Translations under genes and position numbers: made by a program
Shown here: in pieces, positions 1-38,269 of the stretch
Layout: every line of letters starts with the position of its first letter
Position numbering within the stretch: the first letter of the stretch is position 1
Virus record (IMG/VR): IMGVR_UViG_3300020042_012023
Span: 1-38,269 of that record
From: a virus
Lineage: Duplodnaviria; Caudoviricetes
Strand: one strand, 5' to 3'
DNA length: 38,269 bases
The notes under the pieces: model-generated
Database searches by the model: none
What the model was told of the DNA's origin: nothing
Seen by the model: the letters and a program-made list of their open reading frames with translations, nothing else

Positions 1-121
1 ACGCCGCAAGATGTGATTAAGCTTTTCAGTAAAGAACAGATGGCCGCTCTTAGGAAACACTTTGTTGCGGAAGCACAAGAAGGAAACCCCTTCACTCGCC
101 AAGCCTCAGCGAAGCCTGGAA
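1..121. repeat. Terminal direct repeat, copy 1 (circular assembly overlap)
   Basis: Bases 1-121 (ACGCCGCAAG...AGCCTGGAA) are identical to 38149-38269. Confidence 0.97.
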
Positions 122-198
122 CAGCTCAAAGTTCTAGAACCAAGCCAGTTTCTACAGATGATTTCTTCAAAAAACTAGAATCAAAATTTGGGAGATAA
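1..198 (+). CDS. Capsid scaffolding protein, 3' part
   Basis: In-frame continuation of the 37495 ORF; ends ...DDFFKKLESKFGR*. Confidence 0.8.
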   Translation, partial: TPQDVIKLFSKEQMAALRKHFVAEAQEGNPFTRQASAKPGTAQSSRTKPVSTDDFFKKLESKFGR

Positions 199-201
199 TT
201 C

Positions 202-684
202 ATGTCAAGTCCAGGTCTATTTTTCTGGCAAGACCGGATTGGGAAAACCAATCCCCACGTCGTGCAATTTATGTATCAAATCACTGCGGCTAAAACTGTC
301 AGCCAACTACCACAAGGGACCCCCACCCTTACGTCGTTTGATGCACTGGCTTCCCAAGCAGTCATTGACGACTTCCTTGGAACTACGAATGAATTCCTAC
401 TTGCACAATTTGACGCGACTTCCCTAGGCCTGGACGCCTTCGGCTGTATCGTTAACTTCGGTGGACAAGCAGACCAGCTATACATGGTCGAGGGCTATGT
501 CGACGACTTGACCACTAGAGTCGAGAAGGCCATGCCAGCTGTTACCACGCTAACTAGCTCCTCTCTCACTAACCAGTGCGCCAAAGGTGCCAATGGAAAC
601 ATGGCAGCTCGCTTGGTTATGACTGGCCTTGATGCGCTGACTTCTGGAATTATCGTGATCAAGTTTTATTTCAAATCTAAATAA
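202..684 (+). CDS. Putative capsid-associated (decoration/cement) protein
   Basis: 160 aa, tightly packed between scaffold and capsid genes; function inferred from position only. Confidence 0.5.
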   Translation: MSSPGLFFWQDRIGKTNPHVVQFMYQITAAKTVSQLPQGTPTLTSFDALASQAVIDDFLGTTNEFLLAQFDATSLGLDAFGCIVNFGGQADQLYMVEGYVDDLTTRVEKAMPAVTTLTSSSLTNQCAKGANGNMAARLVMTGLDALTSGIIVIKFYFKSK

Positions 685-709
685 CAATTAAATCTTTTGG
701 AGTTTATAT

Positions 710-2041
710 ATGAGTCAAACAAGTAACGCCGATGTCTTACAGACATTCAAGCGAGTCTACGGTGACCTGACCAATCTTTTGCCTGATGATTTCCCTTTGG
801 CGAAATATATTCCCTTCTCAGAAAAGCAAAAGGTGGGCGAGAAATATGTTGAAGCCGTAGCCCTAACTAACGAAGTTGGTTGGACTTTATCGGATTCTAC
901 GGATGCGTTTGAGCTCAACCCAGCTATCGCTGGAACGGTCAAACAAACCGAAGTCGTCCCCTATATCACAGTGCTCCCAAGTATTGTGCCATGGGGTGTA
1001 ATGTCGCGAAGTGCTGGAGGAGGCGATCGCGCATTTTTCGATGCTACCAAGTACACAGTTCGTAACAATTTAAAAAGTCATTCTCGTTTACAAGAGACTT
1101 TGAGACTCTACGGAAGGTCTCCATACCTTCTCGGCGCAGTCTCTTATGCTTCCCAAGTATACCGAGGAGTCGCTTTCACGAACGGAACAGGAACTCTACC
1201 TAACACTAGGTTCGGGTCTCTTACGTTCACAAACGGCATCAATGCAGCTGGGAAATATATCCTGTTCGCACCTGGACAGTTTGCAGCTGGCATTTGGCTA
1301 GGCCTGGAAGGGGTCAAGATCAGCCAGGTAACCTCTACCGGTGTGATCCAAGCTTCCGGTAAGCTAGTGGCTGTAGACGCCGCATACGGCATTTTAAAGG
1401 TGGATTTCACCCCTGTAGCGGCTTCCGCGGCTCTCTCTTCCCGACTATGCTTCGAAGGCATGGAAGGTTCTGGAAAAGAGTATTTTGGTTGTGAGTATAT
1501 CCTTACAAAAACCGGAAACCTTTTCGGGATTGATAACACGATCTACTCTTTGTGGTCTGCTAACCAGTTTGACTGCCAAAACCAAAAACTTTCTCTTGCT
1601 AAATTTCAGGAAGCTGTTGCGAATGCAGTCAACAAAGGTGGACTTGAGGGTGATCTTGATGTGTGGCTCAACCCACGCTCTTGGGCGACGATTGCGAGCA
1701 CTGAAGCTGGCCTTCGAGTCTACGACGACTCGTACAAAAAGGGTGAAGCTGAGCAAGGTTTTGAATCTGTAACTTTCTACACCCAAGCAGGGAAAGCTAC
1801 TTTCAGACCCCATCGTCAAATGCGTGAAGGCATTGCGATGGCGATGCATTCTCCTTCCTGGAGTCGCTCTGGATCGGCTGAGGTTTCGTTCCAAGTGCCC
1901 GGAATTGCTCAGGATGTTATCTTTCCTTTGGTCAACCAAGCCGGGTACGCCTTCAGAAGTTTCTCTGATCAATATATCTTCAACCATGAGCCAGCTAAAC
2001 AAATTTACTTCTACAACATTAACGACGAAGCAGCTTCGTAA
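710..2041 (+). CDS. Major capsid protein
   Basis: 443 aa, GGAG SD, follows the scaffold and is followed by a terminator-like hairpin. C-terminus (YAFRSFSDQYIFNHEPAKQIYFYNI) resembles HK97-fold capsid ends. Confidence 0.8.
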   Translation: MSQTSNADVLQTFKRVYGDLTNLLPDDFPLAKYIPFSEKQKVGEKYVEAVALTNEVGWTLSDSTDAFELNPAIAGTVKQTEVVPYITVLPSIVPWGVMSRSAGGGDRAFFDATKYTVRNNLKSHSRLQETLRLYGRSPYLLGAVSYASQVYRGVAFTNGTGTLPNTRFGSLTFTNGINAAGKYILFAPGQFAAGIWLGLEGVKISQVTSTGVIQASGKLVAVDAAYGILKVDFTPVAASAALSSRLCFEGMEGSGKEYFGCEYILTKTGNLFGIDNTIYSLWSANQFDCQNQKLSLAKFQEAVANAVNKGGLEGDLDVWLNPRSWATIASTEAGLRVYDDSYKKGEAEQGFESVTFYTQAGKATFRPHRQMREGIAMAMHSPSWSRSGSAEVSFQVPGIAQDVIFPLVNQAGYAFRSFSDQYIFNHEPAKQIYFYNINDEAAS

Positions 2042-2055
2042 TCCAAGGTCATAGG

Positions 2056-2104
2056 GTCACGCGACCCTTGTATCTCCTTTCAAGGGTTCGCGTGACTAAT
2101 TTTT
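2056..2104 (+). terminator. Intrinsic terminator after the capsid gene
   Basis: Stem GTCACGCGACCCTTG (2056-2070) / CAAGGGTTCGCGTGAC (2081-2096), followed by TAATTTTT. Confidence 0.75.
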
Positions 2105-2117
2105 CAAAAGGTTTTTT

Positions 2118-4928
2118 ATGCCGATAAGCAAAACATGGCCGAGCGGTGGGACCAACCCAACTCCAACAACCTATCAAATCCCGCTCAACACAGAATTAAA
2201 CTGGACTACTCTCACGACTTTCCTGCAAGCATTGGCTGACAGTGCTCAAGGAACCTCGTTTCAAAAGTTTGCGATGCGTAGAGCTATCGCTTCCCCAGTA
2301 GCCGTAGTGGCTACCACCGATTGTATGGTGGTAACAGACCTAACCGTAGCTGGAGCCGTGGTTGTCAACCTCCCAGCTGGAGCAGATAAACAGCTGTATT
2401 TCATCTTTGATGGAAAAGGCGATGCAGCAACCAATAACATCACAATCAACCGCGCAGGTGCAGATACTATTCGCGGCGCGACGAGCATAGTCATAGACCG
2501 CAATTATGGTGGGGTGATTCTTTCCTACAACGCGGCGAGCACAGACTGGAAGGCCTTCGGGCCATTCATCACCCCTGGAGGAGTCATACCGGCTGACTTT
2601 GTGGGTATCCTTCCAACCACAAAAGGGGGGACTGGGGTCAACGGAACCGCGACATTTCCAGGGTCGGGAACGGTCGCGATCTACCCGATATCCCTTACAG
2701 CTGACGTAACTGGGACCCTCCCAGTGGCAAATGGCGGGACAGGCATAACTTCCTTAGGTGCAGGAGTCGCGACATGGCTTGGGACCCCGAGCAGTGCAAA
2801 CTTAGCCTCGGCTGTGACGGACGAGACTGGTTCTGGAGCTTTAGTGTTCGCAACCAGTCCGACACTCGTAACTCCTGCCCTTGGGACTCCGACGAGTGGT
2901 ATCTTGACCAACGCGACCGGACTCCCTCTGACTACTGGGGTGACTGGGACCTTGCCTATAGGCAATGGCGGGACAGGCCAGACGACGGCGAACACGGCTC
3001 TTAATGCGCTATTACCTACCCAAACCTCCTCGGCTAACAAATTCCTACGCACCGATGGGACGAACACCCTTTGGGCGACGGCCACCGGGGGAGCAGGGGA
3101 AGTCAACGCGGTATTGAATGCCTCTGGAGCGGACGGTACAACAGGCTGGACTGGGACCACTGTAGTCAGTGGTGCATCGAGTCCCCTTAATCCCATCATC
3201 ACGACTGCTTTTAGCATAGTCAATGCGGCGACTCCGCAAACATCCACGACCGGTGGGTATTATCCCTTTACCATGCCTACCGGGTTACAGAATAAGAAGC
3301 TGAAGGTTGAGTTTACTTTCACTTCCCCTGCTACCGATGTTTATCAAGTCTCAGTTTACACTGGAACCACGCGCGTCCCTCTGACTACGGATGCGTCCGG
3401 GGTGACAGCACTTCCAGCAAATACAACCGGTAAATTTACCGCGTATTTTGATTCGGATAACACGACAAGCTGGACTGTAGGGGTTACTAGGACAAGTGGA
3501 TCTACAGGCGCAGTGATTATCACCAATGTGATTGTAGGCCCTGGAATACAGCCGCAGGGAGCGGTTGTGGGGGAGTGGGAATCTTGGACGCCAACTGTAA
3601 ATAATGCTGGGTCTAAAACATTTACCAACACAGGATTTTGGCGGCAAGTTGGCTCTTCCATGGAGATGATATTCAAGTTAACAAGTAACAACGTAGCTGC
3701 CGGCGCAGGTGCAGGTGTTTTTCAAGTAAATCTACCTACTGGATATAACATACCAAGTAACTATCAATATCCAATGGCTGTTGGCTCTGCTGGAACATTT
3801 GGCCTCTTAGCAAATAGTCAATTTGATAGAACTGTACAAGTATCTGCTGATACTGCCGCAACCCTAGCCTTTCTAAAACCAGCAACATCTGACTATTATG
3901 CTCAATCTGACCTAAATGTGGCCTATGCGACAGAATTCTACGCACACCTTTCTGTCCCCATCGCAGAATGGGCGGGTGCTGGGACTGTGAACGTGGCGCA
4001 GAATGATGTGGAGTTTGCTTATAATACGAGTGGCGATGTCCCAGCTGGGGACACCACAAGCTTTGGTTATGGTCCAAACGGTGTAGCTTTTGTGGTATTT
4101 TCCGCTGCACAGCAAAAAAGAGTGAGGTTTCAGACTCCGATTCAAGTCGGAGACCAAATACAATTACAGATTAGTGCAGACAGCGGGACGACATGGAGAA
4201 CTGTAGGACAGAATGGGGATTATTCTGGAGCTTATTCAGTTCAAGGTGCAACAGATTATGGCATTGGAGCTATAGCTACAGTTTCTGGTTCGGTTACTGA
4301 TGTAACAGTGAATATTGGGCTGTATCGATTGGCTACTGGAGTTACTTATGGTGCAGCGGGAGCGGCATGGGTTTCTGGTGCTGCAAATAGATGGAGGCTG
4401 GTCAAGTCCTCCGCTGGAGCCGCTGTCGGCTTCGGGATAGTGGTCCCTGGAACTAGCTCGGGGTTAGTGAGTGCGAGTGGGTTACCGGGTAGGACTGACA
4501 ACTCAGTCATAGCGGCTAGCTACGTCGGTGAGGAGGCTGGACAAACAACAGCTTCTGGAGTTACATGGCCAGCATCAGGATCGACTAAAACAGTAACTTC
4601 TCGGATATTCACGAAGGGGTCTTGGCTGGTTTGGGGGGATATAGAATTTGCCTTTGGTTCAGCATATGTCGCTTCAGCTGCATCTAGCGCAAATTTATGT
4701 ATAGCCACTTTATCCACTACAACTGATACATATGTAGACAGCACAAGAGGCTATGCCGGTATTGTCGTCTTTGCGGTAGCAAGTTCTCTTGCTGCACGTG
4801 CTACGACAAGATTAACATTTTTTAGATTCAGTTCAGATACTACTGTTTATGTAACCGGGACTATACATTATACCTCTCAAACAGGTGGAACTATGAACGG
4901 TGCCATAAATGGAATACGTATAGGCTAG
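2118..4928 (+). CDS. Tail fibre / receptor-binding protein
   Basis: 936 aa, T/G/A-rich; repeated GxLPxxxGGTG units and the TGSGALVFATSPTLVTPALGTP fibre motif; modular beta-rich C-terminal half. Confidence 0.8.
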   Translation: MPISKTWPSGGTNPTPTTYQIPLNTELNWTTLTTFLQALADSAQGTSFQKFAMRRAIASPVAVVATTDCMVVTDLTVAGAVVVNLPAGADKQLYFIFDGKGDAATNNITINRAGADTIRGATSIVIDRNYGGVILSYNAASTDWKAFGPFITPGGVIPADFVGILPTTKGGTGVNGTATFPGSGTVAIYPISLTADVTGTLPVANGGTGITSLGAGVATWLGTPSSANLASAVTDETGSGALVFATSPTLVTPALGTPTSGILTNATGLPLTTGVTGTLPIGNGGTGQTTANTALNALLPTQTSSANKFLRTDGTNTLWATATGGAGEVNAVLNASGADGTTGWTGTTVVSGASSPLNPIITTAFSIVNAATPQTSTTGGYYPFTMPTGLQNKKLKVEFTFTSPATDVYQVSVYTGTTRVPLTTDASGVTALPANTTGKFTAYFDSDNTTSWTVGVTRTSGSTGAVIITNVIVGPGIQPQGAVVGEWESWTPTVNNAGSKTFTNTGFWRQVGSSMEMIFKLTSNNVAAGAGAGVFQVNLPTGYNIPSNYQYPMAVGSAGTFGLLANSQFDRTVQVSADTAATLAFLKPATSDYYAQSDLNVAYATEFYAHLSVPIAEWAGAGTVNVAQNDVEFAYNTSGDVPAGDTTSFGYGPNGVAFVVFSAAQQKRVRFQTPIQVGDQIQLQISADSGTTWRTVGQNGDYSGAYSVQGATDYGIGAIATVSGSVTDVTVNIGLYRLATGVTYGAAGAAWVSGAANRWRLVKSSAGAAVGFGIVVPGTSSGLVSASGLPGRTDNSVIAASYVGEEAGQTTASGVTWPASGSTKTVTSRIFTKGSWLVWGDIEFAFGSAYVASAASSANLCIATLSTTTDTYVDSTRGYAGIVVFAVASSLAARATTRLTFFRFSSDTTVYVTGTIHYTSQTGGTMNGAINGIRIG

Positions 4929-4957
4929 CCTACGCTAATAACAAGAAAGGACAGACA

Positions 4958-5299
4958 ATGAACCTAAACCCCATGGTTAAAAATAAAAAGATGGACGCCT
5001 TAAAGGCTCTAATCAAACAAATGTTTGAGTTAGAAGCTAGCGGAGAAAAGGACACAGCTGTAGACATAGGCCAAGAGCTCCATGAATCTATGGAGTCTCC
5101 AGAAGAGGAGAAGCTGGAGCATTTGGGTGGTATCACCGAAGCAGAAGAAAATGCTTCGGAGCCTGAAGGCGAGGACATGAAAGAGACCATGGCCAAATTT
5201 ATGAAAATGTCGGTAAAAACCCCGGTAAAGGGGAAAACCAAGCGCATGATAGGTAGGCCTGATATCGGGAAACCCAAAGAGAAGAAAACTCTAGCATGA
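4958..5299 (+). CDS. Hypothetical protein (acidic centre, basic ends)
   Basis: 113 aa, AAGGA SD, within the virion module. Confidence 0.6.
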   Translation: MNLNPMVKNKKMDALKALIKQMFELEASGEKDTAVDIGQELHESMESPEEEKLEHLGGITEAEENASEPEGEDMKETMAKFMKMSVKTPVKGKTKRMIGRPDIGKPKEKKTLA

Positions 5300-5445
5300 T
5301 TAGATTAAACCTAGGCTGGCTTTTGACTGTACTCATGATTTACATATGTTATGAATGTGCTAAAGCTGGTAGTGTCGAGGACATAAAAGATTGCATGAAA
5401 ACTTTACCAGGCGAAATTTGCATCAAGATGCACAAGGGCTTGTAG
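5296..5445 (+). CDS. Small Cys-containing membrane/secreted protein (49 aa, not in ORF track)
   Basis: ATGA overlap with the upstream stop; MIRLNLGWLLTVLMIYICYECAKAGSVEDIKDCMKTLPGEICIKMHKGL*; fills the gap to the next ATG at 5447. Confidence 0.55.
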   Translation: MIRLNLGWLLTVLMIYICYECAKAGSVEDIKDCMKTLPGEICIKMHKGL

Positions 5446-5446
5446 C

Positions 5447-6397
5447 ATGATTAGTTCAGACGACATTCTAACATCGGTAAAGAGGGCGGTTAGTGTCCCT
5501 GCCAGTCAACCTTTGTTGACCGATGCAGACATGCTATCCCTGGCTGATGAAATTATCGCTTCCAGGATTGTCTCCTTAATCGAGAGTTTCGACTCTGATT
5601 TTTTCCTGAAAAGAACTGTGACAGCAATTGTCGGGGGACAGGATCTATACGATATCCCTTATCGGTCCATGGCTAGAGGGCTAAGAGATATTTGGCTCCT
5701 AGATAACGTGACAAATCGGAGAAACCTCCCACTCATAGCCCTGGAGGACTTGCCACTCTATATCAACTCCACCTATGTTGCTGGATTCTTGTTTCAGGGC
5801 GACCAAATCAGGCTGGTCCCTAGCGTGCCTCCATCAACCACGGCGGTTTCTCTTGAGATTTGGTGGAGACTCCCCCCTAGCAAACTCATAGGGGTGTCTA
5901 CAGCTGGAGTTGTCACAAATATCTCCTACGCTCAAGCAGGGTTTGACCTTGTTACGTTGAGCAGTGTTCCAGCATTCTGCACGACTGGCCTGGAGATTGA
6001 CTTTGTAAGGAAGAAAAGCGGCTCCTCGATTTTAGACTTCGATAAGGTGATTCAGTCGGTCAACGGCAATACCCTCTCTTTTACGGAGGGAGATGTTCCA
6101 GCCTATTTATCGATCGGTGACTACGTTTGCCCCCCTGGACAGTCTCCTGTTTTAAACGATATCCCCAATGAGGCCATAGGCCTGATTCGCTCGCATATAA
6201 CGTACAGAATACTCTCAGCAATCGGTGATTATGAAGCGGCGTCTACTATAAATAAATTTGATATTCCAGCTGAAGAGAAAGACTTCAAGTCCATCATGTC
6301 GCCACGTATTGACGGTGAACCTGTTATCGTGATCAACCGTCGCTCTTTGGTTCGCGGCAATAAATTCTCCCAAAGACGTTGGATTGGACCCCCATGA
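5447..6397 (+). CDS. Head-tail adaptor (tail tubular A-like)
   Basis: 316 aa; helical N-terminus, GQDLYDIP and GDQIRLVP beta motifs and helical C-terminus as in podovirus adaptors; directly precedes the large nozzle-like gene. Confidence 0.65.
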   Translation: MISSDDILTSVKRAVSVPASQPLLTDADMLSLADEIIASRIVSLIESFDSDFFLKRTVTAIVGGQDLYDIPYRSMARGLRDIWLLDNVTNRRNLPLIALEDLPLYINSTYVAGFLFQGDQIRLVPSVPPSTTAVSLEIWWRLPPSKLIGVSTAGVVTNISYAQAGFDLVTLSSVPAFCTTGLEIDFVRKKSGSSILDFDKVIQSVNGNTLSFTEGDVPAYLSIGDYVCPPGQSPVLNDIPNEAIGLIRSHITYRILSAIGDYEAASTINKFDIPAEEKDFKSIMSPRIDGEPVIVINRRSLVRGNKFSQRRWIGPP

Positions 6398-9300
6398 GCT
6401 ACACCTACCCAGAAATTAGGCAGTTTCGTGGGCGGTATGCTCAGCGAAATAGCTTCGAGGTTCCTGATGGAGCCCTGGAAGTCGCTTTAAACGTGACGGT
6501 GGGTAATGATTTCATCATTTCAAAACGCCGTGGTTACTATCGTTATTTCACCCCCATTACCGGAACTCTCAAGGGTCTTGAGAAATACGAACGTACTCTC
6601 ATGGCATTTTATACCGACAAGGTCTCGCATTTTGCCGATAGCGGAACAGCACCCAATGAGGTTGGGAGCGAGACAGTTAACGGCCTGGAAACTGGGGTGA
6701 CGGTATCGATTACAGGCGACCGAGTCCCTAGGACTATGCAAGCCAGTGAGAACCTTTATTTCACGACGATATCAGGGGTCAAGAAACTAACTTCATTTGA
6801 TAGCACGGTAGCCAACGCGAGCTCACCTCCAGGAGCAGACCTGACGGCTGTCTTTGTCCCTGGAAGCGTGGCCAGCTGGTTCGGTCCTGGATTAGCAGTT
6901 TCCTACCGGGTCCTTTTCGGCAGGAAAGATGCGAACGACAATTTAATCCTTGGAGCTCCAAGTGATGTAGCCACAATCGCAAACCCGGCGACCCTTGGTG
7001 TGTCTTACACCTCGGCTGGAGTTGGACCCTATACCGTGACGGTGACGAGCTCTTCTCATGGCATGATCACTGGAAACTATCTCCAGTTTTATGGAGCAGT
7101 GGACCCTGACGCGAATGGGACTTTCCAAATAACCTATGTCGATCCGAATACTTTTACCTATTCTGTATCATCGGGAAGCCCTGGAGCAGGAACTATCAAC
7201 TGGGCGCAGTCCTCAGCTGTCATGCTGGAGACCACTGTCCCAGAAGAGTGTGCGTCGACCACTCAAGAATGGTTTATCCAGGTCTACAGGAATGACCAAC
7301 AGTCCATCACGGTTGACCCTTTAAGCACTTACAAGTTTATTTCCCAACGTGCGCTAACTGCCACAGAGATATCCACAAACGTCCTTTATTTCACCGACAC
7401 GACTCCAGACCTACTTAGAGGCGCGGAGCTCTACACGAATGAAAACACACAAGAGGGGGAAGGACAGGCCAACTACGGCGTGCCAAAGCCTTCGGATATG
7501 TGTTTATTCAAGAATTATGCATTTTATGCAGACTGTGTGATTCATGCCACGATCCGAACGGCCTTGGTCGACCCTACGAAATTAGCAAGTGGCGATATCA
7601 TCACGCTTCGGATTGTGGACATTGCAACAGTCGACGAAGAATACGTCGCTCGCACAGGTGTTGCCAACCAATTGACCTGGACAAATGTAGTCTCAGGCGG
7701 TCCAGCACTAACCATAACCTCAACTGCCCATGGTTTACTGAATGGGGATTTGGTCTTTATTTCCAACATTGTCGGCGGGTCGTATGTCAACCAAGCCGCG
7801 ACGGTGAGCGGAGTCGCTCCTAACACTTTCAATGTCACATTGACCGGTTCAGGGTCGCCTACCAGCCTATTTTTCGAAGGATTAGCCAATACTCTTGGTA
7901 AACCCATATTTAAACTAAGCCAATCGTCTAGTTTTGCAGTTTCTTTAGCCGAGACTGCGCAAGGTCTTGTGAAAGCGATATCCCGAAACCCTGGAGGACT
8001 CTGTTACGGTAAGTATTTATCGGATTTTTCAGCGGTTCCAGGACAAATTGGTATCTTCGCTCGTTATTTCCCCACACAAATTGCACTAATAGCAAGTACG
8101 TCTACAGCTGGCAGTGCATTCAATCCCCCATTGCCCACCTCGTTTGCTTCGGGGACTCAAGTTACTTCTGGGACGGTGAATCAAAAACACCATATATATA
8201 TATCGAAAGTATCTGAGCCCGAAGCTGTCCCCCTGCTCAACTTTTTGCCAGTAGGTTCCGAAAACCAGGCAATTTTAAGAATCAAGGCCCTACGCGATTC
8301 GGTGATTGTTATAAAAGAAGACGGGGTTTTTAGACTTTCTGGTGACTCACCTCAAAACTTTGTGGTGACGATTCTTGACTCGACTGTATTATGCGCTGGC
8401 ACTGACACTGTGAGTGTTATTAACAACCAAGTGGCGATGCTTAGTAATGTTGGTGTTGTATTAATATCTGAGACAGCTGTTAATATAATTTCACGAAAGA
8501 TTGAGGAGGACATTAGACCGATTTTAGGTAGGCCTGATACCCTTTCTCATGGTGTGGCCTATGAGAGTGAGCGGCTTTACATGCTCACCTGCTCAAAGCC
8601 CAATGACCCGACTCTTTCGGTGCTCCATATTTACAATAACCTGACGGACGAATGGACTACTTGGGACACTTTATTTAAGTCTGGGATTGTGGGACCCGAT
8701 GATACTCTTTATTTAGTTGACCTTAATAACTCTATTTTGGTAGAACGAAAATCACAGACTCGTATTGATTATTCTGATCAAAATTATTCCACTTCCATTT
8801 TGTCGGTGTCGCTTGCGGCTACCGACATTTCTTTTTCGCTCGCAGGAGCGATACCGGAAGCTGGAGACATTTTAGTCCTTGGCAATGTGATCAATCGGAT
8901 TAAAACACTCCCAACAATCATCGGTGTGAACCAGTATGCTTGCACGTTACAGGTAGCTACCTCCCTGGTTCCTGGAGATACGCCGATCTTTTATAAGAAC
9001 ATTCGCTCAGTGGTTGGGACCGTCCCTTTTCATGCTGGAGCTACAGGGCGCATGAAGCAGTTTGCACAAACGCAGCTGCATTTCAGGAGCGACCAGTGTT
9101 CCAGGATGGGACTCTTCTTTGTCGGTGACACGTACTTGGGAAGTAATCCTGTAACGTGGGAAGCCCTTTGGAATAGAGCCGGTTGGGGGTATTTCCCATG
9201 GGCTTTTGATTTTTTTGGTCAAGGCAATGGGATTGATCTACCGATCGGAACCTCACCGAGTCCGATTTGCCGTATCTATGTCCCGATCCAGCAACAAAGA

Positions 9301-9408
9301 ACCACTTTTATACAAACCTACATGACTCATACGGAAGCCGGGGAAGCAATCAATCTCCAGGCTCAAAGCTGGGCGATACGTGCCTACGCTGAAAGGGTGT
9401 CGCGTTGA
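6394..9408 (+). CDS. Tail nozzle / stabilisation protein (tail tubular B, P22 gp10-like)
   Basis: ~1004 aa from ATG 6394 (ATGA overlap). N-terminal PDGALEVALNV...ISKRRGY; propeller-like IYISKVSEPEA...LRDSVIVIKEDGVFRL...ISRKIE; YNNLTDEWTTW. Confidence 0.7.
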   Translation: MSYTYPEIRQFRGRYAQRNSFEVPDGALEVALNVTVGNDFIISKRRGYYRYFTPITGTLKGLEKYERTLMAFYTDKVSHFADSGTAPNEVGSETVNGLETGVTVSITGDRVPRTMQASENLYFTTISGVKKLTSFDSTVANASSPPGADLTAVFVPGSVASWFGPGLAVSYRVLFGRKDANDNLILGAPSDVATIANPATLGVSYTSAGVGPYTVTVTSSSHGMITGNYLQFYGAVDPDANGTFQITYVDPNTFTYSVSSGSPGAGTINWAQSSAVMLETTVPEECASTTQEWFIQVYRNDQQSITVDPLSTYKFISQRALTATEISTNVLYFTDTTPDLLRGAELYTNENTQEGEGQANYGVPKPSDMCLFKNYAFYADCVIHATIRTALVDPTKLASGDIITLRIVDIATVDEEYVARTGVANQLTWTNVVSGGPALTITSTAHGLLNGDLVFISNIVGGSYVNQAATVSGVAPNTFNVTLTGSGSPTSLFFEGLANTLGKPIFKLSQSSSFAVSLAETAQGLVKAISRNPGGLCYGKYLSDFSAVPGQIGIFARYFPTQIALIASTSTAGSAFNPPLPTSFASGTQVTSGTVNQKHHIYISKVSEPEAVPLLNFLPVGSENQAILRIKALRDSVIVIKEDGVFRLSGDSPQNFVVTILDSTVLCAGTDTVSVINNQVAMLSNVGVVLISETAVNIISRKIEEDIRPILGRPDTLSHGVAYESERLYMLTCSKPNDPTLSVLHIYNNLTDEWTTWDTLFKSGIVGPDDTLYLVDLNNSILVERKSQTRIDYSDQNYSTSILSVSLAATDISFSLAGAIPEAGDILVLGNVINRIKTLPTIIGVNQYACTLQVATSLVPGDTPIFYKNIRSVVGTVPFHAGATGRMKQFAQTQLHFRSDQCSRMGLFFVGDTYLGSNPVTWEALWNRAGWGYFPWAFDFFGQGNGIDLPIGTSPSPICRIYVPIQQQRTTFIQTYMTHTEAGEAINLQAQSWAIRAYAERVSR

Positions 9409-11357
9409 AAAATGAGTATTGGTTATTAGACGAGCCGAAAAAAGTCGTAGACCAACTTGCGAGGATCCACAGTGAGTGGGGAATATATAGCACGTCGCCT
9501 TTTCGAACTGCATGGGTCCGCAATATCCTGGCTTATTATAGTCCCGTCCTCCATCCTGGAAGCTGGGATACTTCACTTATCATGGAGGGTGTACAGGGCG
9601 AGTTGGTCCGCATGTATACGCCGCAAGCGCGGACTATGACCCGCCAAATGGTGACCCTGGTTACTAAAAATCCTATCTCGCTCAAGTGCATGGCTGAAGT
9701 CATGGACGGCGAGATTATGGACACGATAAAACTCGGGAATGCGGTCGCGTCCCAAATTGTCGATACCCAAAGACTCGACACAAAGAAGAAACAACTCGCG
9801 GAATGTGCCATTGTCGCTGGAATTGCCTTCACCTATACCAGGCTAAGGACTGACCGAGGCGATAAGGACCCCATCCTAGACGAGGACGGAGCAGTCATTT
9901 TAGACGGCGCGGTTGATATCACAATTCATACGCCTTTCGATGTTTATTACGATAGCACCATACCGGTTTGGGACGATGTGCCATGGGTGGAAGTCAGGAC
10001 CATGCGCTCAAGGTGGGACTTGATAGCCCAGCACCCCGAGTTGACCGACGAAATCCTGGCTATTCCGAGTGCAGCGCAAGTCTCTGGAGTCAAGTCGTGG
10101 TTTGAGAGGGTCACCCAGAATGACGACATGATTTACTGTTGGGAGCTCTATATCAGGCCATGTCCGGCAGTTCCCAAGGGTCGGATGATGATGTATAGCG
10201 GGGCGAAATGCGTCTATTACGACGGTTACAACGCGTATGGGACCATCCCGGTAGAGCCGATGATACCTGAGCAGGTCATGGGGACGACGCTAGGGTATCC
10301 CCAGTTCACAAACCTCATGGCATGCCAAGAGATGTACGATAACTCCATGTCGGCGATAGCGTCCAACCAGGCGGCTTTCGCGGTCCAGAATATCGCAGTG
10401 CCAAGGTCGGCTAACGTCAACGTCCAGGAAATTGGGGGTATGAGGTTCACATTTTACACTCCCCAAAACATTCCAGGTGGTGGGAAGCCCGAGCCGATGA
10501 ATCTTGTCGCGTCTAGTCCAGAGACCTTCAAGTATGCCGACATGCTCAAAGAACAAATGATGGAGATGATGAACCTAAACGGTGCTTTGCGCGGAGCTCC
10601 TCCATCAGGTGCGAGCTCGGGTGTGGCGATTGCGACCCTTAGCGCAAACGGCATTGAATTTTCGACAAGTCTCCAGGAATCTTTGAATGATTGTCTAGCC
10701 AGAACTATCAAGCATGCAATCAAGTGCTATATCGTCTTTGGACCTGGAGTAGAGCGTAAGGTTCAAATGTCGGGGACTAACAACCAAGTCTCTTCGAAAA
10801 CTTATACTGGCGAGCAGTTAAAATCGATATCGGGTATCAAGATTACGATGCAAAACCCCCTCATGCAGACCATCGCTGGAAGGCTGGAAGTAGGGGAAAA
10901 ACTTTTGCAAATGCCAAGGGACCTTTGGGGGAAATACGTTTCTATTTTGGAGGGTCAACCACTCCAGAAAATGTATCAAGATGAATTGTCCGAGGACGAT
11001 TTGATTGAGGCAGAAAACGAAGAACTATCTAAGGGAGTCCAGGTCCCTAGCCTGATCACCGATGATCATCCTAAGCACATTCAGAAGCACGCCGCGGCTT
11101 TATCGGATCCTAAGATTAGGCTCCAAGGTCAAATGATTGAGCTCTTTTTGGCGCATATTGAAGAACACTATAAATTAGCTCTAGAACAGGATCCTTCGCT
11201 GACAGCGATGATTCGCACAGGTAAAATGCCAGAAGGGGGGTTACAGTCAACTCCTCCTCCTCCACAAGGAGCGGTCCCACCGGGGAGCGAAACAGCGGAA
11301 GTCCCCGCGCTACCCACGGCTAAACCGGCTCGTGATCTTATTGAGGGTCAACGCTAA
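9405..11357 (+). CDS. Portal protein
   Basis: 650 aa; P22/podovirus portal-like pattern (LVTKNP, PFDVYYD, YG-IP, NLMACQEMYD, LRG...SGVAI, DDHPKHIQKH). Confidence 0.8.
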   Translation: MKNEYWLLDEPKKVVDQLARIHSEWGIYSTSPFRTAWVRNILAYYSPVLHPGSWDTSLIMEGVQGELVRMYTPQARTMTRQMVTLVTKNPISLKCMAEVMDGEIMDTIKLGNAVASQIVDTQRLDTKKKQLAECAIVAGIAFTYTRLRTDRGDKDPILDEDGAVILDGAVDITIHTPFDVYYDSTIPVWDDVPWVEVRTMRSRWDLIAQHPELTDEILAIPSAAQVSGVKSWFERVTQNDDMIYCWELYIRPCPAVPKGRMMMYSGAKCVYYDGYNAYGTIPVEPMIPEQVMGTTLGYPQFTNLMACQEMYDNSMSAIASNQAAFAVQNIAVPRSANVNVQEIGGMRFTFYTPQNIPGGGKPEPMNLVASSPETFKYADMLKEQMMEMMNLNGALRGAPPSGASSGVAIATLSANGIEFSTSLQESLNDCLARTIKHAIKCYIVFGPGVERKVQMSGTNNQVSSKTYTGEQLKSISGIKITMQNPLMQTIAGRLEVGEKLLQMPRDLWGKYVSILEGQPLQKMYQDELSEDDLIEAENEELSKGVQVPSLITDDHPKHIQKHAAALSDPKIRLQGQMIELFLAHIEEHYKLALEQDPSLTAMIRTGKMPEGGLQSTPPPPQGAVPPGSETAEVPALPTAKPARDLIEGQR

Positions 11358-13207
11358 TGGCTTACGCTTTTGACAAAATCATGAATATGGTTGACCCCAA
11401 AATCGATGTGTTTGGGCAGAGCCAACCTGGAGGACAAGGTGGGCAAAACCAAACCCAGTCTCAAGGTGGGACAGGGGAGACTAAGTCGACGACTGACGGC
11501 GATGTGTCTGGAGGGGGGACAGGAGGCACTACAGCGGGTGGAGCGAGCGCGAGTGTGGCTCCAGCATCAACCGCGAGTATGTCCAGCCAAGCGGCCTTTA
11601 CGGCGGCTCAGAACCAGCCGCAATCTAAATTCAAACCCTTCGCAGATATCGGCCAAAAACTTAAGGCTAATGAGACTGCGCTACAGGATGAAGCCAATAC
11701 CTACGTCGCGAGTCAAAAAGCGAAGCAGACCTACGATATCGGGGACAGCGATATTGATAAGGCAGTGGCCGGTGATGCTGACGCGAAGGCAAAAGCCTCG
11801 GGTCTTATCTCAAAAGCCACAATCAACCCTTTCGACAAGTATGAGCAGAAGGTCAACCCCTACGTCTCGGACCTGGAGAAGTTTAAGTCGGAGCCTGGAC
11901 TTACCGGGTATTTTAGGTCTCTGTATGGTCCAGGGTATAGCCGGGGACAGGCTTCTTTCGATATTGGCCGGTTACAAAGTGACCCCCAATATTTCTCTGA
12001 CTTGCGAGGGCTACAAGGGACCCAACAAGATTTGGAAAAGAAAGCCGCGGGATTTTTCGATCCCACGACTGGAGCCGAGTCACAGGTTGACGCGTATGGG
12101 AAGCAGAATTTAGCATCTGCTAAATCCAGGGTCGGTGACTATTTGTCCAAACTCCGGGGGGACCTGGAAGGCACGAATGCCGGGGAATTAAAAGCCTACC
12201 AAGATGAACTGGAGAAATTGAAAACCGATGCTGGTTACCGCGGGTCGAAAGTGGCCGGAGGCCTTGCCGATCCTGGAATCAAGACGTCCATTTCCCAAGC
12301 GATTGCAGCAAACCCCGAGCTCCAGAAATACTTGACCCCCGAGTCCATTGCGGCGTTTGGTCTGAATCCAGCTGACTATGCCAAGTTATTTAGTGGCGAG
12401 TTGAACGCCGATATGTTTTACGACGCGACTGAAGCCAACCGGTTTAACAACATCAACTCTATTTTGGGAGTGGGTGGAGCGGGTAAAGTCGCTGGAAATC
12501 GTCCAGGGGACGCGGCGACCTTTGATACAGCTGGATATTCCAAGGCGGCGATTGACCGAGCGACCGGTAAAAACACAGCTGCAAACGAAGCGGCGAGGGC
12601 GAATATCGAAAGGCTCAAGGGCGAGATTGCAGCACGAAGGGCGCGAGCACAAGAATCGCAGAAGGGTGTGAACTATGACGATATTAAGTCTAATCTTAAA
12701 AATTCTATGGTGGGTAACTATAGTCGTATGGGCAGAGATTTGGGTCAACTCCAAGCCGTCGACATAAACCCCTTCTTTAAAGGGATGGGCGAGGACCTTT
12801 CGAATGATGCAGACTTCCTAACACAGGAAGAGGCTGATCAGTGGAATGCGGCTAACGAGGAGCTTATGGACTCGGCGCGTTTAGGAGCAGGGAGATATTC
12901 AGGGGGGTATAATCCCAATAACTGGACCTTCGATAGCACTGGGTATGATGCAGCATTAGCGGCTATTGGTATGGCACCTCCTCCCCCTCCACCTCCTACT
13001 CCTCCCCCTCCAATGGTTCATAATAAAAGCGACATACCTGCTAAAACAGGTCAGGTCATGCAGGATGTAGGCAAATTTGGTCAAGACGTGAATGATGTAT
13101 ACCAACAGGTTATCGATGCTCCAGGAAACATTTTGGAAGCAATTACACCTCCAGTAATCAAAAACAACCCTACAGTTAAAAAAGTCGGTCGAGGAGTGAA
13201 AATATGA
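11357..13207 (+). CDS. Putative internal virion (ejection) protein
   Basis: 616 aa, G/A/Q-rich and helical, no Cys, translationally coupled to the portal gene. Confidence 0.6.
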   Translation: MAYAFDKIMNMVDPKIDVFGQSQPGGQGGQNQTQSQGGTGETKSTTDGDVSGGGTGGTTAGGASASVAPASTASMSSQAAFTAAQNQPQSKFKPFADIGQKLKANETALQDEANTYVASQKAKQTYDIGDSDIDKAVAGDADAKAKASGLISKATINPFDKYEQKVNPYVSDLEKFKSEPGLTGYFRSLYGPGYSRGQASFDIGRLQSDPQYFSDLRGLQGTQQDLEKKAAGFFDPTTGAESQVDAYGKQNLASAKSRVGDYLSKLRGDLEGTNAGELKAYQDELEKLKTDAGYRGSKVAGGLADPGIKTSISQAIAANPELQKYLTPESIAAFGLNPADYAKLFSGELNADMFYDATEANRFNNINSILGVGGAGKVAGNRPGDAATFDTAGYSKAAIDRATGKNTAANEAARANIERLKGEIAARRARAQESQKGVNYDDIKSNLKNSMVGNYSRMGRDLGQLQAVDINPFFKGMGEDLSNDADFLTQEEADQWNAANEELMDSARLGAGRYSGGYNPNNWTFDSTGYDAALAAIGMAPPPPPPPTPPPPMVHNKSDIPAKTGQVMQDVGKFGQDVNDVYQQVIDAPGNILEAITPPVIKNNPTVKKVGRGVKI

Positions 13208-14529
13208 TTGGAGCGATCGCAGCTGTAGCTGGAATTGCCGCGGTAGGGGGACTAGTCAACCTCTACAACGCCGAAAAGGCGAGGGGTGCTGACCGGCAAA
13301 GGCTTAAAGAAATCCGAGCTCTTTTCGAGAAAATCAAACCACCTGATTACGATGTTTCGATTGATGCCCCCCCGCAATATCATACGGAGGCACTGAAACA
13401 GCCTAAGTATTCGGACCCTCAGCAAGCACCCCAATTTGACACCTCCAGGCTCACTCCTGAGGACTTGAAGCTAGTTGGTAAGTATACCCCTCAGTTAGCT
13501 CCCTATGTTGCTGAAGCTGCACCGGAACTGGTAAAACAAAGCGCACAAGCGATGGAAGGGAGAAACGCCCAGAAGTCTGCTTTGCAAAAATATATGCAAA
13601 TGGGAGAGACCGGTGACGACGCGATATCTGCACAAGAAAGTGCGATGGCTCAACGTAGAGCTGGAGCTGATTCTCGTAGCCGTTTGGCTAGTCTACAACA
13701 ATCTTTTGAGCGGCGTGGTCAAGGTGGAGCTGGACTCCAAATGGCGGCTCAACTCGGCGCGGCACAGGGTTCTAGCGACATGGAAGCGCAAGCGCAAATG
13801 CAAGCCGCGGCTGACGCACAACGTCGTAGACTTGGCGCATTGGCGAGCGGCTCGCAATTAGGTGGACAGTTATACGGCCAAGAGATGGACCTCGCGCAGA
13901 CCAATACCGGGATTATTAACAACTTCAACCAGCGCATGGCTGGAGCTCGGCAAAACTGGGAAAACAAACGAGCGGCTGAAATGTCGGACGCCAACCGGTT
14001 TAATCTAGGCCTGGAGCAGGAAGTAGCTAACCGCAACGTCGGAGCTCGCAATGATGCGGCTGAGAAGAACCTTAGAAGGTCCGATGAATTGACTCGCTAC
14101 GGCGCAGACTTCAGGACTCGGGAAAGAGATAGGTCCGACAATATAGAACGCGAGCGTTATGGCAATGACCGAAGCGAGCGAGACTTCCAAAATCGAGTCG
14201 CAGAAAGTCGTGCATCTTGGGCGGCTAAAAACCGCGCCAATGCTAACAATATTCGCAGTCAACAGTTTGATGATCAATACAAGTGGGCGTCAGGAATGTC
14301 TGGAGCTCTAGGGCAGGAACGCGCCGCGGCTAGGGAGCGCGACCAAGATAGGGCTTCGGCTGTCCAAGGGTTTGCTAATACTGGAATGACTGCGGCCAAT
14401 TCATACGGCCAAGGGCGTGACTACAGTCGGGCTCAAGCCTCCGAGGACGATAGGGCCTACATGGAAAAAAAGGGTTCTTGGATGCCAAAGAAAGAGCGCG
14501 ATCAAAGAGAGGATGATTATGGTTGGTGA
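13204..14529 (+). CDS. Putative internal virion (ejection/pilot) protein
   Basis: Hydrophobic Gly/Ala N-terminus (MIGAIAAVAGIAAVGGLV) followed by A/Q/R-rich coiled coil. Confidence 0.65.
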   Translation: MIGAIAAVAGIAAVGGLVNLYNAEKARGADRQRLKEIRALFEKIKPPDYDVSIDAPPQYHTEALKQPKYSDPQQAPQFDTSRLTPEDLKLVGKYTPQLAPYVAEAAPELVKQSAQAMEGRNAQKSALQKYMQMGETGDDAISAQESAMAQRRAGADSRSRLASLQQSFERRGQGGAGLQMAAQLGAAQGSSDMEAQAQMQAAADAQRRRLGALASGSQLGGQLYGQEMDLAQTNTGIINNFNQRMAGARQNWENKRAAEMSDANRFNLGLEQEVANRNVGARNDAAEKNLRRSDELTRYGADFRTRERDRSDNIERERYGNDRSERDFQNRVAESRASWAAKNRANANNIRSQQFDDQYKWASGMSGALGQERAAARERDQDRASAVQGFANTGMTAANSYGQGRDYSRAQASEDDRAYMEKKGSWMPKKERDQREDDYGW

Positions 14530-15451
14530 TCCTTTTGACATGGACGAACGCGTCAAAAAATACCTAAAAACTCGGGGACAAAGAGCTGACCCCGACAGTC
14601 CGCAGTTTAAGTATGGCATGGGCGCAATCGAACAAGCCGGACTCCAGGGTATGGCTCGGGGTATGGCTCAAATGGGAACTGTGCATGGGAAAGCACCGAG
14701 TGCTGAGCCATTTGTCGAGTCGTCGAAACAAGGCATGGTCGGCATGGAGTCTTTGGCGAAACAGCCTGAAATAGACCCCCAAGTGATGAAGTATATTTTG
14801 GATCGGACCAAACCTGCTTCAGGTGGAAATACGACCATTTTCCAAAAGGGACCTACTACACCTGCGGGATATGCGACTACGTTTGATCCGACTACTGGTA
14901 CATACAAAGAGACAACCCAAAAAGTTAAGGTAGCTCCTCCTCCAGGATCCGCTCCACATAAGCAAAACCTGACGGAAAACAAACAGGCTGGAATTGCCAA
15001 GCAAGGTCTTTTGTCTGAGAAACAATATCAAGATGCGACTACCGGCGATGGTGCTTGGGACCCTACTAAACAGTTTCAGTTTATAGACTCAAGTAACATG
15101 GAGTTTATGAATCAATTTAAGTCTCCTAAGGCCCAAAATGCACATGCAGCGATGCGTGCCTGGGTCGAGACCTTTTTAAGGGATGCTTCCGGTGCAGCGA
15201 TTGCGCCAGCGGAGAGTGTAAAGTATTTTTCCACTTATTTTCCTAGCGCAGGAGACAACCCTGTAACTGTAGAACAGAAAAAACAGCAAAGAATGCAAAA
15301 AGTGCGTACAGCTGCGGCGAATGGTTGGATTTCTGAAGCAGACCTGAATCAAGCTTTAGCGGGGGGAGGGTCTGCACCAAAAAGACCTTTAACTCCTGAA
15401 CAGCAAAAAGAATTAGAAGAACGTAGGAAGCGTAAAGCAGGTGTCAAATGA
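14519..15451 (+). CDS. Putative internal virion (ejection) protein
   Basis: Start moved to ATG 14519 (GAGG SD, overlaps upstream stop); contains FLRDASGAAI...YFP..GD....QK.Q.R, a pattern I associate with podovirus core proteins. Confidence 0.6.
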   Translation: MVGDPFDMDERVKKYLKTRGQRADPDSPQFKYGMGAIEQAGLQGMARGMAQMGTVHGKAPSAEPFVESSKQGMVGMESLAKQPEIDPQVMKYILDRTKPASGGNTTIFQKGPTTPAGYATTFDPTTGTYKETTQKVKVAPPPGSAPHKQNLTENKQAGIAKQGLLSEKQYQDATTGDGAWDPTKQFQFIDSSNMEFMNQFKSPKAQNAHAAMRAWVETFLRDASGAAIAPAESVKYFSTYFPSAGDNPVTVEQKKQQRMQKVRTAAANGWISEADLNQALAGGGSAPKRPLTPEQQKELEERRKRKAGVK

Positions 15452-17142
15452 ACGAGCTAGAAGAACTGGAAGCCTTGCGCAAAGAGCAGGGAGAAGAGGA
15501 TGAACTAGCGGAATTAGAAAGACTCAGGCAGGAGCAGGGACCCCTTGAAGGCGGGGAGTCAATCCCAGCCTGGAAATCTGCTATGGGGGGGTTATCGCAA
15601 GGTCTTACTTTGGGCCTAGGGAATAGAGTGATTGCTGGAGCAGAAGGTGTAGGGGACTATGCTTTAAACCGAGCGGCGCATGCTGTCGAGGGTGTCCCTT
15701 ACGAGGGTCCTACGCTTGGACAAGCGTACAAAGCCAAACGAGATGAATTGCAAAGATCTTACGACGAGGCGCAAAAGCAGAATCCTAAATCTTATATGGG
15801 TGGATCTTTTGCCGGTGGAGCAGGAACATCGGTTCTCCCTGGAGGCGCAGGTCTTAAATTTGGCTTAGCGGCTGGAGGGGTGCAGGGACTTGGAGAATCC
15901 AAGGCAGACTGGACCCTGGATAATGCTGGGGAGCTAGCCAAGGATGCTGGAATGGGCGTCGCAGGGAGTGCTGGAGGGTATGTCCTAGGCAAAGGCTTTG
16001 GTAAAGCAATGAGTGCCATGGGGTCAAAACCAATCCAAAAAGGTCTTGCCGGAACAGCTGATTTTGTGGCTGATCTACCCTCAGAAGTGGGAAATAAAAT
16101 CGTCGAAAGACCTGAGCTCGCAAAGATTGAGCCTAAGGGGAACATAGATCTAGCCGATTCTGTAGCCACTAGAGCCAATGATTTAGCTAGGCAATTAAGG
16201 TCTGAAGGTAGTAAGGCTTGGGATGCGCTGATAAACACTTCGAAAGAGTTTGAGGCAAATTTAGGCCAGAACTTTTTTGAGAAGCCTATAAGTGAAGCCG
16301 GGACCAGCATCAAAGACGGTTTGAGAAATATTCCATTGGTAGTCGCAGCTGAAAATAATATATTACAGAGCCAGCAAACTGCTCAAGCTTCTGCCAAAAG
16401 ACAACTTGAGAATGTTATGTATGATATAGATCATATAAAAAACTGGTCAGACTTAAAGACAGTCATTCAAAATATGGACGACAACATAGACTGGACAAAC
16501 CCTGAAAAAAGCGTAGCAAACGAGATGCTAACGCAAACCAGGAGGCGTTTAGATGCGTTTTTAAAAGACGCAAGTCCAGAGTATGAAGAAATTATGGGAC
16601 CTATTGCCGAGAAAGCCTCGCAATTAAGCAATCTACAAAAAAGGTTTGCCCTTAAAAAGGGTGCAGCTGATTTCACTTCTAGTGACAATACTGTTAGTTC
16701 AGCTAAAAACCTCGTTAATAATATGAATAAACAATTATCTCCACAATTGAAATCAGATTTAGGACAGCCACTCCAAGATGATTTTGACATGGCTAGCATG
16801 TATAAAAGGTCCAGGGGTGATACTGGCCGAGGTGGTCGAGGGGTCTACTGGGGTGGATTTTCAGGTGCTGGACTCAGCACCGCCTTAGGTATGGACCCCA
16901 TGGTAGGGGGTGCTATTGGTGGTCTTTCAGGTATGGTTAGGGATAAATTTGGACGGCAAATTGCTAGTTCTTTGCTAGCCACAGGCGCACCTGCAATTAA
17001 GGGTCTAGATAAGGTGCTTGGTTCTGTAGATCAAGTATGGGAATCGTTGCCTGATGGACAAAAGAAAGTTTTAGCAAATGCTGCGCAGCGCGGAGCGCAA
17101 AGCTTTATGGTAACATGGGCACTCATGAATAAGGATCAATGA
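15448..17142 (+). CDS. Putative internal virion (ejection) protein
   Basis: 564 aa; GLSQGLTLG and Gly/Ala hydrophobic stretches near both ends, helical core. Confidence 0.65.
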   Translation: MNELEELEALRKEQGEEDELAELERLRQEQGPLEGGESIPAWKSAMGGLSQGLTLGLGNRVIAGAEGVGDYALNRAAHAVEGVPYEGPTLGQAYKAKRDELQRSYDEAQKQNPKSYMGGSFAGGAGTSVLPGGAGLKFGLAAGGVQGLGESKADWTLDNAGELAKDAGMGVAGSAGGYVLGKGFGKAMSAMGSKPIQKGLAGTADFVADLPSEVGNKIVERPELAKIEPKGNIDLADSVATRANDLARQLRSEGSKAWDALINTSKEFEANLGQNFFEKPISEAGTSIKDGLRNIPLVVAAENNILQSQQTAQASAKRQLENVMYDIDHIKNWSDLKTVIQNMDDNIDWTNPEKSVANEMLTQTRRRLDAFLKDASPEYEEIMGPIAEKASQLSNLQKRFALKKGAADFTSSDNTVSSAKNLVNNMNKQLSPQLKSDLGQPLQDDFDMASMYKRSRGDTGRGGRGVYWGGFSGAGLSTALGMDPMVGGAIGGLSGMVRDKFGRQIASSLLATGAPAIKGLDKVLGSVDQVWESLPDGQKKVLANAAQRGAQSFMVTWALMNKDQ

Positions 17143-17143
17143 A

Positions 17144-17479
17144 ATGGCAAAGAGTTTTACGTTACTAGAAACCCAAAGCGCGGCGTCCAATTTAAACTCT
17201 GGAGTCCTCGACCTTGTCGACTTGACCACTGGGAGTTTTTACATTGCGTTTACAGGCGCAAACGTGGTTGGGGTGCTTAATCTCCAGGGTTCAGTGGATG
17301 GGTCGAGTTTTTTCAACTACCCCTCGGCGACTCAAAACGTCACGGCGAGCACAGGCCATATTTATGACTTGAATCCTACTGGGGTGAGGTATTTCAGGAT
17401 AGGCTGGACCTATACCTCGGGCACTGGAAATATCACAGTGCTAGCATTTACCAAAAACAACGTGGTGAGTGGAGCATGA
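17144..17479 (+). CDS. Small beta-sandwich virion protein (paralogue of 18317..18694)
   Basis: LQGSVDGSSF...YFRIGWTYTSGTGNITV, a jelly-roll/discoidin-like pattern. Confidence 0.55.
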   Translation: MAKSFTLLETQSAASNLNSGVLDLVDLTTGSFYIAFTGANVVGVLNLQGSVDGSSFFNYPSATQNVTASTGHIYDLNPTGVRYFRIGWTYTSGTGNITVLAFTKNNVVSGA

Positions 17480-17958
17480 CCTACATAGTCGTCCCAGTTC
17501 CTGGAAGTGCAGGCGTTATAACCCCTTCCGATATAACCCCAATCACTGACGGTAGCTTCCCGAGCACTGGGGAGCTCTTTGAGACTGTCTATGCAGACAC
17601 TCCAGCCCTAAGTAATACCGACGTAGGGACTTCGGGTAACTGGGGGTTCGCGACTTCGATACCCCTGGATGCTGGGAGATGGGAGCTCCAGGGTGTAGCA
17701 CGGTTCGACGAGGCAGGAGCGGTTTTGACTGATACCATTGCCGCGGCTATCTCCGACGACCCTGCTGGGGGGACTATCCAGCCCTTTGATATTCAGCAAT
17801 TCTCCCCATTTTTCGTGGGTCAGTCTAATTTCATCTTGACGCCGGTCTTTCGAGTGAGTATAGCCGTGAATACTACTTATTATTTAAACACTCGGTTTAA
17901 CTATACTTCCGGTGCGCCGGAACATGCGGGTGCGATTTGGGCGAAACGATACAGTTAA
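17476..17958 (+). CDS. Fibre-tip-like structural protein
   Basis: Pattern shared with the last ~150 aa of the tail fibre (TD..., G.W...G...F, TT.Y, GAI...R). Confidence 0.5.
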   Translation: MTYIVVPVPGSAGVITPSDITPITDGSFPSTGELFETVYADTPALSNTDVGTSGNWGFATSIPLDAGRWELQGVARFDEAGAVLTDTIAAAISDDPAGGTIQPFDIQQFSPFFVGQSNFILTPVFRVSIAVNTTYYLNTRFNYTSGAPEHAGAIWAKRYS

Positions 17959-18347
17959 CCTATACGGCGGTCGGTCGGGGACTCGTAGCGGCTCCAGTCG
18001 TGAATTTCCCTGATGAAATGAAATTTCCAGTGCAAGAATCAAAAGCGCAGGATATACATTTCTCCCCGACTTTTTCCCCGGTTTTCTCCCCAAATCTCCC
18101 CCCGCTCAACCCCACTATAGAAGTGAGGGTGGAGCCTACCCCTTATCAAATCACAGTGCCAAAGATGGACATAGAAGTTCTGGCTCCTGAGCAGGTGATT
18201 AAGTTGACTAGCATTATAAGCGTGCCTTGGTTGGGCTTGGGTGCTATTTTGTTTGCCAATTCTGCATTTCTTGTTATCCTGCTATTCGCTCTCAATTATT
18301 TTTTTTATGAGTCAGAATGGCCTTTGTCACCGACAACTTCCAACTAG
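17937..18347 (+). CDS. Pro-rich protein with C-terminal transmembrane helix
   Basis: FSPTFSPVFSP repeats; hydrophobic WLGLGAILFANSAFLVILLFALNYFFY; start uncertain. Confidence 0.5.
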   Translation: MGETIQLTYTAVGRGLVAAPVVNFPDEMKFPVQESKAQDIHFSPTFSPVFSPNLPPLNPTIEVRVEPTPYQITVPKMDIEVLAPEQVIKLTSIISVPWLGLGAILFANSAFLVILLFALNYFFYESEWPLSPTTSN

Positions 18348-18694
18348 TTAGCCTCGCCGACACTTTCAGCATGGCTTTGGACTTTCGGACTCAAAATCAG
18401 GACATGCGAACCTTCGATATTATGTGCGTCCAGGCGATTTGGGAGGGTGCCAATGGTCTTGTGCTCAACCCTGCAAAAGTTTGGGTAGAGGGATCCTTGG
18501 ACGGTATCAACTACTGCAACGTGTTCCCTGACGCGGTAGTCAAGAAAGTGACCACGGTCAATGGGTGCATGATGTATTCATTCGACGCGGTAGCCTGGAT
18601 CTACCAAAGGGTCTATTTCCAGCACCTGGGCTGCACGACTGGGAATATCAGTGTACTGAGTTTTGCCAAGCGTAGGCGGGCAAATAACCCATGA
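18317..18694 (+). CDS. Small beta-sandwich virion protein
   Basis: VEGSLDGINY...YQRVYF...TTGNISV, aligns by eye with 17144..17479. Confidence 0.55.
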   Translation: MAFVTDNFQLVSLADTFSMALDFRTQNQDMRTFDIMCVQAIWEGANGLVLNPAKVWVEGSLDGINYCNVFPDAVVKKVTTVNGCMMYSFDAVAWIYQRVYFQHLGCTTGNISVLSFAKRRRANNP

Positions 18695-19032
18695 CTGAAG
18701 CAGATTGCCTTATCCAGGGAAACTATATCACCGGGACTCTCAAAGTCTCGGGACTCACGATAGGCGGTCGGGTCTCAGTCGTGACGATCGACGATACAAC
18801 CTGGACCCCCCTCCCCCTAGTACCTCTCGATAATCGGAACGCTATAGGAATCCAAAATACTGCCGGGTTTGAGATTAAACTTCAATATGATGCGGCTACG
18901 GTTGGATATGTTGGGGTAAAGATGGGAATTGAAGGCGAACGGTATTATGATATAACTGAAGCAATTCCAATTTATGCCAAGGCGGCTCCAGGGTCTGGAT
19001 CCGTCCAAGTAGTTATTGAAGAAATCGCTTAA
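18691..19032 (+). CDS. Small virion protein (paralogue of the C-domain of 19048..19797)
   Basis: LP...L.NR.....Q...G..... IY motif order shared with the next gene. Confidence 0.55.
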   Translation: MTEADCLIQGNYITGTLKVSGLTIGGRVSVVTIDDTTWTPLPLVPLDNRNAIGIQNTAGFEIKLQYDAATVGYVGVKMGIEGERYYDITEAIPIYAKAAPGSGSVQVVIEEIA

Positions 19033-19047
19033 ACTAGGGGGTTATTC

Positions 19048-19797
19048 ATGGGTATCGTCGCAGGTGGTAAGACTCAAATTGCAGCAAACACTGGCTCCAT
19101 TGCCAACGGCGATAACATTGCCAGTTACTTGGTCGACTCGGCGGGGACACTCCTCACTTCCCAAGCTGGGAAGCTGGATGTTTACCCCGTAACGACCTTC
19201 GCTGAAGACACAGCGCATACAACCGCAGACCTTGGTGCATTTGTCCTTGCTGTCAGAAATGACGCAGGGACTTCTTTAGTTAGTGCTGACGGTGACTACA
19301 CCGGTCTCCAAGTCGACTCAACTGGCAAACTCTGGACTGCATCGTCTCTTCCTGCAAACCAGAACTTCACCCTAGCGGAAGATGCGGCGGCGGCAAGTGG
19401 CCAAATCTTAGCCATGATTGGTGCAGTAAGGTCGGACACTGCTGGAACACTTGTTTCCGCAAGCGGAGATGCAGCTTGGTTCCAACAAAACGCCGTGGGC
19501 GAATTGAGGGTTATTAACAAGTCTGAGACAGCTATCCTTCAGCAAGTCATAACCGTAGGCACGACCGCGGTTCAGCTTCCCGCAGCATCCCTGGCAAATC
19601 GCAAATCCCTTATGGTGCAAATGCTTTCCGGTGGTCAACTCTATGTAGGGAGCGCAACAGTGACTAACACTGGAGCGACCCGTGGAATTAAGCTAGGAAA
19701 CGGTGGTTTTGTTAACTTTGACGTAGGTCCCTCCGTGGCTGTATACGGTATCGCTGATGCAGCTGGTAAGGACGTGGCCGTTTTAGAAATGAGCTAA
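19048..19797 (+). CDS. Short fibre/spike-like virion protein with internal repeat
   Basis: Two copies of AED.A.......AVR.D....LVSA.GD.......G.L followed by a beta domain; GGGGG SD. Confidence 0.6.
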   Translation: MGIVAGGKTQIAANTGSIANGDNIASYLVDSAGTLLTSQAGKLDVYPVTTFAEDTAHTTADLGAFVLAVRNDAGTSLVSADGDYTGLQVDSTGKLWTASSLPANQNFTLAEDAAAASGQILAMIGAVRSDTAGTLVSASGDAAWFQQNAVGELRVINKSETAILQQVITVGTTAVQLPAASLANRKSLMVQMLSGGQLYVGSATVTNTGATRGIKLGNGGFVNFDVGPSVAVYGIADAAGKDVAVLEMS

Positions 19798-19798
19798 T

Positions 19799-20041
19799 GT
19801 GAAAGAATTTCCTAAAGTATCAAAAGAGGACTGTCTGGCTCTAGCCAACTTCATAAACGCGCTTCGGGCAGCAAAACTTCCCGAAGCGGGTTTAGTTCAA
19901 ATTATGGCTTTTGCTGATGGGGTGCGGTGGTTACAAGAGCTAGCACAAGCCATGGCTACTATTTACGCAAAGAGCCAGGAGCCTCCAAAAGAAGAGGGAT
20001 TCACGGTGAAAGCGATACACCCTGGAGGGGTCCTTGAGTAA
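19799..20041 (+). CDS. Hypothetical helical protein (possible fibre chaperone)
   Basis: 80 aa, GTG start, tightly packed; function from position only. Confidence 0.45.
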   Translation: MKEFPKVSKEDCLALANFINALRAAKLPEAGLVQIMAFADGVRWLQELAQAMATIYAKSQEPPKEEGFTVKAIHPGGVLE

Positions 20042-20636
20042 CTCCGGTGGTGATCTAGACAACTCGTTTCAGATTCAGGGCGGGACTGATTCAACAATCA
20101 TCGGAAATACCGCCGATAAATTGCTAGTTTCCGCGACAATAACGTCGGGGACTGTAGACACCTACAGTGCATCGAATGTTTTTGTTTTACCTGCTTCCGC
20201 TACCGATGTTTTTACAATAAGTGGCTCGGCTACTAAAGTAATTAGAATTTACCGTGTGCTTTTTTACCTAACTGCGACTACCGGTAGTAACGCTACAATT
20301 GTCGGTTTAAGACGTTCTAGTCTTAACACAGCTGGAACTTCCACTCTATTAACCAACGTGACTCATGACACAAACAATCCAGCGGCTACAGCCGTAGTGC
20401 GTAGTTACACGGCCAACCCGACCCTTGGGACACTCGTAGGGAATATGTTCACTTTTGGTGTGTATGTATCAGGCGGGGGGACTATCGGTTCACTCCCCTT
20501 TAACTACACGATTGAAAGCCCTATTACAGAGCCTATTATCCTACGCGGAACCAGCCAGCTATTCGCAGTGAATATGGGCGCAGTGACTTTTGCTGGTAAC
20601 TCTGCTAGAGCTACCGTTGTATGGAGTGAAGAATAA
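20034..20636 (+). CDS. Putative beta-rich virion protein
   Basis: 200 aa, T/S/G-rich, GGAGG SD before TTG; ends W.EE. Confidence 0.55.
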   Translation: MSNSGGDLDNSFQIQGGTDSTIIGNTADKLLVSATITSGTVDTYSASNVFVLPASATDVFTISGSATKVIRIYRVLFYLTATTGSNATIVGLRRSSLNTAGTSTLLTNVTHDTNNPAATAVVRSYTANPTLGTLVGNMFTFGVYVSGGGTIGSLPFNYTIESPITEPIILRGTSQLFAVNMGAVTFAGNSARATVVWSEE

Positions 20637-21043
20637 TGCCTACAGGAACACTATTCGCACCTACAAAAGTCGAAGAGTTTAACAACACAAATGTGAAGTA
20701 TAACGGCTACGGCGTGACTGGAGCTATCACCCCCTTAGCTACCACAAACCTCGACTGCACTTTCGCCGATGATATGCTGGTAACCGCGATTGAACTAATC
20801 GTCAATGACCCTCAAAGCGGCGACTATATGGTGCTGAGCGTGGTCCATCCAAACGGGACGGTTTTGAATGTTTTCGTTGAGAAATGGTATGTAGGGATTT
20901 CAAGTTTCAAGCAATTTTACCAAATCGCCTACCCCTCAAAACTGATAGCAGGATTGATTTTAAGGGCTTCCTATGTGAGCACAAACGCCACGGCTCCAAC
21001 CTTCGTGGCTGGAAACTACGGATTGCATAAGGTGCTTTGGTAA
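20636..21043 (+). CDS. Putative beta-rich virion protein
   Basis: 135 aa, TAATG coupling with the upstream gene. Confidence 0.5.
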   Translation: MPTGTLFAPTKVEEFNNTNVKYNGYGVTGAITPLATTNLDCTFADDMLVTAIELIVNDPQSGDYMVLSVVHPNGTVLNVFVEKWYVGISSFKQFYQIAYPSKLIAGLILRASYVSTNATAPTFVAGNYGLHKVLW

Positions 21044-21044
21044 T

Positions 21045-21476
21045 ATGCGCAACTCCTCTACCAATCTTTTATACCCACCTTTTTTGACCGAGATGAATAT
21101 TGGCCTGGATAGGGCTAAAAGGGCTGGACTGAGCCTTTGGCCGTTTGAGACCTACAGGTCTATAGCCAGACAAAGCGAGCTCTACAACCAAGGCAGGACC
21201 ACTCCTGGAGCTATCGTGACCCAGTCCAGGCCTGGAGACTCTTGGCACCATTACGGCGTGGCCATGGACATAGCGTTAAAGAAGGACGGTAGGTGGAGTT
21301 GGGAGTTTGACCCCTTTGAAGTTTCCAAGTTTTTTGCTGGACTCAACATCACCTGGGGAGGTCGCAATGATGGACCCCATTACCAGTGGAAAAAACTCCC
21401 CCCTTTAGTCACGGCTAAGTCACTCGTCGTCGAGAGCGGCATACTCGGGCTCTGGAGCGTACTCGAAACCGGGTAG
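21045..21476 (+). CDS. Endolysin, peptidase M15 family (L-Ala-D-Glu peptidase-like)
   Basis: ETYRS..RQ..LY.QGRT.PG.IVT, SWHHYGVAMD (SxH...A.D Zn ligands), WGG..DGPHYQ. Confidence 0.9.
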   Translation: MRNSSTNLLYPPFLTEMNIGLDRAKRAGLSLWPFETYRSIARQSELYNQGRTTPGAIVTQSRPGDSWHHYGVAMDIALKKDGRWSWEFDPFEVSKFFAGLNITWGGRNDGPHYQWKKLPPLVTAKSLVVESGILGLWSVLETG

Positions 21477-21773
21477 GGCGTCCTCTGGGTCCTCCACTGC
21501 CAGTTTGCACAGCATGCGACCAGCTATGTAGCTTTTGCCGTGGCTCTGAGCACGTTGGATCCTGGGGAAAAAATACATAACGTCCTCTAGGCAGTCCTCG
21601 GGTTCATACTTGTAGTTTATAAAGGCGAGGACTTCCGAGATAGGTGTTCGCATGAGGTAAAAGGCATGCTCGTCGCACCAATAAAATTGACGAGCGAGCT
21701 CCATTTTCGACATGACGACATTGCGACGACGAAGCGTAGGCTGGCTAGACTTACGCTTTCGGTATCGCTTCAT
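21420..21773 (-). CDS. Hypothetical protein
   Basis: 117 aa, directly downstream of ERF with a GAGG SD; basic N-terminus and acidic C-terminus; overlaps the endolysin 3' end by 57 nt. Confidence 0.55.
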   Translation of the reverse strand: MKRYRKRKSSQPTLRRRNVVMSKMELARQFYWCDEHAFYLMRTPISEVLAFINYKYEPEDCLEDVMYFFPRIQRAQSHGKSYIAGRMLCKLAVEDPEDALPGFEYAPEPEYAALDDE

Positions 21774-21774
21774 C

Positions 21775-22635
21775 CTACCTCACAGCCGCAATGGCTATTT
21801 GAATCTTTTTAATGGCTGTATCAAGCGCGGGTCCTGGTTGCATGTCTAATAGTTCCATGGGAGTTTTGCCGGTTACTTGGTGCGTACTCTGGCCTGTAGC
21901 CTCTATTTTTTCGATGTATTGTTGGATTATACCATTAGATTTTTGCGCAACGCTATCTGCTTTTTCGAGGGCGGCCATAATCGCTTTTTCCAGGTGTTCG
22001 TCAGTCGCCGGGACCCCTTTGCAAGTCTGGGCGAGGGACGGCCACAGAGTCTGGGGGACATAGTCGAACCTGGAGCGCATTAACTCCTTAAACCCATTTT
22101 TATGGTCGTCAATCGCAACGTCGAAAAGGGCTACCCCATAAAACTCGTCGAGGACTGGAGTTGGAGAAGGAGGGAGTGGTCTTGGAATTGGAGGAGGTGT
22201 GGGTCTTGGAGGAGGGGGAGGGATGGGTCTAGGTGCTGGAGCTCTACTTGCCATGTTCCCATCATCGTCGTCGTCAGGAGCGATACCAAGGATAGCCATG
22301 AGTGCATAGCGTCTACCGTAGGTGATGCATGACCCGAGGGTCTGAGGCTTTTGGTCGATGGGGTAAAAGACCAGGATTGACTCAATCCACTGGCCACTAG
22401 AATGGGCTAGGCGGGTCCAAATAATCAAAGACTTGTCAGGACCCGGCTCAAAGCCCTGGATTACAGCAAGGCCATTCCTAGAGCATGGACCCCTAGCGGC
22501 TTCCCATGCACTGGCAAGGTCTGCATACTTCGATTTGAAGTGAGGGTTTGTGGAGTCTTTAGCAGCTGGAGTCATTTCCCCCTGTGCTTTTGCTAAAGCA
22601 CCTGCAAGCATGTCGATTGATTCTGATGTTTTCAT
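21775..22635 (-). CDS. erf: ERF-family ssDNA annealing protein
   Basis: ALAKAQ...KDSTNPHFKSKYADL...NGLAVIQ...TRLAHSSGQWIES...PQTLGSCITYGRRYALMAILGIAPDDDDDG is the ERF signature; Pro-rich linker follows. Confidence 0.92.
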   Translation of the reverse strand: MKTSESIDMLAGALAKAQGEMTPAAKDSTNPHFKSKYADLASAWEAARGPCSRNGLAVIQGFEPGPDKSLIIWTRLAHSSGQWIESILVFYPIDQKPQTLGSCITYGRRYALMAILGIAPDDDDDGNMASRAPAPRPIPPPPPRPTPPPIPRPLPPSPTPVLDEFYGVALFDVAIDDHKNGFKELMRSRFDYVPQTLWPSLAQTCKGVPATDEHLEKAIMAALEKADSVAQKSNGIIQQYIEKIEATGQSTHQVTGKTPMELLDMQPGPALDTAIKKIQIAIAAVR

Positions 22636-23117
22636 GTTTCCGGCCTTACAAATTTGATTCTATGCCCACGCTCTACAGTGGCGATGGAGCTAAAGACTTC
22701 GATGTTATTTTTGAGAAAAGCTTTATTCCAGGTGTATTCGACTTTCATCCTTACCGCGTCAGGATTGTCTAGCCAGTCTCGATCCTCGGCGGGTCTTTTG
22801 ACTACGACTTTCTCTGGATTTTCCACAAGGCTTAGTGTCCAGGACTCACCTGGAACCATGGGAGCATTTTGATTAATCATCGCATTGATAACGCGCTGTT
22901 CAAACAACTCTTGATTTTTAGTTAAGGTAGCCTTTCTTTTCTGTAAAGATCTTAACTCTTCAGTAATACCATTAATTTCAGCTTCTAGCTTTTTTGAGAT
23001 ATACCGAATAGAATCAACCTTACCCTTTATATCGTCGATTATGGAAAGGTCTAGCTCACCTTCCATGGCTTCGTCAGCTTCGCGGAGGGCGATAAGCAAT
23101 TCTTCGAAATTCATCAA
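22632..23117 (-). CDS. Siphovirus Gp157-family protein
   Basis: KGKVDSIRYISKKLEAE...EE...L..RK coiled coil, ~160 aa, adjacent to ERF as is common for this family. Confidence 0.7.
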   Translation of the reverse strand: MMNFEELLIALREADEAMEGELDLSIIDDIKGKVDSIRYISKKLEAEINGITEELRSLQKRKATLTKNQELFEQRVINAMINQNAPMVPGESWTLSLVENPEKVVVKRPAEDRDWLDNPDAVRMKVEYTWNKAFLKNNIEVFSSIATVERGHRIKFVRPET

Positions 23118-23193
23118 TAATCCTTTTTTTATCTAGTACACACAGAGATATGTGCTTCGGTTTACTACCATACACAAGGGGGTTTTGCAAGCC

Positions 23194-23652
23194 ATGAAAT
23201 ACGCTGTAATGTTTGCTATTTTTGTGGCGGCGGTCGCTGTAGCAGGTCCCGCTATTATTGAACGGATTATATTCAAAACCCCTTACGAGAGTGACCAACA
23301 TAAAGAAATCATGAACGACGTAAGGGCTTATCGGGCTATGGCAAAACTCAGGGACCTAAGCCATGACGTTAGGCTCACCTGCGCTGCACAGGAGCATGCC
23401 GACGAAATGTCGGCTCGTAGGATGTGTACGGTTGTGGGCGCAAATGGTGAAACCCCGAGAATTCGGTTAGAATCTTGTGGATACGGTGAATTTAGTCAGG
23501 TCGTTGAATTGATAACTTGTCGCCGCGAGTGGGATATTAATATTATTATAAGAGATAATCCAGATTATGCGACAATCATTAAAATGGAAGAATGGAGGTA
23601 TATAGGAGTTGGGATTCGAGATGATACCTATGTTATTTACTTAACATTTTGA
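23194..23652 (+). CDS. Secreted CAP (SCP/PR-1) domain protein, divergent
   Basis: Signal-like MKYAVMFAIFVAAVAVAG; R....L..L..D.RLTCAAQEHADEM...GETPRIRL...GY; YIGVG. The second conserved His motif is absent. Confidence 0.75.
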   Translation: MKYAVMFAIFVAAVAVAGPAIIERIIFKTPYESDQHKEIMNDVRAYRAMAKLRDLSHDVRLTCAAQEHADEMSARRMCTVVGANGETPRIRLESCGYGEFSQVVELITCRREWDINIIIRDNPDYATIIKMEEWRYIGVGIRDDTYVIYLTF

Positions 23653-23661
23653 GGTGATCTT

Positions 23662-24111
23662 ATGAAAATGCTACTATGTTTTATTTTCCTTTTTTTCGCA
23701 ACGGACTGCCTGTCCCAAGATTTGCCAGCTGAGCCTCTCCCCGCAATGCCAGCGAGTGAAGGCCAAAACGTGGTCAACATGATTAACCTGGAAAGATTTA
23801 ACCTGGGGTTAAAGCCTCTTAAATTCAGTGACCAGCTGACGTGTGCGTCGTCCCTACACTCTGCGTGGCTCTTTCGCACAGACCGGTGCCAACATACCGG
23901 ACCTGGAGTGCAGACCTTCCAGCTGCGAGCTCAAATCTGTGGAGGGTCTGCTAGGGGGGAAGTGATTGGATGCGGTCAAGGCTCCTTTTTTGAGGTTGTA
24001 AGGGACTGGATGAATGACCCAAGACATAGGGAGATGATTCTAGACCCAGACATGACAGAGATCGGTGCTGCAAACATGGGCTACAAATGGGTAGCGGTGC
24101 TCAATAAATGA
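23662..24111 (+). CDS. Secreted CAP (SCP/PR-1) domain protein
   Basis: Signal peptide; INLER...GLKPL....QL...S.LHS...HTG...GEVIG.GQ...VVRDWMNDPRHREMILDP..TEIG; GAGGTG SD. Confidence 0.9.
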   Translation: MKMLLCFIFLFFATDCLSQDLPAEPLPAMPASEGQNVVNMINLERFNLGLKPLKFSDQLTCASSLHSAWLFRTDRCQHTGPGVQTFQLRAQICGGSARGEVIGCGQGSFFEVVRDWMNDPRHREMILDPDMTEIGAANMGYKWVAVLNK

Positions 24112-24398
24112 AAAAAGAAATTCTGCTTGAGATTAAATTTCCTTACCAAAAACCGCAAAACGTCCTTGTGAAAAGAATGCACAATGGCGTTTATAGGCTT
24201 GCTATTTTTGATAGGTTTGATCGAGTAGAATTTTTGAACGGTGAGAACGTGGGGTTTGGGGTGATCGTCTTTAACACATGCAAATTCCCGCGGATTGTGC
24301 GACTAGTTCTAAAAGACACCTGGGATGAAGGACTATTCAGGAATTTTGAAGGCCAGGTTGTCAACATCGAGGTTAGGGAGATTTATGGCGTGGGATGA
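24108..24398 (+). CDS. Hypothetical protein
   Basis: 96 aa, ATGA overlap. Confidence 0.55.
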   Translation: MKKEILLEIKFPYQKPQNVLVKRMHNGVYRLAIFDRFDRVEFLNGENVGFGVIVFNTCKFPRIVRLVLKDTWDEGLFRNFEGQVVNIEVREIYGVG

Positions 24399-24477
24399 AG
24401 TGGCTACTGCAATTGTGATGTTTGCAGCTGCATTTTTTTGGACGACTTGGTTTATCAGATTTCTAATGTTACTATAA
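24385..24477 (+). CDS. Single-TM micro-protein (30 aa, not in ORF track)
   Basis: GGGAG SD; MAWDEVATAIVMFAAAFFWTTWFIRFLMLL*. Confidence 0.5.
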   Translation: MAWDEVATAIVMFAAAFFWTTWFIRFLMLL

Positions 24478-24504
24478 ACTATCCACTACAAAATTGAGGT
24501 TATT

Positions 24505-24648
24505 ATGGCATTGCAAGATGTAAAGTTAATTGGTCTCCACACTGGATGTGTCGCTTGTCTGATGATCAAGCTTATTTTAAAGCCTGTTGTGATGCTCGCA
24601 CACTGGGTGGAAGCGAAGCTAGCGTCCAAACAACCCGAAATTAAGTGA
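24505..24648 (+). CDS. Small hypothetical protein (47 aa, not in ORF track)
   Basis: GAGGT SD; MALQDVKLIGLHTGCVACLMIKLILKPVVMLAHWVEAKLASKQPEIK*; GTGA overlap with the next gene. Confidence 0.55.
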   Translation: MALQDVKLIGLHTGCVACLMIKLILKPVVMLAHWVEAKLASKQPEIK

Positions 24649-24875
24649 AGGCAGTCTTTGCGGCTCTAGTGCTTTTCTTGCTCGCTTGGGCTGGACTTGC
24701 TGCATTTTATAGCGTGAAACAGACCGAATATATCCCCTTCGTGGGACATGTGCAGTATTTCTGCTCCAGGTCTGGGGTGGAATACCTGTACTTTCAAAAA
24801 GCGGAGACCTTAGCTCTACACGTCGACCCAGCTGGAGTGCCCATAAAATGCCAAAGTAGAGGAGTACACCTTTGA
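24645..24875 (+). CDS. Small membrane-anchored protein
   Basis: N-terminal TM, then C..GVEYLYF.......VD..G.P.KC with a possible disulfide pair. Confidence 0.55.
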   Translation: MKAVFAALVLFLLAWAGLAAFYSVKQTEYIPFVGHVQYFCSRSGVEYLYFQKAETLALHVDPAGVPIKCQSRGVHL

Positions 24876-25177
24876 GACCCTGGATGTCTAGTTATCCTGC
24901 GATATTCATCCAAATAGAGGACGACGGAGATGTACTTTTCGACCTTAACTTAGGTTGGGGGGTCTCGTTACGTAGAGCCATAAAAATAGAGTTTTCACTT
25001 AGATTTGACAAAACCCAAATGCTTTTCATTCATCGTAGATTAGAGAATATTTTGTCAACGGCTAAACATATTTTCGTTGATGTCACTTGGGATGAAACTG
25101 GACCCTTCTGTGAAATCATAGTCAACGGCGACGACTTGACCGACCTTATGATAACTCAAGGGGTTCTTCCAAAATAG
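24872..25177 (+). CDS. Degenerate thermonuclease (SNase)-like protein
   Basis: DDGDVLFDLNLGWGVSLRRAIK resembles the DGDT.D..IDLGF.....RVRL start of phage SNases; ends V.G.DL...MI..G; catalytic G.D.PE and YGR motifs are missing. Confidence 0.45.
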   Translation: MRPWMSSYPAIFIQIEDDGDVLFDLNLGWGVSLRRAIKIEFSLRFDKTQMLFIHRRLENILSTAKHIFVDVTWDETGPFCEIIVNGDDLTDLMITQGVLPK

Positions 25178-25358
25178 CGGCTTTTTTCCTTTTTAGCCAC
25201 CGTGCGTCGACCCTTTTGCCGATAGTCAAAAGGTGGTAGTAGTATTCGTCTAGATCCTTGAAAGCCTCGTATTCTCCAGGGCTCACCCTTCGGATGATTT
25301 TACACTTGGGAGCTAGCTTCATAGCTTCTGTTCTAGATTTGCATAAAATTCTTTTCAT
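25146..25358 (-). CDS. Hypothetical basic protein
   Basis: 70 aa, 2 nt downstream of the RuvC-like gene. Confidence 0.5.
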   Translation of the reverse strand: MKRILCKSRTEAMKLAPKCKIIRRVSPGEYEAFKDLDEYYYHLLTIGKRVDARWLKRKKAAILEEPLELS

Positions 25359-25360
25359 AA

Positions 25361-25816
25361 TTATTGACCCACCAAATATCCGTAATACGCTATCAATGCC
25401 GCGTCAACTATTCCATCATGAGCCACTCGGCACCTATCACTAGCCCTTAAATCAACATCAGGCCATAACTGACGTGCTACATATAGACTGGTTGCTTTGG
25501 GATTGTCAAATGTTGTCGGCGATTTCTTGTGAAGTAAGTTTGTCCAGACAGCTGGGGGGACGAAATTGATATCAAACCCGCAGCCATTAAGGGTCCCCAG
25601 CATATATCCGTAATCACGTCCGTAGTTAAACATAGCCCTTGCAGACTCTTTCCCCATCACCTGAGCCTTCTCAACCCAGATGGTTTTTACGCCGAAATTG
25701 ATGAAATGCTGTTTCGGTATAACCTGGGTGAGTAGGTGCTTTTGCCATATTTTGCCGTCTTTTAATATGACTATCGCACCTGATTTGCCAGGATCTACCC
25801 CCGCAATGATTGACAT
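25361..25816 (-). CDS. RuvC-like Holliday junction resolvase
   Basis: IAGVDPGKSGAI...WVE...MFNYGRDYG...VPPAVW...K..S...ARQLWP...HDGIVDAALIAYYG; start taken as ATG 25816. Confidence 0.88.
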   Translation of the reverse strand: MSIIAGVDPGKSGAIVILKDGKIWQKHLLTQVIPKQHFINFGVKTIWVEKAQVMGKESARAMFNYGRDYGYMLGTLNGCGFDINFVPPAVWTNLLHKKSPTTFDNPKATSLYVARQLWPDVDLRASDRCRVAHDGIVDAALIAYYGYLVGQ

Positions 25817-25864
25817 TCCGACCCTCACAATATATGAGTATGTTTTGATGCGTGGAGCCTAACA

Positions 25865-26659
25865 TTGATATCGGTATTTGTAAACGAAATAGGTCCAATT
25901 AATAATCCTGACGGTTTTTTACCACTTGATTATAGAAATGTTAAAGAGCTATGGGACATGATATCAACCCATACATACTCGCCGATAATTTTCCAGGATG
26001 AGTATAGGCTCGGGGACAATTTTATGTACTCAGACCTTTGTGTAATGGACGTGGATAATAAACACGAGCCATTCTATACCCTGGAGCATGTGATTAAAGA
26101 TTTTGGGGACTGTTCATTAGTAGTCGGTGGGACTCGAAATCATATGCTCCCCAAAGCCCATCATGATGGGATTGCACCGAGATTTAGAATACTCATACCC
26201 TGGGAAGAGCGCATAACTTGCCCTCATACATACGAGAAAAGTATCAAGTTTGCACAGTCAATGTGCGAGGGTGCAGACACAAGCACAAAGGATATCGCAA
26301 GGCAATACTACCCATGCAAGGTGTTTCTTCTAGCCTTAGGACCTGGAGAAAAAATGCCTGTTATCCCCGCGACTCCCAAGGAAATCGAGGATAAACGCCG
26401 GAGTGATCAATACAAAAGACAGGCGAGTGTAGTGAGGCCACTGCCTGGGCATATCGTAGAATTTTTAAAATCTGGCAAAGTTTTTGGGGGAAGTCGAAAC
26501 AACTCGGTTTACACGTCGGCTAGGTCTCTGGTAGAAAAGGGGTTCACTAATGCTGAGATTGAAGAGTTGGTTCGGAATGCTCCATTTGATCGCCGTGGAT
26601 TCAGAGATGCTGAAATTAAATCTTGTATCAATAGTGCTAGAAAAAAGACAGAGAGTTAA
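25865..26659 (+). CDS. AEP-superfamily primase with C-terminal PriCT-1-like domain
   Basis: YSP..F...R, hhMDVD, GTRNH, PRFRILIP, D....D.AR motifs; C-terminal GSRNNSVY..A..L...G. Confidence 0.75.
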   Translation: MISVFVNEIGPINNPDGFLPLDYRNVKELWDMISTHTYSPIIFQDEYRLGDNFMYSDLCVMDVDNKHEPFYTLEHVIKDFGDCSLVVGGTRNHMLPKAHHDGIAPRFRILIPWEERITCPHTYEKSIKFAQSMCEGADTSTKDIARQYYPCKVFLLALGPGEKMPVIPATPKEIEDKRRSDQYKRQASVVRPLPGHIVEFLKSGKVFGGSRNNSVYTSARSLVEKGFTNAEIEELVRNAPFDRRGFRDAEIKSCINSARKKTES

Positions 26660-26715
26660 GAATTGGCGTCTTAACTCTCCTCCCAGAACAAGAAACTCTT
26701 TTTGCCGAAGAGTTT
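26651..26715 (+). promoter_or_regulatory. Two tandem hairpins between primase and helicase
   Basis: GAGAGTTAAGA/TCTTAACTCTC (26651-26679) and AAACTCTT/AAGAGTTT (26693-26715). Confidence 0.55.
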
Positions 26716-26755
26716 TTCAAACAATCACTCACACGCCACGCTAGAGGAGTATTCT

Positions 26756-28324
26756 GTGATTAACGAAGAGGATCTTCCCAAAAAAGCGGCCATTTTGCAA
26801 CTAAAAAAAGCGAAAGAACCAACGAGTTTTGGGGTTATTTTCCAAAACTGGACGATTGTCGGGACAAAAGAGTCTAAGCGGAAAGGCCCTGGAGGCAAGG
26901 AAGTCCCTGTAGAAGTCCCTGTCTACCTTGGTAAGAAGTCTAGCGAGCTCGTAGACGAGTTGAAGGGGTTACTTCCAAATTTCATCAACCTCAATGGTGA
27001 TTTGACTGAGCTACGGACCGACCCAAAAACAGGTTATCTCATGCCGAGGGAAAGCAATCATCCCGACAAGGTTGAGGCGGCCCTTAACGCCAAGGATATC
27101 CCCCTCGATTTCAGGAAAAATGTCGAGGGTGCAGTAAGATGGGTGCCAGTTGTACTCAACTTCAAGGATACCCTGCGACACGTAACCAGGGTGACCAAGT
27201 ACCCTTCATGGCCAAAACAGGACGACCATTTAGTCCTAGCTCCAGGTATTGAGCCCGAGGCTACCGGAGCTTTGGACCGTCTCCTCGATTTCTTCTGCCC
27301 ATTGACAGACACTGACCGCCAACTCCTGAAGGCCCTGTTTTGTACTCCAGCCTGGAGCACCGGCCAAGGCAAGAGGCCACTCTTTTTGATTGCTGGTCCA
27401 GAAGAGGCAGATTCAAATGTAAGTATTGGGAAAACTACCCTCGTCGACATTTTGATTAAGCTCTATGAAAGCGGAGCTTCACTCCACCCTGAAGTTTCGG
27501 TAGACCGTTTGACGACCAACCTCATGAATATACCTTCGCAGCAAGTGATCATGATTGATAACGTCAAGTCCAAGGAGTGGTCCTCAGCGGCTCTAGAACG
27601 GCTCATAACGAGTCCAGAGATATCTGGGCATAAGATGTACCTCGGCTATACGAGCTTCCCAAATCACTTCACTTTTGTCGTCACAATCAATGACCCCCAC
27701 TTGAGTGTCGACTTAGCCAGCCGAGCCGTGGTCATTCGAATCAGACCCCCGGAGGTTGTTGCAGGGTGGAGGGATAACATCGACACATTTTTAGACACCT
27801 CCAGGATTGATGTGTTTAAAGATATTGGCTCAATTTTAATGTCACCGAGGGTTAAAGACCCTGATATCTATTCATCCTTTAGATTTCCTATTTGGAAATC
27901 AATGATCTTAAATAAGATTGATGCTAACCTTGGTGAGCACATTAAAATTCAAAGCGAGTCTTTAAAAGTTAATAATGAGTGGGCAGACTGGTTAGAATTT
28001 GTAATAGATAAGGCGACTAGATATACCTGTTGGGGGAACATAATCAGTGCCAGTGGCTTTCAAATTTTCGTCCAGAGTCGAATTTTGCAAGAGTGGTATC
28101 ATGAGTGGTCTGGGACGAGCGTGCGAACAACTTCCAGGGGTGAGCTCGGGAAGCGCATTAAAAAATTGTGTCTTGATGCAGGGATGCTCTATACTTCCCA
28201 AGTTAAGATAAACGGCGATAATCGAAATGGTTTCTGGGTCAACCCCAAACAGCAACAGGGACCCAGAGTCGCAGTCACTACTCAGCACAAAGAAAACTCA
28301 GGCGTAACTCCTTTCAGATCGTAA
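26756..28324 (+). CDS. Primase-associated P-loop ATPase / replicative helicase
   Basis: RPLFLIAG...GKTTL Walker A, VIMIDNV Walker B, VTIN sensor, DLASR Arg finger; GTG 26756 has a GAGGAG SD. Confidence 0.75.
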   Translation: MINEEDLPKKAAILQLKKAKEPTSFGVIFQNWTIVGTKESKRKGPGGKEVPVEVPVYLGKKSSELVDELKGLLPNFINLNGDLTELRTDPKTGYLMPRESNHPDKVEAALNAKDIPLDFRKNVEGAVRWVPVVLNFKDTLRHVTRVTKYPSWPKQDDHLVLAPGIEPEATGALDRLLDFFCPLTDTDRQLLKALFCTPAWSTGQGKRPLFLIAGPEEADSNVSIGKTTLVDILIKLYESGASLHPEVSVDRLTTNLMNIPSQQVIMIDNVKSKEWSSAALERLITSPEISGHKMYLGYTSFPNHFTFVVTINDPHLSVDLASRAVVIRIRPPEVVAGWRDNIDTFLDTSRIDVFKDIGSILMSPRVKDPDIYSSFRFPIWKSMILNKIDANLGEHIKIQSESLKVNNEWADWLEFVIDKATRYTCWGNIISASGFQIFVQSRILQEWYHEWSGTSVRTTSRGELGKRIKKLCLDAGMLYTSQVKINGDNRNGFWVNPKQQQGPRVAVTTQHKENSGVTPFRS

Positions 28325-28365
28325 GAAACTATCAGTAACTGATCTAACCCCAATACTACCCCTCC

Positions 28366-28626
28366 GGTAGGATTAGGGTAGGATTACGGTAGGATTACGG
28401 TAGGATTACTATTGCCAACAATTACTGCACGGTAGGATTGGTAGGATTAAAAACCCCCAAAAGACCTCCTGGAGCTTTTACACATACTACAATCCACACT
28501 CTCTTCTTTTTCCCATACTCTTTTACTACTTAGTAATACTACTAATCCTACCAAGTTGATATTAAAGAGAATAGTAATCCTACCGTAATCCTACCGTAAT
28601 CCTACCTTTTTGAAAGTAATCCTACC
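28366..28626. repeat. Iteron array in inverted arrangement, probable replication origin
   Basis: GGTAGGATT at 28366, 28377, 28388, 28399, 28431, 28440; reverse complement AATCCTACC at 28544, 28576, 28587, 28598, 28618. Non-coding and immediately after the helicase. Confidence 0.85.
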
Positions 28627-28629
28627 CTG

Positions 28630-28658
28630 TTGATATTAGAGGCTTAGTATGCTAAAAA
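28630..28658 (+). promoter_or_regulatory. Possible sigma70-type promoter
   Basis: TTGATA-17 bp-TAAAAA with TGn extension, upstream of the GGAG SD and ATG 28682. Confidence 0.35.
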
Positions 28659-28681
28659 GGGGTATAAAAATGGAGTTTTGA

Positions 28682-28960
28682 ATGCCTACAGCCAAGCCAA
28701 AAGACTGGGTCAACCCTAGAGCCTGGAAGCCCTTGAGAGTCCCCAAATGCCCTGTGATGGGCTACCTCTACCGTGCGACAACCGATGGAGCCGGGGTCCT
28801 GATCCAACGCAAGAAGTGGAACCACCCAGACGAGTTTCGAACGAGAAAAAAGCTTACAATAGAGCGATGGAATGAGTTAGAAACCTCAATCCTGGAGAAT
28901 GCCGTCGAGTATGAAGTCGCGGTACTTTTGAGCACACTAGCTAGAGGGACTTTTAAATGA
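28682..28960 (+). CDS. Hypothetical protein
   Basis: 92 aa, GGAG SD. Confidence 0.6.
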   Translation: MPTAKPKDWVNPRAWKPLRVPKCPVMGYLYRATTDGAGVLIQRKKWNHPDEFRTRKKLTIERWNELETSILENAVEYEVAVLLSTLARGTFK

Positions 28961-29061
28961 CACCTGACTTAGTTGAAGCATTCATGCTCGGGGTATTCAC
29001 ACTGCCCATGCTCTGGATGCTGATTTTTTTCATACTCTGGTTTTTGAGAATACTATCATGA
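28957..29061 (+). CDS. Single-TM micro-protein (34 aa, not in ORF track)
   Basis: ATGA overlap; MTPDLVEAFMLGVFTLPMLWMLIFFILWFLRILS*. Confidence 0.55.
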   Translation: MTPDLVEAFMLGVFTLPMLWMLIFFILWFLRILS

Positions 29062-29144
29062 AAGCAATACTTTATGTCTTTTTTGCGTGGTTAGTGATAG
29101 CCTGGTCTCTCGCTATGTTTCTCGGATTCTTCACTTCACCGTAA
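29058..29144 (+). CDS. Single-TM micro-protein (28 aa, not in ORF track)
   Basis: ATGA overlap; MKAILYVFFAWLVIAWSLAMFLGFFTSP*. Confidence 0.5.
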   Translation: MKAILYVFFAWLVIAWSLAMFLGFFTSP

Positions 29145-29156
29145 ACGGGAATTTTT

Positions 29157-29414
29157 ATGAGTGCGACTCTGTATGTTATTCTTGGTATGTCAATTGCCTC
29201 GTCGATAATAACGGTAGCCTTAGGGATTTTGATGTTTTTAATACTTTGTAAGAAGGTTAAAGAAATCGAATGCCGTAGCTTAGATGTTATTAATGAGGCT
29301 AAGGAAAATTTAAAGACTGCTAGTAGTATTAATCAAGCGTTAGCTATGAAGGTAGAAATTATCGAGGACGCTGTAAAATCGCTTGACTTTTATCGCGCAC
29401 AAGGGAAAAAGTAA
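29157..29414 (+). CDS. Membrane protein, N-terminal TM plus coiled coil
   Basis: 30 hydrophobic residues, then a heptad-like charged region. Confidence 0.6.
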   Translation: MSATLYVILGMSIASSIITVALGILMFLILCKKVKEIECRSLDVINEAKENLKTASSINQALAMKVEIIEDAVKSLDFYRAQGKK

Positions 29415-29442
29415 TACTCCATAAAAATCAAAGGGATACCAA

Positions 29443-29796
29443 ATGTCAACTTTTCGCGACGGCTACTTAGATCAAGGCCAACCCCTCGGGATGCTTCCGC
29501 AAGATGTGCTTCTTATCGCTGACGACACTCCTGTGATTCTAAACCCCAAAACTGCGCTGTTGCGACTCCGGTCGAATGACACGACCGCGGCGAACCGGAC
29601 ATTCACCCTCCAGCCTGGATATGTCGTGGGTCAGGAGCTCGTCATTGTGTTCACAAGTGGAGCCGCAACGGCAGCACAGCTCCTGAACGCCGGAACAGTG
29701 GCTTTAAGCGCGGCGTGGGCACCGACCCTCAATGATACCCTCCGGCTCGTCTGGACGGGCTCTATATGGGTAGAAACGGCTCGCAGCGATAACTGA
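29443..29796 (+). CDS. Putative beta-rich virion protein
   Basis: TFTL.PG...GQEL...DTLRLVWTGSIWVETARS resembles fibre/decoration domains. Confidence 0.45.
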   Translation: MSTFRDGYLDQGQPLGMLPQDVLLIADDTPVILNPKTALLRLRSNDTTAANRTFTLQPGYVVGQELVIVFTSGAATAAQLLNAGTVALSAAWAPTLNDTLRLVWTGSIWVETARSDN

Positions 29797-30296
29797 TGGC
29801 TGGCCGAGGTAGACCACGCAAACCTGGAAGCCCGATCCCCAAGCCAAAGCCCGAGGTATGCGACCTTGAGCTCGCTGACCCGGGTAATCCTTTTGTTGCG
29901 CATAAAGAGAGTGATGCATTCCAGGGTTCAAAGTTTCAACCCGGCCAAGCTGGGTGTATGGGCTCAACACCTGGAATGCTGACTCCCATCATGATTCGCA
30001 GGTTACTTAGCCGGATGTGGAAGATGAATCGCTGGCAGCTGCAAAGGCTGGTCGAGGACCCCCAAACCAGCATGGGGGAAATCACTTTAGCCGCGATACT
30101 TGTGAAAGCGGCTGGAGATGGGGACGTGCAAAAGATCGAGTTTGTGCTAAATAGGATGATAGGCAAGGTTAAGGCGGCTCAAGAAAAGCCCGAACAACTC
30201 GACGAATTGCGGCTTATCCCTACAGAAAAGATCCTGGAGCTACTTGACTCTTTACCCAAAGATGTGATGAATGTGACCCCGAAAGAAGGTGCTTAA
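29796..30296 (+). CDS. terS: Probable terminase small subunit
   Basis: GRGRPRK AT-hook, KFQPGQAG, and L.KA..GD....EF.LNR..GK as in DUF5681-type TerS proteins. Confidence 0.65.
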   Translation: MAGRGRPRKPGSPIPKPKPEVCDLELADPGNPFVAHKESDAFQGSKFQPGQAGCMGSTPGMLTPIMIRRLLSRMWKMNRWQLQRLVEDPQTSMGEITLAAILVKAAGDGDVQKIEFVLNRMIGKVKAAQEKPEQLDELRLIPTEKILELLDSLPKDVMNVTPKEGA

Positions 30297-30484
30297 AATG
30301 TTTGTACAAATAGCTGATAATTCTTACATTAACAGTGATCATATTGTCACAATTGAATCGCCTCAAGGATTTACTGTAAGGATAACTTATGCTGATCTTG
30401 AGGTATTAGATTATGTCATACCAGAGGAATATTGGGACTCGTTTTGGCAGTGTGTGAGGAATCAGAAGTAACCCCGAAAGAAGG
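30276..30484 (+). repeat. 14-bp direct repeat ACCCCGAAAGAAGG flanking a small ORF
   Basis: Exact copies at 30276-30289 and 30471-30484. Confidence 0.8.
30289..30471 (+). CDS. Small hypothetical protein
   Basis: MFVQIADNSYINSDHIVTIE; AT-rich; true start may be ATG 30298. Confidence 0.55.
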   Translation: MLKMFVQIADNSYINSDHIVTIESPQGFTVRITYADLEVLDYVIPEEYWDSFWQCVRNQK

Positions 30485-30584
30485 GGTGCCTTAGGTTCTA
30501 TTTCAAAGCGGTTTAAAATTGAGTTAAACTGGTTTGTCTAAGACACAAAAGATGGTTAATCGAATCGAGAAAGAAAGTCAATAG

Positions 30585-30779
30585 ATGCAATTTAAGGTTT
30601 TTAGGGGTGACTTAAAAGAGGGGCGTAAGCGACTGCTATTAACTCCAGGTGAGAGCATAATAATAGTTCACATGCAGATAGAGAATTTTGGCGATAAAGA
30701 TATTCTTATAGAGTTCGATCAAGATTATGTTTTAGCAACATCTCCAGACTCTGAAAATCATATTCGGGTAAAAAAATAA
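30585..30779 (+). CDS. Hypothetical protein
   Basis: 64 aa in an AT-rich small-gene cluster. Confidence 0.5.
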   Translation: MQFKVFRGDLKEGRKRLLLTPGESIIIVHMQIENFGDKDILIEFDQDYVLATSPDSENHIRVKK

Positions 30780-30809
30780 TGATCACGATATCAGCGCAGG
30801 AAAGTCAAA

Positions 30810-31019
30810 TTGAAAACTATCGATAAAATTAAAGCCGCTAGAGAAGCCCTTAAAGTGTCTTGTTTTAAATATAAAGATATTGAAGTGATATATAATGAGG
30901 ACGATAGTTTTAGTCTGTCTTATAGTCCTTCACCTTTAGGTGTAATTAGAGTCGAGAGCGAAAGCATGATAGCAATAGCCGACTGGGTTTTATGTTTATT
31001 CATCGATGATGGGGAATAA
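30810..31019 (+). CDS. Hypothetical protein
   Basis: 69 aa, TTG start with AGGA upstream. Confidence 0.5.
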   Translation: MKTIDKIKAAREALKVSCFKYKDIEVIYNEDDSFSLSYSPSPLGVIRVESESMIAIADWVLCLFIDDGE

Positions 31020-31022
31020 CAA

Positions 31023-31271
31023 ATGGACACTATGAGCCTATTAGAACGTCTTAGGCAGTTAGTGAACGACCCTGAAAACTGCGCCATTTCAGATGTTGAA
31101 GTAGCAGAAGTGTTTATATCAGTTTTGCCTAAACTGTTGGCTATAGTAGATATTAACAGGCTGATGATAGGTGCCTCCTGTCCAGAAGCTTACAATGCTT
31201 ATGGGGTGAGGCTAGTAGAGGCACTTCGAACACTTGAGGAGATGGGGAATAGCAATGGCACCACGCTTTAG
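31023..31271 (+). CDS. Hypothetical protein
   Basis: 82 aa, GGGGA SD. Confidence 0.55.
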   Translation: MDTMSLLERLRQLVNDPENCAISDVEVAEVFISVLPKLLAIVDINRLMIGASCPEAYNAYGVRLVEALRTLEEMGNSNGTTL

Positions 31272-33273
31272 CAAGATCATGTCGAAAATGCAGGATGAAG
31301 AGGACATTCCCGCGGATATCCCAAATCCCGAGATGATGATGGAAGAGCCTTCCACAATGCCTTGGGACAAGCCCTTCCCCCCTGGAATAGCGGCGCAGGA
31401 GGCTTTCGACGACATGCTGACGCGGAGGGTCGTAGACCCACTAGCCCAGGCTGGACACCCAGACCTAGGTGCGGGGTTTGCGGCGATACCCAGTGCAGCG
31501 CATAGCATGATAGTGCCTCAGACTGAGTTTGATGTAGCGGGGACAATCATCCCCTTGCCTGGAGTCGCAAAGGCGATGAAAGCGGGGAAGTTTAGAAAGA
31601 TTCGCAATGCGATGAAGGCTGAGGACCCTGAGAATGTGGCGGGTATTGTTGCGAAGCAAGCGGAGAAGCATGTTCCCGAGGCTGATAAGCTGGCTAAAAA
31701 AGAATATGACGAATATATGAAGGGGGAATTGGCACCTAAAGCCGAAGTCAGGGATATCGACGCGAAGGTAGAGGCATCAAAGGCTGAAGCGGTGCCTAAG
31801 CACCCCCAAGGCGAGCGGTTAGATCGAATCAAAAAAAGCCTGTCTAAAATTGACGACTTGATGAAGCAGTTAAAAAGCCTTCCAGGTTCAGTCGAACCGC
31901 CAAAGAGTGAGCTTTCAATCCTTGAAAGGATATTATCCAGGTTTGACGAACCAGAAGCGGAAAAACTGCGCAGTGTGATCAAGCGGGACTTGGATGCATT
32001 TGAAGGTGGAAATACTTATATTGGGGAAAACTTCCACAAGCCAGTCTGGCAAAAACCAAACGCGGAATATGTGCAGCCCATACCAGTCCCTCCAGAGTAT
32101 TTAGACAAAGTGGGCAATCATGTCGGCAAAAACATCATGTATGGTGGGAATGACCCATTCCAATGGCTAGATACCAAATACGGTGCATCCAAGGCTTGGT
32201 TGGAGAAAACTACAGGCCAACCTCGTATAATTGAAACGCAGAGCGATTTGATTGCCCATGCTGATTATATGGACAAGCTTACTGATCAAGATAAGGTCAT
32301 TTTTCATATTTTAGGCGATGATAATCGTATCAGTCGTGTGTTAATGCCAGGTGTTCCAAGTCAGGCACGAGTTATACAGGCAGCGAAAAAACTGGCTGAC
32401 AAGGGGATAAACGTAACGATAAAAAGACATAACATACCTGGAAGAAAACCAGACAAATCTAGCCAAGTAATCCCAGACGGTATATGGCAACAAGATGAAT
32501 ATTTGCGACTAGATCCAGAGCAAATAAAAGCGATCAGTAAAGTTGGCGGCCATGATTTTTTTAACAGTCCAGTCATTGATGCTGATGTTGCGCCTATAGT
32601 TAATCAAGGCAAAGACATGGCGCGAAAAGAATACGAGGACATTTATGATTTCAAGCCTCGATCGATACCCGACCCCCCCAAGCCTCCCAAAGGCGACCCC
32701 GAAGCCTCGCTGCGCTTCCCTGGAATACAGTCTCAGATGGACGTAGCCCCCTCTAGAATGGACGAGACTGGGAAGGCCTTTGGAGATGTAGGGCAGAGTG
32801 AGTTTCTGCCTGATAACAGGCCACAGGTGATCAGGGAGGACGTGCCTAAGAGGAATTATGTCGAGAGTGAGATGGGCAAGCCAGTGTCAGAATTGACTGG
32901 GGGATTGAAGCCAAGCCAGCTGCAAAATCCACTATTCAAGTATTCGGTAAATCCGATGATTGATGATTTAAAATCTAAAGCACAAACAAGGCAAACCTAC
33001 GGTGAGCTTTCTTATGGGGAAGAAGTCAAGGCAGCAAAGTCAAAACATGCGGCTACAAGGCTTCAAAACCAAATGTACAAAGGCCGTCCCTCCCACGAAG
33101 CGGAGCAAGCGAAGCTTTTTCCCAAGGTGAACGAGGCGGTGAAGGGGAGGCCTGAGTCAGTCAAAAAGCTGTTTCAAAAACCCGATGGCTCGTTAGTTGA
33201 CGAAAATGGTAACGTGGTCATGACAGCGGAAGAATCTGAGCGATTAATGTATGAAAAACTAAAAGACTTCTAA
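31255..33273 (+). CDS. Multidomain protein with a Cys-less radical-SAM-like (SPL/Rv2578c-type) core
   Basis: GG.NDPFQWLD.KYG...IIETQSDLI...D..ISRVL.PGVPS..R.IQAAKKLADKGINV matches the barrel motifs of SPL-like radical SAMs by eye; there is no Cys in the protein; start taken at ATG 31255. Confidence 0.6.
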   Translation: MAPRFSKIMSKMQDEEDIPADIPNPEMMMEEPSTMPWDKPFPPGIAAQEAFDDMLTRRVVDPLAQAGHPDLGAGFAAIPSAAHSMIVPQTEFDVAGTIIPLPGVAKAMKAGKFRKIRNAMKAEDPENVAGIVAKQAEKHVPEADKLAKKEYDEYMKGELAPKAEVRDIDAKVEASKAEAVPKHPQGERLDRIKKSLSKIDDLMKQLKSLPGSVEPPKSELSILERILSRFDEPEAEKLRSVIKRDLDAFEGGNTYIGENFHKPVWQKPNAEYVQPIPVPPEYLDKVGNHVGKNIMYGGNDPFQWLDTKYGASKAWLEKTTGQPRIIETQSDLIAHADYMDKLTDQDKVIFHILGDDNRISRVLMPGVPSQARVIQAAKKLADKGINVTIKRHNIPGRKPDKSSQVIPDGIWQQDEYLRLDPEQIKAISKVGGHDFFNSPVIDADVAPIVNQGKDMARKEYEDIYDFKPRSIPDPPKPPKGDPEASLRFPGIQSQMDVAPSRMDETGKAFGDVGQSEFLPDNRPQVIREDVPKRNYVESEMGKPVSELTGGLKPSQLQNPLFKYSVNPMIDDLKSKAQTRQTYGELSYGEEVKAAKSKHAATRLQNQMYKGRPSHEAEQAKLFPKVNEAVKGRPESVKKLFQKPDGSLVDENGNVVMTAEESERLMYEKLKDF

Positions 33274-33291
33274 TAAAGAAAGGAAGCTACC

Positions 33292-33369
33292 ATGACTGAA
33301 GCTACTGGGGGATTTTGTGTGGATCGGATGAAAAAAAAGCCTAAGCCGAAACCAAAACCAAAGTGCTGA
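33292..33369 (+). CDS. Basic micro-peptide (25 aa, not in ORF track)
   Basis: AAGGAAG SD; MTEATGGFCVDRMKKKPKPKPKPKC*. Confidence 0.5.
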   Translation: MTEATGGFCVDRMKKKPKPKPKPKC

Positions 33370-33414
33370 AATAACCGTGTAAAATACTCACGAAATAGGG
33401 GCGAGTGACGAAAC

Positions 33415-33600
33415 GTGAATAAGGGAAAAATTAACGATATGAACGCAAAGACGTACAACGTGCAAATCGAGTATTTAGGACAGGAATTTTTTACTGTGGA
33501 AACGGAAAATGAATCGGACGCTAGATATATAGCGCTTAAGGAATTTAGAGTCCGAAACCCGGAGGGGGACATACAGTCTGTTGAGGTTGATGAAGTATAA
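33415..33600 (+). CDS. Hypothetical protein
   Basis: Y.V.......VE.ENE.DA...A pattern of small phage early proteins; start may be a later ATG. Confidence 0.5.
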   Translation: MNKGKINDMNAKTYNVQIEYLGQEFFTVETENESDARYIALKEFRVRNPEGDIQSVEVDEV

Positions 33601-33641
33601 CATAAGGAGCACTGGCTATGCCTTAAGGAAAATGTCTCAAC

Positions 33642-34034
33642 GTGAAAATAGAAAGCACAGACAGGACACTCAAGATAATCGATGACTTTGGAAGGCAGAG
33701 GTTTTTTGTGAGCGACGAATTATACGACGCAGTTAAATTTGAAGGCGGGATATCAAAAGAAGAGGAGGAGAGTTTAGAAGTCTATGGAAAGAATCAATGC
33801 GCTATAATAGACATAATTAAAATAGAAAAGAAGTATAAGTTTTTAAGCGAGCTCGCTTCAAAGTATGGTGAGCTAGCGCATGAAGTTAATAACCGTATAG
33901 AGCTCACAAAGATGATGGACCCTGGAGCTATCGCTATCGCAGTCCAGCTGTTACAGAGTAGCTTTGGACTCATTGAAAAGGCGGCTTTCCAGGTGAAAGA
34001 GGACGAAGACGAGCCAGAGGAAAAGATGTGGTAA
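33642..34034 (+). CDS. Hypothetical protein
   Basis: 130 aa, GTG start. Confidence 0.55.
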   Translation: MKIESTDRTLKIIDDFGRQRFFVSDELYDAVKFEGGISKEEEESLEVYGKNQCAIIDIIKIEKKYKFLSELASKYGELAHEVNNRIELTKMMDPGAIAIAVQLLQSSFGLIEKAAFQVKEDEDEPEEKMW

Positions 34035-34122
34035 TAATTACAGCTAAGTCCTAGTTGTTAGACGTCTAATCCTTAGACACCTACTCATAATGTAACCTAG
34101 CGATATTTCTAGGCTACAGGGA

Positions 34123-34138
34123 TGGCATGGGGTGTGCA
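34123..34138 (+). promoter_or_regulatory. Candidate sigma54 (-24/-12) promoter
   Basis: TGGCATGGGGTGTGCA has GG-N10-GC spacing, close to TGGCACG-N4-TTGCW; intergenic, 45 bp before ATG 34184. Confidence 0.5.
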
Positions 34139-34183
34139 ATAGGGGTAGTACCTGGCAATGTCGCTGGGCACTAGGGAAAAAAC

Positions 34184-34504
34184 ATGACAAAGAAAATCAC
34201 ATTAGAATTCACAAACTCCGAAATCACCTGGCTCTACTTCCAAGCTTGCGAAACCTTCTTAAAAAATAGAGTGACTATGAGTTGGTTCATTCCGTTGAAT
34301 CTAACCGGCAAAGACATACTGGCTAGGCAAAAGAAGGCTAAATACTACCTGTATTGGTGCAAAAACATCGTAGACGCTAAGATGCTCGTCGCTGCATGGG
34401 GGTTAAAAGAGTACGACATTCTCCTCGATACGAGGGACGAGGACGATGGGGAGATATCGTTTGTGGTTTGGTGTAAAAAGCCTTTGCGATCGGCTAAGAA
34501 ATGA
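34184..34504 (+). CDS. Hypothetical protein
   Basis: 106 aa, AGGGA SD; has its own candidate promoter and downstream hairpin. Confidence 0.6.
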   Translation: MTKKITLEFTNSEITWLYFQACETFLKNRVTMSWFIPLNLTGKDILARQKKAKYYLYWCKNIVDAKMLVAAWGLKEYDILLDTRDEDDGEISFVVWCKKPLRSAKK

Positions 34505-34506
34505 AT

Positions 34507-34532
34507 ATCACGTAGTATATATACTACGTGAT
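34507..34532. terminator. Perfect 26-bp palindrome between convergent genes (probable bidirectional terminator)
   Basis: ATCACGTAGTATA|TATACTACGTGAT. Confidence 0.6.
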
Positions 34533-34538
34533 TTATGG

Positions 34539-35588
34539 TTAATCCAATTGGTCACTGTCCTCGTTTCTCTGCCTAAAATACGCTCTTATCTGATCCCGTA
34601 GTTTAAGGCTCCGCTCGTCGTCGTGATCTACTAATTGCCATAGCCCTTGTGAGTCCATTTTGAGGTCTCGCACTGGGTCGAAATTATTCTCTTCGAGGAT
34701 ACGCCAACGGTCCCAGTATAATCTCCGAGACTTCGGTCCATGGTATGAATGTGCAATGACTCCGGGGACATAGCCTATATTCTTGCGAATATATTTGAGA
34801 GCTAGCTTCTCCCACGACGAGACACTTTCTTTGTATGCGCTGGTCACTTTCCCGCTCACTCCCTCGGAGGCGCGACCCAAAAACGAAAGTGCCATATGGT
34901 GGTCCCCGGCTCCCAATACAGCAGTGCTGAGAAGTCCACCCATGCGCTCAAAGGCTCCGCGTCTCCACCCCCAAGCAAACCCTGGATGCCAGTAGATAAG
35001 CTTGTCCTGGATGCCGTATTTGTGCTTTGGATTGGAGAATCTTTTGGGGTTTAATTTCCCATCATGGTCGGTGAGCGGGGGAATTTTTGTATTAGCTAGT
35101 TGATTGTGATAGCAGTATACAAAACCGTGGTTAGTGCCCACTGGATTTAAAGCTGGATGGGGTCCGATATCTAAGGCCATGTGAAAAAGTTGGATTACGT
35201 CATATGTTTGTAGTTGCTGGACACTTTCGTGTAACCAGTCCTCGCGCATGAACGTAACATCAGCATCTATGACTAAAACATACTTCCAGTCTGGAGGGAG
35301 CCTATTTACAGCGAGATTGAGCATATTTTCTTTGTGCCAAAGCTCAGTCCTGGTAGTCAGCTGGAGGGTATTTGGTTCACCCTTAATAGTCACTTCGAAA
35401 GGCCTATCTCCCACGGCGACTTCAACCGTGTAGAGGTTGGCACCTGAAGCGGCCATATGGTGCTTAAATCGCCGGTAGAGGTTATACCTGGACTTGAACC
35501 TAACCACGTTACTGATGCAAGTGATCACCCAGCATTTGCTTGTGTCAATCGGGGTCAAGTCAGTCTTTAAGATACTGTTAATATCCAC
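34539..35588 (-). CDS. GT-A fold glycosyltransferase-like protein
   Basis: WHKENMLNLAV..LP..WKYVLVIDAD (DxD), HPGFAW..RR..F..MGGL, GAGD, H.YHG. Confidence 0.7.
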   Translation of the reverse strand: MDINSILKTDLTPIDTSKCWVITCISNVVRFKSRYNLYRRFKHHMAASGANLYTVEVAVGDRPFEVTIKGEPNTLQLTTRTELWHKENMLNLAVNRLPPDWKYVLVIDADVTFMREDWLHESVQQLQTYDVIQLFHMALDIGPHPALNPVGTNHGFVYCYHNQLANTKIPPLTDHDGKLNPKRFSNPKHKYGIQDKLIYWHPGFAWGWRRGAFERMGGLLSTAVLGAGDHHMALSFLGRASEGVSGKVTSAYKESVSSWEKLALKYIRKNIGYVPGVIAHSYHGPKSRRLYWDRWRILEENNFDPVRDLKMDSQGLWQLVDHDDERSLKLRDQIRAYFRQRNEDSDQLD

Positions 35589-35645
35589 AGGCTAGGCCCT
35601 CAAAAAGATTTTGGAATAATGAATATTGTATGCTAATGTCTGCGC

Positions 35646-37052
35646 ATGCAGCAAGCAGTGAGCGAAAGAGATTTGAGAAATGCCCTTTGGAGTCGCGGCG
35701 AGCTCGCATACAAGCTTGATTCGCTCCAAAGACGTATATCGCAGACCGTCCGAGAGAATGCCCACTCTCGGAAGGTCTGCATCCTTTCGTCTCGGCAAAT
35801 CGGCAAGACCTATTGGGCTTGTGTTTTTGCCTTAGAATATTTGTTGAAGAATCCAAAGAAAATTGCGCGAGTTATTGCACCCACTTTTAAACAGTGCCAA
35901 GACTTGGTCAATGACAACCTGAGCGTGATCCTTGCAGACTCCCCAGAAGGCCTACTTAGACGAGCTAAGACCGAATATCGATACAACCTATTCAATGGGT
36001 CGTCGCTTCGCTTAGGAGCCCTGGAGAGGGCGTATGTAGACGGCAATCGAGGAGGCAATGCATCACTGATCATCTATGAAGAATGCGGATTTGTGACTTC
36101 GGATGATTTTAATTATGGTGTAGACTCGGTCATGGGTCCCCAGCTCCTCCGCTCCCAAGGAATGGAAATTTTCGTCTCCAGCCCTTCCGAAGAACCTGAT
36201 CACCCACTTCACACGCGGGTTCTTCCTGAAGCAGACATGTTGGGGACCCTATTTCAATACACGGTATACGATTCGCCTAGTATCTCCGAGATTATGATTG
36301 ATGAAGCGGCGAGGAGATGCGGGGGGAAGCATACCGACGCGTTTAAGAGAGAATACCTAGCTCAGATAATCAGGGTCATGTCGAAAGTCATTATCCCTGG
36401 ATTTAATCCTGCTAAACATGTGAAAGAGTTTGACCTACCCACCCCTGCTCACATTCAGTTAACAGCCGACTGGGGGGGGACCAGAGACATGACTGTTGCT
36501 CTAGTCCATACCTACGATTTTATCCACAATCGGCTACTTATATGGGATGAAAAGGCCTTCCCCCCGAATACACCAAGCGTGCATATAAAGAAGGACCTGG
36601 ATACCTGGAACCATGTCTGGTTTTCAAAGCATGCTGACGTAGCTGGACAAACTCTTATCGACCTGTATGAGCTAGGCACCGAGTTTACGACCCCACCTAA
36701 GTCAGACTGGTTAGCTACAGTGCAATCAATGTCAAACCTCTTTGAGATGGACCAAATCTGGATCCACCCAAGGTGTAAATTCCTAATCCAGTCCTGTAGA
36801 GCCGGGGTCTTTAACAAAAATCGAACGGATTTTGAAAGACTTCCCGAGATTGGCCATTGTGATGCGTTAGCGGCTTTGATGTATGCTAACAGGGTCCAAG
36901 AAAGGTCCAATCCTTACCAACGTGACGACTTGGTTAATAACGAAAAGATATTTATTTGGAACCACAAAAAAGAGAGTGAGCAGGTGACCCTGGAGTCCAT
37001 GATACCTGCCAATAAATTCCCTGGACCTACTCGATTTGGAAAGTTTAGATAA
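35646..37052 (+). CDS. terL: Terminase large subunit
   Basis: SRQIGKT Walker A, VIAPT, LIIYEECG Walker B variant, VSSP coupling motif, F.REYLA, nuclease ADWGGTRD and HCDALAAL.YA. Confidence 0.93.
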   Translation: MQQAVSERDLRNALWSRGELAYKLDSLQRRISQTVRENAHSRKVCILSSRQIGKTYWACVFALEYLLKNPKKIARVIAPTFKQCQDLVNDNLSVILADSPEGLLRRAKTEYRYNLFNGSSLRLGALERAYVDGNRGGNASLIIYEECGFVTSDDFNYGVDSVMGPQLLRSQGMEIFVSSPSEEPDHPLHTRVLPEADMLGTLFQYTVYDSPSISEIMIDEAARRCGGKHTDAFKREYLAQIIRVMSKVIIPGFNPAKHVKEFDLPTPAHIQLTADWGGTRDMTVALVHTYDFIHNRLLIWDEKAFPPNTPSVHIKKDLDTWNHVWFSKHADVAGQTLIDLYELGTEFTTPPKSDWLATVQSMSNLFEMDQIWIHPRCKFLIQSCRAGVFNKNRTDFERLPEIGHCDALAALMYANRVQERSNPYQRDDLVNNEKIFIWNHKKESEQVTLESMIPANKFPGPTRFGKFR

Positions 37053-37435
37053 TGGCAAAAATCACAATTAGTCGGATCTTTGAGACAGCTAGAGCATTGT
37101 CAACCGATGCAGGGACTCAGCTACAGGATTTTATCCAGTTCCAAGCCTCGTTTGCTGAAATCACAATTAGGGCTTTGCGCAATGGCCTAACTGATGAAGA
37201 CAACACCGACTGTCAGGTTAGGACTGTGGATCTAACGGACAATGTCCCCTTGGTGCTCGGAGTCGAAAAGAAAAGGGCGAGGGAAGTGAGGGTTCGTAGG
37301 GTCGTGAGCTCGACGACCGCCTTGTCGGCTCCCTTGGCATGGGGGTTTGCAAATAACGGAGCCGTGACTATGACTGCAAAGTTTTCTCCAGCACCGACTG
37401 CGCCGGTCACCGTGGAAATAATAATACTTTACTAA
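37052..37435 (+). CDS. Hypothetical, probably virion-associated protein
   Basis: 127 aa coupled to terL; helical N-half, beta C-half. Confidence 0.55.
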   Translation: MAKITISRIFETARALSTDAGTQLQDFIQFQASFAEITIRALRNGLTDEDNTDCQVRTVDLTDNVPLVLGVEKKRAREVRVRRVVSSTTALSAPLAWGFANNGAVTMTAKFSPAPTAPVTVEIIILY

Positions 37436-37494
37436 ATCGCAAACTTAGTCGTATAGTTTTCGGTAACTCCAACCAATTGGCGAGGCCAAAAACT

Positions 37495-38269
37495 ATGACC
37501 GAATCTGCACTAGGCAGTGGTGGTGCGTCCGACGTTGTATCGACCCCCCAAGCTGAACCTGTAGCTCCTCCTCCATCTCGTTTCCGCGTCCCTGTCGACG
37601 GTGAGGAGTTGGAAGTGGACCTGGAAGAACTAAAGCGCGGCTACTCCCATGGGAGGGCGGCGTCTAAGCGCATGCAGGAAGCTGCGGCAATCCGTAAGGC
37701 TGAGGAGGCCAGGAAAGAGCGAGCCTCTAAAGGGGACTTCTCATGGCTCCAGGAGTATGGGGTCCCTAAGAATGATGTGCTCAAGTGGGCAGAAAAGGAG
37801 CTCCTGGAGCTCATAGAGTTTGAAGCCTTGCCGGAACCTGAGAAAAACTACAGGACTGAAAAGCAAAAGAGAGAGGCTTTAGAAAAACAACTTGAAGAGT
37901 TATCGGCTAAAGAGCGTGCCCAAGTAGAACAGCAAATAGCCGATAAAGCCTTTAGCGAAATTGACGACGAGATAGCGAAGGCATTAGAATCTTACAAGGG
38001 TAAAAAAACACCAAGACTTATACGCCGCGTCGCCGAAGCCATGTATGCCAACCTGGAGAAAAACCAGGAGCCACTTCCAAGCACCAAAGCGTTAGAGCGA
38101 GCGAAAGCAGGTTTGAGCGAGGACATTCAGGAATATCTGAACACGTCCACGCCGCAAGATGTGATTAAGCTTTTCAGTAAAGAACAGATGGCCGCTCTTA
38201 GGAAACACTTTGTTGCGGAAGCACAAGAAGGAAACCCCTTCACTCGCCAAGCCTCAGCGAAGCCTGGAA
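37495..38269 (+). CDS. Capsid scaffolding protein, 5' part (continues across the junction to 198; ~283 aa total; missing from the ORF track)
   Basis: Hand translation from ATG 37495 gives MTESALGSGG...RFRVPVDGEELEVDLEELKRGYSHG... with no stop to the end, in the same frame as 13..198. VDGEExEVxLEELxxGY plus a charged coiled coil upstream of the capsid gene is typical of podovirus scaffolds. Confidence 0.8.
   Translation, partial: MTESALGSGGASDVVSTPQAEPVAPPPSRFRVPVDGEELEVDLEELKRGYSHGRAASKRMQEAAAIRKAEEARKERASKGDFSWLQEYGVPKNDVLKWAEKELLELIEFEALPEPEKNYRTEKQKREALEKQLEELSAKERAQVEQQIADKAFSEIDDEIAKALESYKGKKTPRLIRRVAEAMYANLEKNQEPLPSTKALERAKAGLSEDIQEYLNTSTPQDVIKLFSKEQMAALRKHFVAEAQEGNPFTRQASAKPG
38149..38269. 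repeat. Terminal direct repeat, copy 2 (circular assembly overlap)
   Basis: Exact copy of 1-121. It lies inside an ORF that stays in frame across the junction, so it is more likely an assembler overlap than a physical terminal repeat. Confidence 0.97.

Follow-up and report, generated by a model that had tools for sequence, protein, structure and literature searches.

An over-represented, strand-polarised word in a phage genome as a candidate template site of a predicted phage primase

A DNA-level excess of CCTGGA

The window, i.e., the whole 38,269-nt stretch of phage DNA analysed here (Table 1), raises the question of why a short, non-palindromic word should recur so often throughout a genome. 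A first-pass annotation had tallied about 65 CTGGAG and 30 CTCCAG on the + strand against 16-19 expected from base composition; exact counting gives 66 and 31 (97 in total) and a recomputed expectation of 16.8, and the CTGGA/TCCAG core, likewise described as frequent, occurs 246 times. As had also been noted, the word appears in several contexts, being found in all three reading frames and on both strands. Local irregularities are slighter: three AT-rich segments described as poor in CTGGAG/CTCCAG (8000-8800, 16000-17150 and 33300-34500) hold 0, 0 and 1 sites where the genome mean predicts 2.0, 2.9 and 3.0, shortfalls that are individually weak, and a proposed cluster at 22050-22575 holds 4 versus 1.3.

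Across the 45 ORFs (35.6 kb), synonymous-codon shuffles gave 28-32 CTGGAG against 95 observed (z 13-14) and 101-114 CTGGA against 241 (z 15-18), and both excesses persist even with the codon-junction base fixed. These shuffles, the check by which the annotation thought the excess might dissolve into codon preference, rule out codon, codon-pair and Gly-rich protein causes; the dipeptides PG, AG and SG lie just ~2 SD above expectation. CTGGAG itself is mostly the shoulder of another word, CCTGGA/TCCAGG, the most enriched hexamer, at about fourfold (114 sites; 111 versus 27-33 in shuffles within genes). With avoided words modelled, CCTGGAG occurs 44 times versus 14 expected, and the other three NCTGGAG words combined 51 times versus ~39. 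The preferred extensions of CCTGGA are CCTGGAG and CCTGGAA, and its sites are evenly spread at one per 340 bp (about 3 per kb). A search around the word found no longer or bipartite consensus and no paired inverted sites, and literature searches found no paper on CTGGAG over-representation in phages or on CCTGGA as a methylation motif.

Avoidance of other words accounts for part of this excess only. The phage avoids dozens of restriction-like words, with ~80 hexamers below a quarter of expectation, including five neighbours of CTGGAG. A model fitted with 264 avoided words raises the expectation for CTGGA from 94 to 150 and for CTGGAG from 26 to 53, and fully covers an excess of AGCCGC, yet CCTGGA stays the top hexamer (111 versus 43±6). 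Restriction-site avoidance passively contributes roughly one-fifth of the excess of CCTGGA.

Close relatives show that such a word is kept. Between two genomes that are 92.6% identical (G005 and G007), only 1 of the 50 four-fold positions within their own word, CCTGAC, has changed, versus a background of 17.8% (p 7e-4), although other words come near CCTGAC in this test (0.03). The flanks diverge normally, which rules out mismatch repair being more effective around the word. For individual sites, sharing between the window and its relatives G001 and G002 is not above that of control 5-mers (log OR 1.4 and 1.0 versus 1.8 and 1.3). The excess is genuine, lies at the level of the DNA and is being maintained, and the general class of reading that the annotation had offered, a binding or recognition site, therefore holds.

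Table 1. Positions of the features discussed, in window coordinates
Feature	Position	Strand	Remarks
Word CCTGGA, genome-wide	115..38268	73 on +, 41 on - (TCCAGG)	111 of 114 inside genes
Major capsid protein	710..2041	+	Query used to find relatives
CTGGAG/CTCCAG sites of the first-pass annotation	1014..38058	66 + 31	46 of them are CCTGGAG
Approximate origin antipode	9000..9800		Minus-strand enrichment switches on; putative fork meeting zone
ERF annealing protein and Sipho_Gp157/'Mu Gam-like' gene	21775..23117	-	Bears on the Chi explanation
Predicted AEP primase, 264 aa	25865..26659	+	D62/D64, H93, D138; C-terminal helix bundle; proposed word reader
Helicase-like protein (DUF5906)	26702..28324	+	Pfam E 5.4e-6, slightly under curated cut-off
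Putative replication origin	28364..28626		Two inverted arrays of an 11-nt iteron (6 + 5 copies), directly after the helicase gene

Polarity around the putative origin and a predicted primase

Over the whole genome the polarity of the word is modest (71:40), which was at first weighed against a directional signal; this judgement was reversed when the genome was split into two arms at the putative origin, where every relative examined has an iteron array of its own. On the + and - strands of the right (R) and left (L) arms, observed over expected CCTGGA is 42/10.6 (R+), 13/9.8 (R-), 29/10.4 (L+) and 27/12.4 (L-), such that three of the four classes are enriched and R- alone is not, a deficit that ranks first among 76 words. 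Five genomes pooled give R+ 156/72, R- 63/72, L+ 151/85 and L- 145/81, with p about 2e-10, uncorrected for per-genome word choice or kinship, and the best step for the minus-strand switch lies 0.5 genome from the origin (LR 27.7). R+ sites are moreover evenly spaced in these genomes (13 short gaps versus 31 expected), a property limited to R+ (L- 21 versus 25.8; L+ and R- also lack it), and in the window's R+ the word takes 41 of 83 synonymous opportunities. A CCTGGAG also lies between the iteron arrays (28468-28474, +), as had been reported for ~28469; no relative examined carries its word there, and the site is therefore possibly incidental. A search of four relatives found no conserved priming site within the origin.

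A candidate reader is encoded nearby. The product of the predicted primase gene matches a PHROG DNA primase (E 8e-10), retains the catalytic residues and yields a structure model with a pLDDT of 95. Foldseek relates this model to RepB' (E 9.8e-4), and it aligns with the VIA S-2L PrimPol (Z 8.8, rmsd 3.9, 130 aligned) and with the helix-bundle region of pRN1 (Z 6.2, rmsd 2.8, 70 aligned). These fold scores are middling, and the best rows are AEP primases for both domains; the phage is thus predicted to encode an AEP primase in which a helix-bundle domain accompanies the catalytic motifs. The adjoining DUF5906 protein we take to be an SF3-type helicase.

We propose, with a probability of roughly 0.6, that CCTGGA is a selected lagging-strand priming site for this RepB'/pRN1-like predicted primase. 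The observations behind the proposal are the excess, the strand pattern, the even R+ spacing, the near-invariant word of a relative and, as a prediction, the primase fold. Two forks would depart from the iteron origin and meet near its antipode, in which case the lagging templates would be R+ and L-. Both are enriched, with the switch near the antipode of the putative origin. L+ is enriched too, so the model requires an additional rightward one-way stage, e.g., rolling circle, which would make L+ a lagging template as well; this requirement counts against it. R- would at no stage serve as a lagging template, and it is the sole class without enrichment. By chance a six-letter site would fall every 1.6-1.9 kb of template strand, and selection, which probably keeps the word dense, would shorten this interval to 430-680 bases. 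CCT, the constant 5' part, may be copied into the primer start, while the variable 3' part (GGAG here; GACA, GGCA and AT in relatives) may be what the primase recognises, altering as primases diverge. Known primase sites are mostly three to four letters long, which counts against a primase word of six.

Words and primases in related phages

Judged from sequence comparison, word variants broadly follow AEP primase groups. When related phages were examined for the motif, as the annotation had suggested, they showed variants of their own (CTGGAA, CCTGACA, CCTGGCA, CCTAT). CTGGA is common to the window, G001 and G002 (primases 57-59% identical; clade 100/99), CCTGAC to G004, G005 and G007 (primase 52%), and the word of G006 is CCTGGCA. 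G014 has a primase of the same family (34%) but not a capsid of the window's family, and an unguided ranking puts GCCTA and CCTAT first among its lagging-template 5-mers (R+ 38/24.5, R- 6/11.9, L+ 23/24.9, L- 21/11.6). MW202458, found via primase similarity alone, has CTGGA as its top residual 5-mer (121/87), with no origin switch of the word seen. Conversely, G010, G013 and Silvanigrella phage MWH-Nonnen-W8red 1, the nearest cultured match of the major capsid protein (43%), gave no match to the window's primase and have no sharp word. In G003, G016 and G019 the primase is of the same family but the word is weak or unclear, and no R- deficit of the word was seen in G003 or G008.

The annotation had also suggested that the word might fingerprint the host. 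This is doubtful, because a relative with a similar restriction-avoidance profile has a different word: the overlap of avoided words with the window (Jaccard) is 0.23 for G005, whose word differs, and 0.25 and 0.15 for G001 and G002. Capsids that are 83-86% identical and genes of the 17144-21043 module that are 73-88% identical, together with similar avoidance, yet go with different words. Scans of bacterial genomes gave no candidate host, and G011 and G012 contain no host DNA. Searching with the 19048 protein turned up no close copy in an unrelated phage, and a direct primase scan gave no match. Two low-share sequencing runs yielded just 40/287 differences, too few to polarise, and gave no evidence of habitat.

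As a tentative generalisation, to which we would give slightly less than even odds, widespread small phage AEP primases may read fast-evolving words of 6-7 letters, each phage rewriting its coding sequence to carry its primase's word on lagging templates.

Competing explanations and comparison with known systems

The main rival to the primase reading, live though on balance unlikely, is that the word is the Chi site of a host RecBCD/AddAB, accumulating in fork direction for broken-fork repair and on the + strand to protect an open genome end or allow recombination there, with related words mirroring related hosts. Chi remains in contention because the word is polarised with replication: a non-palindromic 6-7-mer that is maintained and co-oriented with forks has Chi geometry as well, and the Haemophilus influenzae Chi, G(G/C)TGGAG, resembles it. 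A Chi-like signal had been suggested before, and the word is indeed asymmetric, enriched and co-oriented with replication; the strand ratio (73:41) and even spread, at one site per 340 bp, do not resemble Chi-rich phages, which in the available part of the source have 20:3 or 32:0 sites on one strand, those of LLS clustering at one end (PMC12315714). Phages with a recombinase and without an inhibitor over-represent Chi, with a median O/E of 2.5, according to the accessible text of PMC3784561. The window's recombination genes, both named by similarity, are an ERF gene and a Gp157/'Mu Gam-like' gene, and the latter may speak against Chi. In favour of Chi is also ACCGCAC, which is common to two unrelated G011 phages with non-homologous primases: it is enriched in phage B, whose AEP primase is only 29% identical to that of G008, where the word is enriched too, and in phage A, which has a TOPRIM primase (12 versus 2.3). 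It is not enriched in G016 (2 versus 2.1), although the primase there is 36% identical to that of G008; this pattern fits a word set by the host. Against Chi, phages with related capsids (83-86%) and module genes (73-88%) and a similar avoidance profile have different words, and no such word is common to the Bdellovibrio phages phi1422 and phi1402, in which the CTGGA excess is gone after modelling (133/137 and 39/37). A search of the partly accessible literature on Bdellovibrionota found no paper naming a Chi site.

It is improbable that the word has another replication-linked reader, whether as a site where the host assembles a primosome or loads a helicase, as a signal for a polar translocase, or as a site read by the helicase of the phage instead of its primase. 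The strand pattern shows a link to fork direction only, and the genes for primase and helicase lie side by side and move as a pair, so that their products cannot be separated here as readers. However, the CCTG core equals a published PrimPol template motif, and even spacing at 0.4-1.3 kb fits priming.

A host methylase site with biased repair (Vsr/HIP1 type), or a methylated self-mark (DISARM-like), is quite improbable. CTGGAG resembles Type IIG/BREX motifs, and CCTGGA escapes the ~twofold depletion seen in other CCNGG words; DISARM is reported as repressed by methylation in the part of PMC9142583 available. The methylase and short-patch-repair ratchet proposed in the annotation is nevertheless not supported, because the transition neighbours it would empty are not depleted (O/E TTGGAG 0.91, CTAGAG 1.27, CTGAAG 1.04) or, for the core word, not emptied (CTTGGA 1.2, TCTGGA 1.4, CCTGAA 1.1, CCTAGA 0.75) and because it leaves the origin-linked strand pattern, which a duplex mark does not give, and the even spacing without a reason. 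No methylase match was found among the window's 45 ORFs. An adenine-methyl ratchet, suggested by depletion at two A:T pairs, was rejected, since positions 3 and 6 are where Pro-Gly codons vary synonymously, the neighbours retain avoided CCNGG, and the depletion does not repeat in G004, G005 and G008. Overall, the recognition site of the earlier interpretation survives and its ratchet does not, and the annotation had missed the core CCTGGA, the polarity about the origin and the primase of the phage as a candidate reader.

Lastly, a passive sink, in which synonymous changes accumulate in the few words left safe by avoidance, is very improbable and, barring a non-equilibrium model that yields both the strand pattern and the conservation, refuted as the sole cause, since residuals of z 7-11 are left after the avoidance fit, since it predicts neither the slowed loss of the word nor the strand-by-arm pattern, and since G008 has few avoided words yet the sharpest word (53 versus 6).

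If the primase reading is true, selection on Okazaki priming density shapes synonymous sites across a whole phage genome, and the primase specificity and replication mode of uncultured phages could be predicted from sequence alone. Should it extend to small AEP primases as a family, primase specificity, origin, fork directions and the theta/rolling-circle mix would be legible in the genome, and CCTGGAG, CCTGACA, CCTGGCA, CCTAT and ACCGCAC would form a natural series for mapping the helix-bundle recognition code. If Chi is true instead, these words would become candidate Chi sites of a group of bacteria that is probably Bdellovibrionota. Under either reading, such an excess is not merely a fingerprint of host restriction or methylation.

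Among known systems, HIP1 of cyanobacteria, a palindrome tied to methylases, and Dcm/Vsr bias are likewise short words over-represented in all reading frames; unlike them, the window's word is asymmetric and strand-polarised, and its transition neighbours are not emptied. Chi in lambdoid phages, as far as the available parts of the sources describe it (Bobay 2013; LLS, P. aeruginosa MD8, 2025), is similarly a selected, asymmetric and orientation-dependent word accumulated by phages. There it is nearly single-strand, end-clustered in LLS, present at ~0.2-0.5 per kb and the same as the host's word, whereas the window's word lies on both strands of the left arm, is evenly spread at ~3 per kb and is clade-specific.

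Another likeness is to pRN1 ORF904, NrS-1, BcMCM/TthPrimPol and RSF1010 RepB', in which an AEP domain and a helix bundle stand beside a helicase and an origin. In the accessible portion of PMC8718748, pRN1 ORF904 uses the template motif 5'-GTG-3' and the NrS-1 polymerase 5'-TTTGGTTA-3' (GTGA/GTGG), while 5'-CCTG-3' is the motif recognised by BcMCM, TthPrimPol and human PrimPol, which begin synthesis within it, the helix bundle reading the site; the window's short asymmetric word shares this CCTG core. Unlike solved AEP primases, the predicted primase of the window, known from sequence and model, is 5-16% identical to them and has no fused helicase. Unlike mobile-element AEP motifs, its putative word has 6-7 letters, is built up at synonymous positions throughout the genome, shows polarity around the origin and varies from one sister clade to another.

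Word excess and avoided words

The first-pass annotation had reported a genome-wide excess of CTGGAG/CTCCAG, and the counts bear this out (66 and 31, compared with 16.8 predicted by base composition). The excess also persists when the encoded proteins are preserved: synonymous shuffles of the 45 ORFs yield 28-32 CTGGAG (95 observed), 101-114 CTGGA (241 observed) and 27-33 copies of CCTGGA, which, with 111 observed, is the strongest word in the window. The transition neighbours singled out by that annotation (TTGGAG, CTAGAG and CTGAAG) are not depleted, standing at 0.91-1.27 of expectation. The word excess is real and more structured than had been described, being that of a selected, replication-polarised word.

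About 80 hexamers of the window fall below one quarter of expectation, and CTGCAG, CTCGAG and ATCCAT are absent. Avoidance was modelled by synonymous recoding that weighted codons and trinucleotides and penalised 264 under-represented 4-6-mers; as a null, this is generous to the idea of avoidance as the source. This model lifts the expectation to 150±11 for CTGGA, 53±6 for CTGGAG and 43-44±6 for CCTGGA, and accounts for the excess of AGCCGC. The top residual is CCTGGA (z 11), which remains in excess in each of the three reading frames and on either strand; apart from a slight bias at -3, its flanks add scarcely any consensus.

The window very strongly avoids dozens of words that resemble restriction sites, many of them asymmetric (e.g., GCCCC 4/62, CCCGT 7/49, ATCCAT 0/20, GATGAC 1/20, CACCAG 2/21). 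The avoided set differs per relative, with CACCAG, CAGCAG, GAACTC and GTAC words widely common. The palindromes CAGCTG, GAGCTC and GATATC are 2.6-3.6 fold enriched in the window while their one-off neighbours are avoided; for CAGCTG the excess outlasts modelling (36 vs 18.5), and most of the clade is rich in GAGCTC.

Relatives and their own words

The 38.3-kb phage genome encodes a P22-like portal, a terminase, ERF, a resolvase, a primase and a helicase, which we take to be SF3; its 45 ORFs gave no match to a DNA polymerase or methylase. Related records were collected by capsid, portal and terminase searches, and N6/N4 methylases are present in G003, G006 and G008 (scan of 37 of 84 unmatched ORFs). 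Because the closest cultured relative is Silvanigrella phage MWH-Nonnen-W8red 1 (capsid 43%, terminase 31%), we infer a probable host within Bdellovibrionota; scans of bacterial genomes gave no match to a host genome. The recombinase has been exchanged inside the clade (L032, L034, L043, L035), with ERF in the window, G001, G002 and G005 and RecT in G003, G004 and G006. Record G011 (L104-L107) consists of two distinct phages fused via a common 3.5-kb module (94% identical).

Features of the window and of one relative
Feature	Location	Strand	Remarks
Genes homologous to the 3.5-kb module of G011	near 18691-20041		
CAP/SCP-domain genes	23152-24111		Two in tandem; retained in most relatives
Predicted AEP primase	25865-26659	+	264 aa; catalytic residues conserved across 43 homologues; model pLDDT 95
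Inverted iteron array	28364-28626		3' of the helicase gene
672-aa protein	31255-33273		N-terminus conserved; central part weakly similar to radical SAM proteins of the PA0069 type (E 0.0025-0.012), but without cysteines
349-aa protein	34539-35588	-	No family match; 86% identical in G001, no match in the other relatives compared; DAD motif suggests a putative GT-A glycosyltransferase
Acb2/Tad1 anti-defence protein	G001, L027:796-1038		

Many relatives carry a single dominant residual word, each its own: CTGGAA/CCTGGA in G001 and G002, CTGGAG in the sequence piece L098, CCTGAC(A) in G004, G005 and G007, (C)CTGGCA in G006 and ACCGCAC in G008 (53 vs 6). The word is weak in G003, and none was found in G010, G013 or the Silvanigrella phage. 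In the sole close pair, G005 and G007 (92.6% identical), CCTGAC is the best retained of 1038 hexamers (39/43 vs 29.5), and 1 of its 50 four-fold positions differs, compared with 17.8% overall, which puts it first among 74 words. Its flanks diverge normally, and a few other words score nearly as well; this near-invariance means that CCTGAC is maintained where it stands in that clade. When the window is compared with its closest relatives, four-fold sites are near saturation (identity 0.35-0.39). Retention against G001 or G002 is high, yet individual sites are no more common to both than those of control words, implying turnover of sites, with lost copies being regained.

Polarity about the presumed origin and the host Chi alternative

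Each relative examined also has an inverted iteron array 3' of the helicase gene, and this array was used as the origin at which genomes were cut into right (R) and left (L) arms. Across the window, G001-G008, G011 and G014 the inverted layout is preserved, although the iteron itself has a different sequence in almost all of the relatives; G001 and G004 have the same iteron and different genome-wide words. Observed/expected counts of CCTGGA in the window are 42/10.6 on R+, 13/9.8 on R-, 29/10.4 on L+ and 27/12.4 on L-. Pooling the window, G001, G002 (a fragment, full length assumed), G004 and G005 gives 156/72, 63/72, 151/85 and 145/81, respectively, with a raw p of 2e-10 that ignores word choice per genome and kinship. 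G007 was left unpooled for being too similar to G005, and G006 since its contig does not include the origin; both show the same direction of polarity. G003 and G008, also unpooled, lack the R- deficit. On the minus strand, the excess stands at 0.65-0.76 over the first 3/8 counted from the origin, against 1.2-2.2 across the left half, and the best-fitting of five step positions places the switch half a genome from the origin. Across the five genomes, R+ sites mutually avoid (13 short gaps vs 31.2), an effect not seen on R-, L+ or L-.

CCTGGA is likely (probability about 0.6) a priming site of the phage's own predicted primase. The main rival reading, a host Chi site, appears less likely. Chi in H. 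influenzae is G(G/C)TGGAG, and BREX/Type IIG motifs also have a shape like CTGGAG. A Chi site would have the same orientation relative to the fork, and the L+ enrichment requires an additional one-way stage under the Chi and primase models alike. Two points count against Chi. Published Chi-rich phages are nearly single-strand, with LLS sites clustered at one end (PMC12315714). Chi is conserved among enteric bacteria (PMC8022716), whereas phages whose capsids are 84% identical have different versions of the window-type word.

The predicted primase as candidate reader

In structure comparisons with middling scores, the N-terminal domain of the primase matches RepB' and S-2L PrimPol, and its C-terminus matches the pRN1 helix-bundle region. 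According to PMC8718748, BcMCM, TthPrimPol and human PrimPol recognise 5'-CCTG-3', synthesis starts inside the site, and the priming site is read by the helix bundle; an NrS-1 consensus is given in PMC10250227. On the lagging template, the words of the family begin with CCT and are variable after. Primase identity is 52-59% within groups of one word and 35-45% between groups. G014, which has a primase of this family but lacks this capsid family, has GCCTA and CCTAT as its top lagging-template 5-mers, with R- depleted. The avoidance profile, a stand-in for the host restriction pool that is weakened by shared ancestry, places the window equally near to G005 and G001, though their words differ.

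The distribution of ACCGCAC matches a host-set word and counts against the primase reading, albeit in another branch: it is common to G008, G009 and both phages fused in G011, and the primase of one of these two is of the TOPRIM type. Its enrichment is missing in G016. In G003, G016 and G019 no clear word accompanies the primase. ACCGCAC is up to ninefold enriched in G008 (L047-L048), G009, G011, G012 and G018, a range that spans three distinct capsid branches plus an unrelated phage whose primase is of a different type, and may be set by the host. As for CCTGGA, under the primase reading it would act like the template motifs of mobile-element AEP primases, of which the window's word is a candidate member.
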